This document shows, in pieces, positions 1 to 64,000 of a stretch of 64,000 nucleotides of DNA; the first letter of the stretch is position 1, and the number at the start of each line of letters is the position of its first letter. Both the position numbers and the translations under genes were made by a program. The notes under the pieces were generated by a model, which worked only from the letters and a program-made list of their open reading frames with translations, was not told the origin of the DNA and made no database searches. Source of the DNA: Actinomycetota bacterium (GTDB taxonomy: Bacteria; Actinomycetota; JAHEXW01); assembly GCA_025355855.1 (NCBI GenBank), contig JANXYU010000032.1, positions 28,832 to 92,831 on the forward strand, read 5' to 3'.

Positions 1-766
1 CTGACGTTGTACCGACGGCGATTATTCTACCGCCGGCGCCTCGCGCGGCGTTAATAGCGGCAACGGCGTCGGAGGGCACGTTGAAACGTTCGCTGTGCAT
101 GACATGATCTTCAATCTCGTCGACTCGCACCGGCTGAAAAGTACCTGGACCGACGGTCAGATCGATCCGCGCGACGGTTATACCGGACGCTTCGATTCTA
201 TCCAAAAGAGCCGGCGTAAAATGAAGACCCGCCGTTGGCGCGGCCACAGACCCCTCACGGGCCGCGTAAACAGTTTGATATCGGTCTTGATCGGCTAGCG
301 GTTCCGTGACGTATGGCGGTAGAGGCAGCAAACCGACCCGGTCCAGCGCGTCGCGAAAATCTCCGTCGCACGAAAACTCAACGCGGCGTCGGCCGGCCTC
401 CAGATGGTCACCGATTGTTGCGCGTAATAAGGGAGGCTCGAACTCGACCTCTGTTCCAACGGGCAAGCGCGCGCCCGGCTTAACCATCGCTTCCCAGCCG
501 TTGTCCAGCGGCGCGACCAAAAGTATTTCCACTGCTCCGCCGGTGCCGGCCTTATGCCCGCGCAATCGCGCCGGAATTACTTTTGTTTCGTTAATAACGA
601 GACAGTCACCTGGTCGCAAGTAAGAAACAATATCAGAAAAGTCGCGATGCTCAATGTTTCCGTCGGACCGATGCAAAACGAGCAGCCGGGACGCGTCGCG
701 GCGGTCTAGGGGTCGCTGCGCAATCAGCTCGGGCGGTAGGTAGTATTCAAAGTCAGACGTCTTCAT
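1..766 (-). CDS. queA: S-adenosylmethionine:tRNA ribosyltransferase-isomerase QueA (3' partial, runs off window start)
   Basis: Manual minus-strand translation from ATG at 766: MKTSDFEYYLPPELIAQRPLDRRDASRLLVLHR...VINETKVIPARL..., the QueA N-terminal signature. The ATGA overlap with the queH stop is at 763-766. No stop is reached before position 1. The plus-strand ORFs 95-623 are antisense artefacts. Confidence 0.8.
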   Translation of the reverse strand, partial: MKTSDFEYYLPPELIAQRPLDRRDASRLLVLHRSDGNIEHRDFSDIVSYLRPGDCLVINETKVIPARLRGHKAGTGGAVEILLVAPLDNGWEAMVKPGARLPVGTEVEFEPPLLRATIGDHLEAGRRRVEFSCDGDFRDALDRVGLLPLPPYVTEPLADQDRYQTVYAAREGSVAAPTAGLHFTPALLDRIEASGITVARIDLTVGPGTFQPVRVDEIEDHVMHSERFNVPSDAVAAINAARGAGGRIIAVGTTS

Positions 767-1293
767 CGCTTAGGGGTGCGGCTTTCCTCTTTGGAATATA
801 CACAGCCGCAGTATTTCTGACGATACATTCCCAGCTCGCGGGCGCGAGCTTGACCGGCGCGATAACCGGCCCGCCAATCTTCGTATAGAAAAGCGACTCC
901 GGCGGCCGAGGCAGCCGCCTCGCCCGCTTGGCGCAGCTCGTCATGCTTCTGATAAGGACTAACCAGTAAAGTTGTCGAGAAGGCGTCGAATCCCCCGGCA
1001 GCGGCCTGGCGAGCCGTCTCGCCCAGCCGTAGCTGGTAACACAGATGACAGCGGTCAGCCTCGGGCGAAACAACGGCGCTGAAATAGTCATCGACGTTGT
1101 AATCGCCGCTGGCCACAGTCAGCCCGACTTTCTGGCAGTACTCCAGCAGGTTGGCACGCCGCTTCTCGTATTCCGCCAGAGGATGAATGTTGGGGTTATA
1201 GTAGAGTACGGTAAGGTCAAGACCTTGCCGCCGGAGGGAATCGGCCGGATATATCAGGCACGGTCCACAGCAAGCGTGCAGCAGAACGCGCAT
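763..1293 (-). CDS. queH: epoxyqueuosine reductase QueH (DUF208)
   Basis: 176 aa with HACCGPC and CxxC motifs typical of QueH. It sits adjacent to queA. Confidence 0.75.
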   Translation of the reverse strand: MRVLLHACCGPCLIYPADSLRRQGLDLTVLYYNPNIHPLAEYEKRRANLLEYCQKVGLTVASGDYNVDDYFSAVVSPEADRCHLCYQLRLGETARQAAAGGFDAFSTTLLVSPYQKHDELRQAGEAAASAAGVAFLYEDWRAGYRAGQARARELGMYRQKYCGCVYSKEESRTPKR

Positions 1294-2330
1294 TAAAACA
1301 GACGAGCGGCGTCGCTCATCGGCAAACCGAAGTGGCTGTAGGCTCGCTCCGTCGCGACACGGCCTCGAGGTGTCCGCTTTATCATGCCTAGCTGGAGCAG
1401 ATATGGTTCATAGACTTCCTCGATGGTTTGGGGCTCTTCTCCGACCGCGTCGGCTAGAGTATTCAAACCCACCGGGCTCCCTTGGAACCTCTCAATCAGC
1501 GTCTTGAGCAATCTGATATCCAGTTTGTCTAAACCAAGTCCGTCGACCTCGAAGAAAGATAACGCTTTCGCGGCCGTGTCGCGCGATATCGTACCGTCCC
1601 CTTTTACCTCCGCATAGTCGCGTACGCGTTTAAGCAGCCGGTTCGCAATGCGGGGTGTACCGCGGCTACGGGACGCTATCTCGGCGGCCCCGCCGTCCTC
1701 CAAGCGGACGTTCAGGATATCCGCCGCCCTCAGAACAATCGATTTCAGATCATCAGCTCCGTAGTAGTCAAGTCGTGCCGTCATTCCGAAACGGTCGCGC
1801 AGCGGGCTGGTGATCAGGCCGGTGCGGGTGGTCGCACCGACCAAAGTAAAGCGAGGCACATCCAAACGCAGAGAACGGGCGCTCGGGCCTTTCCCGACAA
1901 CGATATCGATCTTAAAGTCTTCCATGGCGGGATACAGCACCTCTTCGATCTGCCGGTTCAACCGATGAATCTCGTCAATGAAGAGTACATCGCCCGGTTC
2001 AAGATTACTGAGAATAGCGGCCACGTCGCCGGCGCGCTCCATCGCGGGGCCGGAGGTGCTGCGCAGATTGACGTCCAGTTCGGCCGCGATAATGCAGGCC
2101 AGCGTAGTCTTACCCAGCCCGGGCGGTCCGCAAAGAAGCACATGATCAAGGGCTTCACCGCGGTTGCGAGCCGCGTCGATCAAAACTCGCAGGTGCTCCT
2201 TGGTCGCGCTCTGGCCGACAAACTCGTCCATCCGGCGCGGACGAAGGGTTACATCAAGATCAACTTCCTCCGGCAATGTCTCCGCTGGATTCAGTATCCA
2301 ATCTTCAGTTGGCTGTTCGATGTCTGTCAT
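1293..2330 (-). CDS. ruvB: Holliday junction branch migration helicase RuvB
   Basis: 345 aa with the AAA+ Walker A motif [14 protein letters not shown] and the conserved RuvB C-terminal winged helix. Confidence 0.95.
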
Positions 2331-2428
2331 TTTTTAGCACCCAACTCACCGTTCTTGGTTTGTGTAGGCGCCGGTCTTGAGACCGGCGCGCGGCAACCTA
2401 AAGGAAGCCGCCTACATTTCTATCGCTA

Positions 2429-3025
2429 TTAAACGCTTGCAAGATTTCGCAACGCGTATTTGATTATGTCTTCCACCTTTACCGCCGTGTCGACCGGATA
2501 TCCTTCAAGCGCCCGGTTCGCCTCGGCCGGGGAATAACCCAGTCCGACCAGCGCTTCCCGCGCTTCAGCGAAGGCAGGTTTAGCCTCCGACGGGACGTCG
2601 GCCGGCAACCCTCCTTGGTCGGAAGGAACCAACTTTTCTTGCAGTTCCAATACGAGACGCTTGGCGCCCTTCTGCCCGACTCCGGGAATTGTGGTCAGCG
2701 CTTTGACATCACCATTTATGAGTACGCGCTGAAACTCCCCTGGAGAAAAGACGCTCAATATCGACAACGCCAGTTTTGGACCAACGCCTGTTAGGCTAAT
2801 CAGACGCAGGAAAAGGTCCTTTTCCGCAGGGCCGGTGAAGCCAAATAGTTGCAAAGTGTCCTCTCGAACATGTTGGTAGGTATGAAGCCCGACATTTTGA
2901 CCGACATCCGGCAGCTGCGCCAATGAGAACAAAGACACATAAGCCTCGTAGCCCACGCCGTTTACATCAATGATAATGCGATCAGCGTCTTTGGCCATTA
3001 CCGAGCCGGACAGCCAAGCTATCAT
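2429..3025 (-). CDS. ruvA: Holliday junction DNA helicase RuvA
   Basis: RuvA-like sequence MIAWLSGSV...GVGYEAYVS with HhH domains. The start was reassigned to the internal ATG (MIAWLSG), which makes an ATGA overlap with the ruvC stop. The track ORF begins 51 nt upstream. Confidence 0.85.
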   Translation of the reverse strand: MIAWLSGSVMAKDADRIIIDVNGVGYEAYVSLFSLAQLPDVGQNVGLHTYQHVREDTLQLFGFTGPAEKDLFLRLISLTGVGPKLALSILSVFSPGEFQRVLINGDVKALTTIPGVGQKGAKRLVLELQEKLVPSDQGGLPADVPSEAKPAFAEAREALVGLGYSPAEANRALEGYPVDTAVKVEDIIKYALRNLASV

Positions 3026-3522
3026 GACAAAGCGCTCCCGATCCGGGCGGTCAAGCGGCAGCTGAAGGCATGGCAAAGGGCAACCGCGACAGCGTCTGAG
3101 GTATCGTCCGGTCCTCGTAACTCTTTTAGGTTTAGAACCGTCTTGACCATTGATCTGACTTGTTCTTTGTCAGCTTTCCCGTATCCGGTAACAGCCAGTT
3201 TGATTTGGGGTGGCGTATACTCGGCCGTCTCGACTCCGTTGTGGGCGGCCGCCAGTAATATAACACCGCGGGCTTGGCCTACGGCAATCGCAGTCTTGGC
3301 ATTGTTTCCATAAAACAGTTCTTCCACGGCGACAGCCGCGGGTCGGTGAGTGACAATAAGTTCGTTTAGGCGGGAATATATCGCGGTTAGGCGAAAACTG
3401 GTAGGTGTTCCTGACGGTGTATCAATCAAGCCGCACTCCAATAACGTCAGAGCGCCGCCATTTTGTTCGATAACGCCAAAACCGCAGCGGGCGGTGCCGG
3501 GGTCGATGCCCAGAATTATCAT
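3022..3522 (-). CDS. ruvC: crossover junction endodeoxyribonuclease RuvC
   Basis: 166 aa, MIILGIDPGTARCGFGVIE; RNase H-like RuvC fold motifs. Confidence 0.9.
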   Translation of the reverse strand: MIILGIDPGTARCGFGVIEQNGGALTLLECGLIDTPSGTPTSFRLTAIYSRLNELIVTHRPAAVAVEELFYGNNAKTAIAVGQARGVILLAAAHNGVETAEYTPPQIKLAVTGYGKADKEQVRSMVKTVLNLKELRGPDDTSDAVAVALCHAFSCRLTARIGSALS

Positions 3523-3590
3523 GCGCTACCCATTTCCTGTGGATCGTGTGCGTTCATGACAGGCGAACATATGTTCACTATAGCACACCG

Positions 3591-4349
3591 CTACAGACTC
3601 TTGGCGACGGCCTCAAGAATATCATCGGGAATATCGAAATTGGCGAAAGCTTCCTGGACATCGTCGTGATCGTTAAGCGCGTCTAACAGTCGCAAGACCT
3701 TGCGCGCGCCGGCCTCGTCCAACTTAACCGTAGTCGTCGGAATCATTGTCAGATCAGCTTCGTCAAACGGAATATCGTGTTCGCCAAGATAGGCGCGCAC
3801 CGCGGCGAAAGCGGCCGGTTCCGTGATGATCTCATAATGGTCTTCGGAAATCTCGACGTCATCGGCGCCCGCGTCAATAGCCGCTTCCATCATTTCTTCT
3901 TCCGATTTGCTGGCGCTCTTAGGTACAAGGATGACCCCTTTTTTATTGAACATCCAACCGACACTGCCGATCTCGCCCAGGCTGCCGCCGGAACGGGAAA
4001 AGATATTACGCACGTCGGAGGCGGTACGATTGCGATTGTCGGTCAATACGTCAACCATGACAGCGACACCGCTCGGTCCGTAGCCCTCATACATGATCTC
4101 TTCGTAGTTGACACCCTCCAGCAAGCCGGCGCCACGCTTGATCGCCCGCTCGATGTTTTCGGCCGGCATACTGGCCGCTTTGGCTTTTTCTATGGCCGTC
4201 GTCAAAGCTGCATTGTTCTTGGGATCGCCGCCGCCCTCGCGAGCCGCTACGGTTATCGCGCGCACCAGCTTGCTGAACACCGCGCCGCGTTTCTGGTCGG
4301 TCGCTCCCTTTTTATGCTTGATCGAGGCCCATTTTGAATGGCCGCTCAC
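3591..4349 (-). CDS. yebC: YebC/PmpR family DNA-binding transcriptional regulator
   Basis: The GHSKWASIKHKKG signature is present. The start was reassigned to GTG at 4347-4349, preceded by AAGGAGG with a 7-nt spacer. Confidence 0.9.
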   Translation of the reverse strand: MSGHSKWASIKHKKGATDQKRGAVFSKLVRAITVAAREGGGDPKNNAALTTAIEKAKAASMPAENIERAIKRGAGLLEGVNYEEIMYEGYGPSGVAVMVDVLTDNRNRTASDVRNIFSRSGGSLGEIGSVGWMFNKKGVILVPKSASKSEEEMMEAAIDAGADDVEISEDHYEIITEPAAFAAVRAYLGEHDIPFDEADLTMIPTTTVKLDEAGARKVLRLLDALNDHDDVQEAFANFDIPDDILEAVAKSL

Positions 4350-4443
4350 TATTTGCCTCCTTGTAGGATTACAAGGAGTACAAGGATCACGAAGACGATT
4401 TGGCCGATTTTTTAGCACCCATCATCGTTTACGTTCCTTGTGC

Positions 4444-5034
4444 TCATTGTGTTCTTTCGTTAATCATACTTAAAAAGTACTCATGTATTCTGGTATCGTT
4501 TGTTAGCTCGGGATGAAACGCGGTAACCAGAATATTTTTCTCGCGGGCCATGATCTTGTGGCCGTCAAATTCCGCCAAAACGTCAACCCCGGGTCCCGCT
4601 ATTTCAATCCATGGCGCGCGGATAAATATACCTGTAAACGTAGCGCCTAAAACGGGAATGTCTAACTCGGCTTCGAAGCTCTCCTGCTGTCTTCCGAACG
4701 CGTTACGTCTGGCTTCGATATCCATCAGCTCCAGCCAGGGGTCCGATCCTTCCGTGATTTTCTTAGCGACAGCGATCAAACCGGCGCAAGACCCGTAAAC
4801 AGGTCGCCCGGACGCTGCGAAATCCCTAATAGTTTGGATAAAGCCGTACTTTACCATGAGCTTGCCAATGGTGGTGCTCTCGCCGCCCGGAATAATCAAC
4901 CCGTCAATCCCAGCTAGCTGGCCTGGCCACTTAACCATCTCGACAGCCGCTCCCGCCGACCTCAGCGCCGCCGCGTGCTCACGAACTGCGCCCTGTAAGG
5001 CGAGAACCCCGATCGTCGGGGATTCCTTAGTCAC
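4444..5034 (-). CDS. pdxT: pyridoxal 5'-phosphate synthase glutaminase subunit PdxT
   Basis: 196 aa class I glutamine amidotransferase, IGVLALQGAVREH. It is adjacent to pdxS. Confidence 0.9.
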   Translation of the reverse strand: MTKESPTIGVLALQGAVREHAAALRSAGAAVEMVKWPGQLAGIDGLIIPGGESTTIGKLMVKYGFIQTIRDFAASGRPVYGSCAGLIAVAKKITEGSDPWLELMDIEARRNAFGRQQESFEAELDIPVLGATFTGIFIRAPWIEIAGPGVDVLAEFDGHKIMAREKNILVTAFHPELTNDTRIHEYFLSMINERTQ

Positions 5035-5041
5035 GGGTAAT

Positions 5042-5926
5042 CTACCAGCCGCGTGTCTGTAGCAGGTCTTTCTCGTCGATTTCGGAGATTTCCATGCCCC
5101 TCATCGGGTCCCCGATGCCTTTGGAGACCTTGGCGACTAAGGCGGCATCATTAAAGTGAGTCGTCGCTTCGACGATTGATTTGGCCATCGAGGACGGGTC
5201 GGTGGATTTAAAAATACCGGAGCCCACGAAAACGCCATCAACGCCCAGCATCATCATGAGAGCAGCGTCCGCGGGTGTCGCGATGCCGCCCGCCGCGAAG
5301 TTCACGACCGGCAATTTGCCGGTCTTGGCGACAGAGCGAACGAGATCAAAAGGCGCTCCCATATTCTTGGCCGCGGTCATCAGCTCTTCCTCACCCAGTA
5401 CGGTCAACCCTCGCATTTCGTTGGTAATGGTACGCATATGACGAACGGCCTCGACAACGTTGCCAGTACCGGCCTCGCCCTTGGTCCTGATCATCGCTGC
5501 ACCCTCGCCGATCCGGCGCAGAGCTTCGCCAAGATTACGCGCCCCACAAACAAACGGCACCTTGTAGTCCCATTTGTTGATGTGATTATTTTCGTCGGCA
5601 GGGGTCAAGACCTCGCTTTCGTCGATATAATCTACGCCCAGGCTTTCCAGAATCCGTGCCTCCGCAAAATGGCCGATCCTCGCCTTGGCCATGACTGGCA
5701 CGCTGACCGTTTTCATGATATTCTCGATAATCGCCGGGTCAGCCATTCTGGCAACGCCGCCCGCGGCGCGGATGTCCGACGGCACCCGCTCCAAGGCCAT
5801 AACCGCAACCGCGCCCGCGTCCTCGGCGATCTTGGCCTGCTCGGCATTGGTGACATCCATGATCACGCCGCCTTTGAGCATCTCCGCCAGACCGGTCTTA
5901 ACCCTAAGAGTTCCTTCCTCCGCCAT
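5042..5926 (-). CDS. pdxS: pyridoxal 5'-phosphate synthase lyase subunit PdxS
   Basis: 294 aa with a highly conserved PdxS/SNZ sequence (LKGGVIMDV...[11 protein letters not shown]...). Confidence 0.95.
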
Positions 5927-6013
5927 CTGCTAAACAACCTCCAAAATTAATAATTAAACGTTTTAGCCCGTGCATGAGCAAGATTATATCACACGCGAAA
6001 CGCGTGTTTAAGG

Positions 6014-7135
6014 TTAGCCGAGAGTAATATCCCAGCTAGAAGGGATGATTTCTATCCAAGTCTGGCCCCGGTTAAACGTGATCGGCTGGCCGTTGTCATC
6101 GATGAACATGGTTCGGGAGGACGCGTCCGCTTTGGTCCAGCGACCGGTCACCGCTTGGCCGTCACGCAGAACGACTGCTTTGCCTTCGCCAATCAACTGC
6201 ATGACGTCACGCCCGCCCAACCCGTACTCTTCGCCGAAGTCCGAGGAATCATAATCGACATACATGATTACAACGTTCTTAGGCGCGATCTGAGCACCGG
6301 TCGGTTTGTCGAGGAACGGCTCATCCTCAACGTAACGCAGATACTTATTAGTCGCCTTGTCATAGCTATAGCTGCAAGCGCATTGGGCGCCGTAGGGTAT
6401 CTTGACCGAAGTAATCTTGCCGGCTCCGGGTTGGGCGGACTTGAACTTCCACGCATCAATAGAAACGGTTTTTTCAAGGCCTTCGGCGGCGGCCGTTTTG
6501 TGTAGCCGCTCAGTTGTCGTATAAACGTTGTGCGGAGCGTCGCGGTCGGCACTTCTCCAATAGGTGTCACCGAACGCGAACTGGTCCAAGTCCGCCAAGG
6601 TGGAGGTCTTCGCTTCCATCCAGGCGTCCGACCCGCCGACATGCGCAAATATGGCGTCATATTCGGCGGCGAATGTCAGGTCCTGAAGACGCCCGCTGCG
6701 CACGGGTCCGATTTCCTCAACGTCACGGCACCAGAAAACGGCCGCGAAACGCGTTATGCCGCCTTCTGCCATGGCTTCGATAACGACGTCGGCTTTGTCC
6801 AGCCCCGACTGCGGGCGCGCGTCGGGATGGTTTTCCACCTTGATCAGTATTGGCCGGCGCTTTAGCATGGAAGCGTCGCTGACAATGCTTCCGTCCAGAG
6901 GGCAGACGGCAACGGGTTTGGGGGCGCTGACTTGGGCGGGAAGAGCCAGCCGAAGCCAACCTGCCAGGACATGGCCGTCAAAGAAATAGAAGTAGACCGC
7001 CGCTCCGCCGACGACCGCCAGCATAAGCAGGATGCTTAGGCTGATCAATAACGGCTTCTTGGCTCGTTTCCGGCGACTGCCGCCATCGGAGGCGACCTTA
7101 CCTGGCCCTCGCGCCGGGCTGTGTTTACCTGCCAT
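6014..7135 (-). CDS. DUF3048 domain protein (YerB-like, membrane-anchored)
   Basis: N-terminal basic region plus a TM anchor, then the DUF3048-typical stretch PILIKVENHPDARPQSGL...ITRFAAVF. Confidence 0.6.
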   Translation of the reverse strand: MAGKHSPARGPGKVASDGGSRRKRAKKPLLISLSILLMLAVVGGAAVYFYFFDGHVLAGWLRLALPAQVSAPKPVAVCPLDGSIVSDASMLKRRPILIKVENHPDARPQSGLDKADVVIEAMAEGGITRFAAVFWCRDVEEIGPVRSGRLQDLTFAAEYDAIFAHVGGSDAWMEAKTSTLADLDQFAFGDTYWRSADRDAPHNVYTTTERLHKTAAAEGLEKTVSIDAWKFKSAQPGAGKITSVKIPYGAQCACSYSYDKATNKYLRYVEDEPFLDKPTGAQIAPKNVVIMYVDYDSSDFGEEYGLGGRDVMQLIGEGKAVVLRDGQAVTGRWTKADASSRTMFIDDNGQPITFNRGQTWIEIIPSSWDITLG

Positions 7136-7152
7136 ATGCTAGTCTGCGCGCC

Positions 7153-8175
7153 TCAAGCTCGGCTCAAGACTTCAGTGTAAGCTTCCCAGTAGCCCTCGGC
7201 CATCTTTTTGGGGCTGAACGCCGCTTCGACCCTGGCGCGGCAGGCCGCGGGTGCAATGGTGTCGACTTTCCCGACGGCGGCGGCCATCTCAGCCGCTGTA
7301 TCGACTATAAAACCGGTTTCCCCGTCAACAATTACTTCGGGAACCGAGCCGTGACGAAACGCGATAACCGGCGTACCACAGGCCATAGCTTCGGCCATTA
7401 CCAAGCCAAAAGGCTCTTCCCACCGGATTGGAAAGAGAAACGCTTTGGCCTTGCTAAACAACTCCATCTTCCGCTCTTGAGTAATCTGGCCTTCAAATAC
7501 TATCTGTTCTCCATCAATCTCGGGTTCGATTTTGGTATGAAAAAACTCTTCGCCTTTGGGGTCGAGTTTTCCGGCGATAATCAATTTCATTCCCAGCTGC
7601 TTGGCGACCGCGATTGCCGTGTCGTGCCCTTTGACTTCCCACAAATTGCCTAGAGAAAGAAGGAAGTCTTCTTTCTTTTCTTGAAAGGGATACTTGGAGA
7701 CGTCAATGGCGTTATAAACAGTACGGGTAAAATTCAGGCCGGGAATCTCTCGCTTTTGAGCGTTGCTGATCGGAACGAAGAACTGGTTAGCCTTGTTCTG
7801 TTCGAAGAATACCGGGTTCTCCGGTATAAAATAGTTGTTGTGCAGCGTTGTTACGACCGGCGTTTTGATTAGGCGGGCCATGGCAATACCGGCGACTTGC
7901 GCGTGGTTATGCAACAGATCGAATTCCGCGGCCTGGCTGAACGCCCAGGCAACGTGTGTTTCAGGAAAACTCTGGTGGCCGGAGGCAAAACCCACAGCTT
8001 CGGGATAGATGTACCGCAGCGGCGCGCTCGTGACGGCGTCCCCGGTTGCGAAAAGAGTTACGTCCTTGCCCTGTCTGACCAATTCCTCAACCAATAGGTT
8101 TACGACTAACTCGATGCCGCCGTATTGTTCCGGAGGCACCCTGACCCAAACCGGCGCGATGACCGCTATCTTCAT
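7153..8175 (-). CDS. glycosyltransferase family 4 protein
   Basis: 340 aa with the GT4 N-terminus MKIAVIAPVWVRVPPEQYGGIELVV and a C-terminal EX7E-like region. Confidence 0.7.
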   Translation of the reverse strand: MKIAVIAPVWVRVPPEQYGGIELVVNLLVEELVRQGKDVTLFATGDAVTSAPLRYIYPEAVGFASGHQSFPETHVAWAFSQAAEFDLLHNHAQVAGIAMARLIKTPVVTTLHNNYFIPENPVFFEQNKANQFFVPISNAQKREIPGLNFTRTVYNAIDVSKYPFQEKKEDFLLSLGNLWEVKGHDTAIAVAKQLGMKLIIAGKLDPKGEEFFHTKIEPEIDGEQIVFEGQITQERKMELFSKAKAFLFPIRWEEPFGLVMAEAMACGTPVIAFRHGSVPEVIVDGETGFIVDTAAEMAAAVGKVDTIAPAACRARVEAAFSPKKMAEGYWEAYTEVLSRA

Positions 8176-8234
8176 ATGTAAGCCCCTTGAAGGTAACTGA
8201 TTCTAAAGCGTAGATGAACAAAGAAGAGCGAGAG

Positions 8235-8271
8235 CTGCCTTATTATAGCAACTCTCGCTCTCTCTTTCTAT
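8235..8271 (-). terminator. rho-independent terminator downstream of the small membrane protein gene
   Basis: A perfect 10-bp stem AGAGCGAGAG/CTCTCGCTCT encloses a 17-nt loop. It is followed on the minus strand by a U-rich tract. Confidence 0.5.
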
Positions 8272-8402
8272 ATCCCCGAAGGCGTGTTACACGGGGCGAA
8301 TGGCGACCTTCGACCTATATGGCTTGATCTTTGCTTTGGACCTACTACGCGCCATGCTGGGGGCAGTCGCGAAGGCGTCCAGCCGCCATGTGTTCATTGT
8401 CT

Positions 8403-8795
8403 CTATTGCGCCGGTGTTGCTGGCGCCGCCGGAGTCGTCTCGGTGCTGTTGTCCGGCACGGTCGTCGTTCCCTTCTCGTACCCATAACCGTGGTAGCCGC
8501 GCATCATTCCCTGACCGTAACCGCTGGCCCCGCGATCGCATTCACTCTGACCATAACCGCTCATCATTCCGGCGCGGCCGTGCTCGCCGTCGAACCGGTC
8601 GGAAATCTTGCCTGCGATAACGCCGCTAACAAAAGCCGACGCCAGCAAAAATAATCCAATCAAGAGCCCGGCGATCATCTTGTAACTGCCGTGTGTGCCG
8701 CACATGCAGTGGGGGTGATGCGCCGACTCAGCCGGAGCCATCATTACAGGGCCCGGGGCCGCCGCTGCGGCCATGTCGTCCGTCTTTCTTGGCAT
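8403..8795 (-). CDS. small single-pass membrane protein with a His/Cys/Met-rich N-terminus and GYG/Met-rich C-terminus (putative metal-binding)
   Basis: The internal ATG at 8795 is preceded by AAGGGAGG. Sequence features are HHPHCMCGTHG, one TM helix, and SGYGQ / MMRGYHGYGY repeats. The plus-strand ORFs overlapping it are treated as artefacts. Confidence 0.5.
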   Translation of the reverse strand: MPRKTDDMAAAAAPGPVMMAPAESAHHPHCMCGTHGSYKMIAGLLIGLFLLASAFVSGVIAGKISDRFDGEHGRAGMMSGYGQSECDRGASGYGQGMMRGYHGYGYEKGTTTVPDNSTETTPAAPATPAQ

Positions 8796-8976
8796 GTTGC
8801 CTCCCTTCAAAGTTGTTGCTCATAAAACTTGGTGGAACCGGGTGGAACAATTGTAAAACTAGCGTAAGTCCATTGTCGTAGGGCAATGTTAAGAAGTTAT
8901 GAATTAGGCGTTGGCTTTTGATGGCCGTTTTCATACAATAGATTCATTACCGCATTAAGTAAGCCAAGGAGGCCTT

Positions 8977-11034
8977 TTGAAAGATTACGCCACCAACGCC
9001 ATCCGCAATGTCGCCCTAATTGGACACGGCGCCGCAGGTAAGACAACCCTCATGGAAGCAATGCTGTTCGACTCTAAAACAACGACGCGCATGGGTACGG
9101 TGGAAGCAGGAACGACTGTTTCCGACTTCGAACCCGAGGAAATCAAACGGCAATTCTCGCTAGGCTCGGCGCTAGCGCCGGCGGAACACAGCGGCGCGAA
9201 AATCAACTTGATTGACACTCCCGGATACGCCGACTTCATCGGGGAGGTAATCGGAGCGTTGCGCGCGGTCGACAATGCCTGCTATCTGGTTGAAGCGGTA
9301 CACGGGCTGGGTGTCCAAACCGAGCGCATAGCCGAACTGGTCAAAGCGGCGAAAATGCCGGCCATGGTTGTTATCAACGGCATGGACAGGGAAAACGCCG
9401 ATTTCTTCGCCCGCTTAACGGAGGTTCAAAACAACCTCTACCAGCACGCCACCCCGCTCAGTCTGCCCATCGGAGGCCAAGACGATTTTCGGGGCGTAGT
9501 AGACCTAGTTAAAATGAAGGCGATCATAGGCACAGATGGCGCCGAAAATGACATCCCGGAGGATATGCAAGCTCTAGCCGACGAATACCACGAAAAGATG
9601 GTTGAGCTGACTGTCGAGGTGGACGATACCCTGCTGGAGACGTATTTGGAAAAGGGCGAGGTCGACGAAGCGACCTTACGCAACACATTACACACTAGTA
9701 TAAGCCTGGGCCACTTGGTTCCGGTCCTGGCCACCAGCGCAGCCCGGAATATTGGGGTGCGAACGGCGCTAGACGTCATCGCTACCGCCCTGCCTTCCCC
9801 AGAGCATTGCCCGGACGTGCCGGCAATTGACGCCCAGACCGGCGAAGAAATCATGATTAAGAACAGCGCGGCGGATCCGGCCGCCGCTTTTGTTTTTAAG
9901 ACGGTCAGCGATCCCTACGTTGGCAAGCTGGCCTACGTTAGGGTCATCGCGGGCGTGTTAAAAACCAATTCGACCCTACTGAACTCAAGCAAGAACAAGA
10001 AGGAGCATGTCGGACATCTGTTAAACGTCAAAGGCAAAACACAAGAGGACGCGAAACACGCGGTGGCCGGGGATATCGTCGCGTTGCCTAAACTTGAGTC
10101 CACCTTCACCGGCGACAGCCTCTGCGATGAGAGCCGGCCAGTCAAGTTCGCGGCGCTCAATTTCCCGGAGCCCGTATTCCCGATGGCCATCCACCCGAAA
10201 ACACGGGGCGAAGATGATAAGCTGGCTGTCGCGCTCCACAAAATCATAGATGAAGAGCCCACCTTGCGAATCTCACGCAATCCCGGTACCGGGCAAACGG
10301 TCGCCACCGCGCTTGGGGATATGCAACTGGAGATAATGGCCGAGAAGATCAAGCGCAAGTTCGGCGTGGAAGCCGTTCTGGAACTGCCGAAGGTGCCATA
10401 CCGCGAAACCATCGGGGCCTCTGCGAAAGCCCAGGGCAAATACAAGAAACAGACTGGCGGACACGGGCAATACGGTGATGTCTGGCTGGAGATCGAGCCA
10501 TTGGCGCGGGGCGGCGGGTTTGAGTTCGTAGACAAAATATTCGGCGGATCGATTCCGAAAAACTATATCCCTGCCGTTGAGAAAGGCGTGCGAGAGACAA
10601 TGGCCGAGGGCATAATCGGTGGGTTTCCTGTTGTCGACGTAAAGGTTACAGTCGTTGACGGCTCTTTCCACCCTGTGGATTCGTCCGACATGTCTTTTAA
10701 GATCGCCGCCGCTATGGCCTTCCGCAAGTGTTTGGAAACAGCGCAACCGACCCTGCTTGAGCCGGTCGCCAGCGTGGAAGTGATGGTGCCTGACTCTTAC
10801 ACGGGCGACGTTATCGGCGACCTCAATACAAAACGCGGCCGGATCCTAGGGATGGAACCTTCTGACCACCGCCAGGTGGTAAAGGCCAACGTACCGCTGG
10901 CCGAAATGCGCACCTACGCGTCCGACCTTCGCTCGATAACCCATGGGCAAGGGGCTTACCATCTGGATGTGGCTACATATGAGCAGGTTCCGCCAAATGT
11001 AGCTGATAAGGTCGTTAAGGCCAGCCAGGCTTAA
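8977..11034 (+). CDS. elongation factor G family GTPase (EF-G paralog)
   Basis: 685 aa with the G-domain motif GHGAAGKTTL...DTPGYADF and EF-G domains II-V. It is preceded by AAGGAGG. Confidence 0.85.
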   Translation: MKDYATNAIRNVALIGHGAAGKTTLMEAMLFDSKTTTRMGTVEAGTTVSDFEPEEIKRQFSLGSALAPAEHSGAKINLIDTPGYADFIGEVIGALRAVDNACYLVEAVHGLGVQTERIAELVKAAKMPAMVVINGMDRENADFFARLTEVQNNLYQHATPLSLPIGGQDDFRGVVDLVKMKAIIGTDGAENDIPEDMQALADEYHEKMVELTVEVDDTLLETYLEKGEVDEATLRNTLHTSISLGHLVPVLATSAARNIGVRTALDVIATALPSPEHCPDVPAIDAQTGEEIMIKNSAADPAAAFVFKTVSDPYVGKLAYVRVIAGVLKTNSTLLNSSKNKKEHVGHLLNVKGKTQEDAKHAVAGDIVALPKLESTFTGDSLCDESRPVKFAALNFPEPVFPMAIHPKTRGEDDKLAVALHKIIDEEPTLRISRNPGTGQTVATALGDMQLEIMAEKIKRKFGVEAVLELPKVPYRETIGASAKAQGKYKKQTGGHGQYGDVWLEIEPLARGGGFEFVDKIFGGSIPKNYIPAVEKGVRETMAEGIIGGFPVVDVKVTVVDGSFHPVDSSDMSFKIAAAMAFRKCLETAQPTLLEPVASVEVMVPDSYTGDVIGDLNTKRGRILGMEPSDHRQVVKANVPLAEMRTYASDLRSITHGQGAYHLDVATYEQVPPNVADKVVKASQA

Positions 11035-11984
11035 GAACTAAGCCGGCGGCGCGCCAGCGCGTCAAACCATACGGCATAGCCTTGGCCGATTACCTGATTA
11101 GTCGCGGCTTTACGCACCATGTTCAGCTGACCGTCGGCCGTCTGGGAGAGCCTTAAAATAGAGTCCGCTTCTTGCCTGAGCCCGGCCGAGCTCGCCTGAT
11201 CCAGCATTTCCGCAGCGTCCTTGCTTAGGCTAATAAAAGCTAGCAGGGCACTCCCGTCTTGCGAATAAACGCCGATGTTAGTGAGCTCCTGGTTACCCTG
11301 TGTTAACCAAGTGGCGCTGACATTTACCGACTCTTTGGCAGCCAAGGCTTGTGTCCTTGCGACTTCAAAGTCGCCACCGGCTAAAGCGGCCCGTGATGCT
11401 TCGAGCTGGACCAGCAATTGAGCGTCGGCCTGCAGAGAGAGCGCGAAAAATCCCCAAACGTCATTATCGTGTGTTAATTCCGTCACGTTCTTCTGGCAGG
11501 TGGTGACGCGGCGCGCCGTCGCGCGGTTAGCGGAAATTGCCGCGGAAACGCGAGTCCGGATTGTGTCCGAAAGCGCGCCCGCTTTGGCCTTGTTAAGATC
11601 GGCGAGGTTCGTCTTTAATTCCTTGCCTTTTTTAATTAATGCGGTATTTGTTTCAACGAGGTCTTTGGCCACTGCAATAGCTGCGGGATCACGTCTTTTG
11701 TCAATGCTATAGCCCCGCTGGGCACCCAGATCTTGTTGAATTATGCCGGTTTCGGCGACTTCATTAAATACAAGCGTTTGCCATTTGGCCGGCAACTGCC
11801 CGGCTATGTCGATTGTTTTACCGGCGTCGGCTGACAGCTTGTTTCCGGCAGTAACGAGGCTGATCGCGCGATCGTCACGCAAGCGCAAACCTGGCCCATA
11901 TGATTGATACCAGCCATAGCCCAACAGTCCGATAACCACAATCACTACCAGCCCGCCGGCCCAGACAGGCCATGCTTTCTTCAT
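11031..11984 (-). CDS. hypothetical membrane-anchored protein
   Basis: 317 aa with an N-terminal TM helix and no recognisable domain. It is first gene of an apparent cluster that continues into yvcK-rapZ-mini-MGMT-uvrC. Confidence 0.45.
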   Translation of the reverse strand: MKKAWPVWAGGLVVIVVIGLLGYGWYQSYGPGLRLRDDRAISLVTAGNKLSADAGKTIDIAGQLPAKWQTLVFNEVAETGIIQQDLGAQRGYSIDKRRDPAAIAVAKDLVETNTALIKKGKELKTNLADLNKAKAGALSDTIRTRVSAAISANRATARRVTTCQKNVTELTHDNDVWGFFALSLQADAQLLVQLEASRAALAGGDFEVARTQALAAKESVNVSATWLTQGNQELTNIGVYSQDGSALLAFISLSKDAAEMLDQASSAGLRQEADSILRLSQTADGQLNMVRKAATNQVIGQGYAVWFDALARRRLSS

Positions 11985-12943
11985 TTTGTCCCCTCTCTGA
12001 TGATCAGTTGAAATATTTTCGCTAACTTGGCAACATCATGCAGAAGCGGCTGGTCAAGCGATGCAATGTCGGCTGCCCAAACTTTCAGCCCGGTCGCCTC
12101 CAAGGCGCCTCGATCATAAACGACCCGGCGCGCCACATCTCCGGCGGGTGACGGGGTAGTCTCAGGCAGAGGACCGTCATGAACCAACACCGAATCTATG
12201 ATTCCTGCAGGCGCGTGCGCCAGTAGAGCTTCAACGTAGTCATTGCCGGTCATTCCGGTTGTCTCCGCACGCATGCTCATCGTATTCAAAACAAGAACCT
12301 TCGGGCAATCGGCCGCGACCATCGCCGCGGCCACACCCTTAACCAAAAGGTTGGGAATGATGCTCGTGAACAGGCTTCCGGGACTAATGATAAGGAGATC
12401 GGCAGTTGTTATTGCGGCCTTAGCCGGGGCATATGCCGGAGCGTCGCGCGGTTCCAGATGAACGCGGCGGATACGCTCGGAACGCGCGATTCTAGCCTGG
12501 CCCGCGAGGAAAGAGTCGCTTCCCACGTCGGCAAACAGGTTTACGTCAGCCAGGGTCGACGGCAGGACTGTGCCCTGGCAATCTAGCAAGCGGGCCAGCG
12601 TCCGCAGAGCCGATACAAAGCCGCCTTCGTAGTCCGTCATCCCGGCAATAACCAGGTTTCCCAAGCTGTGCTCGGCCAAGGTGCGCCCCATGGGAAAACG
12701 GTACTGGAGTAAGTGAACCAGCTCCGAATTCGGATTCGCAGCGAGAGCGACCAGACAATTCCTAATGTCGCCCGGCGGCAAGATACCCAATTCTTCCCTC
12801 AGCTTGCCGGAGCTGCCTCCATCGTCAGCCATCGTGACAATGGCGGTTGGTCGTAAGGACGCCTTCTTTAGGGCGCGGAGGACAATAGGCAGACCGGTGC
12901 CGCCGCCAATGGCGACAACGCGGGTTGCAGCGGTTTCCGTCAT
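11981..12943 (-). CDS. yvcK: gluconeogenesis factor YvcK (CofD/UPF0052 family)
   Basis: VVAIGGGTGLPIVLRALK plus the remaining UPF0052 motifs. It sits next to rapZ as in Firmicutes. Confidence 0.85.
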   Translation of the reverse strand: MTETAATRVVAIGGGTGLPIVLRALKKASLRPTAIVTMADDGGSSGKLREELGILPPGDIRNCLVALAANPNSELVHLLQYRFPMGRTLAEHSLGNLVIAGMTDYEGGFVSALRTLARLLDCQGTVLPSTLADVNLFADVGSDSFLAGQARIARSERIRRVHLEPRDAPAYAPAKAAITTADLLIISPGSLFTSIIPNLLVKGVAAAMVAADCPKVLVLNTMSMRAETTGMTGNDYVEALLAHAPAGIIDSVLVHDGPLPETTPSPAGDVARRVVYDRGALEATGLKVWAADIASLDQPLLHDVAKLAKIFQLIIREGTK

Positions 12944-13845
12944 TTGTGTCCTTCGTAGGCCTGGCTGTCGCGATCGACATCGCGGTGACGCAATATTACG
13001 TTGTAGTTTTTGGCTTGCAGGAAAGCGAATACCTCTTCCGCCAGCGCGACGGAACGGTGGCGTCCGCCGGTACAGCCGAGCGCGATCGTGAAATGCGTCT
13101 TACCTTCCCGCGCGTAGTTAGGCAGTAAGAACGTCAATAGACTCTCTGTCTTTTTCAAAAAAGTCACAGTCGCTGGCCGCTCAAGAACGAAGCGTTTAAC
13201 CTTCTTGTTCTGTCCGGTTAAGGAACGTAGCGAGTCAACATAATAAGGATTCGGCAGGAATCTGACATCCAAGATAATATCGGCGTCCATCGGGAGCCCG
13301 TATTTGTAGCCGAAAGACATCACGGTAATAGCCAAAGAGGTTGTAAAAACACCCGGGCGAAAGCCGGCCGCCACCTTCTGCTTAAGGTCCTGCCCGCTAA
13401 GATCGGTTGTGTCGATGACGATGTCGGCCGCCGCTTTGATGTCCTCGAGCAACGCTCGCTCGCGATCAACGCCTTCCATAATGTCGCCGCCTTTGGCCAA
13501 CGGATGGCGCCGCCGCGTTTCTTTGAAACGCTTAACGATCGTGGGTGTGTCCGCGTCCAAAAACATTATCCGGTACTCGACCTGGCTCGTCTTTAGTTCA
13601 CGCAGGGACTCCCAGAGCGCGTCGAAGAAATGACCGCCCCGGACATCAGTGGCCAGAGCCACCTTGTTTTTCGGGCTCCCTGGTGTGGCCACCAGCTCGG
13701 CAACCTTCGGAATTAGCGCAGGCGGAAGATTATCGATGCAAAAATAACCCAGATCTTCGAAAGCATGCAGGGCTTCTGTTCGGCCGGCTCCCGACAGACC
13801 GGTGATAATAACGAATTCTACCTTGCCCGTTTTAGACTGCGTCAT
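12940..13845 (-). CDS. rapZ: RNase adapter protein RapZ (YvcJ)
   Basis: 301 aa with the P-loop VIITGLSGAGRTEA and the RapZ C-terminal domain. Confidence 0.9.
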   Translation of the reverse strand: MTQSKTGKVEFVIITGLSGAGRTEALHAFEDLGYFCIDNLPPALIPKVAELVATPGSPKNKVALATDVRGGHFFDALWESLRELKTSQVEYRIMFLDADTPTIVKRFKETRRRHPLAKGGDIMEGVDRERALLEDIKAAADIVIDTTDLSGQDLKQKVAAGFRPGVFTTSLAITVMSFGYKYGLPMDADIILDVRFLPNPYYVDSLRSLTGQNKKVKRFVLERPATVTFLKKTESLLTFLLPNYAREGKTHFTIALGCTGGRHRSVALAEEVFAFLQAKNYNVILRHRDVDRDSQAYEGHK

Positions 13846-14117
13846 ACCGGTGCCCTTGTTTTTGCCTCTTCGGTCAACATCTGACGTTTCCGTTCAGTTC
13901 CATGGGCAAACCCGCCGAGACCGCCGTCGGATCGAATAACACGATGACATGGCACTTCAGGGGCAAATGGATTCCTATGCAGGGCGTTACCAACCGCGCG
14001 CGCTGCGTTCGGCCGGCCGACAGCTCGGGCGACCCAGGCGTAAGAACGTGTTTCACCGGGCGGTATAGTTCGAACGACGTCATAGACGGCCATCTCGAAT
14101 TCCGTTGGTTGATTCAT
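13842..14117 (-). CDS. MGMT-family DNA-binding domain protein (stand-alone methyltransferase C-domain with PCHRV)
   Basis: The Ogt C-domain signature is present (YAWVARAVGRPNAARAVGNALHRNP...PCHRVIRSDGGLGGF). The start was taken as the internal ATG (MNQPTEF) so the ORF no longer overlaps uvrC. The start is uncertain. Confidence 0.65.
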   Translation of the reverse strand: MNQPTEFEMAVYDVVRTIPPGETRSYAWVARAVGRPNAARAVGNALHRNPFAPEVPCHRVIRSDGGLGGFAHGTERKRQMLTEEAKTRAPV

Positions 14118-14154
14118 AAGGTAATAATAACAGTCCTCCCGGACAGGCGCGAAA

Positions 14155-15996
14155 TCAAGGATGTAGGGTCTGGTAGATGGTCTCTGCCAACGCCGTGGAC
14201 ACACCGGGCACCTTGGCTAATTCCTTGACCGACGCCGCGTGGACACCAGCCGGACTGCCGAATTCCTTCAGTAAAGCCTTCTTTTTGACAGCGCCAATGC
14301 CGGGTATGGCGTCAAACGCCGAGACAAGCATAGCGCGGCCGCGTAATCCCCGGTGGTAGGTAATCGCGAAGCGGTGCGCTTCGTCCCTGATATGACAAAT
14401 AACGTTTAGAGACGCGGCGTTGCGCGGCAGGCGCAAGGGCTCATCCCGGCCCGCGGCGAAAAGCTCTTCTTCGCGTTTGGCCAGCGCGAACGTCGGAATA
14501 TCAAGCAACATGAGGGTTGACTCAGCCGCCAGGGCGGCCGAGAGTTGAGGTTTTCCGCCGTCGACGATTATCAGATCCGGCCGGCTGGCGAATTTGTTGC
14601 CGGGTTCGTCAACGCCAATATGCCGCAAGCGTCTCTCTAAGACTTCGACCATCGACGAAAAGTCGTCTTGGCCGAGCACCCACTTAATGCGAAAACGGCG
14701 GTACTCGCTCTTGCGCGGTTTGCCGTTTTCAAAGACGACCATACTAGCGACGGTTTCCGTACCCTGCAGTGTTGAAATATCAAAACACTCGACGCGGCGC
14801 GGAATCTCACTTAGTCCCAGGTCCTTCTTTAGTTCTCCCATTAGCCAGGTCGCACGCTCTTCCCCGCCGCGGCCGCGGATGCGGTATTGTTCGAACGCGT
14901 ACTTGGCGTTGGCGTTGGCCAGGCGCACCAGCTCTTTCTTTTCGCCCCGCTGCGGCACGATCAAGGCGACTTTGCGGCCGCGCCGAGTACTCAGCCAGTT
15001 GGCGATTAAGTCGGCCTCCCCGACCGCTTCCGGCAGAATAATCTCGGCCGGCAAACGCGTCGTCTCGGAATAGTATCTCTCCAGAACAGCGCCCAGGACG
15101 TCCTCTTCGACCTGCTCAGACGCGAACGCGTAGCCCCGGCTGCCGACCATTTTGCCGCCGCGCACGAACAGTATTCTGGCATAGATCGTGCCGTCCCCCT
15201 CCGCGATACCGACGATATCGCGATCCGTTTTATCCCGGCTTATGACTTTCTGGCCTTCCATGAGATATTCAACGGCCTCGATCTTATCGCGCAGCCGGGC
15301 CGCGCGCTCAAAGTGCAGATCGGCGCTAGCCTCTTTCATCCTCGCCTTGAGATCCTTGATTATCGATGCGTCGCGTCCTTCCAGGAAAGCGATGACCTTC
15401 TTGATCACGTCGCCGTAGGATGCAACGTCGGCCGGCGCACTGCCCGGGTTCAATGCCCACTTAACGTGATAATCCAGAAACGGTCGGGAGCGGCCCGTGG
15501 CTCGCTGCCGCGCGTACGTTCGAATCGGATATACGCTGCGCAATAGATCAAGAGTCATTCTAAGTGCTGTCACGTTTGTATACGGGCCGAAGTAAAGCGT
15601 GCCGCGCCGGTGCAGCTCGCGGGTGACAAACACTCGCGGGAACTCCTCTTCCGCGGTTATCGCTAGGTAAGGATAACTCTTGTCATCGCGGAGGTCGGTA
15701 TTGAAGGGCGGGTCGTGCTTTTTGATAAGCACTTTTTCTAATACCAGGGCGTCGACTTCGGAGGCGGTGACAATGAAGTCGAACGACTCGATCTTGTCCA
15801 TCATTAGTTCGATCTTTGGCCGATCGTGATGCCTCTGCCGGAAGTATGAAGAGACACGTCGGCGCAACTCTCGCGCCTTCCCGACATATAGAACCCGGCC
15901 CGTTCTGTCCTTAAAAAGGTAACAGCCCGGCAGGAGCGGTAAGTTCCTTAATTCCTCTCCAAATGTGTGCTTAGCTATGTGGCCCACCGCCTCCAA
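14155..15996 (-). CDS. uvrC: excinuclease ABC subunit UvrC
   Basis: 613 aa with a GIY-YIG N-terminus (CYLFKDRTGRVLYVGKA), an RNase H-like endonuclease domain and a C-terminal HhH. Confidence 0.95.
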   Translation of the reverse strand: MEAVGHIAKHTFGEELRNLPLLPGCYLFKDRTGRVLYVGKARELRRRVSSYFRQRHHDRPKIELMMDKIESFDFIVTASEVDALVLEKVLIKKHDPPFNTDLRDDKSYPYLAITAEEEFPRVFVTRELHRRGTLYFGPYTNVTALRMTLDLLRSVYPIRTYARQRATGRSRPFLDYHVKWALNPGSAPADVASYGDVIKKVIAFLEGRDASIIKDLKARMKEASADLHFERAARLRDKIEAVEYLMEGQKVISRDKTDRDIVGIAEGDGTIYARILFVRGGKMVGSRGYAFASEQVEEDVLGAVLERYYSETTRLPAEIILPEAVGEADLIANWLSTRRGRKVALIVPQRGEKKELVRLANANAKYAFEQYRIRGRGGEERATWLMGELKKDLGLSEIPRRVECFDISTLQGTETVASMVVFENGKPRKSEYRRFRIKWVLGQDDFSSMVEVLERRLRHIGVDEPGNKFASRPDLIIVDGGKPQLSAALAAESTLMLLDIPTFALAKREEELFAAGRDEPLRLPRNAASLNVICHIRDEAHRFAITYHRGLRGRAMLVSAFDAIPGIGAVKKKALLKEFGSPAGVHAASVKELAKVPGVSTALAETIYQTLHP

Positions 15997-16067
15997 AACA
16001 AAGCTGAAACGCTATACGTCATCGCGAGGAGCTTGGTATTTACGTGACCGAGCAACCTCCCAGGCAT

Positions 16068-16298
16068 CTAAAGGTCGTCCCTCAGCTTAATGTTGAACGT
16101 CTTCAGACGGCCGGTTTGGCCCCGAACGAGAACAACGTCCGCCTGGGCGACGTTGAAATACTTAGCCAACATCTTGATTACGGCTCGGTTGGCTTGGCCG
16201 TCCGCCGGCGCCGCTGTGACATAAACCCGCCAGATGCCGCGGTTTTCGAGTATGCGATTTTGGGCCGCCCTAGGGATGACCTTGGCTTCAATAAGCAT
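16068..16298 (-). CDS. DUF167 (YggU) family protein
   Basis: KVIPRAAQNRI...GQANRAVIKMLAKYFNV...VRGQTGRLKTFNI matches UPF0235. The start is taken as the internal ATG. Confidence 0.6.
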   Translation of the reverse strand: MLIEAKVIPRAAQNRILENRGIWRVYVTAAPADGQANRAVIKMLAKYFNVAQADVVLVRGQTGRLKTFNIKLRDDL

Positions 16299-16312
16299 GC
16301 TATCATTATATA

Positions 16313-17644
16313 ATGCTAAAGCCCGAGAACGATAACGGCAACAATACAAATAACCTGAACGCTAACGTCATGGAAGCTGACGTCACCAGTCCGGCCGCTT
16401 CTCTGGTCAAACGCGGCTTCCAGCCGCGCGGGGTCTTCGCTTCTCTAGCTCACAAGAACTTTGTCTTCTTTCTCAGCGGCGCCGTTTTATCAAACATCGG
16501 TACCTGGGTACAGACCGTTGCGTTAGGCTGGCTGGTTCTGGAGATGACTAAATCCGCGTTCTATGTCGGCCTGGTCAACTTCGCGGGCAGCGTCCCCGTA
16601 ACGGCGCTGGTGCTGTTTGCCGGCGTCGCGGCCGACCGGCTCGATCGGAAGAAACTTATCATTGGCACCCAAATCGTCATGCTGGTGCTGGCCTTGGCCC
16701 TGGCTTATCTGACGCAGATCAAAGCGGTCAATATCCCGAATATCATCGCCATTAGCCTAGGATTCGGCTTGATGACCGCCATTATGTTTCCGACCTGGCA
16801 AGCTTATCTTTCCGACATCGTGCCCCGAAAAGATTTGATGAACGCTATTGCTTTGAACAGCGCCCAGTTTCACATGGCGCGCCTGGTCGGCCCGGCGCTC
16901 GCCGGCTTGATCCTAGCGGCCTATGGCGCCGCGGCGAACTTCTATGTGAATGCCGTCAGCTTTCTGTTTGTGATTCTGGCGCTTGCCGCTGTCAAGACAG
17001 CACCGCGAGAGAAGATTCGCGAGTTCCGCGTCATGGCTCATCTTAAGGAGGGTTTCGCTTACGTTAACGAGAAGCCGGTTCTAAAGGCGTTGCTGATCTC
17101 AACCGGTCTAGTCACATTATTTGGCATGCCGTACGCGACATTGATGCCTGTCCTCGCCAAAAACGTCTTACACCTCGGTGCCAGCGGATTTGGCTTCATG
17201 ATGGCTTTCAATGGCATGGGGGCGTTGGTCGGAGCGCTCTTGGTCGGCGGGATGGCGAATACGGTTAAAAGGGAGACGCTGATTCGGGCCGGGGCTATCA
17301 CATTCGGCGCCGGGTTAGTCTCGCTGGGTTTCGTGCATACTGTGTGGCTGGCGGCTCCGGTGCTTGTTCTCTGCGGCGGGGCATTCCTGGTCACCAGTTC
17401 GGCCATCAATACGTCGTTGCAGGCGCTAACGCCCGGCCGCCTGCGGGGTCGGATCATGAGCATGTACGTCCTGATGTTTATGGGCATTATGCCTTTCTCG
17501 GGTTTGATTTTCGGTGCGGTCGCGGAGTTTACCGGCGTTGATATCGCTATTGCCATCGGCGGTGCCATCACCGTAATCACCGGTTTGGTGCTGACTTTGC
17601 GCCGGTCGCTCATCGACCAGTCCGAATCAACGCTGGCCGCCTAG
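16313..17644 (+). CDS. MFS transporter
   Basis: 443 aa with 12 predicted TM helices and the MFS motif GVAADRLDRKK. Confidence 0.8.
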   Translation: MLKPENDNGNNTNNLNANVMEADVTSPAASLVKRGFQPRGVFASLAHKNFVFFLSGAVLSNIGTWVQTVALGWLVLEMTKSAFYVGLVNFAGSVPVTALVLFAGVAADRLDRKKLIIGTQIVMLVLALALAYLTQIKAVNIPNIIAISLGFGLMTAIMFPTWQAYLSDIVPRKDLMNAIALNSAQFHMARLVGPALAGLILAAYGAAANFYVNAVSFLFVILALAAVKTAPREKIREFRVMAHLKEGFAYVNEKPVLKALLISTGLVTLFGMPYATLMPVLAKNVLHLGASGFGFMMAFNGMGALVGALLVGGMANTVKRETLIRAGAITFGAGLVSLGFVHTVWLAAPVLVLCGGAFLVTSSAINTSLQALTPGRLRGRIMSMYVLMFMGIMPFSGLIFGAVAEFTGVDIAIAIGGAITVITGLVLTLRRSLIDQSESTLAA

Positions 17645-18900
17645 CCGACCGCCGGCGCGAATAATTGCCAAAACATGGCGAGCGATAATCCAAACATCGC
17701 AGTGACTGTAGCCCAACCGACCACGTTGGCCCAAACACTGTTCGTATGCCGCCCCATAATAGCCTTATTGTTGCTCGTAAGAATAAGAAAGACCAGAAGA
17801 ACCGGTGTAAGCACTCCCTGCAGAACCTGAGAATAGAACAGCATCGCCATCGGCCGGATGCCCACCAGACTGAGAAGCGCTCCGATTGCTAACGATAGCC
17901 CGATCACCAGGTAGAAACCTCTCGCTTTTGATAACTTGTCACTCATGCCCTCATTCCATTTGAGCGTATCGCGAACAACGTAAGCGGTTGTCAGAGCGAG
18001 AACCGGCACTGCCACAATGCCGGAGCCAAGTATTCCTATGCTGAATAACAGATAGCTCAGTTTGCCGGCCAGCGGTTTGAGGGCTATGGCGATGTCCGCG
18101 GCCGACCAAGTGTTCACGTTCAAACCGACATGCCCGTAGAGAACGATGCCTCCAGCCAAGATGATGAAATAGAAAACAACGGAGGCGAATATCATGCCGA
18201 ACCGCACACCCCAGGCCTCATCTTTTAGGTCGTCAACCGTTTTGTTCTCCTCTATCTCTTCATTGGTTTGCCAAAACAGCAAATAGGCGGAGATGGTCGT
18301 GCCGAACAGCGCAACAGCGGCGCTTAGAAACGTCGCGTTGAGTTTGATAGAGGGAATAATGGTCGCGGTAGCGATAACCGCCCAATCAGGTTTAGTCAGC
18401 AAGACGTTGATGATGTAAACGAGCAAAATCGGCGAGATCATAAACAGAACCCGGGACACTAGGGCGTAGCCCCCGCGAACCAGAATCACCAAGATGATTA
18501 GCGCTATGGGTGCAAGCCACCAGAGAAAGTTTATGCCTGTAAAAAGCTCGATGACCGCCGCCATGCCCGCCATGTCGGCGCCGAGCGTCGCTGTGTTGCA
18601 GATGACAACCACAACCATCGCCAGCCACGCCCAACCCCGGCCAAAATGTTCCTCGATGACCAGGTTCAGGCCCTTCTTTGTGATAACGCCGACGCGGGCC
18701 GACATCTCCTCGACCACAATCAGCATCGGCAGAGTCAAGAAAATCAGCCATAGCTGGCTAAAACGAGTTAAGGCGCCGACCTGGATATAAGTAACAATAC
18801 CGGAAGGGTCGTCATCGGCGGCGCCGGTAATGACGCCGTCCTTGGTTAGGACAAAATAGTCCCTGATGTGCCGCCGTTTTTTATGTTGGTGTCTCGGCAC
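17641..18900 (-). CDS. mntH: Nramp family divalent metal transporter (MntH-like)
   Basis: 419 aa with the Nramp signatures DDPSGI and MxxxxMG. Confidence 0.85.
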   Translation of the reverse strand: MPRHQHKKRRHIRDYFVLTKDGVITGAADDDPSGIVTYIQVGALTRFSQLWLIFLTLPMLIVVEEMSARVGVITKKGLNLVIEEHFGRGWAWLAMVVVVICNTATLGADMAGMAAVIELFTGINFLWWLAPIALIILVILVRGGYALVSRVLFMISPILLVYIINVLLTKPDWAVIATATIIPSIKLNATFLSAAVALFGTTISAYLLFWQTNEEIEENKTVDDLKDEAWGVRFGMIFASVVFYFIILAGGIVLYGHVGLNVNTWSAADIAIALKPLAGKLSYLLFSIGILGSGIVAVPVLALTTAYVVRDTLKWNEGMSDKLSKARGFYLVIGLSLAIGALLSLVGIRPMAMLFYSQVLQGVLTPVLLVFLILTSNNKAIMGRHTNSVWANVVGWATVTAMFGLSLAMFWQLFAPAVG

Positions 18901-19603
18901 GAGCCCTCGCGGCCGCGGCTCCTTGTTTCAAGGAACCCGCCTTCATAAAACCCCATAGCAGGAGCGCGGCCCCGGCCATCTCCGCGGGATAAAGACCAAC
19001 CGCTTCACCGCGTCTGGCCAATGCTCCCGCAGTGGCGATTGCCAGGGTCCCAGCCGCGATCAAAACATTCGCCCACATCCGGTAGGCGTATTCCTGCTTG
19101 GCCGCAAACCTTATTACCGAGTATACGGCTCCGCCCAGCAAGGCCAGCGTACCCGGAATGGTACAGGCAAAAGAGAACAGCCGTACCGTGGTGGCCATCG
19201 CGTTGCCCCCTACGGTGATTCCAGGAATAAGTTTGGCCGTGACCAATTGCGCGTTAAGCGACGCATACAGAAACACCGCGGTCAAGACAAGGGTATATGC
19301 TAGATATAAATGGCCCCAGAGCTTGTTCTTAAAGATCAGGTAGACCGTGCCCAAGCCGAGGTATAGAACCAGGGTCGCGGCCATCACATAGTAGAAACGG
19401 TAGACCAGCGGGTTCCAGCTTTGCGTGTACTCGGACACAGTCTCGATCACCGCGGCGGCGGCGTAAAGAAACATGCCCATGGCCCAGGCAAGCTGATGGG
19501 GCTGGCGTCGAGCCAGGTACTGTTTGAGCAAGAGAAACGTGAAGACAAATCCTGTGAGCGCCGTCAATAGCGGCCAAATCCAGTGCGACCAAAAGGCGTT
19601 CAT
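18881..19603 (-). CDS. hypothetical polytopic membrane protein
   Basis: 240 aa with about 7 TM helices. It overlaps the Nramp start and is probably co-transcribed with it. Confidence 0.45.
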   Translation of the reverse strand: MNAFWSHWIWPLLTALTGFVFTFLLLKQYLARRQPHQLAWAMGMFLYAAAAVIETVSEYTQSWNPLVYRFYYVMAATLVLYLGLGTVYLIFKNKLWGHLYLAYTLVLTAVFLYASLNAQLVTAKLIPGITVGGNAMATTVRLFSFACTIPGTLALLGGAVYSVIRFAAKQEYAYRMWANVLIAAGTLAIATAGALARRGEAVGLYPAEMAGAALLLWGFMKAGSLKQGAAAARARAETPT

Positions 19604-19609
19604 CGGCGC

Positions 19610-20113
19610 CTACACGACTTCCGAAAACGCCGATTTTGGTGCCCCGCAGACAGGACATTTCTCCGGCGCCGACCCGGTATGCACATGCCCGCAGTAGGAG
19701 CAGACATAGTAGGCGACGTCTTCCGCGTTACCCAACGTCTCCATCATGTCTTTATACAAGATCGCGTGCTCTTCTTCCACCTTGGCGACATACTTAAGAT
19801 AGGCGGCGACATTATCGTCGCCCGCCGCCGCGGCGTCAGTCATAAATGTCGGATACATCTCAGTATATTCATATGTCTCACCTTCGATGGCGATGGTCAG
19901 ATTGGCTGTCGTCTCTCCTACGCCACCGACAAAACCCAGATGGCGGTGCGCGTGGATCGTCTCGGATTGAGCCGCGGCTCGGAACAGTTTGGCCGCTTGA
20001 TAATAGCCTTCCGCCTCTGCTTTCTTGGCGAACGCCAGATACTTCCGGTTGGCCTGCGATTCGCCCGCGAACGCGTTCATCAGATCTTTTTCGGTTTTGT
20101 CACCTATACTCAT
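19610..20113 (-). CDS. rbr: rubrerythrin
   Basis: A ferritin-like diiron domain (ExxH motifs) plus a C-terminal rubredoxin CSYCGH...CPVCG. The start was reassigned to the ATG at 20113, which has AAGGAGG 9 nt upstream. Confidence 0.85.
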   Translation of the reverse strand: MSIGDKTEKDLMNAFAGESQANRKYLAFAKKAEAEGYYQAAKLFRAAAQSETIHAHRHLGFVGGVGETTANLTIAIEGETYEYTEMYPTFMTDAAAAGDDNVAAYLKYVAKVEEEHAILYKDMMETLGNAEDVAYYVCSYCGHVHTGSAPEKCPVCGAPKSAFSEVV

Positions 20114-20186
20114 TTTTGAGTGCCTCCTTGTCTCGCGACTCATCATACGGAAGTATCATTGCCAGATAATAATACTCTCGAGCGTC

Positions 20187-20864
20187 CTAGTCGGTAAAGA
20201 AACCTTTGTTCAAGTCGCCGGAATTGCTATAGCCGCGGCTTTCCCAATAGCCGCGGAAAGACGTATCGTCACTCAAAGTTATGCTTTCGATCCATTTGAT
20301 CCATTTGTAACCCCATTTCTGCTCCGCGACCAACATAAATGGAAACCCTCGTTCCGGCGGTAGATCGACCCCGTTCATCTTATTGGCGATCATTATTTTG
20401 TTGGCCTTGAAATATTCAACCGGGAACGATGTCGAATAGCCATCATGGGCGCGTAAGATGACGACACTCGCCCGGCTTTTTGGATCGGCTTGACGCAATA
20501 GGTCTTCGACCAGAACGCCTTCCCAGAGAATCGTGACGCTCCAGCCTTCGACGCAATCCAATTTGACCACCTTGCTTACGGCCGAGTGTTTTTTGACAAC
20601 GTCATCGTATGTCAACGACTGCGGCTTGTTGACCAAACCGTTAATGACTAGATGGTATGTGTCTTTGGGAACCGTTTGCGGACCTTTGATGGAGTTTTCT
20701 TGAAAATCGGCGATCGACGACAGGTTCTTACCTTTATATTCTCTTACTTCAACCGATTTGAGACGCGTAATATTGTCAGTGGGCGCTCCAGCGATGCAGC
20801 CGCCTAGAAAAAGAGCGACCGCGCCGGCCGCCAGCAACTGCAGCGCAATTCTTGGACGAGACAT
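20187..20864 (-). CDS. lipoprotein with a sulfite-oxidase-like molybdopterin-binding oxidoreductase domain
   Basis: Signal peptide with an LGGC lipobox. The CVEGWS motif and overall similarity point to the Oxidored_molyb fold. Assignment is moderate. Confidence 0.5.
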   Translation of the reverse strand: MSRPRIALQLLAAGAVALFLGGCIAGAPTDNITRLKSVEVREYKGKNLSSIADFQENSIKGPQTVPKDTYHLVINGLVNKPQSLTYDDVVKKHSAVSKVVKLDCVEGWSVTILWEGVLVEDLLRQADPKSRASVVILRAHDGYSTSFPVEYFKANKIMIANKMNGVDLPPERGFPFMLVAEQKWGYKWIKWIESITLSDDTSFRGYWESRGYSNSGDLNKGFFTD

Positions 20865-20977
20865 GATACCTCCTTATGCGAGCCGTTGTCTTGACACAAG
20901 CATACTCTAGTTTACGTTAGTTTTAGCCGATTATCATGATAGACTGTTAGTTAAGAAAAAGCGTGTTAGGAGATGGG

Positions 20978-21667
20978 ATGCGCCATAAGATCTGGCTTCA
21001 AGTGGCCGCGGCCACATTGTTGGTTTTGGTCGCGGGTTGTGCCATTCACTCAACGAAAGCAGCGACCAACCCGGCCGGCCCGCGCCATTCCTATGCGAAC
21101 GCGTTCTTCCCCAACAAACCAATCGCGCCAACCCTGTTCCATGCCGAAACGGATGACCGACGTGTCGTATTAACCTGGCTAATGCCCGCCTGGGAAGACC
21201 AATATCCATTCGACATCTATCGTTGGACAACCGGTTTGAGTCCGAAGCTACTGGATTCTGTGCCGGCGGGCGTTCACTTCTACACTGACAATAGCGCCGC
21301 GCCCGACACCAACTATTTCTATCTTGTGACTACTCGAAAAGATGATATTATTTCCAGCGATTGCACGGCACAGCTGGTGGGAGTCAGACTTGAGCCCGGT
21401 GATTCTACCAAACCGCCGATCTGGGCCAGGAACGGCGTTACGCCGCCTCGCTATCCGAGCGATCCGGCAGCCTACCTCAATTGGGCCAGTGAGCAAGCGG
21501 CTAGGATCAGGGAACAATTGCCATATAGTTTTGTGGAAGAAATCTGCCCGGCCTGCGGGGGGAGCGGGATTATCTCCCTACCGTCATCGACTAACGGTTT
21601 GCCGGACTTGACGTACTGCCTGGCCTGTTTCGGCAGCGGTCACATCGTAACCGTCGTCCGGAAATAG
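20978..21667 (+). CDS. hypothetical lipoprotein with an Fn3-like domain and C-terminal 2x CxxCxGxG (DnaJ-type zinc finger-like)
   Basis: LVAGC lipobox; RRVVLTWLMPAWEDQYPFDIYRW...YFYLVT is Fn3-like; C-terminus has CPACGGSG and CLACFGSG. Start taken as the ATG at 20978 (AGGAG 5 nt upstream). Confidence 0.45.
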   Translation: MRHKIWLQVAAATLLVLVAGCAIHSTKAATNPAGPRHSYANAFFPNKPIAPTLFHAETDDRRVVLTWLMPAWEDQYPFDIYRWTTGLSPKLLDSVPAGVHFYTDNSAAPDTNYFYLVTTRKDDIISSDCTAQLVGVRLEPGDSTKPPIWARNGVTPPRYPSDPAAYLNWASEQAARIREQLPYSFVEEICPACGGSGIISLPSSTNGLPDLTYCLACFGSGHIVTVVRK

Positions 21668-21682
21668 GAGTACAAGGGGTAC

Positions 21683-22555
21683 TTACTTAACTATCTTAGA
21701 AATTGGCATCTCCAGAATGTCTTCCGCTCCGGCGCTTTTGAGCTGCGGTAACAGTATGTTTACGCCCCGCTTGTCGACAACCGTTGTGACGCCCACATAA
21801 TCATCGCCCGCTAACGGGGAAATGGTCGGTCGTTTCATGGCCGGCAGGGTCTGCAGGACTGCGTCAAGATTGGCTTTACTGACATTCATTGACAACAGCA
21901 CCCGGCCGCGCGCTTCAATAACACCGAGCAGCAACGTCTTAATCTCCTCAATGGCTTGCCGTTTGGCGGGGTCCGCCCAAGCCGCCTTGTTGGCCACTAA
22001 GAGCGTGGGAAACTCACCGATAACACCGATTATCTTCAGTTGGTTCTTAACCAACGTCGCGCCGGTTTCAGTCAGATCGACAACCACGTCCATAAGCTCA
22101 GGTATCTTGGCCTCGCTTGCTCCGTAGGAATAGAAAATCTTTACTGGGATACCAAGATCCTTAAAATACTGGGTTGTCACTTTCGGAAATTCCGTGGTCA
22201 CGCGGCTGTTCGGCCGGATGTCTTCCGGTTTGTCGATAGCCTCGGTGTTGGCGACGGCGATGACCATCTTGATAGTTCCCGCGCCCGTCTTGGCATAGGG
22301 TAGTTCGGCGACAGTGACCACGTCGGCACCCGACTCGCGCACACAGTCCGCGCCCGATATCCCAAGATCGAAATAATCTTCCATGACATAGGTCGGGATC
22401 TCTTGCGGCCGCAGAATTTTGACCTTACCGATGCGCGGGTCATCGATGGTTGAGTTGTATTCGCGGTCGCCTTTTTTGACCGCCAGGTCGGCCTGGGCAA
22501 ATAACTCGAGAGTCTGTTCCCCCAGACTTCCTTTCGGCAAAGCCAATCGCAACAT
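21683..22555 (-). CDS. hisG: ATP phosphoribosyltransferase HisG (long form)
   Basis: 290 aa, MLRLALPKGSL; this is the long-form HisG carrying the C-terminal regulatory domain. AGGGGG Shine-Dalgarno upstream. Confidence 0.9.
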   Translation of the reverse strand: MLRLALPKGSLGEQTLELFAQADLAVKKGDREYNSTIDDPRIGKVKILRPQEIPTYVMEDYFDLGISGADCVRESGADVVTVAELPYAKTGAGTIKMVIAVANTEAIDKPEDIRPNSRVTTEFPKVTTQYFKDLGIPVKIFYSYGASEAKIPELMDVVVDLTETGATLVKNQLKIIGVIGEFPTLLVANKAAWADPAKRQAIEEIKTLLLGVIEARGRVLLSMNVSKANLDAVLQTLPAMKRPTISPLAGDDYVGVTTVVDKRGVNILLPQLKSAGAEDILEMPISKIVK

Positions 22556-22600
22556 AATTTAAACCCCCTGATGAATAGTCATTTCGAGAAATCTACTTCA

Positions 22601-22622
22601 TTACTCCATTTAAATGGAGTAA
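22601..22622. promoter_or_regulatory. 22-bp perfect palindrome TTACTCCATTTAAATGGAGTAA (copy 1), in the hisG promoter region
   Basis: Identical core to the copies at 44631-44652 and 45185-45206. It lies about 46 nt upstream of the hisG start and overlaps the likely -10/+1 region. Confidence 0.55.
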
Positions 22623-22672
22623 TGACGTTTTGCCAAGTCAGCAATTAGATTAGGTAATTGTAGCATAATCGC

Positions 22673-25474
22673 CTATTTAAGAACGTCCTTGAGGAATTGC
22701 CCGGTATAGGATTTCTTGGTCTTAGCGACGGTCTCCGGTGTACCGGCTACAACTAGCCGACCGCCCCCGGCCCCGCCCTCGGGCCCCAGGTCTATCAGCC
22801 AGTCAGCGACCTTGATGACATCTAGGTTGTGCTCGATAACGATTATCGTATTGCCCTGGTCGACAAGGCGATTGAGAACCTCCAGCAGTTTGGCGATATC
22901 GGCGAAATGCAGACCTGTCGTCGGTTCGTCGAGGATATATAAGGTGCGCCCGGTGGCGCGTTTGGCCAGTTCGGCCGAGAGCTTCACGCGCTGCGCTTCC
23001 CCGCCTGACAAAGTCGGCGCCGGCTGGCCCAGCTTGACGTAGCCCAACCCAACATCGTAAATCGTTTCCAGCTTGCGTTTGATGACCGGGATCTTGTCAA
23101 AGAACGCCAAACCCTCTTCGATACTCATGTCGAGAACCTGAGCGATGTTTTTGCCTTTAAACTTGATATCGAGCGTTTCGGCGTTGAATCTCGTCCCTTT
23201 GCATACCTCACAGGTAACATAGACGTCCGGCAGAAAATGCATCTCGATCTTTATTTGGCCATCGCCGTGGCAATTCTCGCAACGGCCGCCGGCGACGTTG
23301 AAGCTGAAGCGACCCGGCTTGTAGCCGCGCAGTTTTGCCTCAGGCGTCATCGAATATACCTTTCTGATCTCGTCGAAAGCTTTGATATAGGTCGACGGAT
23401 TACTGCGGGGGGTCCGACCGATAGGCGACTGGTCGATCTCGATAGCTTTATCGATATATTCCAAACCTAAAATCGCCTCATGCGCTCCGGGAATCACGCG
23501 GCTTTTGTAGAGCTTTCTGGAAACCGACTTCCAAAGAATGTCATCGACGAGCGTACTCTTGCCTGACCCGGATACCCCGGTGACGCAGGTCAAAACACCC
23601 AAAGGAAACTCTATGTCCATGCCGGTAAGGTTATGTTCGCGGGGACCTTTGATCACTATGGCAGAACCGTTGGACTCCCGCCGTTTGGCCGGTACCGCAA
23701 TCGTACGTTCGCCCCGCAGATATTTTCCGGTCAGCGATTCCTTAGACGCCATGATGTCTGCAACCGTCCCTTGCGCGACGATCTGTCCGCCATGCGCCCC
23801 AGCCGCCGGCCCGATATCAACAATATGATCGGCGGCCAGGATGGTCGCCTCATCGTGTTCCACCACGACCAAGGTATTGCCGATGTCGCGCAGGTGCTTC
23901 AGGGTCACGATCAGCCGCTCGTTGTCACGCTGGTGTAGTCCAATACTCGGTTCATCTAGAACATATAGTACCCCGACAAGGCCAGATCCGATCTGCGTGG
24001 CCAGACGGATACGTTGCGCTTCTCCGCCCGCCAACGTCGCCGCCGCCCGGTTGACCGTCAGGTAATCCAAACCGACGTCAACGAGGAACTTGACCCGCCG
24101 CTTAATCTCTTTCAAAAGCCGCTCGGCTATCTGCGCTTCACGGTCATTCAGTCGCAGGTGCTCAAAGAATGACATCAAATCTCGTGCGGACAGTTCACCC
24201 ATTTCATAGATGTTAATCCCGCCAACGGTGACGGCCAATATCTCTTGTTTCAAACGGGCGCCGTGACAGGTTGGGCAAGGAACGAGGCTCATATACTCTT
24301 CCAGCTTATCCCTGGCATAATCGGAATCAGTTTCTTTGTAGCGTCTCGTTATGTTATTCAGCACGCCTTCGAATTTAGCGTGATGGGCATGTGTATAGCC
24401 GCTGACACTGCGGAACCGAACATAAACGCGTGTCTCGCCGGTGCCGTTCAGAATGACGTCTTTTTGCCCGTCCGTCAGGTCGTGCCAGGGCATGTCGATA
24501 TCGATGCCGTACTCTGCCGCGACAGCCCGAATCATCTGTGGATAGAAGTTGACTGAAGGTCCGGAAAACGGCGCTATGGCCCCCTCTGCCAAGGAGCGGC
24601 TGGGTTCGGGGATTATCAGATCAAGATCCGGTTGGACGCGCGACCCTAGACCGTCGCACGCCGGACACGCGCCGTAGGGGGTGTTGAAGGAAAAAGCGCG
24701 CGGTGATAATTCGCCGAAACTAAACCCATCGTTCAAGCAGGCATAGTGGGTCGAATATGATTCTCGTTCCCCGCCCACCTCGACTGCGATAATTCCATCC
24801 GCCAGCTTCAGGGCGGTTTCCACGGAATCGGCCAGCCTTCGCTTGACGCCTTCCTTGATGACCACCCGGTCGACTACCACGTCAATATTGTGCCGTACTT
24901 TCTTGTCCAACGCGATGTTCTCATCAAGTCCGTAGACTTCCCCGTCGATCTTCACCCGGGCATAGCCTTCCTGGCGCAGACGGTCGATCAGTTCCCGATA
25001 TTCACCTTTCCGGTCCCTCACGACAGGCGCTAAAATGGCCAGCTTCGTACCCGCGGCGCGGCCAGCGATCTGTTCGATGATCTGTGTGGCGCTTTGCTGC
25101 GTTATGGCGGCACCGCATACGGGGCAGTGGGGCGTACCTACTCTAGCGTATAGGACGCGCAAATAATCGTAGATCTCTGTTATCGTGCCGACAGTCGAAC
25201 GAGGATTCTTGGTTGTGCCCTTTTGGTCGATACATACGGCCGGGCTTAAGCCCTCGATGGAGTCGACATCAGGCTTGTTCATCTGTCCGAGGAACTGACG
25301 AGCGTAAGCGGACAACGACTCGACATAGCGTCGTTCTCCCTCGGCGTAGAGGGTATCGATGGCCAGTGACGACTTGCCGGATCCGCTCATGCCAGTCATT
25401 ACGATTAATTTGTTGCGCGGCAGTTCGATGGAAACATTCTTGAGGTTATGTTCGCGGGCGCCGCGAATGACTAT
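22673..25474 (-). CDS. uvrA: excinuclease ABC subunit UvrA (start unresolved; conserved N-terminus extends upstream of the first ATG and overlaps the uvrB stop)
   Basis: The track ORF of 908 aa begins [12 protein letters not shown]. The same frame upstream encodes [28 protein letters not shown], the canonical UvrA N-terminus. No in-frame ATG, GTG or TTG exists before the upstream stop at 25517-25519. The feature end is placed at the ATA codon 25472-25474. Confidence 0.85.
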
Positions 25475-27459
25475 TTTTTCTTCCGTTTTCCTAACCCTTC
25501 CTCTAACATATTGATTTCATCGCGAATTCGAGCCGCGTCCTCGAACCTCTCGGCGGCGGCGGCTTCCATCATCTCGTCCTTGAGAAGGCGCAATAGCATC
25601 TCGACTTCGTCTTTAGGCGCCTTCCGGATAGCCTTTATTGCGTCACGCGTTTCCGAAGTGTCGTCCATCTGGGAAGCGACCAGGATGTCGTTCACGGCTT
25701 TGCGGATGGTGGCGGGCTTGATGCCGTTCTTCTTATTATATTCCATCTGTAGCTTGCGCCGCCGGTTCGTCTCGGATATGGCCCGGCCCATACTGCCCGT
25801 GATTTTGTCCGCGTACATAATGACCTGGCCGCCGACATTTCGGGCCGCCCGCCCAATCGTTTGAATCAGCGATGTCTCGCTGCGCAGGAAGCCTTCCTTA
25901 TCCGCGTCCAGAATCAGGATCAGGCTGACCTCAGGCAAATCCAGACCCTCGCGCAGCAGGTTGATGCCAACCAGGCAATCATATTCGCCTCGCCGCAAGG
26001 ACGACAATATCTTGACGCGTTCCAGCGTAGCGATATCACTGTGCAGATATTGAACTCGCAGCCCAAGATCGGACAGGTAATCCGTCAAATCCTCCGCCAT
26101 CTTCTTGGTCAGCGTCGTGATCAGCACGCGTTCGTGTTTGTCGACGCGTTTCTTTACCTCGTTCATTAGGTCGTCCACCTGGTCTTTGGTCGGACGCACA
26201 ATAACTTCGGGATCAATCAAACCTGTCGGCCGGATGATCTGCTCGACGATGCGCGAACTCACTTTTCGCTCGAAGTCCGCGGGCGTGGCGCTCGTAAAAA
26301 CGATGGACTGCGTTCGCTCGACAAACTCCTCGAAACGCAGCGGCCGATTGTCGTAAGCGGACGGCAGGCGAAAACCATAGTCGACAAGCGTCTTCTTGCG
26401 GGCGACGTCGCCCCGGTACATGCCGGTGATTTGCGGCACCGTTATGTGGCTCTCGTCGATAATGGTAAGGAAGTCCTTGGGGAAATATGATAGCAACGTG
26501 TCGGGCGGCTCACCTGGTCCCCGACCCGAAAAATGCCGGCTATAGTTCTCGATGCCATTACAGTAGCCGACCTCCTGCATCATTTCCAAATCAAACTCAG
26601 TCCGCATCGTCAGCCGCTGGGCCTCCAGTAGCTGGCCGTTGTCCTTGAGTACCCTGAGGCGCTCGGCCAGTTCTTGCTTGATGGACACAAGCGCCTTCTC
26701 CATTTTCTCGGGAGCCGTAACAAAATGTGAAGCGGGGTAGATGACTGTGTCGGTTAGGACACGCTTGGTCCGCCCGGTTATGGGATCGATGACCTCGATC
26801 TTCTCAACCGTTTCACCATAGAACCCAATGCGCAGCGCGACTTCTTCGTAGGCCGGAAATACCTCCAGCACATCACCTTTCATGCGAAAGGTGCCTCGTT
26901 CGAGCACATAATCGTTCCGGTTGTATCTGATTTTGACGAGCTTCCTTAAAATCTCGTCTAAATCGTATTCGCTGCCGGTATTGAGCATAACGGTCTGGGC
27001 CAGATAGTCCTCCGGCGACCCCAAACCATAGATGCAGGAGACGCTCGCGACGATTACTATATCGCGGCGCGAGAATAGCGCCGAAGTCGCGGCATGGCGC
27101 AGACGGTCGATTTCTTCATTAATCGAAGAGTCCTTTTCGATGTAGGTGTCTGTTTGTGGTACATACGCTTCCGGCTGATAATAGTCGTAATAGCTGACAA
27201 AATAGGCGACCGCGTTGGTGGGAAATACTTCCTGGAACTCGCTCGCTAACTGGGCCGCCAGTGTTTTGTTCGGCGCGATCACAAGGGTCGGTTTTCCGGC
27301 TGCGGCAATCACGTTGGCCATGGTGAACGTTTTTCCTGAACCGGTTACGCCCAGCAGAGTCTGATATTTCTCACGCTCTTCTAGCCCCGCTAGTATCCCT
27401 TTGATAGCGTTTGGCTGGTCCCCGGCCGGTTGGAATGGGGAGACGATTTGGAAACCCAT
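25471..27459 (-). CDS. uvrB: excinuclease ABC subunit UvrB
   Basis: 662 aa with helicase motifs, a beta-hairpin region and a C-terminal UVR domain ([17 protein letters not shown]). Confidence 0.95.
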
Positions 27460-28280
27460 TAGCTGATTCGCTCCGCCCGGGCCATGGCCAGCCAGAAACT
27501 AAAACCGGCCAAAAAACCGAATAGGAGTGTTCCGATCCCTAACTTGAACGAGAAAAACACGACCGCTCCCCAACCGATCGGCATCTCTTCACCAAACAAA
27601 GATACAGCGGTAAAAGCCAGCGTGGCGACTAACGCAACGGCGCCCCCCGCCACCAATCCCCCGATGCCTTGGCGCAGCATGAGCCCCGCGTCCCATTCGT
27701 CACCGAACGCTTCAACTAACCCTAGGCAAAGGCCCGTAATCGGAAACGCCGCCACCCCGGCGACCATTCCGCCAATCCCGCTGGCCAGCCAGGCGGCAAA
27801 AGTCTGCGCCGCCGGCTTTAACCCCAGGATCAGGCCGACCCATATTGCCACGCCCGTTAAGCCAGCTAGTAACCGGACAACCGGCACTATGTTTTTCTGA
27901 TCAGCCAAGTTGCCAGCCACCGCCCCGCTGATCATAGTAAATAAGCCAGTGATAAGTAAGAAATACGATAAAGCGGGCTTGTTTATCATCACGCCGAGCC
28001 ACAGAAACTTAAATATCGGCAACCCGATTGCCTGGAACAAGCCGAGAAACAGGAGAAACAACCCTCCGGCTGATATAGCGATCAGGCCTCCGCGGCTCGC
28101 CAAAGCTGCCGAGGGCCCTAGGGGCTTTGACGCTTGCTTTCTCTCAGGCCGGGTCGGTGCCTTGGCGCCAGAAGTCAAGGCGACAACAGGTGCTTCTACG
28201 CGTTCGAAGAATGACAGGTGACAGAGATTACAAAACTCCGCCCCGTCTGGATTTACGGCTCCGCACTTGGGACACTCCAT
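27459..28280 (-). CDS. zinc-ribbon domain-containing polytopic membrane protein
   Basis: N-terminal [19 protein letters not shown] zinc ribbon followed by a Gly/Ala-rich multi-TM region. The start is probably the ATG for MECPKCG. Confidence 0.45.
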
Positions 28281-28281
28281 A

Positions 28282-28908
28282 TTACCCTCCATCGGCCGGC
28301 AACTTCTCAATCAGTTCATCCAAACGCCTGACGACAACATCGGGCGCGGCTTGGTTCGTATTCCTGACGCCCGCGACCAAAATAGTCTGACAGCCGGCGC
28401 TCAGCCCGGCCGCGACGTCGATATCGGTGTCTCCGATATACCAGGCGTCGGCCGGCCCCACGCCTAAACGAGTGCACGCCGCGATAACGACAGCTGGGTC
28501 AGGCTTCAGGGGGAACCCGTCGCCCTCACCCAGGACGTCGTCAAAGTACTCAAATAAGCCAACACCGCGCAGGATATCCACCGCGAGACCGCGATTTCTA
28601 TTGGTTACTATAGCCGCCGGTATGTTTCGGCGCCGCAGCTCACTCAATAGTTCTGAGGCCCCGGTGAGAATTTTAGTACGAGTCGCGAACCCTGTCAGAT
28701 ACAGACGGTGATATTCAGCGACATGCACTTCAGGGTCCGGCAAAAACCTGGCCAGCAGCGGGGTTAAACCGACCCCGATCAGCTCCACTATTTCGTCGCG
28801 CGATGCCGGCGGCCGTCCGAGCTCGTCCAGTAAGGCGTTGACACACCAAACGATTGCCTCGTCCGAGTCGATAAGCGTACCGTCCAAATCAAAGAGCGCG
28901 GCTTTCAC
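28282..28908 (-). CDS. HAD family hydrolase (phosphoglycolate phosphatase-like)
   Basis: Motif I FDLDGTLIDS; the C-terminal part contains GDTDIDV. Confidence 0.7.
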   Translation of the reverse strand: MKAALFDLDGTLIDSDEAIVWCVNALLDELGRPPASRDEIVELIGVGLTPLLARFLPDPEVHVAEYHRLYLTGFATRTKILTGASELLSELRRRNIPAAIVTNRNRGLAVDILRGVGLFEYFDDVLGEGDGFPLKPDPAVVIAACTRLGVGPADAWYIGDTDIDVAAGLSAGCQTILVAGVRNTNQAAPDVVVRRLDELIEKLPADGG

Positions 28909-29525
28909 CCGGCCCGCTCCGGGCCGGTCCGACGTGCCGTCGCGACGATTTTTTCCGCTGCGGCCGCTAGCGCAGAACGATCGGCGGTATTCTCGATTAT
29001 CATATCAGCGTACTTGACGCGCTCTTCGTCCGGCATCTGTGCCGCCATGCGCCGGCGAGCTTCTGCCTGCGTGCCTCCCCGGAAATTAACTATCCGATTG
29101 ACACGTACCTCTTGCGGCGCTGTCACCACAACATTCAAATCACCTACGTCGGCCAGGCCGGCCTCCAGCAAAAGCGGGGCGCGCAGAATGACGATTGCGG
29201 CCAAGGGTAAGGTCCGCCTTAGTTCCGTCAAGCGCTCGTTTATCGTGGCGGCGATTATGGGGTGCGTGATGTTATTTAGGTCACTTAGCGCGGTTGGGTC
29301 GTTAAAAACGATGTCAGCGAGTGTTGCTCTATTAATCAAGCGGCCGCCAGCCAGGATGCCCCGTCCGAAACGGTCAACAACCGCTTGATACGCGGGACCG
29401 CCGGGCGCCATCACCTCATGCGCGATCGTGTCGGCGTCGACAATAGCCGCCGCTTCCGGCCGCAGGTATTCTGTCAAAGCGCTCTTACCGGAGGCGATGC
29501 CGCCCGTTATGCTGATGACGAACAT
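28905..29525 (-). CDS. coaE: dephospho-CoA kinase CoaE
   Basis: P-loop ITGGIASGKS. The start was reassigned to the ATG at 29525, which has AAGGAG 6 nt upstream. Confidence 0.85.
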   Translation of the reverse strand: MFVISITGGIASGKSALTEYLRPEAAAIVDADTIAHEVMAPGGPAYQAVVDRFGRGILAGGRLINRATLADIVFNDPTALSDLNNITHPIIAATINERLTELRRTLPLAAIVILRAPLLLEAGLADVGDLNVVVTAPQEVRVNRIVNFRGGTQAEARRRMAAQMPDEERVKYADMIIENTADRSALAAAAEKIVATARRTGPERAG

Positions 29526-29566
29526 AGTCACTCCTTCTGTTGCCTTAGTTTCTCTAAACAAATAAA

Positions 29567-29604
29567 GCGGCCGGCTTACATTACAAAAGCTGTAAGCCGG
29601 CCGC
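29567..29604 (-). terminator. rho-independent terminator downstream of rpsA
   Basis: A 14-bp perfect stem GCGGCCGGCTTACA/TGTAAGCCGGCCGC is followed on the minus strand by UUUAUUUGUUU. Confidence 0.6.
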
Positions 29605-29635
29605 TATAGGATGCTGTTTTAGGACGCGTTTTGGC

Positions 29636-31228
29636 TTAGCCCTTGGTTTCCTTCTTCATTTCTTCCAAGATGGCTTCCAGAGTTCCAGGCTCAGCCGCTG
29701 GTTCGTCCTTCTTCGGCTTCGATTCTTCTGCAACCGCCTCGGGCTCAGCGGGCGCGGGAGCTTGCTCTGCCGACGCCATTAAATCGGGGCTGGTCAGCTC
29801 GGCAGCGTCAATTGGCTCAACCTCTCTACCGACAGACTCGACATCGCGTAAGGTTCTTTCGATAGCCGATTCTTTCATCGTGTCATCCGGCGCCGCTATT
29901 GCTTCGGCTGCGGGTTCCGCTGCAACTTCGACAGGTTCCGCTAAGGGCGCCGCCTCTTCAAGCGACGTAGCCGCCTCTGGTGCCTCGGCCGCGGGCTCAA
30001 CCGGTTCTTCGGTCATAGGTTCGGCCGCTACCGGCTCTTCCTCGGCCGCGGGTTCAGCCGCAACCTCGACAGGTTCAGCTGCAGGCGCCTCGGCTTCGGT
30101 TTCATCGGTATTGTTAGCCGCGCTGGCCTGTTTCAGGCTGAGCGACAGGCGATGGCGTTCCAATTCGATATCGACCACCTTAACCTGCACAATTTGTCCG
30201 ACATCAACAATATCGCCCGGGAATTCCACGCGTGAATCAGCCAACTCCGAAATGTGAATCAGACCTTCGACACCGTCGGCGACCGACACAAACGCTCCAA
30301 ACGGAACGATCTTCATTACGGTTCCGGTCACAATCTCTCCCGCAACCAGTTTCTTGACTGTTTCTTTCCATGGGTCAGGCTGGCATTGTTTCAGACCCAA
30401 TGAAACGCGGTTGCGATCCTTCTCAACGTTCAAAATCTGTACGGTCACTTCATCGCCTACCGCGAGAACTTCCGAGGGATGATCGACGTGACCCCAGGAT
30501 AGTTCGGAAATGTGCACCAAACCATCAATGCCCCCGATGTCGACGAACGCGCCGAAGGAAACGATGGACGAAACCGTGCCTTTAACCGTCTGACCCGGTT
30601 CCAGTTGCTCGAGAAGCTGTTTCTTCTCTTCTTTGCGCAACGTGTCCAAGAAGGCGCGTCGAGACAGAACCACGTTGTTGCGACTTCTGTTCAACTCGAC
30701 GATTTTGCATTCGAATTCGGTCCCGATATAGGTCTTGAGATCCTTGACGCGCTGGGTGTCAACGAGGGAGGCCGGCACAAAACCGCGCAACCCGATGTCG
30801 ACGATCAAGCCGCCCTTTACGACCTCGATAACCTGGCCCTTGACCGTTCCGTCTATTTCCTTGATGGCGTCCAACCGCTGCCAAACGCGCTCGTATTCAG
30901 CGCGCTTCTTGCTGAGAATCAAACGGCCGTCTTTGTCTTCTTTCTGTAAAACTAGCGCGTCGATGGTATCGCCCAGCTTGACGACCTCTTCAGGCGAGAC
31001 GCCATAGCGGATGGATAGTTCCCGAGCGGGAATCACACCTTCAGATTTATAGCCGATATCGACCAATACCTCGTCCCGGTCAACCCGGACTATTTGGCCG
31101 GTGACGATATCCCCATCGCTGAAGTTCCTGATGGTTCCGTCGTAATCCGGTTCAATCTTCCCTGTTTCCGCGTTTCTTAAAAAACCTTCTTCCAGTACTT
31201 CGTTTTCTATTTTCTCTTCCATAGGCAA
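29636..31228 (-). CDS. rpsA: 30S ribosomal protein S1 with an acidic Ala/Glu/Pro-rich C-terminal extension
   Basis: Four S1 domains are followed by a low-complexity tail of about 150 aa containing duplicated AEPVEVAAEPAAE. Confidence 0.85.
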   Translation of the reverse strand: MPMEEKIENEVLEEGFLRNAETGKIEPDYDGTIRNFSDGDIVTGQIVRVDRDEVLVDIGYKSEGVIPARELSIRYGVSPEEVVKLGDTIDALVLQKEDKDGRLILSKKRAEYERVWQRLDAIKEIDGTVKGQVIEVVKGGLIVDIGLRGFVPASLVDTQRVKDLKTYIGTEFECKIVELNRSRNNVVLSRRAFLDTLRKEEKKQLLEQLEPGQTVKGTVSSIVSFGAFVDIGGIDGLVHISELSWGHVDHPSEVLAVGDEVTVQILNVEKDRNRVSLGLKQCQPDPWKETVKKLVAGEIVTGTVMKIVPFGAFVSVADGVEGLIHISELADSRVEFPGDIVDVGQIVQVKVVDIELERHRLSLSLKQASAANNTDETEAEAPAAEPVEVAAEPAAEEEPVAAEPMTEEPVEPAAEAPEAATSLEEAAPLAEPVEVAAEPAAEAIAAPDDTMKESAIERTLRDVESVGREVEPIDAAELTSPDLMASAEQAPAPAEPEAVAEESKPKKDEPAAEPGTLEAILEEMKKETKG

Positions 31229-31300
31229 AACTTGTGTTACCTCCTCGTATAAGATTATTTTACTTTACCACAAATTGAGAGGTTAGCCATAACTGGGTGC

Positions 31301-33925
31301 CTATTTCTCCAATTCTCCCCAGTTCCGGCCAGTCGCGATATTCACCTTCAGCTTGGCGCGCAACCTATAGGCGTTTTCCATACCTGCTCTGACCAGCCCG
31401 ATGACTGTTTCCTTCTCGAACTTCGGCAGTTCTAATAGCAGTTCATCGTGCACCTGGAGGAACATCCGAGCCTCGAGCCCCATCTGGCTGACACTTTTGT
31501 CAATCTCAACCATCGCGATCTTAATAATGTCGGCCGCGCTGCCTTGAACAACCGCGTTGACCGCAAAACGTTCGCCTTGCCGCCTCACGTTGAAGTCAGA
31601 CGAGGTCAGTTCCTTGATATAGCGGCGGCGGCCCAGAACGGTTTCCACATAGCCCGCGGATTTGGCCTGCGTGATGATCTCGTCCAGGTAGCTTCGGATA
31701 GAGGGATATCGGGCAAAATAGGTGGCAATGTAAGCGTCCGCTTCGGCCGCGGTAATGCCCAACCGCTCGGCCAACCCATATCCGCTCATGCCGTAAATCA
31801 GTCCAAAGTTGACCTCTTTGGCCATCCGGCGTTGGCTGGGGGTTACGTGGCATGTCGCCGTTCCGGTTACTTCCGCCGCCGTGGCCGTATGAATGTCCAG
31901 GCCGGCGTCGAAGGCAGCCAGCATGTCTTTGTCCCCAGCCAAACTAGCCAAAACACGCAGTTCGATCTGCGAATAGTCTGCGGCTAACAGGAGCCAGTCC
32001 GGCTCGCCCGGCACAAAAGCCGAGCGGATCTTCAACCCCCATTCACCTTTGACCGGAATGTTCTGCAGGTTCGGTTTCTCGCTGGCCAATCGGCCGGTCG
32101 CCGTCCCGACCTGGTTTAGATAGGTATACACGCGGCCCGTGTCGGGATCGGTTAAACGCGGCAGCGCGTCCAAATAGGTCGACTTCAATTTGGCTAGTTC
32201 ACGCCAGGCTAGCACTTTGCTGACGATGGGGTGCTGATCCGTAAGTTTCGCCAGAACCGACGCGTCGGTCGAGAACCCGTTCTTACCCTTCTTGGTCGGC
32301 GTCAGACCGAGTTTCTCAAACAAAACCCCTGCCAACTGCTGCGGCGAACTCAGGTTGAAGTCCAAGCCGGCCAGCTCGTAAATCTCGCCTTCCAGCTGGA
32401 GCAGAGTGGCCCCCATCTCCCGGCTGTAGGACTGCAATAGAGGCACGTCCAAAGCCGTTCCGCGCGCTTCCATGCGCGCCAAGACCAAGCTCAGCGGCAT
32501 TTCAACGTCAAATAAAAGTCTCTCTAGATTTCTCGCCCTCAACTGTTCCGTCTGCGCGTCACGCAAGCGCAGAAGGACACCTGCCGCCCAGACGGTAGCG
32601 GGCCCAAGCTCGGTGTCCGGAACAGGCTCTGAGAGGTAATGACGCGCTTCCTCTTCGACGGTATACGATCGGCGCCCGGGATCAAGCAGGTAAGAGGCCA
32701 GCATTGTGTCAAAAATAACGTTGCTAAGAGGAATGCCCAGGGCGGCCAAGAGCCGCTGCTTGTCCTTCAGGTTATGGCATATCTTAAGGCAATTCGGTCC
32801 ATTAAGATACTCGCGAACCGCAACGTCCTCCAGGTCTCCCCAAAAGAGGTAACCTTTGGAGCAAGCGATGGCGATCCGCAGACCGGCTTCATTATCGTTC
32901 AATTCGAACGCGGAAACATCTGCCGTCACACATTCGCGAAAGTAGGCGGCGTTGTCGCGAATCGCGATCAACGCGGGGGGCGGAGCGATCGGCACAGCGG
33001 TCGGGGGTGACTCGGTCGGGACGAATAGAGTGTCGGCCGGAAAAACATCAGGATCGTTAAGCCGGTTGGCCAGAGTTCGGAACTCCAACCGCCCGAACAG
33101 GGCTTTCAGCCGCCCCATATCTGCCCTATGCTGCTCCAACGCCCCGAAATCTACATCTAAAGGCACGTCGGGCTGTAAGACCGCCAACTCCCGGCTTAAT
33201 CGTGCTTGATCTTCGTTATTCGTCAGAGATTCTTTAAGCTTGGGTTTAGATATCTTTTCGATATTCGCGTAAATATCGTCCAGGCTGCCATAAGTTTTCA
33301 GAAGTTCGCTGGCTGTCTTATCTCCGACACCGGGAACGCCGGGAATATTATCGGACGTGTCTCCTTTTAAGCCCAGCCAATCGGGTACTCGCTCGGGACC
33401 GACGCCAAACCGTTCTCGAACCGCTGCCACATCGTAAACCACCGTATCGGTTATGCCCTTGCGCGTTGTCATGACCTTGACGTCTTCGTTTACCAGCTGG
33501 AGAGCGTCCTTGTCGCCAGTGACTATCAGCACGTCGTACCCGCCGGCAGGTGCTTCCTTCGCCATCTTGGCCAGGATGTCGTCGGCCTCGTAGCCGTCCA
33601 ACTCAAACCCGCGAATACCCATCGCCGCCAACAGCTCCTTGGCAAGCGGAAATTGAGCGGGAAGTTCGGCTGGCATCTCGGAACGATGCGCCTTATAGGC
33701 CTCGAACGCCGCGTGCCGGAATGTCGGAGCGGCGCGGTCCCAGGCCACCGCGACGGCGTCCGGCCGCTCTTCTTTCATGAGTTTTAAAAGCATCGTGGCA
33801 AAGCCGTAGACGGCGTTTGTCGGCTGGCCGTCGCGCGTGGCGATTGAGATGGGCAAGGCAAAAAATGCCCTATAGAGAAGGCTGTTTCCGTCTATGGCAA
33901 TGAGTTTCTTTCTTTTGGGGTTCAC
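31301..33925 (-). CDS. polA: DNA polymerase I
   Basis: 874 aa comprising a 5' nuclease domain, a 3'-5' exonuclease-like domain and family A polymerase motifs (RRxAKxxNFGxxYG, VHDE). Confidence 0.95.
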   Translation of the reverse strand: MNPKRKKLIAIDGNSLLYRAFFALPISIATRDGQPTNAVYGFATMLLKLMKEERPDAVAVAWDRAAPTFRHAAFEAYKAHRSEMPAELPAQFPLAKELLAAMGIRGFELDGYEADDILAKMAKEAPAGGYDVLIVTGDKDALQLVNEDVKVMTTRKGITDTVVYDVAAVRERFGVGPERVPDWLGLKGDTSDNIPGVPGVGDKTASELLKTYGSLDDIYANIEKISKPKLKESLTNNEDQARLSRELAVLQPDVPLDVDFGALEQHRADMGRLKALFGRLEFRTLANRLNDPDVFPADTLFVPTESPPTAVPIAPPPALIAIRDNAAYFRECVTADVSAFELNDNEAGLRIAIACSKGYLFWGDLEDVAVREYLNGPNCLKICHNLKDKQRLLAALGIPLSNVIFDTMLASYLLDPGRRSYTVEEEARHYLSEPVPDTELGPATVWAAGVLLRLRDAQTEQLRARNLERLLFDVEMPLSLVLARMEARGTALDVPLLQSYSREMGATLLQLEGEIYELAGLDFNLSSPQQLAGVLFEKLGLTPTKKGKNGFSTDASVLAKLTDQHPIVSKVLAWRELAKLKSTYLDALPRLTDPDTGRVYTYLNQVGTATGRLASEKPNLQNIPVKGEWGLKIRSAFVPGEPDWLLLAADYSQIELRVLASLAGDKDMLAAFDAGLDIHTATAAEVTGTATCHVTPSQRRMAKEVNFGLIYGMSGYGLAERLGITAAEADAYIATYFARYPSIRSYLDEIITQAKSAGYVETVLGRRRYIKELTSSDFNVRRQGERFAVNAVVQGSAADIIKIAMVEIDKSVSQMGLEARMFLQVHDELLLELPKFEKETVIGLVRAGMENAYRLRAKLKVNIATGRNWGELEK

Positions 33926-33955
33926 GTTAAGAAGTGTAGCAGAACAAGCTAGGTT

Positions 33956-35527
33956 TTACTTGAACTCGAAATGCTTTTTCCGGAACAATTTGAGACAAAT
34001 CGCCGCGTAGGTCGGGTCATAAAGGGTGCCGCTGTTCTGCTCGATCTCGGCCAAGGCGGCTTTGGTCCCAAGCGCCGGACGATAAGGACGGTGCGAACTC
34101 ATCGCTTCAACAACATCGGCGATAGCGACTATCCTAGCGCGGGCGTGGATCTCGTCTCCTTTTAAGCCGTCCGGATAACCGGAGCCGTCCATGCGCTCGT
34201 GGTGCTGGTGAACTATCTCCGCGATTGGCTCATCGAACTTTACGTCTTTGATAATGTTGTAGCCGGCTGCTGCGTGCGTCTTGATAAGTTCAAACTCGAT
34301 TGCGCTTACCTTGCCCGGCTTGTTTAGGGTCTCGGCCGGCACGAATATCTTGCCCACGTCGTGGATCGTCGCGGCCATGCGCAGGCTGGCAATATCATTG
34401 GCCGAAAACTTTGCTTCGTTGGCAATGGCGACAGCCAACTCGGTCACCCGCCGCTGATGTTCGGCCGTATAAGGGTCTCTGGTCTCGACGGTCAAGGCCA
34501 GCGTCGACACCAAGCCGAGCAGAGACTCCTCTAAGTTATGGTGACTTTTTCGCAACTTGTCCTCGGCTGCTTTGCGTCGCGATATGTCGACGACTAGACC
34601 ATCGAGGAACTTCTCACCCGTCTCTGGGTTTGTAGTTGTAGAAATATTGATTGAGGTCCAAATCGTTGAACCGTCGCGTTTCTTTAGCCGCAACTCGTGG
34701 TCGCTAATCGTACCAAGCTCCCGCAGCCCCCTGACCAGCTCGCCTCTGTCACCCAGGTTAAAATACAAACCTTTAAAGTTGCCGATCTCGTTAATCAGCC
34801 GCTCCGGGGACGCATAGCCCATAATCTCAGCAAACCGTCTATTGAGAGTGATCAGTTTCCCCTCAAAAGTCGTGCGGACGATTCCCTCGTTGGCATGGTC
34901 GAATATTCCGCGGTACCGTTCTTCCGACTCCTCCATGGCCGCTTCGTTACGTTTCCGCTCCGTAATATCCTCAAAAACAGCGACAAAGTGGTCTTTAGCC
35001 GGACTGAACACCGAGATACTCAACCACTTTTTTAGTGACGGCACCCAGGTTTCAAAATCGGCAGGCTTGCCCGTCATGGCTACCGATCCATAAATATCAA
35101 AGACCTCCGGATTGTCTATTAGCAGATCGGGCAGAATTTCTGAGACTCTTCTACCCTTCACTCCGGTTAAGCCTGTCAGTCGGTCAAACGAGTTGTTAAC
35201 TTCGAGATAGACCCAATCGACAAGGTTGCCCGCAGGCCCGTAGATCGCTTCGCAATACGCAAAACCCTCCAGCATGTTCTCGAACAGGCTGCGAAAACGC
35301 TGTTCACTGGCGGCTAGACGTGTCTCGGTGCGCTTACGATCGGTAATCTCGGTTACGATAAGCGCCAGGCCATCGATGTATCCGTCATTAGTCCGCGTGG
35401 GATAGTAGCTGGCCAACCAGGTATGTTCCTCACCCGGCGCGCCTGGAACCTGGCCCACAATTTCGATGTTCTCGACCGACTTGCCAGTCGCGAGAATGTC
35501 AGAAAAAGTTGCTCTACGGTCGGCCAT
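33956..35527 (-). CDS. PAS domain-containing HD-GYP phosphodiesterase (as called; the N-terminus is disrupted by a frameshift, see 35353-35745)
   Basis: PAS/PAC motifs (ITDRKR, ITERKR) and the HD-GYP signature HHERMDGSGYP. Confidence 0.8.
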   Translation of the reverse strand: MADRRATFSDILATGKSVENIEIVGQVPGAPGEEHTWLASYYPTRTNDGYIDGLALIVTEITDRKRTETRLAASEQRFRSLFENMLEGFAYCEAIYGPAGNLVDWVYLEVNNSFDRLTGLTGVKGRRVSEILPDLLIDNPEVFDIYGSVAMTGKPADFETWVPSLKKWLSISVFSPAKDHFVAVFEDITERKRNEAAMEESEERYRGIFDHANEGIVRTTFEGKLITLNRRFAEIMGYASPERLINEIGNFKGLYFNLGDRGELVRGLRELGTISDHELRLKKRDGSTIWTSINISTTTNPETGEKFLDGLVVDISRRKAAEDKLRKSHHNLEESLLGLVSTLALTVETRDPYTAEHQRRVTELAVAIANEAKFSANDIASLRMAATIHDVGKIFVPAETLNKPGKVSAIEFELIKTHAAAGYNIIKDVKFDEPIAEIVHQHHERMDGSGYPDGLKGDEIHARARIVAIADVVEAMSSHRPYRPALGTKAALAEIEQNSGTLYDPTYAAICLKLFRKKHFEFK

Positions 35528-35745
35528 AGCTTGGGCAAAATTTCTTGGACGGTATGACCCAGGTGCTTTCTTCTTGGCACGCCGTTTATTTTTGCCAGAC
35601 GCTTGTTGATTTCGAGATAACGGAATTCGGAATCGAGCAGGGCGATGCCGACCGAAGCACTGTCCAGGACCGGCCAGAGTCGAGCAATCATCGCGCCAGG
35701 TTCACCGAGGCTGCGGGAAGTGGTTATTTTCGGCTTTGTTGCCAT
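35353..35745 (-). pseudogene. N-terminal fragment of the PAS/HD-GYP gene, in a different frame (frameshift at the A5/T5 homopolymer 35503-35507)
   Basis: The 130-aa ORF encodes the first half of a PAS domain (IALLDSEFRYLEINKRLAKINGVPRRKHLGHTVQEILPKLWPTVEQLF). The downstream ORF begins with the second half (SDILATGKSVENIEIV...TEITDRKR). Adding one T to the T5 run joins them into one complete PAS domain. Confidence 0.7.
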
Positions 35746-35853
35746 TATTTGATCCGCCTTGATAAGATTTTGCTGGCAATCATTACCACTATTTAACCAC
35801 GATGAGCAGGGCGAAGCAATAATATCGTGGTCTACGGGCGGCCTTGATAAACC

Positions 35854-36594
35854 CTAGTAAGCGTAGTAGCCGCCGTAGGGACGAGCGGAGGGGGGCGCTA
35901 GTTTGGTAAAGTCGCGCTCCATGATTTGCTCTAAATCGAGGTTAAAGTCTTTGCAGTAATTTTTGAGGTGTTTCCGTATCAGCTTGTAGTCTGCGTCTTC
36001 CATCGGGGCAATAGCGGCTTCTTTGGCCAACGTGTGTTGCTCGAAACCGCCGCGCAAATAGATGACACCGCCATGCATACCTGTTCCGGTAAAATGTCCA
36101 GCGATATTGGCGCCTTTTTTAGAGTTCAAACCCAATAAGATCTGCACACCGCCCGCCATATATTCCCCGTAGAAGTCATGGGCTTGGCCGCCCACTATGA
36201 TGACAGGAATCTGGGTTTCGAATTCTTTCATATGCAGACCGATACGGTAGCCGACGTTGCCCAGGATATGAATGGTGCCGCCCCGCATGCCGTAGCCGAT
36301 GACATCCCCTGCGTCGCCGTGGATTATCACTTTTCCGGAGTTCATCGTATTGCCAACACCGTCTTCCGCGTTGTTGTTGACGATGACTGTCGGTCCGTCC
36401 ATAAAGACCGCTAAATCATTGCCTGGCACACCGTTAATCGTAATTTTGACGTCGTCGCCTGGCATCGCGTCGGCAATGAAACGCTGGCCATTGACGTTGA
36501 CCAGATGGATGTTCTTTTCCCCAGCGCGCACCGCGGCGCGAACTTGCTCGTTAAAAGCCTTGTAATGTAATCCGGCCGCGTCAATCGTCTTCAT
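35854..36594 (-). CDS. glutamate synthase GXGXG-domain subunit (GltB domain 3-like)
   Basis: 246 aa with repeated GxGxG motifs (HGDAGDVIGYGMRGGTIHILGNVG), typical of the archaeal GltB3 / alpha-subunit C-terminal domain. Confidence 0.8.
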   Translation of the reverse strand: MKTIDAAGLHYKAFNEQVRAAVRAGEKNIHLVNVNGQRFIADAMPGDDVKITINGVPGNDLAVFMDGPTVIVNNNAEDGVGNTMNSGKVIIHGDAGDVIGYGMRGGTIHILGNVGYRIGLHMKEFETQIPVIIVGGQAHDFYGEYMAGGVQILLGLNSKKGANIAGHFTGTGMHGGVIYLRGGFEQHTLAKEAAIAPMEDADYKLIRKHLKNYCKDFNLDLEQIMERDFTKLAPPSARPYGGYYAY

Positions 36595-37847
36595 AAGCTA
36601 AGACGCTCCTTTCTTAGAGCCTCCGGGAAGACCGCATAGCCAAAATTATCACTGATTAAGTCGTGTTTGAAAGCCTTTACATTGACCTGATCTTTTATCA
36701 GGCCGGTCATAATGCCGGCGCGATCGATGTCGTTGACAAAGACGGCCCCAACTAGCCGGTTATTGTGAATGATTACCTTCTTATAAGTGAGACTCTCGGC
36801 GTCGGACTTGGCTAAGATCTCGTATTCGGGTCCGACCGCGTCATACAGGCCAACCGTAATAGTCGGCAGGCCTTTGACCTCAATCGAATTCATGCCAAAG
36901 CTGCCCTTATAGGCCAGCCGTTGGCCGGCCATGTTAACTCCCGCCGTGCGGCCTTGCTCGTAGGCGTTCGGCCAAATGGGCTGAGGACGACGAATGTGAC
37001 GCAAAACATCGAAAGTCTCGACACAGTCGCCTGCCGCGTAGATATCTTTCGCGCTCGTCTTAAGATGCTCGTCGACGATGATGCCGCGTTCTTTCTTGAT
37101 TTTGGCCGTGTCGGCCAGCTTCGTGTTCGGCACAACGCCGATGGCGACAACGACAACGTCGGTTTCGACGGTTTTTCCGCTCTTAAGCGTTACACTAGTG
37201 ACGCTGCCTTCTCCATCCCGGTTAATTGACCCCGCCGTATCACCTGTAATCAGGGTGACACCCAGAGATTTTAAGTGTGTGCCGAATATCTGACTGGCCT
37301 TTTCATCCAAGATGGTGCTCAAGACGCGGTCAGCCAGTTCGACTACCGTCACGTTTAAACCCAGGTTCAGCAAACCTTCCGTAGCTTTCAGGCCGATCAG
37401 GCCGCCTCCGATGACAACGGCGCGCTCGGCTTTCTCGGCTGCTTTAGCCAGTGCCTTCGCGTCGTCCCATTTGGTAAAGGTAAAGACGTCCGAGCCCGAC
37501 AGATTTTCAATCGGCGGCACAAAGGGCGACCCTCCGGTGGCGACCAGGAGTTTTCCGTATTTGATTTTCTTACCCCCGACTGTAACTGTATGCGCGGCGT
37601 CGTCGATTTCAGTGACTGGATTTCCAAGCATAGGCTTGACGTCATAATCGCGATAAAATGTCTTCGGCCGGAAATACATATTATGCGGTTCAACCTTACC
37701 GCCTAAGTAATATGAGATCAACGGCCGTGAATACGTGTGATGGGGCTCGTCGGAAATAACAGTGATCGAGCCGGTCTGATCTACTTGACGGATTCCCTCG
37801 ATAGCGCCGATCCCGGCGGCCGAGTTACCGATAATCACGTAATCCAT
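36591..37847 (-). CDS. FAD-dependent pyridine nucleotide-disulfide oxidoreductase (probable NAD(P)H-oxidising partner of the split glutamate synthase)
   Basis: Rossmann motif VIIGNSAAG near the N-terminus and a second GG-type motif VVIGGGLIG. It lies inside the GOGAT cluster. Confidence 0.7.
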   Translation of the reverse strand: MDYVIIGNSAAGIGAIEGIRQVDQTGSITVISDEPHHTYSRPLISYYLGGKVEPHNMYFRPKTFYRDYDVKPMLGNPVTEIDDAAHTVTVGGKKIKYGKLLVATGGSPFVPPIENLSGSDVFTFTKWDDAKALAKAAEKAERAVVIGGGLIGLKATEGLLNLGLNVTVVELADRVLSTILDEKASQIFGTHLKSLGVTLITGDTAGSINRDGEGSVTSVTLKSGKTVETDVVVVAIGVVPNTKLADTAKIKKERGIIVDEHLKTSAKDIYAAGDCVETFDVLRHIRRPQPIWPNAYEQGRTAGVNMAGQRLAYKGSFGMNSIEVKGLPTITVGLYDAVGPEYEILAKSDAESLTYKKVIIHNNRLVGAVFVNDIDRAGIMTGLIKDQVNVKAFKHDLISDNFGYAVFPEALRKERLSL

Positions 37848-37850
37848 AGG

Positions 37851-38327
37851 CTAGTCCTCATCCTCGACGACGAATAATGCCGCGTTCGGACAAGCCGCGA
37901 CGCAAGCCGGCTCGTCCAGCTCCAGGCAAAGGTCGCACTTGCTGGCCGCCTTGTCTTCGCGCAGATCCCGCTGAATGCCGCCGTAGGGGCAAACCATTAC
38001 ACACATCCAACAACCGACACATTTCTCGCGGTCATGGAGAACGGCGCCGGTCACCGGGTCTTTGTGGAGAGCGCCTGTCATGCAGGCGATAGTACACGGC
38101 GGATCTTCACAATGCCGGCACTGCAGAGCAAACGTAAGCGGTTTGCTTTCCTCAACCAAGACGCGCGATAAGGCGCGGGGCGTCTCCTCGTTGAAGGCGC
38201 GGATTATATTCTTTGATTTACTATGGGCGACTATACACGCAACCTCGCACAACTTACAGCCGATACAAACATTTTCGTCCGCCTGAACCCGGCGCCTCTT
38301 CTTATTTGTTTTTGCTTTTGTAGCCAT
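37851..38327 (-). CDS. 4Fe-4S dicluster ferredoxin-domain protein
   Basis: Multiple CxxCxxCxxxCP motifs. The start was taken as the ATG at 38327 (MATKAK...), which has AGGAG 8 nt upstream. Confidence 0.65.
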   Translation of the reverse strand: MATKAKTNKKRRRVQADENVCIGCKLCEVACIVAHSKSKNIIRAFNEETPRALSRVLVEESKPLTFALQCRHCEDPPCTIACMTGALHKDPVTGAVLHDREKCVGCWMCVMVCPYGGIQRDLREDKAASKCDLCLELDEPACVAACPNAALFVVEDED

Positions 38328-38337
38328 TGTGTTGCTC

Positions 38338-39852
38338 CTATTCCCCGGCGTGCATGACGCCGAGAACATCCAATTCACGTTCATTTAGACCAATGGCGCG
38401 CAAGTGCAGGCGGTTGCCGCGTAGGCTTTCAATCGCGTTAATTCCCATGCCGCCTAGAATCTCTTTGATCTCCAATGACCAGGCGCGCAACAGGTTAGTT
38501 AGGCGCTGGGTACCGATTTCCGGATTGACGCGTTTGGTAAGATACGGATCTTGCGTTGTTATGCCCCAGGGACATTTGCCGGTATAACATTTTTGACAGA
38601 CGGTGCAACCCAGCGATATCAGCGCGGCAGTACCGATATAAACGGCGTCCGCTCCCAAAGCGATCGCCTTGACCACATCGGTTGAATTGCGGAAACCGCC
38701 CGCGACAATCAGCGAGGCGTTGTTGCGAATACCCTCTTCACGCAGGCGTTGATCGACCGCGGCCAGGGCCAGCTCGATCGGCATACCAACAGAGTCACGC
38801 GTCCGGGTCGGCGCCGCGCCCGTACCGCCGCGCAAACCGTCCAGTGTGACAAAATCGGCGCCGGCGCGAACGATACCGCTGGCGATGGCGGCCGCGTTAT
38901 GAACCGCCGCGATTTTCACACCGACAGGTTTCTTGTATTCAACCGCTTCCTTAAGCGCGTAAATCAGCTGGCGAAGGTCTTCGATGGAATATATGTCGTG
39001 GTGCGGCGCGGGGCTCAACGCGTCCGTGCCGACCGGTATCATTCTGGTGATTGAGATTTCCTTGTCTACCTTCTCACCGGGAACGTGGCCGCCGATGCCC
39101 GGTTTAGCACCCTGACCTACCTTGATCTCAACTGCGGCGCCAGCGTTAAGATATTCGCGGTGCACCCCGAATCGTCCGGAAGCGCATTGAACAATCGTAT
39201 TCGGTCCGTATTGGTAGAAATCGCGATGCAACCCGCCCTCGCCGGTATTGTACATAGTACCGGACGCTGTCGCGGCGCGAGCCAGTGACTGACAAACGTT
39301 ATAGCTGATGGCGCCGTAGGACATCGCGCCGAACATCATTGGCGTCTCCAATGTAAGCTGGGGCGGCAATTCCGTTTTAAGGACCGGTTTGCCGTTGACC
39401 AACTGGACATCCACCTGGTCCGGCTTGCGCCCGATGAACGTTCGCAATTCCATTGGCTCACGTAGGGGATCGATGGACGGGTTGGTCACCTGGCTGGCAT
39501 TCAACACCAGGTGGTCCCAGTAGATGCGGTGGTGCAGTTCGTCGCCGGTGCTAGACAGCAGCATCCCGCCGGTTTCCGCTTGCTTGCAGATGTCCTTCAC
39601 GGCCCTATACGGCCAGTTGCCATGCGGCCTTATCGTTGATTTGTGAGGTTGAACCGATAACGCCCGGGTTGGACAATACTCGACGCATCGCTGACAGCCG
39701 ACACACTTAAGTTCGTCTTCAAACATCCGGTCGGCGTCGGCGTCATAAGAATGAACTTCGAACGAACACTGCCGCTCGCAAACCCGGCAGCGGATGCACT
39801 TGTAGTCGTCCCGTTCAACCTGAAACTCGGCTTTGATCAGACTTTTATGCAT
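38338..39852 (-). CDS. glutamate synthase FMN-binding domain (GltB domain 2) with N-terminal 2x[4Fe-4S] ferredoxin fusion
   Basis: N-terminal CIRCRVCERQC...CVGCQRCVEYCP, followed by the conserved glutamate synthase central-domain region (FMN binding and the 3Fe-4S cysteines). Confidence 0.85.
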   Translation of the reverse strand: MHKSLIKAEFQVERDDYKCIRCRVCERQCSFEVHSYDADADRMFEDELKCVGCQRCVEYCPTRALSVQPHKSTIRPHGNWPYRAVKDICKQAETGGMLLSSTGDELHHRIYWDHLVLNASQVTNPSIDPLREPMELRTFIGRKPDQVDVQLVNGKPVLKTELPPQLTLETPMMFGAMSYGAISYNVCQSLARAATASGTMYNTGEGGLHRDFYQYGPNTIVQCASGRFGVHREYLNAGAAVEIKVGQGAKPGIGGHVPGEKVDKEISITRMIPVGTDALSPAPHHDIYSIEDLRQLIYALKEAVEYKKPVGVKIAAVHNAAAIASGIVRAGADFVTLDGLRGGTGAAPTRTRDSVGMPIELALAAVDQRLREEGIRNNASLIVAGGFRNSTDVVKAIALGADAVYIGTAALISLGCTVCQKCYTGKCPWGITTQDPYLTKRVNPEIGTQRLTNLLRAWSLEIKEILGGMGINAIESLRGNRLHLRAIGLNERELDVLGVMHAGE

Positions 39853-40955
39853 GATGGCGCTTCCTTGACGATGTCTTTTTCAGGCTTAAGATTGGCGATT
39901 ACAGGCTCACCGGCGGTAGGCATCCAAACACGGTCGGGCGAGGCAATCTCCCTAATGGCAGCCTCTTCGTTCGCGATATACAGGATGTCGCCTTTCTCGG
40001 CCGCCACCAGTGGGCGCAATTTTATACGATCATTGATGCCGACCATGCCGTCTTTGTGGCCGAGAATGAAAGCGAAGGGACCGTTTAGCAGGCCGCTTCC
40101 ATAGACCTGACGCAGAGCGGTCAACGCTTTACGCTCCTCCTCTGGCAGGTGATCGATTTGGGACCAGAACGGCGCCGCGATAGCCATCGTGGCGACCTCG
40201 ATAGAGAGTTTGTGCCGGCGCAGCAACATGTCAAATAAGTACGCGGTGACTTCAGTATCGGTCATCAGGGTTGCCTTATAGCCGAACATTTCCAGGTATC
40301 TTTTGTTAATGCCATACGAGGAAATCTCGCCGTTGTGAACGATCGACCAGTCCAGCAACGTAAATGGATGCGCCCCGCCCCACCAGCCGGGTGTATTGGT
40401 TGGAAAACGTCCGTGCGCGATCCAGGTCCAAGCCTTGTATTCATCCAGCTTATAAAAGCGACCGACGGCCCCGGGGAATCCTACCGCTTTGAAGGCGCCC
40501 ATGTTCTTGCCGCTGGACATGACGAAAGCGCCGGGAATCTCGGCGTTGATAAACATGACGGCATTGACGACGTAGTCCTCTTCGTCGCAAGCGTTCATGT
40601 GCAAGACTTCTTCGTCAACGTTAAGGAAATATCGCCAAATCAAAGGGGGGTCAACAATGCCGGCTGTCTTGCGGGTCGGCAACTCGTCGTCCTCAATAAT
40701 CAAGAAATGCCGGTCGAGATACTTTTCGGTCGCTTCTTTAGCGTCAGCATCCGTATAGAGCATATGGAAAGCATAATCGTCCTTGTGCTCCGGGTAGATG
40801 CCGTACGCGGCGAACCCGCCGCCTTGGCCGTTGCTGCGTTCGTCCATGTTGCAGATACTGGACATTATCGCTTCGCCATCAACGCGATTTCGGTTCCGGC
40901 TGATAAAGCCGGTTAAACCGCAGGCGCTCATATCTTTTTCAAAACGATAGTGCAC
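39837..40955 (-). CDS. class II glutamine amidotransferase domain subunit of glutamate synthase (GltB domain 1)
   Basis: Ntn-type GATase. GTG start at 40955 with AGGAGG 5-6 nt upstream. A short propeptide (MHYRFEKDMSA) precedes the nucleophile Cys in CGLTGFI. Confidence 0.8.
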   Translation of the reverse strand: MHYRFEKDMSACGLTGFISRNRNRVDGEAIMSSICNMDERSNGQGGGFAAYGIYPEHKDDYAFHMLYTDADAKEATEKYLDRHFLIIEDDELPTRKTAGIVDPPLIWRYFLNVDEEVLHMNACDEEDYVVNAVMFINAEIPGAFVMSSGKNMGAFKAVGFPGAVGRFYKLDEYKAWTWIAHGRFPTNTPGWWGGAHPFTLLDWSIVHNGEISSYGINKRYLEMFGYKATLMTDTEVTAYLFDMLLRRHKLSIEVATMAIAAPFWSQIDHLPEEERKALTALRQVYGSGLLNGPFAFILGHKDGMVGINDRIKLRPLVAAEKGDILYIANEEAAIREIASPDRVWMPTAGEPVIANLKPEKDIVKEAPSCIKV

Positions 40956-41078
40956 TTACGCCTCCTAATGCGAGGGCAACTTGAGTCCTCGTGCTAAGCG
41001 TTTAAGCAGCGGGAATATTACTTAAAGAGGTTTTTGCCTATTAGAATATCTTAGGCCCTGACACGGGCCTGCGTCAAA

Positions 41079-42410
41079 CTAAAGGACAGGCAGATACTTC
41101 TTGAGTTCATACTCTGTGACCTGGATGCGATAATCTTCCCATTCCTGCTTTTTCACATCTATGAACCGGTTGAAAGTATGGTCGCCAAGAGTTCTCTTGA
41201 CCAGCTCGCTTTTCTCGGTTATGGCAATCGCTTCCCCTAGACTGCCCGGCAGAGATTCGATGCCCAGACTCTGGCGCTCGGCGTCAGTCAGATGATAAAG
41301 ATTCTTCTCCATCTGGTCAGGCAGCTCGTATTTCTTTTCGATGCCGTCCAGGCCGGCGGCCAGTAAAACCGCGAAGGTCAAATACGGATTGCAAGCTGGA
41401 TCGGGGCTGCGGAATTCGGCGCGTGTCGCTTTTTCTTTGCCAGGCTGGTATTCAGGCACCCGGATCAAAGCGCTGCGATTGCGTCGCGACCAGGCGACAT
41501 AGACCGGCGCTTCATACCCTGGAACCAGTCTTTTATAGCTGTTGACCCACTGAGCAAAGATAGCGGATATCTCGCGGGCGTGCTTTAGCTGGCCGGCGAT
41601 GTACTGTTTCCCGGTTTCGGACAGGAAGTTCTCATCGTCAGCGTCGAAGAAGGCGTTCTTCGAGCCGATGAATAACGACTGGTGGGTATGCATCCCGCTG
41701 CCGTTTTGGCCGAAGATTGGTTTGGGCATGAAGGTGGCGTAAACGCCGGCCTTCGTAGCGATCTCTTTAACGACCAAACGATAAGTCACGGCGGCGTCGG
41801 CCATTTTCAGTGCGTCGTCATACCTGACATCGATCTCATGCTGGCTCTCGCCGACCTCGTGATGGCTGTATTCGATGCGAATGCCCATGTCTTCCAAAGC
41901 CAGAACAGTGTCCCGGCGCAGATCGGAAGCGTTGTCGAGCGGCGTTAGGTCGAAATAGCCGCCCTTGTCGATGACTTCCGTGCCTTCGCTGTTTTTAAAG
42001 TAGAAGAACTCTAGCTCCGGCCCGACATAAAAGTGGTCAAACCCCATCTTTTTGGCCCGCTCCAACTGACGCTTTAAGATATAACGAGGATCGCCGACGT
42101 AGGGCTCTTTTTGGGGAGTGAGAACATCGCAGATCATCCTGGCTACGCCCTGTTCAGAGGGCCGCCAAGGGAGAATCTGGAACGTCGATGGGTCCGGCAT
42201 GGCGATCATGTCGCTCTCCTCGATGTCCTGGTAGCCGGTTATGCTGGAACCGTCGAAACCCATTCCCTGATCGAGCGCCAACTCTAGCTCGGCTGCCGTC
42301 ACCGCGAAACTCTTAAGGACGCCCTGCATATCCGTAAACCACAGACGGATGAACTTGATACCTTTATCTTTGACCGTTTTTAAAACGTAGTCCCTGTCTT
42401 TCGCAACCAT
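41079..42410 (-). CDS. glnA: glutamine synthetase type I
   Basis: GS-I signatures FDGSSI, the ATP-binding region and the catalytic domain. The start was reassigned to the ATG at 42410, which has GGGAGG 8 nt upstream. Confidence 0.9.
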   Translation of the reverse strand: MVAKDRDYVLKTVKDKGIKFIRLWFTDMQGVLKSFAVTAAELELALDQGMGFDGSSITGYQDIEESDMIAMPDPSTFQILPWRPSEQGVARMICDVLTPQKEPYVGDPRYILKRQLERAKKMGFDHFYVGPELEFFYFKNSEGTEVIDKGGYFDLTPLDNASDLRRDTVLALEDMGIRIEYSHHEVGESQHEIDVRYDDALKMADAAVTYRLVVKEIATKAGVYATFMPKPIFGQNGSGMHTHQSLFIGSKNAFFDADDENFLSETGKQYIAGQLKHAREISAIFAQWVNSYKRLVPGYEAPVYVAWSRRNRSALIRVPEYQPGKEKATRAEFRSPDPACNPYLTFAVLLAAGLDGIEKKYELPDQMEKNLYHLTDAERQSLGIESLPGSLGEAIAITEKSELVKRTLGDHTFNRFIDVKKQEWEDYRIQVTEYELKKYLPVL

Positions 42411-42483
42411 AGGTTTGCCTCCCAAATAGCGACCTAGCAGCTAATACAATGACAAAGGTATAGTATAGACGAAGGGGGCGGAA

Positions 42484-43521
42484 ATGACAAAAATGCCGGA
42501 GCTGAGACAGTTGATAGCGGACCGAATACGTGCCGAGGGCTCGCTTACGTTCCGGGACTATATGGCGATGACTCTATATGAGCCGGGGCTTGGCTATTAC
42601 ACCAGCGGCCGCAATCCGATCGGTCGCGGCGGTGACTTCTATACCAGCCCGACTTCCACGCCGTTGTTCGGCCAATTGCTGGCCCGCTGGTTGACCGAGC
42701 GATTTCTTGAATTGGGTGCAGGGTCCGCGACGATTGTCGAAATGGGCGCCGCCCGCGGCGTTCTGGCCCGCGACATCAAGACGGCGTTGCACGACGGGCT
42801 CCCGGCTGACTTTGGCAAAGTAGAATACGGTGAAGTCGAATACGGCGATCCCATACCGAATGTCGCTAACGCCTGCGTGATTTCAAACGAGCTCATCGAT
42901 GCTTTCCCCGTCCACCGAGTTCGCATGACAAGCGAAGGTCTGCGTGAAATCTCCGTCACGCTCGACAAGGAAACAGGCGGCTTTGTCGAACGCCTCTGGC
43001 CTCCATCCTCCTCTCGGCTCCCGGCATATCTAGATTATCTAGGTGTCAATCTGCCGGAAGGGTTCGTGACCGAGATCAATCTGGCCGCCGTCGACTGGCT
43101 AAACGAGGTCGCCGCCGACCTCGAAAGCGGTTTTGTCCTAACTATCGACTACGGGTACGAGTCCGACGAGCTCTATGCGCCGTATCGCGCGGCGGGCACG
43201 ATGATGGGGTATTATCGGCATCAACACTCTGATGATCTGTTCGCCCACATCGGCAGGCAGGACATGACCAGCCACGTGAATTTCTCCGCCCTTATGAAAT
43301 ATGGCGAGGCGGCGGCCCTGGAAACCGTGTCTTTCACGACCCAGAGCGACTTTTTGATCAGGCTAGGTGCGCTAGAGTTGCTAGAAACATTGCAGAACAA
43401 GTCTATCGGCGACGCCGCGGCCCTGCGAGATTATCTGGCGCTAAAAGGGCTATTGATGCCGGATGGCATGGGCGGCGTATTTAAGGTCTTGGTGCAAAAG
43501 AAAAAGGCGCCGGCTAGCTAA
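42484..43521 (+). CDS. class I SAM-dependent methyltransferase, MidA/NDUFAF7 (DUF185) family
   Basis: FRDYMAMTLYEPGLGYY...GDFYTSP is the DUF185 signature. Confidence 0.75.
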   Translation: MTKMPELRQLIADRIRAEGSLTFRDYMAMTLYEPGLGYYTSGRNPIGRGGDFYTSPTSTPLFGQLLARWLTERFLELGAGSATIVEMGAARGVLARDIKTALHDGLPADFGKVEYGEVEYGDPIPNVANACVISNELIDAFPVHRVRMTSEGLREISVTLDKETGGFVERLWPPSSSRLPAYLDYLGVNLPEGFVTEINLAAVDWLNEVAADLESGFVLTIDYGYESDELYAPYRAAGTMMGYYRHQHSDDLFAHIGRQDMTSHVNFSALMKYGEAAALETVSFTTQSDFLIRLGALELLETLQNKSIGDAAALRDYLALKGLLMPDGMGGVFKVLVQKKKAPAS

Positions 43522-43570
43522 GGCCGACGCCCGCAAAAATATACGGCTTACCGGCCTGCGTAAGGCAGGG

Positions 43571-43879
43571 TCATAGCTGTCCGTTCGGGAAAGTCCGCCA
43601 CTCATAAGAATAAGTCGAGTAAGCATACGAAACGCTGGCTCCGGCGGCTACGGTTATCGTCTTTTCGGGGCCCGGCGCGGATATCAAAATATAGTCTGTT
43701 CCATTAATCGTCAGCGTATAGGTCCAGCCGTCCGGAAGGCTCGTCGCATCAAAATGAAGATCGTACGTCGCCGGTGGCAGCAGCGTCAGCGCCTCGACGG
43801 CGCTTGCAGCTGAGCTCAACCCCGCAAACATGATTGCCGTCGCCATAACCAGCCCTACTGTCTTGCAAAACCTGTACAT
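43571..43879 (-). CDS. hypothetical small secreted protein
   Basis: 102 aa with an N-terminal signal peptide (AIMFAGLSSAASA). Confidence 0.35.
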   Translation of the reverse strand: MYRFCKTVGLVMATAIMFAGLSSAASAVEALTLLPPATYDLHFDATSLPDGWTYTLTINGTDYILISAPGPEKTITVAAGASVSYAYSTYSYEWRTFPNGQL

Positions 43880-44165
43880 AATCGGTCTCTTTTTTCTAAG
43901 TTATCGTTGCCCGTAAAAGGCAGTTGCGTCGGCTGTCCGTCCCGGCTAAAACGGGAAGTCGGCTGTTTTTTCGTCAAAGACGGAAGTGCCGCTAATCATC
44001 GGTTGTATCATCGGGCCCTCCTTGGTTCCTCCAGCGGGCAGAAGAGCTCTCGTGAAGAACCAGTCTCCAGGTAATCCCGCAAAATGATAGCTGCCGCTCG
44101 GTTTTCACTAAGACTATCTGAAAACCATAAATATGCAAAGACGAGGCAGCGTGGGGATAGCGAGC

Positions 44166-44194
44166 AAGATGGTCGCCGCGATTTTGCTATAATC
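44166..44194 (+). promoter_or_regulatory. candidate promoter for tRNA-Leu (extended -10 TGcTATAAT)
   Basis: TGCTATAAT at 44186-44194, 9 nt upstream of the tRNA 5' end. The -35 (CAAGAT) is weak. Confidence 0.45.
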
Positions 44195-44203
44195 CTTGTT
44201 GTG

Positions 44204-44290
44204 CCGGGATGGCGGAATTGGTATACGCGACGGTCTCAAACACCGTTGGGGGTAACCTCGTGCGGGTTCAAGTCCCGCTCCCGGCACCAG
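44204..44290 (+). tRNA. tRNA-Leu(CAA)
   Basis: Manual fold gives a GCCGGGA/TCCCGGC acceptor stem and a GCG/CGC D-stem. The anticodon stem is ACGGT/ACCGT with loop CTCAAAC, giving anticodon CAA. There is a long variable arm, T-arm GCGGG-TTCAAGT-CCCGC, discriminator A and an encoded CCA. Confidence 0.9.
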
Positions 44291-44630
44291 CTCGATTCGG
44301 TTACGTGTCTGGCGGGTACTGTCAAGACAGACTTCCCCCACTGCGTGCTCGCCGACTTTTTAGCCTGCGCGCGCATCGGGGGTCCCCTCCAGGCGTGTCA
44401 CCAGCCATCGTCGAACAGGCCAATCACCCTAGGCCGCTCGCTCATTAGGTAAACAAATGTGCGGGATACGGGCGAAAACCCTAGACACCTGTAGGCGCCG
44501 CGTCTTTAGACCGGCGTGTCTACCTTTAAGGTCGACCCCAATAAGCCCTCCTCGCCAAGACATTTGGTCGTGATTGCCGCGACGCACGACCATCAACACT
44601 TCTTCGGCCCGAAAAACGTCGGAGCGCCCT

Positions 44631-44652
44631 TTACTCCATTTAAATGGAGTAA
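44631..44652. promoter_or_regulatory. 22-bp perfect palindrome TTACTCCATTTAAATGGAGTAA (copy 2), upstream of the TrpR-family gene
   Basis: Identical core to copies 1 and 3. It lies 55-75 nt upstream of the GTG start at 44707, just upstream of a TTGATA-N17-CATATT promoter-like element. Confidence 0.55.
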
Positions 44653-44706
44653 AATAAGTAGCCAAATGTTATTGATATTTCACAGATTCTATGCCATATT
44701 AGGTTT

Positions 44707-45165
44707 GTGACGAACACCAAGAATCATGCTCTCCTTCCCGACCAGAAGGTGTTAGCGGTTACCATCGGTTTGCAGGAAAGTATCTCCGGAGTGCATACTC
44801 CCCAGGAAGCTGCCCGTCTGTTGGAAGTCATTTTGACGCCGCAAGAAATACGCACAATCGCGATACGTCTTCGGATCATGAAAATGCTGCGCGCCGGCCA
44901 TAATTATGTGTCTATCCAGCAAGAACTGTGCGTTTCACCAGGAACAATTGCTCGAGTACAACTGAACCTAGAACACGCTCAAGACGCGCCAAAGCGAGGC
45001 AGCAAGGCGCGCGCGGAGAAGGCGGCTTATCAAAACAAACAAGGCCCCGATCATTCCAAAAAACCTGCTTACAGTACGCGTAGCAAGTACGAAGAATGGC
45101 AGTGGCCGGCGGAAGCGGTCACTTCAATCGTAAGGGCAATATCAGAAACGAGAAAAAGAAGATAG
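44707..45165 (+). CDS. TrpR-family (YerC/YecD-like) DNA-binding protein; candidate HisR-type repressor
   Basis: GTG start. LLEVILTPQEIRTIAIRLRIMKMLRAGHNYVSIQQELCVSPGTIARVQ matches the TrpR/YerC helix-turn-helix core. The C-terminal tail is basic. Confidence 0.6.
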   Translation: MTNTKNHALLPDQKVLAVTIGLQESISGVHTPQEAARLLEVILTPQEIRTIAIRLRIMKMLRAGHNYVSIQQELCVSPGTIARVQLNLEHAQDAPKRGSKARAEKAAYQNKQGPDHSKKPAYSTRSKYEEWQWPAEAVTSIVRAISETRKRR

Positions 45166-45178
45166 CCCTTCCTTGTTT

Positions 45179-45210
45179 ACTTCTTTACTCCATTTAAATG
45201 GAGTAAAGAA
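45179..45210. promoter_or_regulatory. 32-bp perfect palindrome CTTCTTTACTCCATTTAAATGGAGTAAAGAAG (copy 3, contains the 22-bp core)
   Basis: It lies between the convergent 3' ends of the TrpR-like gene (stop 45165) and accA (stop 45288). It could act as an operator copy, a bidirectional terminator hairpin, or both. Confidence 0.55.
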
Positions 45211-45287
45211 GTCGGAGAACTGGCTCCTGTGATTGGGTATGGGAGGGGTTAAGGATTCGGCAAAATGCGGATTTCGCCTTCCCCGCT

Positions 45288-46247
45288 CTAACCCTTCGGT
45301 TGCGGCTCTTCGAAAGCGCCGATGGCGCGGAGTTTGGCGTAGCGCAGATCGAGCATTTTAGCGACGGGCGCCGCTGATATTTCGTCCAATGCCCGATTGA
45401 GAGACTTGTGCAGATTTTCGGCCGTCGCGTTGGGGGCGCGATGCGCGCCGCCTACCGGTTCCGGGACTATCTCGTCAACAATACCGTTATTATGCAGCGC
45501 TTCCGCCGTCATTTTCAAAGAGTCAGCCGCTTCGGGCGCTTTGGCGGCGTCTTTGTAGAGAATCGAGGCGCAGCCTTCCGGACTAATGACCGAGTACCAG
45601 GCGTTCTCCAACATGAGTAAACGATCCGCTACACCCAACGCCAGCGCGCCTCCGCTGCCGCCTTCGGCAATGTTAACAGCGACGATGGGAACGCGTAGTT
45701 GGCTCATGCGCATCAAATTATCCGCGATTGCCCAAGCTTGGCCCCGTTCCTCTGCACCCACGCCAGGGTAGGCCCCTTGCGTATCGATAAACGTGATAAC
45801 CGGTAAATTGAATTTTTCCGCCAGCTTCATCAAGCGGAGCGCTTTGCGGTAGCCTTCGGGGTGCGGACTGCCGAAATTACAGCTGATCCTCTCGCGCGTT
45901 GTATGGCCTTTGTGCTGGCCAATTACCATTACGGCCCGTCCGTCTAAAAACGCCGGACCGCCGACTATTGCCGCGTCATCGCCATAGAGGCGATCCCCAT
46001 GCAGTTCGATGAAGTCGTGGAAAATCATCTCAATGAAATCGCGCGTCTGGGGACGGTCCGGATGGCGCGCGATCTGGACGCGCTGCCATGGGGTGAGCTG
46101 GCTGTAAACTTTGGTTTTATGTTCGGTAAGTTGGCGCTCGAGCTCGTCGATCTCTAGCGATAGGTCTTCCTTGGACCCCACACTGAGCCGTTTCAATTCG
46201 TCCAAACGCTTCTCCATTTCAATGATGTGCTTCTCGAAATCAAGCAT
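45288..46247 (-). CDS. accA: acetyl-CoA carboxylase carboxyltransferase subunit alpha
   Basis: 319 aa with a conserved AccA sequence (GGPAFLDGRAVMVIGQHKG...). Confidence 0.9.
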   Translation of the reverse strand: MLDFEKHIIEMEKRLDELKRLSVGSKEDLSLEIDELERQLTEHKTKVYSQLTPWQRVQIARHPDRPQTRDFIEMIFHDFIELHGDRLYGDDAAIVGGPAFLDGRAVMVIGQHKGHTTRERISCNFGSPHPEGYRKALRLMKLAEKFNLPVITFIDTQGAYPGVGAEERGQAWAIADNLMRMSQLRVPIVAVNIAEGGSGGALALGVADRLLMLENAWYSVISPEGCASILYKDAAKAPEAADSLKMTAEALHNNGIVDEIVPEPVGGAHRAPNATAENLHKSLNRALDEISAAPVAKMLDLRYAKLRAIGAFEEPQPKG

Positions 46248-46277
46248 TTCTAATCGCCAAAAATATCCTCTAATCCC

Positions 46278-47264
46278 TTACTTGCCCTGCAGGCGCTTGA
46301 CTTGCGTCTTGATGTTTTTGGCGCTCTTCTTGACGCCGGTTTGCACGGTTTTCTGCATCTTACGCGCGACGTCTGCGCCGGGAACGATGTCTCCAACCGA
46401 CAAGGTCTCTTGCTGACGCCCGGCCGCGCCCATCTGGAACATATCCAGCAGAGCGGCTATCTCTCCTTTGATGTCCTTACGTTCTATCACCATGTCCACC
46501 ATACCGTGCTCCAACATGAACTCGGCGGTCTGGAACCCAGCTGGCAGTTTCTCCTTAAGTGTGTCTTCGATCACACGAGCGCCGGTAAAGCCGATTAAGG
46601 CGCCCGGTTCGGCGATGATAATATCGGCCAACGCGGGAAAACTGGCCGTGACGCCGCCGGTCGTCGGATGCGTCATGATCGAGATATAGGGCACATGTTT
46701 GTCGGCCAGTTTAGCCAGAGCGGCGCTTGTCTTTGCCATTTGGGCCAGGGAGAACATGCCTTCCTGCATCCTGGCTCCGCCGGACGCCGCGACGATTATC
46801 AGAGGAGCGTGCTTCTTGGCGGCATATTCGATCGCTCGCGTAATCTTTTCGCCGACCACGCTGCCCATGGAGCCTCCAATGAAGCGAAAGTCCATGACCG
46901 CGATAACGACAGTGCGGGCGTTCACCTTGCCATACCCGGTCATGACTGCTTCTTTCAGCCCTGTATTGGCCATCGAAGCTTCCAGGCTTTCCTTATAAGC
47001 TTTGTTGCCGACAAAAGCGAGAGGATCGGCGCTCGTCATATCGGCGTCAAGCTCCCGGAATGTGCCCATGTCGAGAAGCGTATCCAAACGCTCGTGCGCG
47101 CTCAACGGATAGTGGAAGGAGCAGCCGGGGCAGACCTTATAGCCGGCGAAGAATTCTTTTTGGAAGATGACCTCGCCGCACGCCGCGCATTTTGACCAAA
47201 TGCCTTCGGGGATGCCCTTTTTGGTATCAATACTCATTGGTAAATTATCTTCCATCGCCCTCAA
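46278..47264 (-). CDS. accD: acetyl-CoA carboxylase carboxyltransferase subunit beta
   Basis: N-terminal Zn ribbon CAACGEV...CPGC plus the carboxyltransferase domain. Confidence 0.9.
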   Translation of the reverse strand: MRAMEDNLPMSIDTKKGIPEGIWSKCAACGEVIFQKEFFAGYKVCPGCSFHYPLSAHERLDTLLDMGTFRELDADMTSADPLAFVGNKAYKESLEASMANTGLKEAVMTGYGKVNARTVVIAVMDFRFIGGSMGSVVGEKITRAIEYAAKKHAPLIIVAASGGARMQEGMFSLAQMAKTSAALAKLADKHVPYISIMTHPTTGGVTASFPALADIIIAEPGALIGFTGARVIEDTLKEKLPAGFQTAEFMLEHGMVDMVIERKDIKGEIAALLDMFQMGAAGRQQETLSVGDIVPGADVARKMQKTVQTGVKKSAKNIKTQVKRLQGK

Positions 47265-47350
47265 AATGGCAACAACCCCCGCTTCCGCGCTTTCGGCGTT
47301 CGGAAGCAGGGGTGTAATGCCATTTATTGGAACCCGGGCAAACCCGGTTA

Positions 47351-48709
47351 TCAGCCGACCTTAGGCAGCGACGCGATCGCGCGCGCCTCATCAGCCTCGT
47401 TGTACTCGTCGTCTTCCAGCTTGCCGTTTAGATAGGCATCGTACGCTGCCAGATCGAAGTGGCCATGACCTGTTAAGAGGAAGCAGATATTCTTTTCTTC
47501 TCCGTTTTCCTTGCACCGCATCGCCTCATCGATTGCGGCCTTGATGGCGTGGGCCGACTCGGGCGCCGGCAAGATGCTTTCCGTGTGGATAAACTGCATT
47601 GCCGCCTCAAACACGCCCATCTGCTTAAAGGCCTCGGCCTCGATCACCTTGTCGTGGTACAGGCTGGATATGATCGGGCTGTCGCCATGGTAGCGCAAAC
47701 CGCCGGCGTGGATCGGCGACGGTATAAAGTCGTGCCCGAGTGTGTACATCATGACCACCGGCGCCATCTTGGCTTCGTCGCCGTAGTCGTACGCATATAG
47801 GCCTTTAGTCAGTGTCGGGCAAGAAGCCGGCTCGACCGCGACCAGGCGTACGTTACGCTTGCCGGATAAATTGTCTCGAACATACGGCATGGCCACTCCG
47901 CCGAAGCTTGAACCGCCGCCGACGCAGCCATAAATAACGTCCGGTTCGGTGTCGATCAAAGCGAACTGTTTTTGCAGCTCTTCGCCGATGATCGTCTGAT
48001 GCAGAATCACGTGATTAAGTACACTGCCCAAGCTGTAGTGGGTACCGGGATGAGTCACCGTGTCCTCAACCGCCTCGCTGATCGCCAGGCCTAACGTGCC
48101 GGGATGGTTCGGATAATCCGCCATCGCCGCCCGACCGGCATTGGTTAGTTCACTGGGGCTGGCCACAACTTTAGCGCCATAGGCCTCCATCAACATGTGA
48201 CGGTAAGGCTTTTGGTTATAGCTGGCCTTGACCATGTAGACCATGCACTCCAAACCCATCAACTGGCAAGCCATCGATAGGGCCGAACCCCACTGGCCGG
48301 CTCCTGTTTCCGTCGCCAGACGCGTCGTACCTTCGAGCTTGTTATAGTAAGCCTGGGCGATCGCCGTGTTCGTTTTATGCGAACCGGACGGGCTCCCGCC
48401 TTCATACTTGTAGAAGATCTTAGCCGGTGTGCCCAAAGCCTTTTCCAGCCGGCGCGCTCGGAAGAGAGGACTCGGCCGGTATAACTTGTAGACGTCCAAA
48501 ACCTCTTCCGGGATGTCGATGTAACGTTCGTCGCTCATTTCCTGCTGAATCAAAGCCATCGGAAATAAAGGTGCGAAGTCCTCCGGTCCAGCTGGCTTGA
48601 GTGTCTGCGGGCTGAGCGGCGGCGGCAAAGGCGTCGGCATATCCGGCAGGATGTTGTACCATTTCGTCGGCATATCGCGTTCTTCTAGAATTATTTTTGT
48701 TCTGTCCAT
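47351..48709 (-). CDS. trpB: tryptophan synthase beta chain, TrpB2 type
   Basis: Long TrpB2-type sequence with a PLP-lysine region. The start was reassigned to the ATG at 48709 (MDRTKIILEE...), which has GAAGGAG 6 nt upstream. The track ORF extends 25 codons further upstream into the leader. Confidence 0.9.
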   Translation of the reverse strand: MDRTKIILEERDMPTKWYNILPDMPTPLPPPLSPQTLKPAGPEDFAPLFPMALIQQEMSDERYIDIPEEVLDVYKLYRPSPLFRARRLEKALGTPAKIFYKYEGGSPSGSHKTNTAIAQAYYNKLEGTTRLATETGAGQWGSALSMACQLMGLECMVYMVKASYNQKPYRHMLMEAYGAKVVASPSELTNAGRAAMADYPNHPGTLGLAISEAVEDTVTHPGTHYSLGSVLNHVILHQTIIGEELQKQFALIDTEPDVIYGCVGGGSSFGGVAMPYVRDNLSGKRNVRLVAVEPASCPTLTKGLYAYDYGDEAKMAPVVMMYTLGHDFIPSPIHAGGLRYHGDSPIISSLYHDKVIEAEAFKQMGVFEAAMQFIHTESILPAPESAHAIKAAIDEAMRCKENGEEKNICFLLTGHGHFDLAAYDAYLNGKLEDDEYNEADEARAIASLPKVG

Positions 48710-49120
48710 GTGAATCACTCCTTCAATAGTGGTTGGTTGTTGTGTCTGACTGTTTTGTCTATTGGTTTTGCCATCGTGAATCATGTGTCGTGTAAATGTG
48801 TTTCAACTTGTACCTCCAAAAACAAAAATACCCCGCGTCCCATATTGGGACGAGAGGTATGCTCTCGCGGTGCCACCCAACTTCGTCTTCGGTATCACTA
48901 CCGGAAACCTTTCGACCTCTTCAGGTTGCCCTGGAAGGTCTAGCCCTTGGTAACGGAGGCTGCCGGCAAAGCCTACTGGCTCGTCTCAAGCTTTCGGTTT
49001 GCGTCTCCGGGGCCCATTCGATCGGCGATTTGGTCATTTCCGCTTCCACCATCCGGAACTCGCTATCGCCCTCTACCGACCTACTCTTCCCCATCACAGA
49101 CTTTCGTAGCGCTTATTCAA
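48710..49120 (-). ncRNA. candidate T-box riboswitch leader of trpB
   Basis: The minus-strand RNA contains AAGUUGGGUGGCACCGCGAG, matching the T-box consensus AGGGUGGNACCGCG, at 48863-48882. It is followed by a hairpin (CGUCCCA-AUA-UGGGACG, flanked by GC-rich pairs) and UAUUUUUGUUUUU at 48809-48860. Upstream are GA/K-turn-like UGAUGG and AGAGUAG motifs and UGG triplets in a candidate specifier region. The bulge UGGC implies a tRNA with discriminator G, consistent with Trp. Confidence 0.45.
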
Positions 49121-49434
49121 TTGTCCTTTTATTTTACGAGTCTGGTTAGGCAAAGTCAAGCCACGAAAAGGGCTTGTAATCAGCGGCTGTAGGTATACTA
49201 TTAAGGTATAGACAATGTCCGGGAGCAGATACAAGGCGACCCGAGAATCCGCCCGAACGCGGCGACATGATTTCGCTGCGTTGCGGAGACGGGGGGGCGG
49301 GCGCCAGGCAGAAGCCGTCAGATTTGAAGGATCCGGCCGCGTACGGCTAAAGGCACGGAACCTTGAGAGAAAACCCTTTACGGGCTGTGCTGATGGCGGT
49401 GCGAAGGCTCCCGGATTATTTATTTGGAGGTTAG

Positions 49435-49797
49435 TTGGCGTATCTTCTCTGGTTCATAACTGCTGCATGGGCAACCGTCATCTTCTACTTCTCAACACTG
49501 ACAGGCTCAAACGTTCCCTCTGTGTTGCCCGACTATATCCCGCATTTTATGGAATACGCTATTCTGGCAGGACTTCTTTGGTTCACCGTCCGGGCTACCA
49601 AAAAGCAATTGCCCCCAAGCCTGACCGGCCTGTGGGCAATTTGCTTAACTACTATTTACGCGGCCTCAGACGAGTGGCACCAATCATTCGTTCCCGGTCG
49701 CAATATGGATGTCAAGGACTGGGCTGTCGATACGTTGGCGGCAATCGCCGTCGCTGCGGTAATCGGTTATGTTATAGCTCGACGGTCACGCAAGTGA
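49435..49797 (+). CDS. VanZ family protein
   Basis: 120 aa with 4 TM helices and the VanZ-like conserved D/E and W positions (ASDEWHQSFVPGR). TTG start with GGAGG upstream. Confidence 0.65.
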   Translation: MAYLLWFITAAWATVIFYFSTLTGSNVPSVLPDYIPHFMEYAILAGLLWFTVRATKKQLPPSLTGLWAICLTTIYAASDEWHQSFVPGRNMDVKDWAVDTLAAIAVAAVIGYVIARRSRK

Positions 49798-50005
49798 GCG
49801 TACGCGACACGCCGTCGATCTTTTGGATCTTGGCGACAATCAGGTCACCGATGGCGCTGAAATTACTTGCTTCGATGTAGGCAATGGCGTCATAGGGACC
49901 CGTTACGGCGTTGACCATCTTGACACCCTGAATCTTCTCGATCTCTTTGACGATCTCCGTCGCTTTACCGGGTTCCGCGCTGATTAGAACAAAGGCTGTT
50001 ACCAC
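49772..50005 (-). CDS. stand-alone Lrp/AsnC ligand-binding (RAM) domain protein
   Basis: 77 aa resembling an AsnC-type C-terminal domain, with no HTH. It sits immediately downstream of hisI at the operon end. Confidence 0.5.
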   Translation of the reverse strand: MVTAFVLISAEPGKATEIVKEIEKIQGVKMVNAVTGPYDAIAYIEASNFSAIGDLIVAKIQKIDGVSRTLTCVTVEL

Positions 50006-50040
50006 GGTTAATCACCCCCCTTTAAACTCGCATTCTATCA

Positions 50041-50361
50041 CTATTGGTCGAGCGTGCGGAAGAAGCAAGACCGCTCGCCAGTATGACAAGCGGCGCCGAC
50101 CTGCTCGACCTTGACTAGCAAGGCATCCGCGTCGCAATCATATCGAATCTCGACGATCTTCTGCGTGTGCCCCGACGTCTCGCCCTTGTGCCAAAACTCC
50201 TGACGGCTTCGGCTCCAGTAGACTGTTTCGCCCATTTCGAGTGTCCGCCGCAAGGACTCTTTATTCATATAGGCTACCATTAGGACTTCGCCGTTGGCGG
50301 CGTCCTGGACGATGGCCGGAATCAAACCGTTGCTGTCGTACTTTAGATCCTTGATGTCCAT
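50041..50361 (-). CDS. hisI: phosphoribosyl-AMP cyclohydrolase HisI
   Basis: HisI core [21 protein letters not shown]...[17 protein letters not shown]. The start was reassigned to the ATG at 50361, which has GGAGG 5 nt upstream. Confidence 0.85.
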
Positions 50362-50375
50362 GTGAACCTCCGTTA

Positions 50376-50454
50376 GGCATGAGCCTTGAGGCATGAGGCG
50401 CGAGTCTGTCTTTTTGCAGCGACGTGGCAAAAGAGCCCACTCATGCCTCGTGCC
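50376..50454. repeat. his-operon intergenic heptamer array, copy a: (GCRTGAG-like)x4 plus an inverted partial copy; hisF-hisI junction
   Basis: The array GGCATGAG-CCTTGAG-GCATGAG-GCGCGAG is followed by an inverted partial copy CTCATGCCTCGTGCC that overlaps the hisF stop. Together they form a GAGGCATGAG/CTCATGCCTC stem. Confidence 0.6.
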
Positions 50455-51212
50455 TATAATCTGACCTCAATGCCATTAGCGTTAAGGTACTCTTTTACCT
50501 GTCGAATGGTTAGCTCGCCGTAGTGGAAAAGACTGGCAGCGAGTACCGCGTCGGCGTTGGCTTCCTCGATTACTTCCAGAAAATGCTCCAACCGGCCGGC
50601 GCCGCCCGACGCGATGACCGGAATGTTAACAGCGTCTGTCACCGCCCGGGTAAGCGGGATATCGTAGCCGTCCTTGGTGCCGTCCCGATCCATACTAGTC
50701 AGCAAGATCTCACCGGCTCCCAAATCAGCGCAACGGCGCGCCCAATCAACCGCGTCGATGCCGGTGGCCGTTCTGCCTCCGTGCAGGAATATCTCCCATT
50801 TACCAGCGGCAGTTTGTTTGGCGTCAATCGCCACCACTACGCACTGACTTCCGAACTTGCTGGCGCCCGCGGTGATGAGCGTTTCATCGTCAACTGCCGC
50901 GGTATTCACGGTGATTTTGTCCGCGCCGGACTCCAGCATGCGGCGCATGTCTTCTAGGTTGCGGATGCCGCCACCGACGGTGTATGGAATGAACACTTTC
51001 TCCGCTGTCCGCCGGGCAACGTCGATCATAATATCGCGTCTTTCATGAGACGCCGTAATATCAAGAAAGACTAGCTCGTCAGCGTCCTGGCGGTCATACT
51101 CGGCGGCCATCTCCACGGGATCGCCCGCGTCGCGCAGCTGTACGAATTCTATCCCCTTGACGACCCGGCCTTCTTTAACGTCCAGGCAGGGAATGACCCG
51201 CTTGGCCAGCAT
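50454..51212 (-). CDS. hisF: imidazole glycerol phosphate synthase cyclase subunit HisF
   Basis: 252 aa with the conserved (beta/alpha)8 HisF sequence. Confidence 0.95.
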
Positions 51213-51944
51213 CTAGCGTGCCGCCTCGATTGCGTCTTGCAGACTAAACGCGCGCTCGTATAAGGCCTTGCCGACAATGACCCCTTCCACGCCGTCGGGC
51301 GCCAGCGCCTTCAGGTTCCGAATATCTTCCAGACTACCCACCCCGCCTGAGGCGGTGATCGGTATGCCGGCGGCGCGTGCCAGAGAACCCGTCGCCTCGA
51401 TATTGGGACCGACCTGAGTGCCGTCCCGAGTGATATCCGTGTAAATCAGCCGGTGTACACCTAAATCAGCCAGCCGCCGTCCTGTCGCAACGACATCTTC
51501 GCCCGTATCCTTTGTCCAGCCTTCGATCGCGACGTTTCCCTGCCGGCCGTCTAGCCCGACGACTATGCGATCGTCGAACATCTCGAGGGCGCGTTGAAAA
51601 AGGGCGGGTTCGGTAACGGCGATCGTACCCAGAACGACCTGGCCGACGCCTGATTCAATCAATTCTTTGATGGCTTCGATCGTACGCACGCCGCCGCCAA
51701 ACTGGACCGGTACATCCAGCACCTGCACGATCTTCGCGACCACGTCGGCGTTGGCCGGTTTACCCCGCCAAGCGCCATCTAAATCGATGACGTGGACGAA
51801 CTCCGCGCCTTGTTTCTGCCAGGTCAGCGCAACCGCCACCGGGTCTTCATCGTAGATGGTTACCTGGTCTTCCTTCCCCTGAAGCAGCCTGACGCAACGT
51901 CCGTCTTTGATGTCGATAGCCGGATAAATAATCATGATGAACAC
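51213..51944 (-). CDS. hisA: 1-(5-phosphoribosyl)-5-[(5-phosphoribosylamino)methylideneamino]imidazole-4-carboxamide isomerase HisA
   Basis: IYPAIDIKDGRCVRL...; GTG start per the track. Confidence 0.9.
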   Translation of the reverse strand: MFIMIIYPAIDIKDGRCVRLLQGKEDQVTIYDEDPVAVALTWQKQGAEFVHVIDLDGAWRGKPANADVVAKIVQVLDVPVQFGGGVRTIEAIKELIESGVGQVVLGTIAVTEPALFQRALEMFDDRIVVGLDGRQGNVAIEGWTKDTGEDVVATGRRLADLGVHRLIYTDITRDGTQVGPNIEATGSLARAAGIPITASGGVGSLEDIRNLKALAPDGVEGVIVGKALYERAFSLQDAIEAAR

Positions 51945-51950
51945 CGGGCA

Positions 51951-51979
51951 GGCATGAGGCGTGAGGCATGAGGCGCGAG
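51951..51979. repeat. his-operon intergenic heptamer array, copy b: GGCATGAG-GCGTGAG-GCATGAG-GCGCGAG; hisH-hisA junction
   Basis: Four tandem 7-nt units lie immediately upstream of the hisA start. The sense mRNA reads CUCAUGC x4 and carries no SD. Confidence 0.6.
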
Positions 51980-51987
51980 TCTGTATA

Positions 51988-52605
51988 TCATTTTACCTCC
52001 AATTCGGCGAAGTTCTGCAGAATACGCAGACCGTTAATACCGCTCTTTTCCGGGTGGAACTGAACTCCGAAGAGGTTGTCTTGCCACACCGCTGAGCAGT
52101 ACTCGACGCCATAAGTAGTGGTGCCGGCGACAATCGCCGGCGACACCGACTGCAAGTCCAGACAATACGAATGTGCCAGATAGAACCGAGAGTTGTCGGG
52201 CACCCCTTCGAACAACGGACAATCGGCCCGACGAAACTTGACATTATTCCAGCCCATCTCGGGGACTTTTACAGAATCAGGGAGCCGGACAATGCTACCC
52301 GGCGTGATGCCCCGTAGACCCGCGTCCGGCGATTCCTCGCTGGTCGCGAAGAACATTTGCAGACCGACACAGATGCCTAAAAACGGTTTGCCGAGCGCGA
52401 TGGTGTCGTAGATGGCTTCGTCTAGACCCTTGGCCTTTACCGACGCAACCGCATCTCCGTACGCACCCACACCCGGCAGGATCACCGCGTCCGCGGCCGC
52501 GACCTCAGCCGGCTCGTCGGTTACTAATGCCTGCGCCCCGACTGCTTCTAGCGCTTTCTGAACGCTTCTTAAGTTGCCGATACCGCAATCGATAATGGCA
52601 ATCAT
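51988..52605 (-). CDS. hisH: imidazole glycerol phosphate synthase glutaminase subunit HisH
   Basis: Class I GATase, MIAIIDCGIGNLRSV, with the catalytic Cys in GICVGLQ. Confidence 0.9.
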   Translation of the reverse strand: MIAIIDCGIGNLRSVQKALEAVGAQALVTDEPAEVAAADAVILPGVGAYGDAVASVKAKGLDEAIYDTIALGKPFLGICVGLQMFFATSEESPDAGLRGITPGSIVRLPDSVKVPEMGWNNVKFRRADCPLFEGVPDNSRFYLAHSYCLDLQSVSPAIVAGTTTYGVEYCSAVWQDNLFGVQFHPEKSGINGLRILQNFAELEVK

Positions 52606-52614
52606 AATCTGTTA

Positions 52615-52643
52615 GGTATGAGGCGTGAGGCATGAGACATGAG
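52615..52643. repeat. his-operon intergenic heptamer array, copy c: GGTATGAG-GCGTGAG-GCATGAG-ACATGAG; hisB-hisH junction
   Basis: Four tandem 7-nt units between the hisB stop and the hisH start, again with no SD on the sense strand. Confidence 0.6.
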
Positions 52644-52647
52644 CAAC

Positions 52648-53280
52648 CTAGAGCGTTCCCTTGGTGGACGGGATTCCTTGCACGCGGGGGTCGATCGATG
52701 TCGCCATATCCAACGCCCGACCGAGACCTTTGAAGATCGCCTCGATCAAGTGGTGCGCGTTATTGCCGGTCGCCAACGCTTGGACGTGCAGCGTCAAACC
52801 CATGTTGGCCGCCAAGCTTTTAAGGAATTCCTCGACCAAAGAGGTGTCAAAAGTCCCGATGAGTTCCACGGGGAGCTCGATATCATAGTTGAGAAGCGGC
52901 CGCCCGCTGATGTCGCACGCCACCAATACTAGACATTCGTCCATCGGCAACAGGCAGCTGCCATACCGGGTGACGCCATGCTTGTTGCCCAGCGCCCGGC
53001 TGATAGCCTCACCGATACAGATGCCGACGTCCTCAACCGTGTGGTGCGCGTCAACTGCCAGGTCGCCGTCCGCCTGAACGGTCAGATCGAAAACACCGTG
53101 CTTTGCGAACAGATCAAGCATGTGGTCGAAAAAAGGGATCCCGGTCGTAATGTCACTGGCTCCGGTTCCGTCCACAGTAAGCGACACTTTGATTTTGGTT
53201 TCCTTTGTTTCCCTGGTTAACGTGGCTTCTCTGGCTTCCATCGATTGCCTCCGGGAACTAGACGGCCTTAATGGCGTCAT
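52648..53280 (-). CDS. hisB: imidazoleglycerol-phosphate dehydratase HisB (IGPD only)
   Basis: IGPD motifs GIPFFDHMLDLF and DAHHTVEDVGI. There is no fused phosphatase domain. Confidence 0.9.
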   Translation of the reverse strand: MTPLRPSSSRRQSMEAREATLTRETKETKIKVSLTVDGTGASDITTGIPFFDHMLDLFAKHGVFDLTVQADGDLAVDAHHTVEDVGICIGEAISRALGNKHGVTRYGSCLLPMDECLVLVACDISGRPLLNYDIELPVELIGTFDTSLVEEFLKSLAANMGLTLHVQALATGNNAHHLIEAIFKGLGRALDMATSIDPRVQGIPSTKGTL

Positions 53281-54283
53281 TTACGTTTAATGATACTATA
53301 TCCGCGCCCTCGCGCTTAAACAGCGTGGTGTCCGCCCGGCGCAGCGGAGAAACGATAATGGCTGACACGAATACAGAGGTGGCATCTAGAACGAGATTAG
53401 CGTTCTTAACAACCAGCAGGTCATCTAGAACGTCACCTATGTACAACGTGACCTTGGCATTCAATGCTCTGGCTAGCTTCACGAGAGCGCCCGGGCGTGG
53501 TTTGCGCATCTCCGGAGCCAAGCCGGAATCATAAGCCACTCTTTCCCAGGGAATCATGTCGAGGAGACCGGCTCGTTCCAGACCAAGACGCGCTTCCTCT
53601 TCCGTCCGCCCGGTAAGAATACCCACTTTAGGAAGCCAAGGCTCGAGTAAGGCCGGATCGATCATAATGCGTTCATCGTTGAGCAAACCCTTACGTTTGT
53701 TGAAAGTGGGCACATGTCCGTACAGACGCTCGCAGTAATCGACGCCGCCATAGATCTCCTGAAACAGCGTTTCTAGCTTGCCCCGGTCATAGAGTTTCTC
53801 AATCCGCCCGCGCTGCTCCTTACTGAGTAGGGGGAACAAAACCGCCATGGCACCATGCATGCCGCCGCCAGCGCGTCCCGCCGCAGCCGTAAAGTCTTCC
53901 AGTGTCATCCCCTCGCGGCGCAAGACATGCGTCTCGCTCGTTTTCAGCAGTTCGGCTTGGGCGAGATAGAACATGACGGCGGCTGAGGATAAATCCCAAT
54001 CATTATTGTAGCCGCCGGCCAACTTGAAAAGCTGGGACTCGCTGGGCGTGACCAGGATTTCGCTACCAGCAAATCCCGCAAAACGGGTTAAGTACAGCTG
54101 AACGGTTTGGCTGATGGCGACACGGAAAGAACCGGCCACATCGATGACGACGCCATCGATGTCCAGAATAATGCTGTCGACCTGGTTGAGCAGACGAGCC
54201 TGATCGATCTTGCCCCAGACGTTACGGCTAAGTCGTCCGTAGCCATCGGTCGAGATGCTGCCGTTGTCGGCGGTGTCACTCAT
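53258..54283 (-). CDS. HAD-superfamily hydrolase within the his operon (candidate histidinol-phosphatase)
   Basis: HAD motifs DIDGVVIDV and GDVLDD. It sits between hisC and hisB, and hisB has no phosphatase domain. The start was reassigned to the ATG at 54283, which overlaps the hisC stop as ATGA. Confidence 0.55.
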   Translation of the reverse strand: MSDTADNGSISTDGYGRLSRNVWGKIDQARLLNQVDSIILDIDGVVIDVAGSFRVAISQTVQLYLTRFAGFAGSEILVTPSESQLFKLAGGYNNDWDLSSAAVMFYLAQAELLKTSETHVLRREGMTLEDFTAAAGRAGGGMHGAMAVLFPLLSKEQRGRIEKLYDRGKLETLFQEIYGGVDYCERLYGHVPTFNKRKGLLNDERIMIDPALLEPWLPKVGILTGRTEEEARLGLERAGLLDMIPWERVAYDSGLAPEMRKPRPGALVKLARALNAKVTLYIGDVLDDLLVVKNANLVLDATSVFVSAIIVSPLRRADTTLFKREGADIVSLNVNDAIKAV

Positions 54284-55362
54284 AACGACTCCCGCAAGGC
54301 CGTGAGGAAGGCGTTGTTTTCCGCCGGAGTTCCGACGGTGACCCGCAAGCAATTGTTCAGACCTGGCTTGCCGTTGAAGTTGCGAATCTGGACGCCCGCG
54401 CCCATCAGCTTGGCAAAAACAGCATCAGCGTCTGTCGCGGTCCGGAACAGAATAAAGTTAGCGCTGCTAGGAAACTGCGTAAGCCCGGCCATTACAGCCA
54501 GTGCGTCCGCCATACGGCCGCGTTCCGCTACAATCTCGTCGACAGCCGTCAAAATAGCTGCTCTGTTTTCCCAAACGACCGTCGCCGCGGCCATGGATAG
54601 CGAGTTCAGGTTATATGGTAATTTGACCTTGTCAAGGGCCGCGATAATGCCGGCGTCCGCGGTGACATACCCAACCCGCGCCGCGGCCAGCCGGAACGCT
54701 TTTGAGAAAGTCTTGACGACCGCCAAGTTTTTATACTTCAATACCAGCGGCAAACAGGTTTGGCCGGCGAACTCACCGTAAGCCTCGTCGACAACGACCA
54801 GGTAATCTCCGCCTCGGCAGACAGCCTCGATCGTTTTTATCGGTATCAAATTGCCGGTTGGATTGTTAGGGCTGTTCAAGAAAACAATTGAGGGTTTCGC
54901 GGCGGCGATAGCCGGCAGTTGAACGCCCGCGTCAAAATCATAAACCGCGTCAAGGTTGGAAAGGACAGTCTCAGTCGCCGCGATTCGAGTCAAGACGCCG
55001 TGCATGCTATAGGTCGGTTCAAACAGCATCGCGCTCCGGCCGGCGCCGCCGAAGGCCAGCAATAGGTTTAAGAGGACCTCGTTGCTGCCGTTTCCCAGCA
55101 TGATATTCTCCGGCGCGACGCCATTACCGTCCGCCAGGCTCCGCCGCAATCCAGTAGCCGCGATATCCGGGTAACGATTGAAATCAATGCCGTCGATCTG
55201 CGCCTGGACGGCGTCGACGACATCAGCCGAGAGGTTCCATGGGTTTTCATTTGAGTCGAGCTCCACCGCGGTGCGCAACAGCGGTACCGCGTATGGCTTG
55301 AGATTTTTAAGGTCATCCCGGACAGGCGGCGTCATCTGCCCGCCCGAATTCTCTTTATTCAT
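54280..55362 (-). CDS. hisC: histidinol-phosphate aminotransferase HisC
   Basis: 360 aa class II aminotransferase with the HisC-typical N-terminal LKPY motif and a PLP lysine region (in FSKAF). Confidence 0.9.
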   Translation of the reverse strand: MNKENSGGQMTPPVRDDLKNLKPYAVPLLRTAVELDSNENPWNLSADVVDAVQAQIDGIDFNRYPDIAATGLRRSLADGNGVAPENIMLGNGSNEVLLNLLLAFGGAGRSAMLFEPTYSMHGVLTRIAATETVLSNLDAVYDFDAGVQLPAIAAAKPSIVFLNSPNNPTGNLIPIKTIEAVCRGGDYLVVVDEAYGEFAGQTCLPLVLKYKNLAVVKTFSKAFRLAAARVGYVTADAGIIAALDKVKLPYNLNSLSMAAATVVWENRAAILTAVDEIVAERGRMADALAVMAGLTQFPSSANFILFRTATDADAVFAKLMGAGVQIRNFNGKPGLNNCLRVTVGTPAENNAFLTALRESL

Positions 55363-56623
55363 CGCTATCCACCCTATGCTCTAAGCTCTTCAGCCGCACC
55401 TCAATCGCCTGGGCGTGCTCGACCAGCCCTTCTGTCTTCGCCAGCACATCTACATCGGTCGCAGCCGCTCGCAGCGCTTCCTCCGAATAACGTATGACAC
55501 TGGTGCGCTTGACGAAATCATGGACGCTCAACGGCGACGCGAACCGCGCCGTACCGTTTGTCGGTAACGTGTGGTTCGGGCCGGCGATGTAGTCGCCAAT
55601 TACCGCTGGGGTAAAACTACCGATAAAGATGGCGCCGGCGTTGGTGATCATGCGAGCGACTGCGTCTGCGTCGTCGCACATGATTTCCAGGTGTTCGGGC
55701 GCGATTATGTCCGAGACGGTCACCGCGTCGTCAATCGTCTCGACCAGAATTATCTTTACGTTTCCCTGGGGCTTAAGAGAGCGAACCCGCTCCGCAAGGT
55801 TCGGACTATCGGTAACAAGAATAGATTGAGCCAACGGGTCATGCTCCGCCTGGGCGCGCATGTCTTGGGCGACGAATTCGGGACGCGCTGTCGCGTCAGC
55901 GATAATCAAAACTTCACTAGGCCCGGCCAGCATATCAATGCCCGCCTGCCCGAATATCTCGCGCTTAGCCATCGTCACATAGATATTGCCGGGCCCCGTT
56001 ATCTTGTCGACCCGGGGGATGGTGGTTGTACCGTAGGCCATGGCGGCAATAGCCTGCGCGCCGCCAACCCGGAAGACTCTATCAACGCCGGTTTCGACGG
56101 CAGAAGCTAATATATTCTCATTGACCTTGCCATTCTTACCCGGTGGCGTGCAGACGACAACCTCCCGAACGCCCGCGACCTTGGCCGGTATGGCGTTCAT
56201 CAGAACCGTCGAGGGATAAGGAAAGCGGCCACCCGGTATATAAAGCCCGGCGCGGTCCAGTGGGGTTACCCACTCCTCGACTAATATGCCATCGTTTTCC
56301 AGCCGCACAGATTCGACCTTAGCGGCCTCGCAAAAGCGGCGAATATTGTCGCTAGAGTGGCGTATAGCAGTTATCCAAGCCTGGTCAGCGTTCTTGTGCG
56401 CCGCCTCCAATTCGTCCCGAGAGACCTCAAAAGCGTCCGGCGCAATCACCGCGCCGTCAAACTTCTGCGTATACTCGGCCAGTGCCGCGTCACCGCTCGT
56501 CCGTACGGCCTCTATCACCTCGCGCACCGCCGGCAAAACAGCGTCGTCAACCAATGGCAGTCGCTCGATTATTTTAAGGACTGCTGCCGGGTCGATTGAC
56601 CCGACCAGCTCAATGATCTCCAT
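55355..56623 (-). CDS. hisD: histidinol dehydrogenase HisD
   Basis: 422 aa with a conserved HisD sequence that includes the Zn-binding His/Asp residues. Confidence 0.95.
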   Translation of the reverse strand: MEIIELVGSIDPAAVLKIIERLPLVDDAVLPAVREVIEAVRTSGDAALAEYTQKFDGAVIAPDAFEVSRDELEAAHKNADQAWITAIRHSSDNIRRFCEAAKVESVRLENDGILVEEWVTPLDRAGLYIPGGRFPYPSTVLMNAIPAKVAGVREVVVCTPPGKNGKVNENILASAVETGVDRVFRVGGAQAIAAMAYGTTTIPRVDKITGPGNIYVTMAKREIFGQAGIDMLAGPSEVLIIADATARPEFVAQDMRAQAEHDPLAQSILVTDSPNLAERVRSLKPQGNVKIILVETIDDAVTVSDIIAPEHLEIMCDDADAVARMITNAGAIFIGSFTPAVIGDYIAGPNHTLPTNGTARFASPLSVHDFVKRTSVIRYSEEALRAAATDVDVLAKTEGLVEHAQAIEVRLKSLEHRVDSDE

Positions 56624-56681
56624 AATACGTCCAGTTTAGCATACTCATAGATATCCTCAGCGGCGAGTGCCGACAGGGGCG

Positions 56682-56918
56682 TTAGGAGGGATGGACAGGA
56701 CCGGATTTGCGATAAACGTAGAGATAATAATTGATAGGCCAGCCTAGGATCATCTGCATCTTATAGCGTTCAGCGACCTCGGGCTCTGAGTCGACCCGTT
56801 TTAGCCAGTCAAATATCATCCAGGTCCAGAGAGCCAGCAGAGCGAATAGTATTATGGTCAGGAGGATGGCTGCGGTTAACAGGATAATCAGGATATTTAC
56901 GGCGGCAGGGTCGAGCAT
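56682..56918 (-). CDS. hypothetical small membrane protein (PLDc_N-like?)
   Basis: 78 aa with two TM helices and a GWPINYYLYVY motif. Assignment is weak. Confidence 0.35.
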   Translation of the reverse strand: MLDPAAVNILIILLTAAILLTIILFALLALWTWMIFDWLKRVDSEPEVAERYKMQMILGWPINYYLYVYRKSGPVHPS

Positions 56919-57814
56919 TAGAACTTATATTTGTTGCGCAGGCGTTCGACTTCGTCATGGGTCTTTTTCTTATGCGCCCGAGCCCGCAAACTATCCCGGC
57001 CGAGTTGTCCCGTTCTAAAAGTCCGAACATCTGCCTTTAACCTATCGCGAGCTGAATGAATAACGCTCTCCCCTTCCGCTCCCAAGGCCTCCAACGTCGC
57101 CAGACCGGCTTGGGTCTCAAATGCGGCCGTTGTTTGCTTTTGCACCACGGTGTAGTCGGACAAGAAACCGACGGTATCTTCATGGAATATCTGCAGGCCG
57201 GGCGGCGGCGAAAGCTTCTTGATAAAGGCGAGCTCTTCTTCAAGGACCGCGTCGCGCTGGTGCAGCGCGGCCGGGTTTACCAGGCCCTGGACGTAGGAGA
57301 CCGCGCGAATGGCCGCGTTCATCTCCATTTCGGCGGTGATGAGTTTGTCAAAATATGCGACCATGGCGTTGGCGTCGGTAACATACATGTCGGTTGCGTT
57401 CAGATAATCGGTGATCTCAGATTGCAGACTTGTTGAGGCATTTGGCGGGGTCGCTTGGTCCGCGAAGCTCTTCTTAATCTTCTTAATTCCGGCCGCGTCG
57501 GTTGCCAGGATCGACGTCCAAGAATCAGCTTCGGCGCGCATTGCTTTGGGGTCGATCTCGTTGGTCAGGGGGTCAGGAGTCTTGGTAAAGAGTTCGGAAT
57601 CCCAGACCTTGTCGGCCTGATTCACGACGATATCGGCTTTCTTAACAATGGGATTAATGCGCGTCGTATACATTTGCACCGCGCTGCGCTCAAAAACCAG
57701 ATAAGCGAGAATGATGACGAGAGTTGCCAGAAACAGAGCGCCAACCGCCATCCCGATGTCGCTCTTCAGCTTGATGCCCTTACCGCGTATGCCGCCCCAC
57801 GAAAACCTAGCCAT
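56918..57814 (-). CDS. hypothetical membrane-anchored protein
   Basis: 298 aa with an N-terminal TM helix and a helical soluble domain. It overlaps the dnaE stop. Confidence 0.4.
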   Translation of the reverse strand: MARFSWGGIRGKGIKLKSDIGMAVGALFLATLVIILAYLVFERSAVQMYTTRINPIVKKADIVVNQADKVWDSELFTKTPDPLTNEIDPKAMRAEADSWTSILATDAAGIKKIKKSFADQATPPNASTSLQSEITDYLNATDMYVTDANAMVAYFDKLITAEMEMNAAIRAVSYVQGLVNPAALHQRDAVLEEELAFIKKLSPPPGLQIFHEDTVGFLSDYTVVQKQTTAAFETQAGLATLEALGAEGESVIHSARDRLKADVRTFRTGQLGRDSLRARAHKKKTHDEVERLRNKYKF

Positions 57815-60800
57815 GTATCGCCTTTTCTCCCAGCAAAGCCTTAACTTCCGCGAACAAACCGCTGGTCGGTTTGACCTTGAAACCTTGCCCTAACTCTAAC
57901 ACAGTTTCGGTATTTTCCCCCATTACCTTGAGGACAACCGGGTTGGTTCCGTTGTGCGCGCCGAGTATCTCTTTAAGGCTGCCGATCGTAGTATCGGTCA
58001 AACCGGCGGTCTCGATAAATATGGTGACCGGACGGCCGGTGTCTCCCCGCCGATCGAGGGCTTTGACCTCGTTGGCAATTAACTTGATCTGGCCGTTGCC
58101 CTCACTAAAACGGCCGCCGCCAGCCGAATCGATGCGACCCCGGACAAGAATGATGGCGTCCTTCTTGATCAAGTCTTGCGCCGCCTGGTAGACCTGGGGC
58201 CACAGCATCACTTCAGCACTGGCTTCCAAATCCTCCAGTGTTAAAACTACGTAAGTCTCACCCTTCTTGGTTTGCTTCTTTTGCTCGGCGGCGATGATCC
58301 CTCCGACCCATTTGATGTCGCCCTCGCGCATATCACGCAGGCCCGCGATGCCGGTATCCGTCTGTTTCTTCAGTGTTTTAGCTAGTCCGTTTAAAGGGTG
58401 ATCGCTGACATAAACCCCGAGCATGTCTTTTTCGTACGCCAGTTTATCCTCTTTCGGCAGTTCGTCGGTGCGGTCAATAACCGCGGGATCGCCGGCCGCC
58501 GCCTTCTCCGTTGCGCCGAATAGAGAATATTGCCCCAGATCGCGATCGCGCTGGCCTTTCAGCCCGGCGTCGACGGTTTGTTCATAAACAGACAGCAACG
58601 ATTTGCGCGTTCCGGCAAAGTCGAACGCCCCCGCCTTGATCAGGCTCTCTACCGCCCGTTTGTTGACAGCCTTTAGATTGACCCGATCACAAAAGTCCTC
58701 CAGCGAAGTGAACTTTCCTTCGCGGCGTGCATCCACGACCGCGTCGACGACGTTATGCCCGACATTACGTACGAACGCCAGCCCGAAGCGAATCGAATCG
58801 CCGACGACCGTGAAGTCGCGGAAACTCTCGTTTATGTCAGGCGGCAAGACGGGTATCTTCATACGCCGACACTCGTTGATGTACTTGATGATATCGTCCT
58901 TGTTACCGCTCACATTGGAGAGCAAAGCGGCCATGTATTCGATAGGATAGTTGGCCTTCAGATAGGCCGTTTGATACGCGATATAGGCATAGCCGGCGGC
59001 GTGCGCCTTATTGAAGCCGTAGCCGGAAAAATGCTGGATATCCTTGAAAATCTTTTCGGCAAGATTCTTGTTATATTCGCGTGCCAGCGCCCCGCCGATG
59101 AAGCTCTCCTTCAGCTCGGCCATCTTGTCAGCTTTCTTTTTGCTTATGCTCTTGATCAGGGTCTCTGCCTGTCCTAAGGAGAACCCGGCGACGATGTTGG
59201 CGCATAACATAATCTGTTCCTGGTAGACCATCATGCCATAGGTTTCGCTTAGCGCCGGCTCTAAATCGGCGTGCGGGTACGTGACTTGTTTCTTCCCCTG
59301 CTTACATTCCGTGAAATCTTTGGCCATGCCGCTGTTTAGCGGTCCTGGGCGGTACAACGCCACGAGCGCGATAATATCCTCGATACGCGTCGGCGCCAGG
59401 TCACGAACCAAATTCCGCATACCGGAACTCTCCAGCTGAAAAACTCCGACTGTCTCGGCTTTACGCAGCATGGCGAAGGTCTTGGCGTCGTCTAGCGGCA
59501 GGGTGTCGATGTCGAGATCGACCCCTTTCGTCCGCTTAACGATCTTGACCGTGTCGTCAATAATGGTCAGGTTGCTAAGGCCCAGAAAGTCGATCTTCAA
59601 CAAACCGATGGCGTCAGCGGAGTCTTTGTCATACTGGACGATCACCCGGTCGTCCTTCTGGCTCAACGGCGCGTAGTTGGGCAGAGGCTCGGGTGAAATA
59701 ACCACGCCGGCGGCGTGGGACGAACTGTGACGTTTCAGTCCTTCGATGGATTTGGCTGTCTCAAAGACGGCCAGCGACGCCTCATCGCGTTCACACATTT
59801 CTCTTAGTTCAGCGGACATCTTCCAGGCCTCTTCCAGGGTTATCCCGATTATGTCCGGCACCATCTTGCTCAGCCTGTCGGCTTGGGCGAAGGGCAGGTT
59901 GAGCACCCGCCCTGTATCCTTGACGGCCGCCTTGGCTTTCATGTTTGAGAAAGCGGCGATCTGCCCGACGTGTTCCTTGCCATACTTGTCGACAACATAG
60001 GCGATGACCTCGTCCCGCCGGCTGTCTTCAAAGTCTAAATCGATATCGGGCAGGCTCTTGCGCTCGGGATTAAGAAACCGTTCGAAAAACAAACCGTAAC
60101 GCATGGGGTCGATGCTGGTGATTCCCAGGACATAGGAAACGATGCTGCCGGCGGCCGAACCGCGGCCTGGGCCGACCCGGATATCCTTCTCCCGCGCAAA
60201 CCGCACAAAGTCTTGGACGATCAGAAAATAGCTGGACAGCCCGCGGTCCATAATGACACCCAACTCCATGTTCAGACGCGCCTCAAGTTCTGGCGTGACG
60301 GGATTGTATCGTTTGGATAGGCCGTCGCGGCAGAGTTTCTCCAGGTAAGTATTGGCGTCAAAGCCGTCGGGCACCTCGAAATGCGGCAGCAGCGTCTGCT
60401 CCAGATCAATCACTACTTGACAAGCGTCGGCTATCTTCAGCGTGTTGGCCAGCGCCTCGGGCGCCTCAGGGAACAGCTTAGCCATCTCGGCCGCGCTCTT
60501 GAGATAGAACTCCTGCGTCGATAGCTTTAGACGGTTCGGATCGTCCAATGAGGTAGCCATTTGGACGCACATCAGAGCGTCTTGAGCGCCCGCGTCCGCT
60601 TTTCTGACGTAATGAACGTCATTCGTTACGACCAAGGGAATATTCGACTCGCTGGCCAGTTTGAGCAAGGCCTTATTGACCGCTTTTTGTTCCGGGATGC
60701 GGTGATCCTGCAGTTCCAGATAGAAATCGCCATTATCGAAGATGTCGCGGTATTCTTCGGCCGCTTCCTTGGCTCGGGCCGTTTGACCATTCATCAGCGC

Positions 60801-61232
60801 CTGGCTGGTCTCACCTTTGAGGCATCCGCCCAACGCGATCAAGCCACCACGGTAGCGGCGCAAGAGCTCCTTATCGGCCCGCGGCTTATAGTAGTAGCCT
60901 TCGAGCCAGGCGGCGCTGACGATATGCATCAGGTTCCGATAGCCTTCATTGTTCTTCGCCAACAGAACTAGGTGGTTCATCTGCGTCTTCGTGTTCGCCG
61001 ATTTATCGAACCGGTCGGGGGCGACGTATATCTCGCAGCCTATGATCGGCTTGATCCCCGCTTCCTTGCAAGCCTTGTAGAACTCTATGGCGCCGAACAT
61101 CACGCCGTGATCCGTCATCGCCACGGCCGGCATACCCATTTCTTTTGCCGTTTTCGCCAGGTCATCGATGCGGGAAGCGCCGTCGAGCAAAGAGTATTCG
61201 GTATGAACGTGGAGGTGAACGAATTGCTTCAT
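57807..61232 (-). CDS. dnaE: DNA polymerase III subunit alpha DnaE
   Basis: PHP domain at the N-terminus (MKQFVHLHVHTEYSLLDGA) plus polymerase core motifs. The start was reassigned to the ATG at 61232; the track ORF starts 38 codons upstream. Confidence 0.95.
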   Translation of the reverse strand: MKQFVHLHVHTEYSLLDGASRIDDLAKTAKEMGMPAVAMTDHGVMFGAIEFYKACKEAGIKPIIGCEIYVAPDRFDKSANTKTQMNHLVLLAKNNEGYRNLMHIVSAAWLEGYYYKPRADKELLRRYRGGLIALGGCLKGETSQALMNGQTARAKEAAEEYRDIFDNGDFYLELQDHRIPEQKAVNKALLKLASESNIPLVVTNDVHYVRKADAGAQDALMCVQMATSLDDPNRLKLSTQEFYLKSAAEMAKLFPEAPEALANTLKIADACQVVIDLEQTLLPHFEVPDGFDANTYLEKLCRDGLSKRYNPVTPELEARLNMELGVIMDRGLSSYFLIVQDFVRFAREKDIRVGPGRGSAAGSIVSYVLGITSIDPMRYGLFFERFLNPERKSLPDIDLDFEDSRRDEVIAYVVDKYGKEHVGQIAAFSNMKAKAAVKDTGRVLNLPFAQADRLSKMVPDIIGITLEEAWKMSAELREMCERDEASLAVFETAKSIEGLKRHSSSHAAGVVISPEPLPNYAPLSQKDDRVIVQYDKDSADAIGLLKIDFLGLSNLTIIDDTVKIVKRTKGVDLDIDTLPLDDAKTFAMLRKAETVGVFQLESSGMRNLVRDLAPTRIEDIIALVALYRPGPLNSGMAKDFTECKQGKKQVTYPHADLEPALSETYGMMVYQEQIMLCANIVAGFSLGQAETLIKSISKKKADKMAELKESFIGGALAREYNKNLAEKIFKDIQHFSGYGFNKAHAAGYAYIAYQTAYLKANYPIEYMAALLSNVSGNKDDIIKYINECRRMKIPVLPPDINESFRDFTVVGDSIRFGLAFVRNVGHNVVDAVVDARREGKFTSLEDFCDRVNLKAVNKRAVESLIKAGAFDFAGTRKSLLSVYEQTVDAGLKGQRDRDLGQYSLFGATEKAAAGDPAVIDRTDELPKEDKLAYEKDMLGVYVSDHPLNGLAKTLKKQTDTGIAGLRDMREGDIKWVGGIIAAEQKKQTKKGETYVVLTLEDLEASAEVMLWPQVYQAAQDLIKKDAIILVRGRIDSAGGGRFSEGNGQIKLIANEVKALDRRGDTGRPVTIFIETAGLTDTTIGSLKEILGAHNGTNPVVLKVMGENTETVLELGQGFKVKPTSGLFAEVKALLGEKAIHG

Positions 61233-61279
61233 AGATTTTAGGATACCATTTCGGGCACTGCGGCTGTTACAATAAATGT

Positions 61280-62146
61280 GTGGAAAACAAGACAACCTCG
61301 CCCAAACCCAAACAGTTCTGGATCTCGTATTCCAAGCTCTCAACATTCAAGCAATGCCCGCTGAAGTATAGGTTCCAGTACGTCGATAAATTGCCGACCA
61401 GACCGGCCCCGGCTCTCTTCTTCGGGAGTACTATTCACGCTTGCCTAGAGTGGCTGCACCGGCCTGACGAAGTTGACGACGCCCCGCGCACCCTCGCTGA
61501 TCTGTTGGATCATCTGGAGCAAAAATGGTTGCCGCCGGCGGAGTTCGACGCGGACGCCCTGGCTCAAGCCGGCTGCACAAAAGAACGAGGCGAGCAGGTG
61601 TTAACTGAGTATTATCTGAAGCATGTCGGGCGCGACGCGGCGGCGGGCCGCACCAATGAACCGGACCGGGCCCACGCGGTCGAGAAGAAATTCAAGATAG
61701 ACTTCGACGGCGACGTGGTCAACGGCATCATTGACCGGATAGACCGAGTGGTCGACACAGCCGGTAACGTCTCTTACGAGATAATCGACTATAAAACCAA
61801 CAAGAAAGCGCCGAACCGCCTCTATGACGAGCAATTAGTCCAGTTGGCAATCTATAAATGGGCGGCGGAGGAAGGCAAGGACTGGAACAACCGGGCGCTG
61901 GAGTTCTATCCGGTCGGCCGGGCCGGCTTGTTTTTTGTGGTTCCCGAGATTAACCGGAAGATGTTTCCCGAGCGCGGACTCGACGTCGCGACAGTCAAGC
62001 AAGAGGTAAGAGCAACGATCGATAAGATCAAAGCCGCCACGGCTAGGCTTGAATCCGACAATGACGCCTTCGGGCCGACACCCAATAAACTCTGTAACTG
62101 GTGCGATTTCCAAGACCTCTGCTCCGCGACCGGCCTAAAGGCGTAG
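61280..62146 (+). CDS. PD-(D/E)XK nuclease family protein, Cas4/RecB-like, with an Fe-S cysteine set (1 N-terminal + 3 C-terminal Cys)
   Basis: N-terminal SYSKLSTFKQCPLKYRFQYVD; IIDYKTNKKAP carries the catalytic K; C-terminal CNWCDFQDLC. GTG start. Confidence 0.65.
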   Translation: MENKTTSPKPKQFWISYSKLSTFKQCPLKYRFQYVDKLPTRPAPALFFGSTIHACLEWLHRPDEVDDAPRTLADLLDHLEQKWLPPAEFDADALAQAGCTKERGEQVLTEYYLKHVGRDAAAGRTNEPDRAHAVEKKFKIDFDGDVVNGIIDRIDRVVDTAGNVSYEIIDYKTNKKAPNRLYDEQLVQLAIYKWAAEEGKDWNNRALEFYPVGRAGLFFVVPEINRKMFPERGLDVATVKQEVRATIDKIKAATARLESDNDAFGPTPNKLCNWCDFQDLCSATGLKA

Positions 62147-62147
62147 T

Positions 62148-63989
62148 GTGGCAGCGGTCCGAACGGTCAAGCGATTTCTGCTGGGCGAACCTCTACACAA
62201 CGCTACCTTTAGCCATCAGCGACTAAGCAATACGGTCGCGTTGGCTGTTTTCTCGTCCGACGCCCTGTCGTCGGTGGCTTATGCGACGCAGGAAATCTTA
62301 CTGGTTCTCGTCGCCGCCGGCGCCATGGCTTTGAAACTCGCCTTACCAGTTGCCATCGCGATCGCGTCACTTTTGGTCATCGTCGTCACATCCTATCGCC
62401 AGACCATTAAGGCCTACCCGCATGGGGGCGGATCTTACAGCGTGGCGAAAGAAAACCTGGGCGATGTGCCTGGGCTGACCGCCGGCGCTTCCCTGCTCGT
62501 CGATTACGTGCTAACCGTAGCCGTCTCGGTATCCGCCGGTGTCGCGGCCATCACGTCGGCGTTCCCGACTCTATATCCCTATCGTGTTGAGGTCGCTATC
62601 GCGTTTGTCGTACTGCTAACGCTAGGTAACCTGCGCGGTGTCAAGGAAGCTGGCGCGCTATTCGCCGGCCCGACTTACGCTTTCGTCGCTTTATTGGGAG
62701 CCACAATCTTGTATGGCCTCTTTAAGCATCTGACCGGAGGCATCGTTAGAGTGCCAGCGCCGGCGGAGACGCAAGCGATAACCTCGGCAGTGACCCTATT
62801 TTTGGTGGCCAAGGCGTTTAGCAGCGGTTGCACGGCCATGACGGGCGTGGAGGCGATCGCCAATGGCGCGGCGGTTTTCAGGGATCCGACCGCCCGCAAC
62901 GCGCGCAAAACGTTAACTGTAATGGCCGGTATCTTGGTCGCGCTGTTCATCGGTATATCCTGGCTGGCGGTAACCGCCGGCGCGTACGCATCCGAAACCG
63001 AAACGGTTATTTCGCAGGTCGCCCGCTCTCTTTACGGCGTTTCCCTACCTTATTACCTACTGCAGTTCGCGACCATGTTTATCCTCGTTTTGGCGGCGAA
63101 TACCGCCTACGCCGACTTTCCGCGCCTGGCCTCGTTTATGGCCAACGACGATTTCATGCCGCATCAGTTTACTGATAAAGGCCATCGACTGGTCTTTAGT
63201 AACGGCATCATCTTCCTGGCGATATTCGCTTCCGTTCTGATCGCGGTCTTCCACGCCGAGGTATCGGGACTCATACCCTTGTACGCCGTTGGCGTATTCT
63301 GCGCCTTCACTTTGTCGCAGACCGGAATGGTCGTTCATTGGTGGAGACTGCGAGGACCGCGTTGGGCTCTGTCTATCGTCGTTAACGCGGTTGGGGCCGT
63401 CGTGTGCTTCCTGGTATTCGCGCTGATACTGGTCACGAAGTTCGTGCACGGCGCTTGGGCCGTAGCGATAATCGTTCCCGCGCTGATTTTCTTGTTCCTG
63501 GGAATAAGAAACCACTACCGGACCGCCGCCGCTTCGGCGGTGCCGACACCAGCTGACATCAAAGCGGTGGCCCGAAAGAGGCTCGAACCGCACAATCATG
63601 TTCTTATCCTGGCAAAATGCCTTGATAAACGCCTGCTCGGAGCCATGCGCTACGCCAAGCTTATCAAGGCGGATACGATGCGCGTGGTACACATCGATTC
63701 CGGCTCCTGCGCCGAGGATTTCGCCCGCGCTTACAAGGCAGCCGATTTCGGCATCGAACTTGAAGTAATCGACTCCCCCTACCGTGAGATCATCTCGATT
63801 GTGGTTGATTATGTAAGGAACTTTAAGAGGCCGCCGGGCGACACCGTGACTGTTGTTCTCTCGGAATTCTCTCCGGACGACGTGGTAGACCTGGCACTGC
63901 ACGCCGGCACGGCGACAATCCTGCAAGCGCTGCTGTTCGCCGAACCAAACGTCGTCATCGTCAACGTCCCTTTGCACTTCAAAGACTAG
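62148..63989 (+). CDS. APC superfamily amino acid permease with a C-terminal cytoplasmic domain
   Basis: 613 aa with about 12 TM helices and APC-type topology, followed by a soluble domain of about 150 aa. Confidence 0.75.
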   Translation: MAAVRTVKRFLLGEPLHNATFSHQRLSNTVALAVFSSDALSSVAYATQEILLVLVAAGAMALKLALPVAIAIASLLVIVVTSYRQTIKAYPHGGGSYSVAKENLGDVPGLTAGASLLVDYVLTVAVSVSAGVAAITSAFPTLYPYRVEVAIAFVVLLTLGNLRGVKEAGALFAGPTYAFVALLGATILYGLFKHLTGGIVRVPAPAETQAITSAVTLFLVAKAFSSGCTAMTGVEAIANGAAVFRDPTARNARKTLTVMAGILVALFIGISWLAVTAGAYASETETVISQVARSLYGVSLPYYLLQFATMFILVLAANTAYADFPRLASFMANDDFMPHQFTDKGHRLVFSNGIIFLAIFASVLIAVFHAEVSGLIPLYAVGVFCAFTLSQTGMVVHWWRLRGPRWALSIVVNAVGAVVCFLVFALILVTKFVHGAWAVAIIVPALIFLFLGIRNHYRTAAASAVPTPADIKAVARKRLEPHNHVLILAKCLDKRLLGAMRYAKLIKADTMRVVHIDSGSCAEDFARAYKAADFGIELEVIDSPYREIISIVVDYVRNFKRPPGDTVTVVLSEFSPDDVVDLALHAGTATILQALLFAEPNVVIVNVPLHFKD

Positions 63990-64000
63990 CCAGCCGCATT

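Follow-up and report, generated by a model that had tools for sequence, protein, structure and literature searches.

The 64-kb stretch of Actinomycetota DNA analyzed here, referred to as the window, contains three identical copies of a 22-bp palindrome, TTACTCCATTTAAATGGAGTAA; two of them flank a gene for a TrpR-like protein and the third lies upstream of hisG. The locus raises the question of whether these palindromes are operators of the adjacent protein or whether they are hairpins, mobile repeats or sites with a role other than transcription. The preliminary description of the locus favored putative operators and placed hisG in the regulon, a proposal that is supported by the covariation of protein and sites in a sister genome. 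Judged from sequence comparison, the three palindromes are probably operators of the 152-aa TrpR/YerC(HisR)-like protein, with its own gene and hisG as the regulon. A known kind of amino-acid repressor would then extend to an uncultured actinobacterial lineage, with unusual features. The elements concerned are:

21683..22555, minus strand: hisG, ATP phosphoribosyltransferase (PF01634 and PF08029; TIGR00070, 170 bits)
22598..22625, no strand: copy 1, 28-bp perfect palindrome (core 22601-22622) between uvrA and hisG; candidate operator of hisG, within its leader
22657..22667, minus strand: conserved block TATGCTACAAT, a TG-extended -10 with TACAAT at 22662-22657; probable hisG promoter
44630..44653, no strand: copy 2, 24-bp perfect palindrome (core 44631-44652); candidate autoregulatory operator
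44672-44700, plus strand: promoter-like TTGATA-17-(TG)CATATT
44707..45165, plus strand: TrpR/YerC(HisR)-like regulator, 152 aa, GTG start
45179..45212, no strand: copy 3, 34-bp perfect palindrome (core 45185-45206); candidate downstream operator

The sites are real and non-random. The three exact copies were found where they had been reported, while the number expected in 100 shuffles of the window was 0. No further match with up to three mismatches was detected in the 64 kb, and the copies were the only perfect even palindromes in the window with arms of at least 9. The shorter pattern CTCC-N8-GGAG was also confined to the three copies in a scan of the window that included the region upstream of hisD, in agreement with the earlier remark that hisD has no copy. 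Two details required correction: the palindrome that contains copy 3 is 34 bp rather than 32 bp long, and the GC content of the window was about 55%, not the approximately 60% ascribed to the genome. The positions of copies 2 and 3 agreed with those originally described. The promoter-like TTGATA-17-CATATT follows copy 2 at a distance of 20 bp, the center of the copy being about 65 bp before the GTG start codon and the probable transcription start. Copy 3 begins 14 nt past the stop codon, in the spacer where the regulator and accA genes converge. Since 6 nt separate the end of the -10 element from the GTG at 44707, the regulator mRNA may be leaderless.

The assignment of the 152-aa protein to the TrpR family was confirmed by a match of residues 23-94 to the Pfam family PF01371 (Trp_repressor) at 53.5 bits, relative to a cutoff of 27. 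The AF2 model had a mean pLDDT of 82, with values above 90 for residues 11-95, and the top Foldseek matches to the model in the PDB were 3KOR, 3FRW, 3G1C, 1ZT9 and 1TRO, each with a probability of 1.00. The protein is a member of the TrpR family and, in the model, has the all-helical TrpR-like fold with its helix-turn-helix. The TrpR core, residues 11-95, is followed by a basic linker of low confidence, residues 96-130, and a C-terminal helix, residues 134-151. The helix is preceded by W133-P134, of which W133 was invariant and P134 was present in at least 90% of the members in family alignments. An N-terminal arm, NTKNHAxLSDQ, was also conserved in the subfamily.

The more specific suggestion that the regulator is of the HisR/YerC type was upheld in part. 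Profile, PDB sequence and fold searches all placed the protein closer to the YerC/HisR type than to E. coli TrpR. The best sequence relatives in the PDB were 3KOR (E 4.8e-7) and 3G1C (E 1.9e-4), as compared to about 0.9 for E. coli TrpR, and the score against TIGR01321, the equivalog model of TrpR proper, was 22.9 bits with a cutoff of 67.25. However, the score against the YerC/YecD model, TIGR02531, was 40.6, just under the cutoff of 42.2, which together with the length of 152 aa and the extra C-terminal region stops short of strict HisR orthology. The same model was matched at E ≤ 1e-3 by 38 of the 39 subfamily members.

HisR proteins, the YerC orthologs, are histidine repressors of Firmicutes, Coriobacteriia, Synergistetes and others (Ashniev et al. 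2022, PMC9413887). Their consensus site is a 20-bp palindrome, cacTTTA-N6-TAAAgtg, which occurs upstream of the repressor's own gene in about half of the genomes with HisR; HisR and TrpR are less than 100 aa long, and 3G1C is the E. eligens HisR (PMC9413887). The system in the window resembles HisR in several respects, 1) the regulator belongs to the same Pfam family, 2) its nearest solved structures, 3KOR, 3G1C and 3FRW, are of the HisR/YerC type, 3) the candidate operators share the geometry, a 7-nt half-site and a 6-nt spacer (7-6-7), in the same register, 4) a candidate site lies upstream of the regulator's own gene and 5) another precedes a histidine biosynthesis gene. When aligned on the dyad, the half-site TACTCCA of the window agreed with cacTTTA at four of seven positions, and TACTTCA of the sister species at five of seven.

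There were, however, also clear differences from HisR. The regulator is not a short protein, having the basic linker and conserved C-terminal helix as well as the N-terminal arm, and it falls just below the YerC/YecD cutoff. Candidate operators bracket its gene on both sides, the stand-alone hisG is the sole candidate target among the his genes, with no site at the hisD operon, and in front of hisG the site occupies the leader, past the -10. The DNA comes from an uncultured Actinomycetota lineage outside the published HisR study, and homologs of the regulator are abundant in CPR bacteria, where the sites are away from his genes. Moreover, where the long helix of HisR has acidic residues, the aligned protein has lost several of them (FFED is replaced by LLEV, RFEV by RLRI). 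This hints weakly against histidine as co-repressor, so that histidine binding is uncertain, and histidine as the effector is a best guess with roughly even chances of being right.

Comparison with a sister species, GCA_023251915.1 (hisG locus L026, regulator locus L028), whose nucleotide identity to the window is about 80-86%, revealed a concerted change. The genes flanking the module were 78-86% identical in nucleotide sequence, and the tRNA-Leu gene 95%, while the regulator ortholog, P0002, had just 48% amino acid identity and the module gave no BLASTN match. The sites at all three positions had changed together and now read TTACTTCACTTAAGTGAAGTAA, the hisG copy departing from it by a single mismatch. 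P0002 is flanked on both sides by CATTACTTCACTTAAGTGAAGTAATG (L028 12663-12694 and 13211-13242), and the collinear hisG leader carries TTACTTCACTTAATTGAAGTAA at L026 9932-9953, with 47 nt between it and the ATG. In three of three sites the change was symmetrical, from C/G to T/A, at position 6 and the mirror position, 17. Across these two genomes, the regulator and all three sites covary, and, as in HisR systems, a site is conserved before a histidine gene, here in the hisG leader of both species. The expectation that the motif would recur upstream of hisG orthologs was borne out in the sister, where it occupies the same position, but the hisG-leader site was absent from more distant hisG orthologs, in L022, L023 and L024 (84-92% protein identity).

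The hisG product is the long form of the enzyme, with a C-terminal regulatory domain, and the covarying site supports hisG as a proposed target of the regulator. The distance between the end of copy 1 and the hisG ATG was 45 nt, close to the 46 nt originally estimated, but the copy probably does not overlap the promoter or +1 region as had been thought. It sits in the leader, past the conserved -10 block. The block TATGCTACAAT showed no change among the window, L026 and L022, the surrounding spacer having diverged, and it is likely to be part of the hisG promoter; a scan for consensus promoters did not flag it. If the block is the -10, copy 1 would cover positions from approximately +29 to +50 in the transcript. 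A repressor site downstream of the -10 is a less common placement and counts against reading copy 1 as an operator. An Rfam scan of the window returned only the T-box before trpB and tRNA, with no T-box or His-leader at hisG.

Operator-like palindromes bracket the regulator gene across the family. All ten genes examined in Actinomycetota and CPR bacteria (the window, L028, L016/L017, L018, two genes in L019, L020, L021, L010/L006 and L003) were flanked by a lineage-specific palindrome with the same geometry, and no such palindrome occurred elsewhere within the 20-kb flanks. By direct reading of the sequence, the upstream palindrome in L018 overlaps a TTGACA-17-AATAAT promoter; an operator over the promoter is in the classic position for autorepression. 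The second TrpR-like gene in L019 (16702-17145) has 4 + 4 sites, arranged as tandem repeats with a unit of about 63 bp.

In the proposed mechanism, the regulator would bind DNA as a dimer that recognizes the dyad xTACTCCA-N6-TGGAGTAx, and control is assumed to be negative, as it is for TrpR and HisR. The two operators around its own gene, about 65 bp before the start and 14 nt after the stop codon, would mediate autoregulation, possibly via looping across the approximately 550-bp gene, and copy 3 may double as a terminator hairpin, or as an insulator, on the side of the convergent accA. In the hisG leader, protein bound to the third operator would prevent initiation or early elongation of the gene for the enzyme with which histidine synthesis begins, at its first committed step. 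Operators that flank or lie inside the regulated unit are known from lac (O1/O2), gal (OE/OI) and deo, and PurR acts as a leader roadblock at purB. The two identical dyads about 550 bp apart around the regulator gene may be analogous to the former, and the single dyad downstream of the hisG promoter to the latter. The likeness is one of analogy, the regulator being a putative dimer, and TrpR-family proteins are not known to form loops.

The palindromes could instead act mainly as RNA or DNA hairpins (terminators, insulators or mRNA-stabilizing stem-loops) and not as classical promoter-repressor sites, the protein being irrelevant or acting on or through the hairpin, e.g., in roadblock-assisted termination. 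This is unlikely. In its favor, copy 3 and most downstream copies at the other loci are located 3-77 nt past stop codons in 32-44-bp palindromes. The RNA of copy 3 folds, whichever strand is transcribed, into a hairpin of -25.5 to -25.7 kcal/mol, the z-scores of the folded palindromes being -4.9 to -5.9, and some copies, e.g., AAAACGGAATACTTCATTTAAATGAAGTATTCCGTTTT in L021 and some in CPR bacteria, have the A-run/T-run flanks typical of bidirectional terminators. The dyad symmetry extends at least 3 pairs beyond the core in 30 of 56 sites (1.1 expected) and at least 6 pairs in 17 (0.02 expected), with flanks that differ in sequence site by site; a dimeric helix-turn-helix protein alone fails to explain this extension. 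CPR relatives of the regulator share the very same 20-mer, with no histidine pathway in view, and their non-self copies are mostly at gene 3' ends, 8 of about 20 in convergent spacers and 0 in divergent ones, which is not as a promoter-acting factor predicts. However, hairpins leave unexplained the invariant 20-22-bp core within a genome, its joint switching at three loci between species and the strict association with a TrpR-family gene (10 of 10). The window copies, although stable as hairpins, have a U-tract on neither strand and were not flagged in the scan for intrinsic (Rho-independent) terminators, copy 2 is upstream of the regulator promoter, copy 1 is in the hisG leader past the -10, and the L019 arrays have no flank extension.

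It is very improbable that the regulator and its palindromes make up a mobile or selfish element (of MITE or REP type, or a transposase helix-turn-helix that has been domesticated), with a solo repeat devoid of regulatory meaning at hisG. The module does exhibit presence/absence polymorphism with the palindromes as its boundaries: in L015, where truB and GH15 are arranged as in L010, the gene is missing and one merged palindrome is left, and L029 has no module between accA and tRNA-Leu. The hyper-divergence of the module relative to flanks that are 86-95% identical, a weak similarity to HTH_23/HTH_38 and an IS630 match (E ~3e-4) in 3 of 39 members point in the same direction. Nevertheless, the protein has no catalytic domain, no transposase or recombinase gene adjoins it, and it keeps its syntenic position, accA-X-tRNA-Leu in two Actinomycetota species and truB-X-GH15 in several CPR genomes. 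The hisG copy is positionally orthologous in two species, yet matches the regulator flanks of its own species. With three copies in 64 kb, and with copies in five further loci of 14-20 kb only beside the regulator, the 22-mer does not behave as a REP-type repeat, which would be abundant. No relatives of the protein were found in viral, phage or plasmid collections. A non-transcriptional role for a site-specific DNA-binding protein (centromere-like, iteron-like or chromosome-organizing), the hisG copy being incidental, is scarcely credible. The family is known only as ligand-controlled repressors (PMC9413887), and both species retain a site in the hisG leader that covaries with the regulator. 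This role would suit the bracketing of the gene by its own sites, the L019 tandem arrays and the small number of sites per genome, largely independent of orientation in CPR bacteria. Genes bracketed by their own sites are found in P1/F-type replicons and par loci, but no partner NTPase or Rep gene neighbors the regulator, and the loci are chromosomal and syntenic, with no relatives found in plasmid collections.

E. coli trpO is TGTACTAGTTAACTAGTACA, and TrpR is autoregulated. The candidate operators resemble trpO in being palindromic with an A/T-rich, TTAA-type center, the L003 variant sharing with it the AGTTAACT center, and the modeled fold of the regulator is that of E. coli TrpR. The systems differ in the ACT triplet, which by direct reading is displaced 2 bp per half-site, and in the low TIGR01321 score. 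Moreover, the trpB-like gene of the window has no palindrome nearby and is preceded instead by the T-box.

The preliminary description had reported three identical 22-mers, and the palindrome TTACTCCATTTAAATGGAGTAA was indeed found exactly at 22601-22622, 44631-44652 and 45185-45206 of the 64-kb window, with none expected in shuffled sequences. There was no further match in the window at three or fewer mismatches, and apart from the three copies no perfect even palindrome in the entire window had arms of at least 9. Two details were corrected: the third copy, said to be embedded in a 32-bp palindrome, had a perfect length of 34 bp, and the GC content of the window, put at ~60%, was measured as about 55%. 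The features concerned were:

21683..22555, minus strand: hisG (PF01634 and PF08029; TIGR00070 at 170 bits)
22601-22622: copy 1, in the hisG leader; full perfect length 28 bp
44631-44652: copy 2, upstream of the regulator gene; full perfect length 24 bp
44707..45165, plus strand: regulator ORF, 152 aa, bracketed by copies 2 and 3
45185-45206: copy 3, downstream of the regulator gene; full perfect length 34 bp

Copy 1 ended 45 nt upstream of the hisG ATG and about 50 nt past the uvrA stop codon. The regulator ORF lay downstream of tRNA-Leu(CAA) and was convergent with accA; copy 3, which starts 14 nt past the regulator stop, occupied the space between the two genes, as previously stated. The reported lack of a copy at hisD also held, and a search of the window turned up no weaker copy or half-site, either before hisD or at any other place. 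An abundant REP or other generic repeat was ruled out, with only three copies in the 64 kb of the window and none outside the gene flanks in the other loci.

The 152-aa protein scored 53.5 bits against PF01371 Trp_repressor (cutoff 27), 40.6 bits against the NCBIfam YerC/YecD model, narrowly missing the cutoff of 42.2, and only 22.9 bits against TrpR proper (NCBIfam, cutoff 67.25). The closest relatives of solved structure by sequence were the YerC/HisR-type proteins 3KOR (E 4.8e-7), 3G1C (1.9e-4) and 3FRW, while E. coli TrpR gave an E value of about 0.9. The AlphaFold2 model had the TrpR fold, with a mean pLDDT of 82 that exceeded 90 for residues 11-95, followed by a basic, low-confidence linker (residues 96-130) and a C-terminal helix (134-151); its top Foldseek matches were 3KOR, 3FRW, 3G1C and E. 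coli TrpR. Membership in the TrpR family was thus established by the Pfam score and the fold, and the narrower YerC/HisR assignment stood as regards the nearest solved relatives and fell just short as regards the YerC/YecD score.

A word-index homolog search with the single regulator sequence matched only the regulator itself, and a metagenome locus search with a narrow alignment gave only 2 loci. An exhaustive HMMER search produced 99 cluster representatives, many of which, at 150-190 aa, aligned over the full length with both the core and the C-terminal motif. In a 39-sequence alignment, W133 was invariant and P134 was present in at least 90%. The closest clade (P0002-P0008) was 34-48% identical to the regulator in the alignment and had in common with it the invariant N-terminal arm N..NHA.L.D.

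HisR, the ortholog group of B. subtilis YerC, is a histidine-dependent repressor of the TrpR family reported from Firmicutes and from some Coriobacteriia, Proteobacteria and Synergistetes (PMC9413887). Its operators are 20-bp palindromes with the consensus cacTTTAnnnnnnTAAAgtg, about half of the genomes with HisR show autoregulation, and the DNA binding of R. gnavus HisR in vitro was histidine-dependent (PMC9413887). The central 20 bp of the window palindrome (TACTCCA-TTTAAA-TGGAGTA) had the same 7-6-7 geometry, and the half-site, aligned on the dyad, agreed at 4/7 consensus positions. Compared with the window palindrome, the ACT triplet of E. coli trpO is shifted by 2 bp in each half-site, so that the HisR register fits better and an E. 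coli TrpR-type operator register was ruled out. The window system is best read as a variant of the known HisR type, from which it differs in that 1) the regulator falls below the YerC threshold by a narrow margin, 2) it has extra N- and C-terminal elements, 3) the candidate operators bracket the regulator gene, 4) the only proposed target is a stand-alone hisG, addressed from a leader position, and 5) the protein belongs to a large, CPR-rich (Patescibacteria) subfamily.

The nearest named HisG relatives of the window were listed as "MAG: Actinomycetota bacterium". An exact look-up of the window hisG gave no match, and the sister assembly, GCA_023251915.1, was reached via 90%-identity cluster members. 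Sister and window were collinear, with a nucleotide identity of 78-86%. The regulator ortholog, P0002 (12705..13160 of sister locus L028), was located between accA and tRNA-Leu, the same position as in the window, yet was only 48% identical to the window regulator at the protein level, and the module had no BLASTN similarity. The hyper-divergent segment (L028 11904-13561 versus window 44289-45298) adjoined accA at 86% and tRNA-Leu at 95% nucleotide identity; in L028, accA and the regulator gene have between them a 222-aa ORF for which no Pfam match is on record.

The P0002 gene was flanked downstream (12663-12694) and upstream (13211-13242) by CATTACTTCACTTAAGTGAAGTAATG, and the binding-site candidate of the sister species was TTACTTCACTTAAGTGAAGTAA. 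Moreover, the sister hisG leader, collinear with that of the window, carried TTACTTCACTTAATTGAAGTAA in the corresponding position, 47 nt ahead of the ATG, with one mismatch to the two sites flanking the sister regulator. The palindrome was therefore retained upstream of hisG in a relative and covaried with the regulator flanks. All three sites and the regulator had changed together between the two species, with the mirror-image positions 6 and 17 switching symmetrically, which matches the prediction for a co-evolving regulator-operator set. This concerted change can be explained neither by chance, nor by a sequence-independent hairpin, nor by independent repeat insertions.

Within the regulator subfamily, every gene examined was likewise bracketed by its own lineage-specific palindrome.

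Palindromes bracketing TrpR-like genes of the regulator subfamily (locus; palindrome; copies relative to the gene)
L016/L017 (40% ortholog, 55% GC); ATTCTCCGATTAATCGGAGAAT; upstream and downstream
L018; CGATTATTCGAATAATTG; upstream (overlapping a TTGACA-17-AATAAT promoter) and downstream
L019, first gene; TAGTGCGATTAATCGCACTA; 2 upstream, 3 downstream
L019, second gene, 16702..17145; TACTCCAATTAATTGGAGTA; 4 upstream, 4 downstream, as tandem repeats of about 63 bp
L020; ATTCCATTTAAATGGAAT; 2 upstream, 2 downstream
L021; ATACTTCATTTAAATGAAGTAT; upstream and downstream
L003; TTAGTCCAGTTAACTGGACTAA; 2 upstream, 2 downstream
L006/L010; the window's own 20-mer TACTCCATTTAAATGGAGTA; 2 upstream, 1 downstream

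These palindromes occurred nowhere else within the 14-20-kb loci, and their positions relative to the start codon, from promoter overlap to about -90, were operator-like. The two TrpR-like genes of L019, a locus from a CPR genome, are 6 kb apart and have different palindromes; the layout at 16439-17354 of that locus resembles iterons or a centromere. The covariation in the sister genome and the bracketing of the family genes examined largely supported the earlier interpretation, and the observation itself was considered real. The identification of a HisR-like protein of the TrpR/YerC family, with candidate operators for its own gene and for hisG, is largely supported on sequence grounds, and repression with histidine as the effector is plausible.

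Upstream of hisG, an invariant 20-nt stretch, TATGCTACAATTACCTAATC, which opens with the 11-nt block TATGCTACAAT (a TG-extended -10; 22667-22657, minus strand), was kept in the sister genome and in L022, a hisG-ortholog locus, as well as in the window, while the remaining spacer diverged. Compared with L022, the palindrome-bearing genomes (window and sister) had about 40 extra bases downstream of this stretch, which hold the site. The block is the putative hisG promoter; the operator would then lie at about +29 to +50 of the hisG transcript, where a dimer, once bound, would interfere with escape from the promoter or with elongation. Another possible hisG promoter, TTGGCA-17-TTAAAT, whose -10 would fall in the centre of the palindrome, was not flagged by the scan and is not needed. 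In the window leader (22556-22600, minus strand), the GGGGG ribosome-binding region was paired, in the minimum free energy fold, with the segment following the palindrome (z-score -3.7); no significant fold was obtained for the sister leader, so this RBS-sequestering hairpin is probably not meaningful. The putative regulator promoter, TTGATA-17-CATATT, ends 6 nt before the GTG, which makes a leaderless mRNA probable. Copy 2 was centred near -65, and from the spacing of the two identical dyads, about 550 bp, we infer that autoregulation may be cooperative, by looping.

Outside this clade the palindrome had other neighbours. A scan of species-representative genomes located the exact 20-mer TACTCCATTTAAATGGAGTA in 15 loci, all from CPR MAGs of 28-52% GC; the hosts include Saccharibacteria and Paceibacteria genomes. 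In L006 and L010, a TrpR-like gene (PF01371, 28.1 bits) is bracketed by three copies, and its 140-aa product is only 22% identical to the window regulator. The non-self copies in CPR genomes were mostly 3-60 nt past stop codons, and 8 of about 20 CPR sites were in convergent spacers and none in divergent spacers. The neighbouring genes included ileS/recO, M29 peptidase, bipA and rmuC, with no his genes among them, indicating that the subfamily is not a dedicated histidine regulator everywhere. Conservation of the motif upstream of hisG orthologs, proposed earlier as a check, was borne out in the sister genome and failed at the hisG-ortholog loci L022, L023 and L024, where no palindrome preceded the gene. 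(L024 is from the same metagenome as the regulator locus L016.) The hisG-ortholog locus L025 (GCA_936416925.1) has a related palindrome, GTCCAATTAATTGGAC, of the same motif type as those of the family, at a distance of 178 nt upstream of hisG; part of a second copy, ATTAATTGGAC, follows after another 60 bp (9806-9880). The hisG link is a feature of the Actinomycetota clade, and of only part of it.

A rival interpretation is that the palindromes serve as terminator or insulator devices. Its main support is that dyad symmetry, site-specific in sequence, often continued beyond the 20-bp core: among 56 sites (window and L001-L028), at least 3 additional pairs were found in 30 (1.1 expected) and at least 6 in 17 (0.02 expected), as in copy 3 (ACTTCTT/AAGAAGT) and the downstream copy of L016 (GCTTACACCGA/TCGGTGTAAGC). 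Such symmetry suggests that the formation of hairpins or cruciforms is under selection, or that the palindromes undergo template-switch mutation. Folded as RNA from either strand, copy 3 gave a hairpin of -25.5 to -25.7 kcal/mol; the window copies have no U-tract, which ruled out a canonical intrinsic terminator. A more far-reaching proposal, which we regard as rather doubtful, is that an undescribed, widespread YerC-like subfamily of CPR and deep Actinomycetota consists of self-bracketed operator-gene-operator modules whose specificity switches quickly between close relatives. The palindromes would be selected as long hairpins or cruciforms, in CPR mainly at gene 3' ends, the protein-palindrome pair would be primarily a protein-assisted terminator/insulator or other structure-dependent device, and control of hisG would be a lineage-specific co-option, not the ancestral function.

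The regulator module is unstable and evolves fast: it was absent from the same position in L029, a relative's locus, and from the CPR locus L015, where it was deleted between the flanking palindromes relative to L010. There was no transposase, the gene retained its syntenic position, and neither the 20-mer nor the protein had any match in phage, plasmid or viral collections, so that such an origin was rejected; a mobile element is therefore unlikely.

If the HisR-type reading is correct, this form of control over histidine synthesis reaches an uncultured Actinomycetota lineage. The 152-aa protein and the 22-bp site are a ready experimental pair, and the sister species supplies a natural specificity-swap pair. 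The small TrpR/YerC-like proteins form a large, unstudied group in CPR bacteria, where very little is known of regulation, and since putative binding sites can be read from the gene flanks, regulons in unculturable, reduced genomes become predictable. Why candidate operators stand on both sides of the gene and continue into long hairpins is a testable question.

Several other features were noted in the window and in the loci of relatives. Upstream of hisD (56624-56700, minus strand), TATGCTAAACT resembles the TATGCTACAAT block before hisG, and the two may represent a shared promoter type. The search for known cis-regulatory RNAs gave none at hisG or hisD, its sole finding being a T-box leader before trpB (48843-49106, minus strand; RF00230, 96.4 bits versus a gathering score of 93), directly upstream of a TrpB-like PALP gene (47351..48784, minus strand), after which come accD and accA. 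Between the PALP gene and accD, L029 has a complete trpEGDCFBA operon. Right after hisI, where the his operon ends, both L028 (7048-7281) and L029 (1121-1354) encode a 77-aa protein with only an AsnC-type ligand-binding domain (PF01037), which may be a further component that senses amino acids.

Follow-up and report, generated by a model that had tools for sequence, protein, structure and literature searches.

Bacterial housekeeping genes that are initiated without AUG, GUG or UUG include infC, encoding IF3, and pcnB, both of which start at AUU, a weak near-cognate codon that keeps expression low. Measured against AUG, E. coli ribosomes start at AUA, AUC, AUU and CUG with an efficiency of about 1-2% and at ACG with about 0.1-1%, the product carrying an N-terminal Met by mass spectrometry (bioRxiv 10.1101/063800). 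Adjacent genes may also be joined by termination-reinitiation coupling, which needs overlaps or very short distances, as at the ATGA junction of trpB-trpA (PMC10666635). Frameshifting by -1 yields an alternative product in dnaX, in which an A-rich run (A_AAA_AAG) is followed after a 6-nt spacer by a GC hairpin and preceded by an SD-like element, and a short C-terminal extension in Bacillus subtilis cdd, in which the slip occurs at a Lys codon (CGA_AAG) at the gene 3' end, near the RBS/SD of the next gene. In plant organelles, C-to-U editing turns a genomic ACG at a conserved start position into AUG; we know of no C-to-U mRNA editing in bacteria.

The uvrA gene described here is unusual in having no standard start codon, but is a variant of these known mechanisms. 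Like infC and pcnB it is a conserved housekeeping gene without AUG, GUG or UUG, in which a weak near-cognate codon would keep expression low. It differs in that the candidate codon is ACG, which lies outside the standard bacterial start set (NCBI table 11), or AUA, and is located inside the upstream gene. It has no known autoregulatory logic, and only a small clade shows the trait, which is not widely conserved.

The window, the whole 64,000-nt stretch that was analysed, is part of contig JANXYU010000032.1 of an Actinomycetota bacterium, and the genomes are metagenome-assembled, from uncultured bacteria. On the minus strand, uvrB (25471-27459; 662 aa from ORF and translation) is a full-length match to the NCBIfam equivalog NF003673 (1044.7 bits, cut-off 743, residues 3-654 covered), with only its last eight residues, GLGKRKKK, falling outside the profile. 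It ends AAG AAA AAA TAG, the A6 run (25479-25474) directly preceding the stop TAG (25473-25471). Relative to uvrB, uvrA lies in the -1 frame, which is open from a TGA at 25519-25517 and encodes the conserved UvrA N-terminus, and the UvrB tail GLGKRKKK* is encoded across the uvrA 5' end. UvrA is likewise a full-length equivalog match, to NF001503 (1530.1 bits, cut-off 1147, profile positions 3-942 of 943), and scores 1436 bits against TIGR00630. The first ATG of its frame (25399-25397) lies inside the first Walker A motif (GMSGSGKS), and the strand that precedes this motif (h-x-h-x-G-A-x-x-H-N-L), which aligns to Thermotoga maritima UvrA (3pih) from residue 3 onward (from 22-24 onward in the tagged chains), is encoded upstream of that ATG. 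Gene callers start at this internal ATG, which is not the real N-terminus, and report 22673-25399 (908 aa) only; the proposed coding sequence (22673-25486) would give 937 aa from an ACG, or 933 aa from an ATA at 25474.

A preliminary description, made from the letters alone, had reported that the uvrA N-terminus lacks ATG, GTG or TTG and overlaps the uvrB stop, and all its sequence statements were confirmed on the minus strand. None of the 39 uvrA-frame codons between the TGA and the internal ATG is a canonical start. Such a stretch alone arises by chance about 13% of the time and is not improbable; its significance is its position, not its length. The matches listed are uvrA loci of about 60% identity, mostly from Actinomycetota; close relatives are absent from that listing, and these loci served as a background set only. 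In all 78 of them that are anchored at the N-terminal motif, a canonical start lies 7-12 codons ahead of the RGA Gly. In alignments to the NCBIfam UvrA profiles, the stop-to-stop translation reaches residue 1 at about K10/T11 (25489-25484), upstream of the ATG at 25399, and NF001503 position 3 at E12. Eight other ORFs in the window also have long startless gaps, but each begins with an ordinary start where its profile places the N-terminus, so the missing start is gene-specific.

The same condition is found in five assemblies representing four diverged genomes. The junction is identical, A6 included, in L089, the same organism in an independent Logan assembly; A6 is also present in L001, which is 80.5% identical to the window in nucleotide sequence; and L082 and L086 are likewise startless, their uvrA frame containing no ATG, GTG or TTG from the upstream stop to the conserved N-terminus or on to Walker A. 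In L001 and L086 the upstream TGA is CGA, which leaves the frame open for eight codons more, still without a canonical start. These four genomes form a clade in the first 170 uvrA codons, and their UvrA proteins are 92-97% identical. Cluster look-ups of the relatives' proteins found no further members, and a protein search with the UvrB C-terminus gave two matches only. Outside the clade the start is ordinary: uvrA begins ATG GAA GAT AAG ATT in the sister L088, the junction reads TAG-ATG in the sister L085, L087 has a true ATGA overlap, and L083 has an ordinary SD plus ATG. In the codon alignment the ATG of L088, L083 and L085 falls exactly on the ACG at 25486-25484 of the window. Comparison of the sequences thus establishes that the startless state is conserved in a clade and that its ACG and the sister lineages' ATG are homologous.

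Could the missing start be an assembly or sequencing error, with an ordinary start in the true sequence, or mark a decaying pseudogene or a gene from which only the truncated product from ATG 25399 is made? The metagenomic origin of the assemblies and the 908-aa product of the gene callers would fit such a reading, and the preliminary description had listed a homopolymer error among its explanations. The latter is refuted, since the frames and the startless state recur in all five assemblies and in three diverged relatives, two of which have no homopolymer, and the junction is reproduced independently in L089. Decay is at odds with a uvrA ORF intact over 937 codons and highly conserved in protein sequence, and a protein begun at ATG 25399 would lack the strand before Walker A, which all 78 motif-anchored background loci among the matches listed possess. 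The 25 codons from the ATA to this ATG show a strong synonymous excess (11-13 synonymous against 1-3 non-synonymous differences, with outer limits of 6-13 and 0-3), which indicates that they are translated. Their pattern of substitution establishes purifying selection on this N-terminal segment, and by these sequence criteria uvrA is an intact, selected gene. The reading as error or pseudogene is effectively refuted, and any form of it has become far-fetched.

UvrA is therefore probably made by initiation at a near-cognate codon, as the combination of an intact, selected uvrA, the change from ATG to ACG and the overlap with uvrB suggests. Three in-frame candidates, ACG at -8, ATA at -4 and ATT (ATC in L082) at -2 relative to the Gly of RGA, are invariant in position in all four startless genomes. 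Most likely the start used is the ACG (25486-25484), whose position falls in the -7 to -12 interval of the background loci and leaves UvrA with an N-terminus of normal length; M1 of the T. maritima protein aligns one codon after it. The best anti-SD duplex is formed by GAGGAAGG (25503-25496), inside uvrB, and is modest (-7.3 kcal/mol); this SD-like element ends 8 nt before the ACG and 20 nt before the ATA. Its counterpart in L086, GAAGAAGG, is weaker (-4.9 kcal/mol), AAGG-TTG is common to this region of the window and the RBS region of L088, and SD motif use looks patchy or irregular in this genome. Literature searches found no natural bacterial ACG start. The likeness to organelle ACG codons, also at a conserved start position, is a formal analogy only.

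The ATA (25474-25472) is an alternative, or may serve as an additional re-initiation site. It overlaps the uvrB stop as ATAG, or as ATAA in L082 and L086, so that the overlap is present in 4/4 startless genomes and has the phase and geometry of the 4-nt ATGA overlap of trpB-trpA, which L087 truly possesses. It differs from trpB-trpA in that the overlapping codon is ATA, not ATG, with the ancestral start 12 nt upstream of it, so that uvrB and uvrA share 16 nt when counted from the ACG. The same Ile codon occurs in the normally started L085 and is therefore ancestral sequence, so the ATAG geometry may be incidental; moreover, a start at -4 would give an N-terminus shorter than in any of the 78 background loci among the matches listed. 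The ATT (25468-25466) is an unlikely start, as it would remove most residues of the first beta-strand. The proposal of non-canonical initiation or reinitiation in the preliminary description is thus supported in kind, although it named only the ATA and ATT and missed the ACG.

The pattern of constraint agrees with translation of uvrA from this region onward. At about 25489 constraint switches from the uvrB to the uvrA frame: uvrB-frame third positions vary in 8/10 codons upstream of the switch and in 0/6 of those running from GGA up to the stop (Fisher p=0.007). Two substitutions fall between the ACG and the ATA, both at uvrA third positions, one exchanging E for D and one synonymous (K). Since bases here are doubly constrained by two overlapping frames, conservation cannot separate the ACG, the ATA and a slip at GGA_AAA_C.

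Such a slip belongs to the principal rival to near-cognate initiation, in which full-length UvrA would stem from a UvrB-UvrA fusion made by programmed -1 frameshifting at the uvrB end. In the window and L001 the proposed site is G_AAA_AAA_UAG (25480-25471), a slippery run with a 'shifty stop' on which the slip into the uvrA frame re-pairs perfectly on AAA. Six nucleotides after the A-run, a 7-bp GC hairpin (UUCGCGG-CGC-CCGCGAA, 25467-25451; -9.5 kcal/mol) completes a layout which, with the upstream SD-like element and the alternative product in the -1 frame, resembles that of dnaX. Run, spacer and hairpin all lie in a block of 72 nt (25508-25437) without a single substitution between the window and L001, and the 37 invariant nucleotides downstream of the stop in this pair are unexplained by a simple start-codon model. 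The block is the third-longest identical run in the 12-kb alignment, the two longer ones being in the leader and 5' region of rpsA (S1). A half-site (CGAACAT) of an SOS box within the block was rejected on inspection as part of the REH codons. At the junction, a promoter and terminator scan found nothing above shuffles and Rfam gave no match. On the opposite strand the hairpin and T-run score as terminator-like, but with a 6-nt gap between them.

Unlike dnaX, the site is not conserved in relatives with the same problem: the A-run (candidate slippery site of the preliminary description) is broken in L082 (GACAAAATAA; ACAAAA, leaving A4) and in L086 (GACAAGATAA; ACAAGA, leaving none), so that neither a homopolymer error nor slippage on the A-run explains the shared state. 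Within this sample of four startless genomes each A-run state is carried by two. The hairpin encodes I-R-G-A-R-E and is explained by this coding. Of 148 equivalent uvrA segments it ranks 11th, and uvrA genes with normal starts contain hairpins like it; in L086 it is weak, and L082 lacks it. After this control it was discounted as a frameshift stimulator, being a common by-product of RGARE codons, and folding of the junction detected no RNA structure that was either significant or conserved (z=-0.28; consensus energy -8.5 kcal/mol; no real covariation).

A related rival invokes RNA polymerase slippage on the A6 run, adding one A to some mRNAs. The arithmetic of the preliminary description was correct in that A7 would join uvrB and uvrA in frame, and the count of six is the same in the window and L001. 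However, known slippage-prone homopolymers are longer, about 7-9 or more, the two relatives without an intact run are equally startless, and the top matches from 1.84 billion protein representatives include no genuine natural fusion of UvrB and UvrA, which counts against slippage and frameshifting alike. Polymerase slippage is accordingly very improbable as the source of UvrA.

For L082 and L086 frameshifting would have to use an upstream heptamer, which reads G_GGA_AAA there and A_GGA_AAA in the window and L001 and overlaps GGA AAA CGG in the uvrB frame (25491-25483). This second conceivable slip site (A_AAA_C) is invariant in all four startless genomes, and uvrA-frame constraint begins at A25489, exactly where a slip on it would start. 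The pattern is complementary, with the perfect heptamer in the two genomes that lack the A-run and the A6 in the two that lack the heptamer, but it amounts to one phylogenetic contrast. CGG is a common Arg codon (25%), so that no hungry-codon pause is expected at A_AAA_CGG, and just 2 nt separate the SD-like element from the heptamer, whereas dnaX-type -1 stimulation needs a spacing of about 10 nt. The three fusion candidates from the database are garbled read-throughs of high GC content, and in one of them (P0197) the normal internal Met is retained; a search with the hypothetical fusion-junction protein gave fragments of 66-72% identity or less and did not recover the query's own protein. 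A fusion also sits poorly with repair itself, in which UvrA has to leave UvrB, whose C-terminal domain is bound by UvrC. Frameshifting would yield two enzymes in one chain, not a truncated variant as in dnaX. The cdd slip, similar in its Lys codon and position, occurs at low frequency and is not needed for expression of the downstream gene. The frameshift suggested in the preliminary description thus finds no support as a mechanism common to the clade, although it might apply to the window and L001, which retain run, spacer and hairpin. With no single slippery site and no downstream structure conserved across the clade, frameshifting is an unlikely source of full-length UvrA, and it is quite doubtful that the protein exists only or mainly as a covalent UvrB-UvrA fusion, its slippery site having migrated between sub-lineages.

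Near-cognate initiation therefore remains the favoured account. In outline, the ancestral uvrA ATG has mutated to ACG and uvrB has lost its old stop, so as now to read 16 nt into uvrA; with the ATG gone and the start inside the end of uvrB, a weak non-standard start would be needed. The ACG, at the ancestral start position and downstream of the SD-like element, would be decoded by initiator tRNA, and ribosomes terminating on uvrB could re-initiate at the ATA. We infer that uvrA is coupled to uvrB translation and that little UvrA would be made per UvrB, because near-cognate codons work at about 0.1-3% of AUG in E. coli; a low UvrA:UvrB ratio might thereby be fixed within one operon, possibly for reasons of dosage.

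Gene callers truncate UvrA by 29 residues here and by 21 in L001, where an internal TTG (L001 position 7037) was picked, starting the protein at or just before Walker A, so automated annotation of these genomes is wrong at the uvrA locus. Were the fusion reading true, frameshift efficiency would set the stoichiometry of the damage-recognition complex. On either account a near-universal DNA-repair gene has been kept under strong purifying selection in four diverged genomes with no standard start. If the ACG is used, it would be a rare natural bacterial ACG start, at a codon not accepted by annotation pipelines, and a clean evolutionary example, with ATG in sister lineages and ACG in the startless clade, in which operon neighbours would be held at fixed unequal levels by a weak start buried in the upstream gene.

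The uvrB gene (27459..25471, minus strand, 662 aa) ends in CGG AAG AAA AAA TAG, and the uvrA frame, also on the minus strand and -1 relative to it, is open from a TGA at 25519-25517. From this TGA to the first ATG (25399-25397), which encodes the methionine within the Walker A motif, there are 39 uvrA-frame codons and no ATG, GTG or TTG among them. Both products are clearly members of their families, with profile scores of 1530 bits for UvrA (NF001503) and 1045 bits for UvrB (NF003673). By the UvrA profiles, the protein's first residue falls near K10/T11 in the stop-to-stop translation (AAA/ACG, 25489-25484), and the alignment with T. maritima UvrA (3pih) puts the M1 of the latter one codon past ACG. 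The preliminary description of a uvrA gene lacking a start and overlapping the uvrB stop is accurate.

That this startless uvrA is a real, conserved oddity is well supported by other assemblies and relatives. Close relatives came to light only through a neighbouring protein peculiar to the lineage and through a hand-made pattern for DNA, and were not among the matches listed by the UvrA protein and genome searches. An independent assembly of the same organism (Logan, SRR22198310) carries the 908-aa gene-caller product and an identical junction including the A6 run (25479-25474), and L001 (GCA_023251915.1) has only 80.5% nucleotide identity to the window over 12 kb, yet its junction is exactly alike. 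In L082 (Logan SRR30681717, reached through the neighbouring protein) and L086 (JGI Ga0074195, reached through the clade-specific pattern for the Walker A region) the frames are as in the window and a canonical uvrA start is likewise absent, with junctions reading AAG ACA AAA TAA and AAG ACA AGA TAA, respectively. The homopolymer thus lies outside the conserved state, and a miscounted A-run, one of the explanations first proposed, cannot account for the missing start; the second assembly moreover reproduces A6. Among the matches listed, each of the 78 background uvrA loci that are anchored at the N-terminal motif starts with ATG, GTG or TTG 7-12 codons before the Gly of RGA, and 8 other window ORFs in which a long startless gap occurs begin normally at the family-profile N-terminus, so the anomaly is not general but confined to uvrA in the startless clade (window genome, L001, L082 and L086).

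UvrA protein identity to the window is 97% (L001), 92% (L082) and 92.5% (L086), with heavily diverged synonymous sites. Over the 25 codons that begin at ATA 25474 and end just before ATG 25399, pairs within the clade show 6-13 synonymous versus 0-3 non-synonymous differences, a pattern indicating that codons upstream of this ATG are translated. The synonymous excess therefore excludes both a start at ATG 25399 and a uvrA pseudogene.

In a neighbour-joining tree of the first 170 uvrA codons the four startless genomes group together, with L088, then L085, then L087 and L083 outside. All four outer loci have ordinary starts: L088 has a 60-nt spacer between the uvrB stop and ATG GAA GAT AAG ATT ATT ATT CGC (MEDKIIIRGA), in L085 the uvrB TAG directly abuts ATG GAA AAG ATA ATC (MEKIIIRGA), L087 has a stop/start overlap ATGA (N-terminus MTNDKKIIIRGA), and in L083 some 770 nt separate uvrB from a downstream uvrA that has GAGGAG and ATG (MADKIIIRGA). 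The startless codons read ACG GAA GA(A/C) AA(A/G) ATA, their ACG aligning exactly with the ATG of L088 and L083. In the simplest history the uvrB stop beside the uvrA start would have been lost and uvrB then extended, +1 relative to uvrA, as far as the nearest stop in that frame, the TAA/TAG within ATA-(A/G)TC, with uvrA ATG changing to ACG in a separate event. Since the ATA Ile codon is ancestral and found also in L085, the ATAG/ATAA overlap is probably a by-product of old sequence, not a newly built signal.

In the startless clade uvrB-frame third positions vary in 8/10 codons upstream of GGA 25491-25489 and in none of the 6 from GGA up to the stop (Fisher p=0.007). Upstream of AAA-ACG the changes leave the UvrB protein unaltered and are radical when read as uvrA (VR, TG, VG). 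Between ACG and ATA there are two substitutions, which fall at second positions of uvrB codons (K>T, K>R) and at uvrA third positions (E>D and the synonymous AAA>AAG). Selection thus passes from one frame to the other, uvrB to uvrA, near 25489-25486, as would be seen if uvrA translation began at ACG and, equally, if the frame changed just before ACG.

We consider it probable that uvrA is made by near-cognate initiation, in which UvrA synthesis would begin at a near-cognate codon inside the uvrB 3' end. ACG (25486-25484) is plausibly the codon used. It is favoured by homology to the ancestral ATG, by the switch of constraint there, by a normal N-terminal length (8 codons before the Gly, background 7 to 12 among the matches listed) and by the SD-like GAGGAAGG 8 nt upstream. 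This element (25503-25496, -7.3 kcal/mol) is the sole reasonable anti-SD match, lies 20 nt from ATA, and shares its AAGG-TTG part with the RBS region of L088. ATA (25474-25472) is a rather unlikely candidate, and at 4 codons before the Gly would give a shorter N-terminus than any background locus among the matches listed. In its favour, its overlap with the uvrB stop has the classic 4-nt phase suited to termination-reinitiation, which requires overlaps or very short distances (PMC10666635), and AUA outperforms ACG as a near-cognate in E. coli (about 1-2% versus about 0.1-1% of AUG; bioRxiv 10.1101/063800). By mass spectrometry, GFP initiated at ACG carries Met at its N-terminus (bioRxiv 10.1101/063800). 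Use of ATT (25468-25466) is highly improbable.

A frame change just before ACG could also arise if ribosomes shifted -1 at the end of uvrB, a source of UvrA that we judge improbable. The window and L001 do have a suggestive layout, G_AAA_AAA with UAG directly after, a 6-nt spacer and a 7-bp GC hairpin (-9.5 kcal/mol, 25467-25451); the whole layout falls in a 72-nt block, 25508-25437, that shows zero substitutions between these 80.5% identical sequences. However, L082 and L086 are startless yet lack the A-run, and L082 has no such hairpin while that of L086 is weak. The junction fold shows no covariation and is no better than shuffles (z=-0.28), and hairpins of this kind often arise simply from encoding (I/V)RGARE in GC-rich codons: normally started uvrA genes have similar or stronger ones, the window hairpin ranking 11 of 148 equivalent segments. 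A second conceivable slip site, GGA_AAA_CGG, is invariant in the startless clade, and the perfect G_GGA_AAA heptamer occurs only in L082 and L086, the two without the A-run. This complementarity is suggestive, but a single phylogenetic contrast lies behind the whole pattern; no pause is expected, as CGG is common here (25% of Arg codons), and for dnaX-type -1 stimulation the SD-like element sits too near the heptamer.

A shift from uvrB would yield a covalent fusion of about 175 kDa, against about 104 kDa for UvrA by itself, and an exhaustive HMMER search of 1.84 billion representative proteins with a UvrB-C-terminus/UvrA-N-terminus chimera gave no full-length UvrB+UvrA protein among the top matches, the long ones matching the UvrA part only. 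Three predicted ORFs from high-GC fragments (P0190, P0197 and P0274) join the two termini through frame-garbled linkers; they look like gene-calling read-through of uvrB-uvrA junctions, and P0197 retains the normal internal Met before the UvrA N-terminus (AMADRLVIRGA). With uvrB and uvrA so frequently adjacent, the lack of fusions among these matches speaks for covalent fusion being disfavoured, in agreement with the need for UvrA to leave UvrB during repair. Slippage during transcription as the source of UvrA is far less probable still.

What keeps frameshifting alive is a 37-nt stretch following the uvrB stop in which the window and L001 do not differ; L082 and L086 show ordinary divergence there (5/12 codons differ). 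The invariance possibly reflects a sub-lineage requirement at the RNA level, either an optimised weak-start context or a frameshift cassette; a short recombination patch is unlikely. Two substitution-free runs in the 12 kb are longer than the 72-nt block, which ranks third, and both are in the rpsA leader/5' region (31276-31185, 92 nt, and 31033-30954, 80 nt, minus strand). They take in the leader and RBS of the ribosomal protein S1 gene together with its 5' portion, and may be a conserved translational control region. Read on the plus strand (25449-25479), the uvrA hairpin and the T6 complementing the A-run score as intrinsic-terminator-like (9 pairs, loop of 3, tail ACTATTTTTT), with a 6-nt gap between Watson-Crick stem and T-run; sites of this kind are about as numerous in the region as shuffles would lead one to expect.

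Genes in the coaE-HAD-hypothetical-uvrB-uvrA block stand close together, and the stop of the upstream hypothetical gene overlaps the uvrB start by 1-4 nt (window 27457-27461, L001 5001-5004). This hypothetical protein (P0124, 273 aa) has very rare homologues, with 4 matches in 5.8 billion proteins. Elsewhere in the window Rfam matched a T-box leader (48843-49106, minus strand, 96 bits) upstream of a 483-codon ORF (47351-48802) and a tRNA gene (44203-44286, plus strand), and nothing further. On L084, an unrelated low-GC metagenome contig, uvrA likewise has no canonical start (about 905-935, minus strand), its frame reading TAG ATG TAA TAT ATT GAA ATA AAG GGA GCT (M * Y I E I K G A R E N N L). 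A gene with a LigA-like BRCT C-terminus precedes it, and the TGA stop of that gene overlaps ATT (ATTGA). Its uvrA may start at ATT (921-919), or an ATG-TAA start-stop mini-ORF may be present.

Precedents exist for non-AUG starts (infC AUU), for coupling of the ATGA type and for frameshifting as in dnaX, and ACG is outside the NCBI table 11 start set. By test the window locus belongs to none of these classes save the generic one of genes with a near-cognate start, whose sequence-level features it appears to have. The literature searched gave no example of a natural bacterial ACG start. The mechanism is expected among two or three ordinary options, with a small chance of something more remarkable. 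A weak start within uvrB would give few UvrA per UvrB, the same direction as the E. coli ratio.

Follow-up and report, generated by a model that had tools for sequence, protein, structure and literature searches.

A full-length Trp-class T-box leader upstream of trpB2 in an uncultured lineage labelled Actinomycetota

The window that we analysed, a stretch of 64,000 nucleotides from a contig labelled Actinomycetota, carries on its minus strand the gene trpB2 (47351..48709), which is preceded by a T-box leader RNA (48843..49106) and followed by accD-accA. All the features described below lie on this strand, and descending coordinates follow its direction. The product of trpB2 is a TrpB-like PLP-dependent enzyme of 452 aa with a PALP domain, which reaches 714 bits with the TrpB2 profile NF009057 (cut-off 366) and 634 bits with TIGR01415 (cut-off 519), whereas the model of the canonical TrpB, TIGR00263, gives 141 bits, far below its cut-off of 392. 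The gene starts at the ATG at 48709. Positions 2-438 of NF009057 align to residues 2-439 of the 452-aa form, and a public protein collection contains exactly this protein (P0001); homologues have 450-456 aa. We rejected the start at ATG 48784, which gives a protein of 477 aa, because the profile begins at residue 2 of the shorter form, because the protein in the collection has 452 aa, and because the frame of the upstream ATG meets a stop before trpB2 in the locus L089, whose TrpB2 is 99.6% identical to that of the window. An earlier reading of this DNA, made from the sequence alone and called here the sequence-only reading, was thus right in regarding the additional 25 codons as a false extension. 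It also saw a Shine-Dalgarno sequence, GAAGGAG, ahead of the true start; the sequence is indeed present (48718..48724), but its distance to the ATG is 8 nt and not the 6 nt proposed. The segment AAGGAGTGATT..ATGGA is kept in relatives.

Downstream of trpB2, a GC-rich hairpin (47276..47312), which folds with -26.2 kcal/mol and is followed by UUGUUGCCAUUUU, is probably the terminator that closes the transcription unit, and analogous hairpins occupy the position after trpB2 in L087, L083, L084, and L085. A consensus scan then revealed a promoter-like site, TTGCCA-17-GATAAT (47272..47244), which together with the accD start spans 47237..47272. Its GATAAT ends 6 nt before the probable ATG of accD at 47237; accD is called as a gene of 319 aa in L089, and a (C/G)ATAAT element is kept at the trpB2-accD junction in L087 and L088. 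Together, the strong hairpin and the separate promoter-like site suggest that accD-accA are outside the control of the T-box. By these sequence signals, trpB2 would be monocistronic, and accD-accA would have their own, near-leaderless, transcript.

The leader of trpB2 matches the Rfam T-box family RF00230 between 49106 and 48843 with 96.4 bits, against a gathering score of 93 (E 6.3e-20), and the match covers positions 1-219 of the 219 of the model, i.e., from end to end. The margin over the gathering threshold is 3.4 bits in the window, and the copy of the same species in L089 scores 111.3 bits. This is the sole match to a cis-regulatory family in the 64 kb, and a permissive rescan of 48600..49450 returned no further credible RNA family match. 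The sequence-only reading had proposed a T-box at this place, with a covariance-model search as the way to check it, and the full-length match above the gathering score confirms the proposal, as does the T-box sequence that it had singled out, AAGUUGGGUGGCACCGCGAG, at 48883..48864, with UGGC at 48875..48872. Its remark that T-boxes are rare in such a GC-rich lineage is loose, since the GC content of the window is a moderate ~55% (range 52-58%) and this T-box is present in every relative examined. About 25 nt upstream of the T-box there is a promoter-like site (49131..49159) with 10 of 12 consensus matches, composed of a -35 box TTGACT (49159..49154), a 17-nt spacer, and a -10 box TAAAAT (49136..49131). 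The TTGAC of the -35 box is invariant in an alignment of the leaders of the window, L085, and L086, and this site may well be the promoter of the unit.

The Rfam alignment places all the expected parts of a T-box upstream of the switch, and we studied their conservation in an alignment of the window with 13 other trpB2 leaders and two trpE leaders, all of which exceed the gathering score of RF00230. Stem I (49003..49100) is supported by the Rfam alignment, by covariation of the flanking helices, and by invariant columns. Of its 19 predicted pairs, 13 have compensatory changes, and these include pairs in each of the three helices around the K-turn and the specifier loop. Within Stem I, UGAUG (from 49096) and GGAG (from 49008) form the GA/K-turn motif, and the specifier loop has AAGAGUA on the 5' side (49088..49082) and GAAUGGG on the 3' side (49019..49013). 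The AG bulge AGCGA (from 49064) and the distal loop GAUGGUGGAAG (49053..49043) align with the consensus AGAGA and UUGGUGaaA, and the AG-GA and GGUG columns of distal Stem I are invariant in 15 leaders; the distal platform is recognised here from these motifs alone. One pair of the Rfam alignment, G38-A73 in stem numbering, is non-canonical, and an alternative local pairing GGCGAU/AUCGCC is possible. Further downstream come Stem II (with AGUA) and the Stem IIA/B region CGGCAGCCUCCGUUA, which together occupy 48951..49002 and for which AGGGCU is a putative downstream pseudoknot partner, and then the Stem III hairpin (48885..48909).

The specifier codon is UGG (Trp), at 49014..49016, next to which come the purine G49013 and the helix CCCC that closes the loop. 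Counted back from this helix, the codon takes positions 2-4, the canonical place under the rule used in TBDB, and its three columns (T91, G92, and G93) are invariant in 15 of 15 aligned leaders. The Stem-I-like elements and the UGG triplets noticed in the sequence-only reading are therefore genuine, one UGG being at the true specifier position, and the model of the specifier loop for which that reading had called gives GAA-UGG-G before the closing CCCC, between helices that covary. The specifier agrees with the identity of the regulated gene, TrpB2, and the same T-box precedes trpE operons in relatives. According to TBDB, which counts the Trp family among the most frequent ones, the discriminator of tRNA-Trp is G and the variable position of the bulge is C or U in Trp T-boxes; this base is C in the window and either C or U in the aligned leaders. 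We found no tRNA-Trp gene in the 64-kb window and none from this lineage in the scanned loci L001-L087, among which the only tRNA-Trp call (L076, 97 nt) is on a Micromonosporaceae contig without a T-box-trpB2 leader. In the host, the anticodon CCA and the G73 that are general in tRNA-Trp would be expected to pair with the specifier and with C48872 of the bulge.

The 3' part of the leader can fold into two structures. The antiterminator (48844..48881) consists of the helix A1 (GUUGGG/CCCAAU), the 7-nt bulge UGGCACC (48875..48869), and the helix A2 (GCGAGAG/CUCUCGU). The T-box sequence that forms it, UUGGGUGGCACCGCGAG, is present, and the minimum free energy structure of the segment is the canonical fold, with -14.3 kcal/mol. 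The intrinsic terminator (48818..48857) has a stem (48857..48831), with arms CCUCUCGUCCCA (48857..48846) and UGGGACGCGGGG (48842..48831) around an AUA loop, and a U-tract UAUUUUUGUUUUU (48830..48818). A scan of 47000..50000 for consensus terminators gave no site; an explicit ViennaRNA fold attributes -17.2 kcal/mol to the hairpin, and both energies are within the ranges given in TBDB for transcriptional T-boxes. A T-run follows the terminator stem in all 15 leaders. Both structures covary: 88% of the cells are paired in the antiterminator and 82% in the terminator, each has 5 pairs with double changes, none of 500 shuffles was as high in either case, and both exceed every slid control. Because 14 nucleotides (48857..48844) are common to the two structures, antiterminator and terminator cannot coexist. 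The GC hairpin with a U-tract described in the sequence-only reading is thus a terminator in structural competition with the antiterminator, one of the points on which that reading had made its proposal depend.

We conclude that a Trp-class T-box riboswitch very probably controls trpB2 by transcription attenuation. Transcription would start just downstream of the TAAAAT at 49136..49131, and the nascent Stem I would dock tRNA-Trp, whose anticodon CCA would pair with the UGG at 49016..49014 while its elbow would stack on the platform made by the AG bulge and the distal loop. If the tRNA is uncharged, its 3' GCCA is expected to pair with UGGC (48875..48872) and to stabilise the antiterminator (48881..48844), so that RNA polymerase would read through into trpB2. 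If it is charged, the more stable terminator would form and transcription would end ~110 nt before the start codon. TrpB2 is predicted to produce tryptophan from indole and either serine or O-phosphoserine, and since it makes tryptophan from indole, the cell would induce the indole-to-tryptophan step when Trp-tRNA is low. TrpB2 enzymes have been tied to indole salvage (Merkl 2007; also Hiyama 2014, in the part of PMC11085991 that cites it), and such a role fits with an induction by uncharged tRNA-Trp.

Comparison with related loci bears on how this arrangement may have arisen. Genome and metagenome scans with TrpB2 gave at most 67% identity among the matches listed, and the closer relatives (L083-L089 and L170-L172) come from a protein search and exact look-ups. 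The nearest named relatives of TrpB2 and of TrpE are labelled Actinomycetota, Candidatus Aquicultor, Candidatus Oleimmundimicrobium, or Candidatus Subteraquimicrobiales. The HisF encoded in the window has an exact match in the MAG GCA_043725015.1. The loci have a conserved synteny, with the his operon, a 77-aa AsnC-like gene, VanZ, the T-box, trp genes, accD-accA, tRNA-Leu, and glnA, and the T-boxes of L085-L089 (94-128 bits) all lie at the corresponding place, with AsnC/VanZ on one side and the trp genes on the other. The trp genes themselves are arranged in diverse ways. The T-box precedes trpEGDCFBA, a spacer of 216 nt, and trpB2 in L087 (TrpB2 85% identical to that of the window), trpB2 also follows trpCFBA in L083 and L084 (about 80%), and it is inserted between trpEGDC and trpFBA after the T-box in L086 (70%). 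In L088 (90.5%), the order is T-box, trpB2, and trpEGDCFBA, and in L170 and L172 (95%), trpB2 is followed by a second, short T-box and trpE onwards. Finally, L085 (70%) has the order of the window, i.e., T-box, trpB2, and accDA. The gene order of the window is identical in L089 and in an ENA contig whose TrpB2 is 99.6% identical, and the presence of the same order in two independent assemblies of the same species means that the arrangement with trpB2 alone is not an assembly artefact. The alignment of the leaders of the window, L085, and L086 begins at the -35 box and extends as far as the terminator, so that the T-box of the window is an orthologue of the T-box of the trp operon.

The description of trpB2 as stand-alone in the sequence-only reading therefore holds for this locus and species, but not for close relatives, where trpEGDCFBA is adjacent, under the same T-box or a second one. 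There is no trpE, G, D, C, F, B1, or A in the 64-kb window, and the protein collection has no TrpE more than 71% identical to that of L088, except that of L170, and none that could be assigned to this species, which is only suggestive of the absence of a trp operon elsewhere in the genome of this species. The Trp proteins of L088 and L087 are 51-70% identical and their flanking proteins 68-90%, and the low values of the former suggest that the cassette was replaced. The spacer at 48776..48747 resembles the one between trpA and trpB2 in L087, with a local score of 32 where shuffled sequences give 16.5 +/- 2.4, as if trpEGDCFBA had been cleanly deleted between the T-box and trpB2. We did not retain this scenario, which is complicated by L170, L172, and L088, where the trp genes come after trpB2. 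The lineage of the window may have lost the trp cassette, or its relatives may have regained it.

Similar systems are known. For Dehalococcoides, Wels et al. (2008, PMC2494555) reported T-boxes upstream of trpE and of a 'trpB-like' gene, so the window presents a further case of a known arrangement, a Trp-specifier T-box directly upstream of a TrpB2-type gene. Among the matches listed, the T-box motif occurs within 450 nt upstream in 31 of the 145 trpB2 loci with enough upstream sequence, and all of those 31 that are taxonomically labelled are Chloroflexota. Eleven Chloroflexota trpB2 loci exceed the gathering score of RF00230, and each of them has GAAUGG and a terminator that leads into a U-run; no T-box was found at the archaeal, proteobacterial, planctomycete, other actinobacterial, and Firmicutes trpB2 loci scanned. 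The window differs from the Dehalococcoides case in that its lineage is labelled Actinomycetota and in that position and sequence identify its T-box as the orthologue of the one that serves the whole trp operon in its relatives. It differs from Dehalococcoides and the other Chloroflexota in that a short open reading frame (ORF) ending in a strong Trp-codon hairpin, common in their leaders, is weakly represented. With the T-boxes of Firmicutes trp operons and of B. subtilis rtpA-ycbK (anti-TRAP), it has in common the UGG specifier, the UGGN bulge for pairing with the tRNA-Trp acceptor end, and the competition between terminator and antiterminator; yet it has a single T-box (tandem copies before trpE have been reported in some bacilli), trpB2 is the sole regulated gene, and the host is not a Firmicute.

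The ORF of the Chloroflexota-type T-box-trpB2 leaders deserves a description of its own. It lies between the terminator and trpB2, is preceded by a Shine-Dalgarno sequence, has 12-19 codons, and is present in 15 of 31 leaders. A GC hairpin of -9 to -17 kcal/mol has the last UGG of the ORF as its 5' base and covaries (GGCC, GGCCCC/GGGGCC, GGUCCCC/GGGGACC, and GGCGCC) while the peptide varies (WPxG, WGPPG, and WRRPAP). Such an ORF with a Trp-codon hairpin is absent from the ileS and trpE T-box leaders that we examined, there is no Rfam family for the element, and a literature search found no description of it. To our knowledge, this strongly conserved arrangement is undescribed.

At the same place, the window has a candidate leader ORF (48759..48817), with a Shine-Dalgarno sequence GGAGG (48817..48813), a UUG start at 48806, the peptide MKHIYTTHDSRWQNQ, and a stop that ends at 48759; the ORF is conserved and its function is putative. 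Its Trp codon (48773..48771) is part of a weak hairpin, UGG-CAAAA-CCA, of 3 bp and -1.1 kcal/mol. L089 (MKHIYTTHDTRW and a stop), L172 (MKGIYATHSSRWQSSYSNY and a stop), and L171 (MNKAKRWQTITG and a stop) retain the ORF, with ATG as its start and with some synonymous changes, so that four same-genus leaders, including that of the window, have an ORF with a Shine-Dalgarno sequence and one Trp codon. In each of them, this UGG can pair with a CCA further downstream, and the hairpins have -1.1 to -7.8 kcal/mol. A different upstream ORF, starting at ATG 48774 (MAKPIDKTVRHNNQPLLKE), was discarded because it has no Shine-Dalgarno sequence and a 2-nt indel relative to L087 and L084 shifts its frame.

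Several other explanations for the leader have to be weighed against attenuation by a functional Trp T-box. The presence of trpEGDCFBA beside the T-box in relatives, and the lack of these genes within 64 kb in the window, could mean that the T-box is a non-functional remnant from before the trp genes disappeared from the locus, with trpB2 expressed constitutively or from another promoter. We consider this very unlikely. The window keeps every conserved element of the T-box intact, as it does the terminator and the promoter-like site, the T-box-trpB2 unit is kept in L089, L085, L171, and L172, and where the window and L089 differ, pairing is preserved or improved. Furthermore, a terminator without antitermination would silence trpB2, yet the 452-aa frame is intact and nearly identical to that of L089. 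The label Actinomycetota raises another alternative, because the T-boxes described in Actinobacteria are, according to TBDB, mainly translational Ile T-boxes like those of ileS, in which the 3' helix sequesters the Shine-Dalgarno sequence instead of terminating transcription. The window shares with them the phylum label and the sensing of the tRNA acceptor end by the T-box bulge, but none of their distinctive features, i.e., the Ile specifier, the truncated Stem I with the specifier in a hairpin loop, and the sequestered Shine-Dalgarno sequence. Instead, Stem I is full length with its specifier in an internal loop, the transcriptional model RF00230 fits from end to end, the competing hairpin is followed by UAUUUUUGUUUUU, and the Shine-Dalgarno sequence of trpB2 (48724..48718) lies 93 nt beyond the U-tract, outside the switch, all of which makes a translational mechanism exceedingly improbable. 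There is even less reason to believe that the T-box reads another tRNA. The codons AUG (Met) and GGG (Gly) do overlap UGG in neighbouring frames of the GAAUGGG of the window, but the canonical place, 2-4 nt ahead of the closing helix, is taken by UGG, all the regulated genes are trp genes, and the C of the bulge fits the G discriminator of tRNA-Trp. Moreover, neither of the overlapping codons is conserved: the base after UGG varies in the orthologues (G, A, U, or C), which excludes a conserved GGG, and the base before it is U in L087, L088, and L171 (GAUUGG), which excludes a conserved AUG. A specificity for Met or Gly has next to no likelihood.

The last alternative extends the reading as a Trp T-box rather than replacing it. 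By analogy with B. subtilis rtpA, where the T-box is followed by a Trp-codon leader peptide, rtpLP, the control of trpB2 might have two tiers, with the translated leader ORF (48806..48759) acting after the T-box as a ribosome-mediated sensor of Trp-tRNA. This idea draws on the GGAGG located 6 nt before the UUG start, on the conservation of the ORF and of its UGG-CCA pairing in L089, L172, and L171, on the frequency of the ORF in Chloroflexota leaders, where the hairpin covaries while the peptide changes, and on the lack of such ORFs in the ileS and trpE T-box leaders examined. Against it, the hairpin of the window is minimal, and the fold of the 133-nt spacer is weak, at -12.3 kcal/mol. L088, a 90% relative, and L085 have short spacers without the ORF, the CGATGGC motif shared with L087 and L084 falls in a different frame there, and the ORF of L087 has no Trp codon. 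We found no alternative structure joining the ORF to the Shine-Dalgarno sequence of trpB2, 37 nt further on, and chance readily yields short ORFs. A second tier is thus possible but doubtful. It is unlikely, in our opinion, that the locus combines two successive tRNA-Trp sensors, the T-box and a mini-ORF with a Trp-codon hairpin, or, as a separate matter, that T-box-trpB2 represents the only trp gene of the species and serves indole salvage in an auxotroph that has lost trpEGDCFBA.

The T-box finding is correct and well supported, and its novelty is modest. It improves the annotation of the locus in two ways, by identifying 48843..49106 as a Trp T-box and by correcting the start of trpB2 to 48709 (452 aa), and it makes the expression of trpB2 predictable from the charging of tRNA-Trp. 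It also places a full-length Trp T-box of the terminator type in an uncultured lineage labelled Actinomycetota, a phylum whose described T-boxes are mainly of the translational Ile type. The Trp-codon ORF and hairpin of the Chloroflexota may constitute a separate regulatory element. In the evolution of these loci, the T-box stays in place while the trp biosynthetic genes shift before or after trpB2, or vanish. If the species truly has no trpEGDCFA, then trpB2 would be a starvation-induced gene for the salvage of indole.

Between the T-box terminator and the Shine-Dalgarno sequence of trpB2, the window holds a small ORF on the minus strand (48759..48817), which has its own Shine-Dalgarno sequence (GGAGG) and a UUG start, encodes MKHIYTTHDSRWQNQ followed by a stop, and is kept in the same-genus leaders L089, L172 and L171. 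It contains one Trp codon, which pairs with a CCA further downstream. An ORF of 12 to 19 codons, also preceded by a Shine-Dalgarno sequence, is conserved between the T-box terminator and trpB2 in 15 loci with Chloroflexota-type leaders (L003, L010, L016, L033, L056, L059, L063, L065, L098, L099, L103, L120, L142, L151 and L153), with peptides such as MSTMSWHWPLWGQR and MATIFCRWPLGAI. These leaders form a GC hairpin (UGGCCCC...GGGGCCA) of between -9 and -17 kcal/mol, with the last UGG codon of the ORF as its 5' base; the peptide varies from locus to locus and the hairpin covaries. This ORF-hairpin element of the 15 leaders has no match in Rfam, and the literature consulted gave no description of it.

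Some of the comparison loci encode a second T-box. In the close relatives L170 (1230..1532) and L172 (1540..1772), whose TrpB2 is 95% identical, it lies after trpB2 and ahead of trpE-trpG, is compact, has its own terminator and a specifier reading AAA-UGG-G, and seems to be missing both Stem II and the IIA/B region; the window has nothing like it 3' of trpB2. Four Dehalococcoidia loci also have a second T-box, always on the minus strand (L014 9059..9309, L019 5966..6228, L020 9279..9529 and L059 7669..7922). The products of the genes that follow begin with MFxPV...EEKILxFW and, from this sequence, look like isoleucyl-tRNA synthetases, in agreement with the three T-boxes reported in Dehalococcoides (ileS, trpE and trpB-like).

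The spacer between trpB2 and accD (47237..47312, minus strand) contains a strong hairpin (-26.2 kcal/mol) and then TTGCCA-17-GATAAT. This motif ends 6 nt upstream of the probable accD start (ATG 47237), an arrangement which suggests that the accD mRNA has little or no leader. The 328-aa accD ORF with a TTG start is probably nine codons too long. Around 2.2 kb downstream of trpB2, past accD-accA, is a gene for a 152-aa TrpR-related protein of the YerC/YecD family (44707..45165, plus strand; Pfam Trp_repressor 53.5 bits, TIGR02531 score just under the cut-off). A same-species ENA contig has a homologue in the same position, and tblastn found none in loci L001-L087. On the other side, the interval that separates the his operon from the T-box promoter holds a stand-alone 77-aa AsnC/RAM-domain gene (49772..50005, minus strand) and a VanZ-family gene (49435..49797, plus strand), which overlap convergently at their 3' ends; this pair is also kept in the relatives L085, L086 and L088. 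A 221-aa ORF in this region (49215..49880, plus strand) has no family match and is probably spurious.

The window segment CGATGGCAAAACCAATAGACAAAACAGTCA (48747..48776, minus strand) resembles the trpA-trpB2 spacer of the relatives L087 (9805..9838) and L084; the local alignment scores 32, where shuffled sequences give 16.5 +/- 2.4. This match hints that the window spacer descended from an ancestral trpA-trpB2 junction. The trpEGDCFBA blocks of the related contigs L088 (3716..10173) and L087 (3313..9785) lie on opposite sides of trpB2, and their proteins are only 51-70% identical, whereas the flanking proteins are 68-90% identical. These comparisons suggest that the trpEGDCFBA cassette was replaced or transferred.

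Follow-up and report, generated by a model that had tools for sequence, protein, structure and literature searches.

The analysed stretch of DNA (64 kb; hereafter the window) harbours on its minus strand the histidine biosynthesis genes hisB, hisH, hisA, hisF and hisI, identified by the Pfam families of the called genes (IGPD, GATase, His_biosynth for two of them, and PRA-CH). The nearest named homologue of the encoded HisA (GAW91553.1/WP_088553073.1) shares 52 % sequence identity. Three spacers within this operon (hisF-hisI, hisH-hisA and hisB-hisH) each contain an array of ~28 nt (arrays a, b and c, respectively; Table 1), which is composed of four 7-nt units reading CUCRYGC in sense orientation. 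All three arrays are intergenic with respect to the called genes, and the lengths of HisH, HisA and HisI correspond to those in relatives. Two further assemblies of this organism, GCA_043725015.1 and a Logan assembly of SRR22198310, match the window at 99.93–99.94 % identity over 8–9 kb and contain all three arrays unchanged, which excludes an assembly artefact.

Table 1 Heptamer arrays and associated features of the his operon (plus-strand numbering of the window; motifs in sense orientation)
Feature	Position	Strand	Description
Array a, hisF-hisI spacer	50377..50404	(-)	CTCGCGC CTCATGC CTCAAGG CTCATGC
Array a, 5' flank	50405..50409	(-)	ACAGA
Array a, 3' flank	50372..50376	(-)	CTAAC
Intact SD for hisI	50367..50371	(-)	GGAGG; between array a and ATG (50361-50359); unpaired in predicted fold
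Inverted partial copy of array a	50440..50454	(-)	GGCACGAGGCATGAG
Intercistronic hairpin	50389..50455	(-)	Predicted fold; inverted partial copy pairs with units 1-2 of array a; smaller hairpin inside
Array b, hisH-hisA spacer	51952..51979	(-)	CTCGCGC CTCATGC CTCACGC CTCATGC; ends 16 nt before hisA ATG (51935-51933)
Array b, 5' flank	51980..51984	(-)	ACAGA
Weak residual SD for hisA	51942..51945	(-)	GGUG; 6 nt upstream of ATG; aligns with GGAGG of copy a
Mini-ORF b	51932..51991	(-)	Putative ORF of 19 residues
GGAGG upstream of mini-ORF b	51996..52000	(-)	4 nt upstream of its ATG
Array c, hisB-hisH spacer	52616..52643	(-)	CTCATGT CTCATGC CTCACGC CTCATAC; 3' end 10 nt before hisH ATG (52605-52603)
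Mini-ORF c	52602..52646	(-)	Putative ORF, TTG...TGA; LLMSHASRLIPNRL, then stop; internal ATG variant MSHASRLIPNRL, then stop

A preceding sequence-only reading had described these heptamer blocks as restricted to the three his spacers within the 64 kb, which was confirmed in three ways: (i) a two-unit pattern (GCRTGAGGCRTGAG, ≤2 mismatches) yielded 11 matches in the window, all within the three spacers, compared to 1.57 ± 1.22 matches in shuffled sequences, with 11 being reached in none of 100 shuffles, (ii) TRF reported period-7 arrays of 3.6–4.3 copies at these spacers only, and (iii) a lag-7 scan with permissive settings, run over the complete window, returned the same three sites. The ~7 kb of sequence beyond the window (L256) contain no arrays. 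Over the ~71 kb of source genome thus covered, the CTCRYGC family is confined to the his operon.

Homology among the three copies extends beyond the heptamers to ACAGA on the 5' side and to CTAAC and the Shine-Dalgarno (SD) region on the 3' side. Including these flanks, they align as a single ~45–50-nt cassette with the structure ACAGA-(CTCRYGC)4-CTAAC-(SD)-ATG. Anti-SD duplex energies amount to +0.4 kcal/mol for hisH, −5.5 for hisA and −10.7 for hisI, the window median being −7.3 (best start per gene). The GGAGG noticed earlier between array a and the start of hisI is indeed present, while hisH is devoid of an SD. The proposal that the arrays stand in place of SD sequences agrees with the lack of an SD in front of hisH, and is half-correct for hisA, which has kept its weak GGUG. 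In array-free relatives, hisH is also preceded by no SD and by a spacer of 3–7 nt, implying translational coupling; since this junction is SD-less in array-free relatives as well, the array upstream of hisH has not replaced an SD. SDs of the strong AAGGAGG type are present as well; together with a T-box and the 52 % identity of HisA to its nearest named homologue, they would be compatible with a Bacillota-like lineage.

As previously proposed, the inverted partial copy at junction a overlaps the stop codon of hisF (2 nt shared) and forms a stem; the latter, however, comprises 15 pairs with two internal mismatches instead of 10 bp. Folding of the 111-nt sense RNA of this junction gave a minimum free energy of −37.5 kcal/mol (z −1.9), and that of the complementary strand −42.2 kcal/mol (z −3.5). 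The sense RNAs of junctions b and c are less stable than their shuffled counterparts (z +1.5 and +2.1, respectively), with 190 (b) and all 200 (c) of 200 shuffles folding as well or better. An intrinsic terminator is not apparent at the copy-a hairpin, which lacks a U-tract on either strand, and no terminator-like site was found at any of the arrays. Searches with the Rfam 15 covariance models yielded no match between 49900 and 57900 (E ≤ 1), and at the gathering threshold only a T-box and a tRNA in the whole window, both located away from the arrays.

REP/BIME elements of enterobacteria are intercistronic palindromes, each unit of which is palindromic. The his arrays resemble them as small repeated elements between cistrons, with the strong hairpin of copy a positioned right after the hisF stop codon, and inverted pairs are frequent among the arrays of other genomes. 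The his unit, however, is a direct heptamer repeat, copies b and c form no stable structure, the sequence of the copy-a hairpin is not conserved among relatives, and terminator-like sites are absent from the arrays. It is therefore very improbable that the arrays act as REP-type stabilisers or processing elements of the mRNA, setting differential expression within the operon.

The same junctions were compared in related species. In the nearest relatives, L123 and L250 (89 and 82 % HisA identity, respectively), arrays b and c are absent and the junctions are tight (7–12 nt), the spacers being CGCGACC and CAGGAGGGTTTT in L123 as well as AACGACC and GAGGGTTA in L250. L253 (70 % HisA identity) has a 4-nt spacer and an overlap. 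At the corresponding sites, L125 carries CTCGCGR heptamers, L127 CKTAGGG/CTCTNGG and GGTTAG/CTAACTR hairpins, L251 CAGATAG heptamers, and L254 CTCNCGG and four units of GGTTCAC. In total, heptamer arrays are present at his junctions in five of eight related species, and in the relatives lag 7 exceeds lags 8–10. A CTCGCGG-CTAAC motif is located at differing junctions in L125 and L254. Two of the heptamer families recur outside the his operon, i.e., that of L251 with 10 units (2787–2861) and that of L127 (13175–13245) inside a bona fide T-box leader (94.2 bits).

These comparisons argue against the operon-specific translational control element that had been put forward from the sequence, since arrays b and c are missing in the closest relatives, and the heptamers of the other relatives are unrelated and, in L127 and L251, found outside the his operon, too. 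The arrangement represents a natural experiment, in which close uncultured species differ by repeat inserts of 35–150 nt in otherwise tightly coupled junctions. It also reveals sites where such inserts are tolerated, namely coupled junctions and, in one relative, a T-box leader. Nevertheless, the occurrence of arrays at the same junctions in five of eight species could reflect selection at those sites rather than tolerance.

Beyond the related species, a scan of genome contigs for (CTCRYGC)3 retrieved at least 120 loci from many phyla in unrelated contexts, and a metagenome scan with CTCATGCCTCAMGSCTCAT at least 120 loci on unrelated contigs. Among the matches listed, additional period-7 arrays with unrelated sequences number 60 and 65 in the array-bearing loci (1.47 Mb), whereas each of the periods 4–6 and 8–12 accounts for 0–22 arrays. 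In viral contigs, composition-matched control heptamers were found at 40 and 12 loci versus 18 for CTCACGC. CTCAYGC was accordingly rejected as a special pan-phylum motif, control heptamers being as frequent and the co-resident arrays being of many unrelated sequences. Orientation relative to the flanking genes showed no bias among 165 arrays elsewhere, as judged by a crude longest-ORF heuristic, and many arrays in other genomes are inverted pairs. A literature search for the tandem sequence returned unrelated primer matches only. Most of what the sequence-only reading had named as speaking against its own proposal was hence encountered: the closest relatives lack arrays b and c, the same heptamer arrays exist in unrelated contexts across many phyla, and in relatives a given heptamer family recurs outside the his operon.

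In case of a periodic RNA-binding-protein site controlling his expression, either by a TRAP/HutP-like ring or by a factor of the S1/Csp/CsrA type, one would point to the recurrence of one fixed triplet every 7 nt (CUC in the mRNA, GAG in its complement), to the position of the arrays immediately upstream of start codons, and to a conserved stand-alone 77-aa AsnC/RAM-domain gene, which follows hisI in every relative with this region recovered. TRAP (MtrB) binds 9–11 (G/U)AG triplets separated by 2–3-nt spacers on the regulated mRNA. The HutP site, located ahead of a terminator on the mRNA, consists of two groups, each of three UAG triplets with spacers of 4 nt. In each his array the triplets are GAG, number four, are likewise spaced by 4 nt, and belong to the complement of the his mRNA. 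A TRAP site was rejected on the number, spacing and strand of these triplets, and a HutP site on their sequence (GAG instead of UAG), the antisense strand and the lack of an adjacent terminator-like site. The antisense location of GAG-N4-GAG, together with the absence of promoter-like sites there and of Rfam matches, speaks against the likeness to TRAP or HutP sites suggested earlier. Since, moreover, the nearest relatives are array-free yet possess the 77-aa gene, other relatives carry unrelated heptamers at these sites, and arrays elsewhere show no orientation bias, control by such a protein has hardly any likelihood. The further idea that the arrays represent antisense SD mimics did not hold either: a promoter-like site for an antisense transcript was not found between 49900 and 53400, every frame of the antisense strand runs into a TGA within three units, and GAGG is placed only 1 nt from ATG.

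Heptamers are the commonest long SSRs (PMC4679880, PMC4692102). The LSSR class (Mrazek et al. 2007, as cited in PMC4679880 and PMC4692102) includes the cyanobacterial STRR, the Nostoc GGGGA(T/C)T and the Xanthomonas GGGAATC repeats; those of Xanthomonas and Nostoc are variable among close relatives and capable of forming inverted pairs (PMC4679880, PMC4692102). Like these, the his arrays consist of head-to-tail 7-nt units in intergenic position and turn over rapidly, and loci bearing such arrays show an excess of period 7. As far as the class is portrayed in the two citing papers, shared traits are (i) period 7 in intergenic regions with over-representation versus other periods, (ii) variation of length and sequence among close relatives at the same site, some inverted pairs forming stem-loops, and (iii) a Nostoc example inside an operon (pecE-pecF). 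Relative to that same portrayal, the his arrays differ in not being G-rich, excluding a G-quadruplex, and in being very short (4 units) and imperfect.

The TAACTGA repeats of marine Beggiatoaceae, cyanobacteria and Bacteroidetes (169 sets genome-wide; MacGregor 2015, PMC4679880) directly precede SD-less start codons, and a translational role has been proposed for them, involving factors of the S1/Csp/CsrA type (PMC4679880). The his arrays share with them short sets of intergenic 7-nt units (2–6 units in case of TAACTGA), mostly in forward orientation a few nt upstream of starts, as well as downstream genes that are usually SD-less and the inclusion of essential operons. Specifically, forward arrays precede SD-less hisH by 10 nt (c) and hisA with its weak GGUG by 16 nt (b), while array a precedes a full SD. 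The CTAACTR units of L127 even come close to TAACTGA. In contrast to TAACTGA, the unit is CTCRYGC, three clustered copies were seen in ~71 kb versus 169 sets genome-wide, shared flanks define a cassette, and their lack in the closest relatives has been documented for the arrays.

Taken together, the three blocks most probably (at roughly 65 %) are heptanucleotide SSRs of the fast-turnover intergenic class of bacteria (LSSR, STRR-like, TAACTGA-like) rather than a conserved histidine-specific regulator. Of the candidate explanations offered by the sequence-only reading, a lineage-specific mini-repeat family is the one supported, as the arrays vary among relatives and recur outside the his operon. 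Counted against the SSR assignment were the restriction of the family to the his operon within the ~71 kb read, and also that terminal inverted repeats are lacking and that ATGAT, possibly a 5-bp duplication, was seen at copy b only. A cassette of ~45–50 nt would have been copied into the three his junctions whose reading frames do not overlap, slipped-strand or ectopic copying from one junction to its neighbour being the probable route, and effects at the RNA level would be by-products of its sequence. According to the predicted folds, copy a together with its inverted partial copy would form the intercistronic hairpin and leave the hisI SD free, while spacers b and c would be unusually unstructured, and the mini-ORFs described below may relay terminating ribosomes to hisH and hisA. 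The outcome is mainly a clean negative, in that a striking, seemingly "operon-specific" motif is best read as one more generic heptamer microsatellite that evolves fast, and it adds to the puzzle of why 7 nt is the favoured unit of bacterial intergenic tandem repeats.

The flanks common to the copies and the homologous 3' SD-spacer segment would also fit a small non-autonomous mobile element (MITE-like or similar to the small dispersed repeats of cyanobacteria), inserting with its own SD at start-codon regions. In accord with such an origin, ATGAT is present at both ends of the copy-b insert, mini-ORF b begins with ATGATA as does the hisA start of L123, and CTCGCGG-CTAAC resides at differing junctions in L125 and L254. 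On the other hand, terminal inverted repeats are lacking, the ends ACAGA and CTAAC not being complementary, copies a and c have no flanking duplication, no transposase is encoded nearby, unit sequences drift like those of ordinary microsatellites, and arrays of arbitrary heptamers are equally common. A mobile element is accordingly given a slight chance only.

On the SSR assignment, the sequence of the inserts may still matter for translation. The sense arrays are G-poor, stop-free in all three frames and contain AUG, and putative mini-ORFs span spacers b and c. Mini-ORF c begins 2 nt downstream of the hisB stop (TAG) and ends in a TGA overlapping the ATG of hisH (AUGA), whereas the ATG of mini-ORF b overlaps the hisH TGA and its TGA the hisA ATG (AUGA in both cases). 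Such ORFs bridge four of four short array junctions without an SD in the spacer (b and c of the window, hisB-hisH and hisH-hisA of L254). The null probabilities per junction are 0.39, 0.09, 0.10 and 0.29, respectively (product ~0.001), for a definition of bridging set post hoc, after the data had been seen. The statistic is modest, and a stop-free, AUG-rich repeat likely yields bridging ORFs anyway. The long hairpin-type inserts of L127 and L251 contain no bridging ORF. In silico, the bridging ORFs are lost upon any indel whose length is not divisible by 3, ±7 nt among them; as 7 nt exceed a multiple of 3 by one, adding or deleting one unit would interrupt the relay.

Thus, one may speculate that cassettes in tightly coupled junctions persist only in stop-free orientation and in a bridging phase (from the upstream stop to AUGA), relaying ribosomes to SD-less cistrons, and that they are kept as slippage-tunable couplers, in which a shift by one unit changes the frame and silences the downstream cistrons. 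If true, heptamer repeats would be slippage-tunable couplers of polycistronic translation. The consistent bridging of the short junctions, its sensitivity to indels, the stop-free orientation and the tightly coupled ancestral junctions are in line with this. The null probabilities, however, are not small, slippage should be rare with four imperfect units, copy number is identical in three assemblies (of near-identical strains), phase-variable histidine biosynthesis has no obvious benefit, and the long inserts of L127 and L251 are unbridged. Selection for tunability is therefore unlikely, though it retains a small, real chance.

Apart from tunability, mini-ORFs b and c might pass translational coupling on to hisA with its weak SD and to hisH, which has none. 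In trp and other operons, cistrons are coupled through termination-reinitiation where stop and start codons overlap as AUGA. AUGA overlaps are likewise present at both ends of mini-ORF b and at the 3' end of mini-ORF c, and the insert-free relatives display spacers of 3–12 nt or overlapping junctions as typical of coupling. A relay via an ORF of 14–19 codons made of repeat DNA, as proposed here, is not a known mechanism for this operon. It would suggest a simple route by which SD-less downstream cistrons stay expressed, i.e., an unstructured, stop-free spacer combined with a bridging mini-ORF.

The sequence-only reading had placed heptamer arrays at three his-operon junctions, and period-7 arrays a, b and c were found exactly there (see table). 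All 11 matches to the two-unit pattern in the window (≤2 mismatches) fall into the three his spacers, with 1.57 expected in the shuffled window and 11 reached in 0 of 100 shuffles. The claimed restriction to these spacers was borne out by a permissive lag-7 autocorrelation over all 64 kb, which returned just these three. The arrays are a real feature: two further assemblies of this organism, which match the window at 99.93-99.94% identity, carry them unchanged. Within ~71 kb of the source genome, the CTCRYGC family was seen only in the his operon.

Genes and period-7 arrays of the his operon in the window
Feature	Position	Strand	Basis or location
hisB	52648-53241	-	Pfam family on called gene
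array c	52616-52643	-	hisB-hisH spacer
hisH	51988-52605	-	Pfam family on called gene
array b	51952-51979	-	hisH-hisA spacer
hisA	51213-51935	-	Pfam family on called gene
hisF	50454-51212	-	Pfam family on called gene
array a	50377-50404	-	hisF-hisI spacer
hisI	50041-50361	-	Pfam family on called gene

In the mRNA the arrays consist of CUCRYGC units, and the spacers read UAG-G-UUG-CUCAUGU-CUCAUGC-CUCACGC-CUCAUAC-CUAACAGAUU-AUG (copy c), UGA-UAUACAGA-CUCGCGC-CUCAUGC-CUCACGC-CUCAUGC-CUGCCCGGUGUUCAUC-AUG (copy b) and UAG-GCACGAGGCAUGAG-(35 nt)-ACAGA-CUCGCGC-CUCAUGC-CUCAAGG-CUCAUGC-CUAACGGAGGUUCAC-AUG (copy a). In the spacer alignment, likeness runs past the heptamers into the flanks: copies a and b have a 5' ACAGA in common, copies a and c share a 3' CUAAC, and the SD-spacer segment aligns (GGAGGUUCAC in copy a versus GGUGUUCAUC in copy b). 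Since similarity extends beyond the heptamers, the arrays are paralogous copies of one ~45-50-nt cassette rather than three independent expansions. A MITE was rejected, as terminal inverted repeats are absent and ATGAT is duplicated at copy b only.

Judged by the energy of the duplex formed with the conserved anti-SD core, the supposed lack of an SD at array starts holds for hisH (+0.4 kcal/mol) and in part for hisA, which keeps a weak GGUG (-5.5 kcal/mol); hisI and hisB show -10.7 and -9.5 kcal/mol, the window median being -7.3 kcal/mol (best start per gene). Strong AAGGAGG-type SDs are present in the window.

The sense RNA of copies b and c is less structured than shuffles (z +1.5 and +2.1), of which 190/200 and 200/200, respectively, folded at least as well. 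The stem proposed for copy a was recovered upon folding: the array pairs with its inverted partial copy to form a predicted hairpin (111-nt sense RNA, MFE -37.5 kcal/mol) that leaves the hisI SD unpaired. No known RNA family matched and no intrinsic terminator was found at the arrays. HutP binding requires UAG triplets. The suggested likeness to TRAP or HutP sites fails because the triplets are GAG rather than UAG, lie on the wrong strand, are too few and have the wrong spacing for TRAP. SD mimicry on the antisense strand, or a transcript from it, was likewise discarded, no promoter-like site being found.

Read from the sequence, the sense repeat is free of stop codons in all frames and contributes AUGs, whereas three units of the antisense repeat suffice to place a TGA in every frame. 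One mini-ORF would span each of copies b and c. That of copy b opens at an AUG overlapping the hisH UGA (GGAGG 4 nt upstream) and closes at a UGA overlapping the hisA AUG; mini-ORF c opens at a UUG or an AUG, 2 nt and 8 nt, respectively, past the hisB UAG, and closes at a UGA overlapping the hisH AUG. In the relative L254, similar bridging is seen at both short array junctions whose spacer lacks an SD; the array junction of L125, with its own SD, is not. Shuffle nulls for the four junctions are 0.09, 0.39, 0.10 and 0.29 (product ~0.001), for a definition made post hoc and a repeat composition favouring such ORFs. In silico, the mini-ORFs are lost with any indel whose length is not divisible by three, +/-7 nt among them. 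The bridging arrangement is a testable side inference.

Junctions were compared with those of eight related species, reached via HisA homologues (see table).

his-operon junctions in related species, with HisA identity
Locus	HisA	hisB-hisH	hisH-hisA	hisF-hisI
L123	89%	7 nt, CGCGACC	12 nt, CAGGAGGGTTTT	103 nt
L125	85%	7 nt	51 nt	28 nt, 9-mer repeats
L250	82%	7 nt	8 nt	outside the contig
L127	70%	123 nt	77 nt	83 nt, no array
L251/L252	70%	3 nt	152 nt, CAGATAG-type units	172 nt (L252)
L253	70%	4 nt	overlapping	81 nt, no array
L254	68%	24 nt, CTCTCAC CTCGCGG CTAACA	61 nt, (GGTTCAC)x4	322 nt

In the comparison with related genomes that the sequence-only reading had proposed, the hisB-hisH and hisH-hisA junctions of the nearest (L123, L250) are tight, and others carry different heptamers. 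The hisF-hisI spacer of L123 contains inverted repeats that are imperfect and differ in sequence, the hisH-hisA spacer of L125 contains CTCGCGA CTCGCGG flanked by CTAAC motifs and followed by its own SD, and the two long inserts of L127 are inverted heptamer-array pairs (CKTAGGG with CTCTNGG; GGTTAG-type with CTAACTR). By this comparison, the ancestral junctions are tight, as is typical of translational coupling, and heptamer inserts of differing unit sequence were gained repeatedly. Within single relatives, one family extends beyond the his operon, with ten CAGATAG-type units in L251 (2787-2861) and a GGTTAG/CTAAC hairpin in L127 (13175-13245), in the variable linker of a T-box leader.

This bona fide leader (L127:13001-13329, 94.2 bits) lies upstream of trpE; a ~94-nt insertion with inverted heptamer arrays (GGTTAG-type with CTAAYWR-type), of the same family as in the L127 hisH-hisA spacer, separates its Stem III from the antiterminator. 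In L251 (8414-8476) and L252 (1357-1419) the CAGATAG-type array starts within hisH, with repeat units (CTAGCAG CTAGCAA ATAG) supplying the last codons and stop of that gene. L254 harbours (GACCGGG)x4 within the hisD coding 3' end (6539-6578), directly before the overlapping hisC start, and L123 (GAACCAW)x4 (8424-8466) ~30 nt upstream of the start (8496) of a PALP-family gene orthologue. The L252 hisF-hisI spacer (3079-3250) holds about three tandem ~33-nt units (TCCCTGAGCTTGTCGAAGGCAACACAAATGG), unlike heptamers in kind.

Beyond this lineage, (CTCRYGC)3 was found at at least 120 loci in species-representative genomes and CTCATGCCTCAMGSCTCAT at at least 120 loci in metagenomes. Among the matches listed in both scans, many phyla and unrelated contexts are represented, and many arrays lie at contig ends, in inverted pairs or beside arrays of other heptamers. 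With the seed family excluded, the 1.47 Mb of these listed loci contain another 60 and 65 period-7 arrays, mostly unique in sequence, versus only 0-22 arrays at any other period between 4 and 12. Among viral contigs, 18 loci carry (CTCACGC)3, compared with 40 for (CACTCGC)3 and 12 for (CCTCAGC)3, its composition-matched controls; therefore, period 7 is special and the CTCAYGC unit is not. A crude flank-ORF analysis with crude gene calls revealed no orientation preference of 165 arrays relative to neighbouring genes. Exact three-unit arrays of these three heptamers, each present in 12-40 contigs of viral or proviral origin (L257-L326), are far more frequent than chance for a 21-mer, and some single contigs hold several (e.g., IMGVR_UViG_3300032160_000019).

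An early description of tandem heptamers came from Calothrix. Passages relating to Mrazek et al. 2007 (PMC4679880, PMC4692102) present heptamers as the most abundant long simple-sequence repeats (SSRs) in many prokaryotes and suggest polymerase slippage. Comparable GGGAATC (Xanthomonas) and GGGGA(T/C)T (Nostoc) repeats are intergenic, variable among close relatives, able to form inverted pairs and in one case located within an operon (PMC4692102); in Beggiatoaceae, most TAACTGA repeats closely precede SD-less start codons (PMC4679880). Since tandem CTCACGC/CTCATGC was not found in the literature searched, the CTCRYGC unit is undescribed; its kind, the heptanucleotide SSR, is already known, and the arrays add a new sequence to that class. 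The proposed operon-specific control is not supported, the arrays being SSR-type cassettes without conservation among relatives. The cassettes would be near-neutral inserts rather than regulators, tolerated because terminating ribosomes could be relayed across the spacer or initiation could occur in the unstructured leader.

Further features were observed around these junctions. A small hydrophobic ORF of ~29 codons in the hisF-hisI spacer overlaps the hisI start in L127 (11485-11574; translation MICTGLKLVIAVFVLLAVFLLFRRSYEPR), L253 (11483-11572) and L254; judged by eye, it seems conserved in the 68-70% relatives L253 and L254, and it is absent from the window. Directly downstream of hisI, a 77-aa stand-alone AsnC/Lrp ligand-binding gene (RAM, PF01037; 49772-50005, minus strand) keeps its position in every relative with the region recovered; this gene and the arrays do not co-vary in presence, and its product may sense amino acids for the operon. 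A ~341-aa HAD-like hydrolase gene (53258-54283, minus strand; weak PF00702 match), overlapping hisC by 4 nt, lies between hisC and hisB in all relatives and may encode this lineage's histidinol-phosphate phosphatase. Elsewhere in the window, a T-box leader (48843-49106, minus strand; 96.4 bits) precedes a PALP-family gene (47351-48784). This leader and the strong AAGGAGG-type SDs are the sole taxonomic cues and would fit a Bacillota-like lineage. At 4350-4395 (minus strand), CUCCUUGUA-AUCC-UACAAGGAGG forms a perfect 9-bp hairpin upstream of a gene starting near 4349 (GTG), the AAGGAGG SD of which it would sequester. Ahead of this hairpin lies a direct 9-mer repeat (CCUUGUACU/CCUUGUAAU; TRF match AGGAGTACA x2.4), which the (GAGTACAAR)x3 units of the L125 hisF-hisI spacer resemble.
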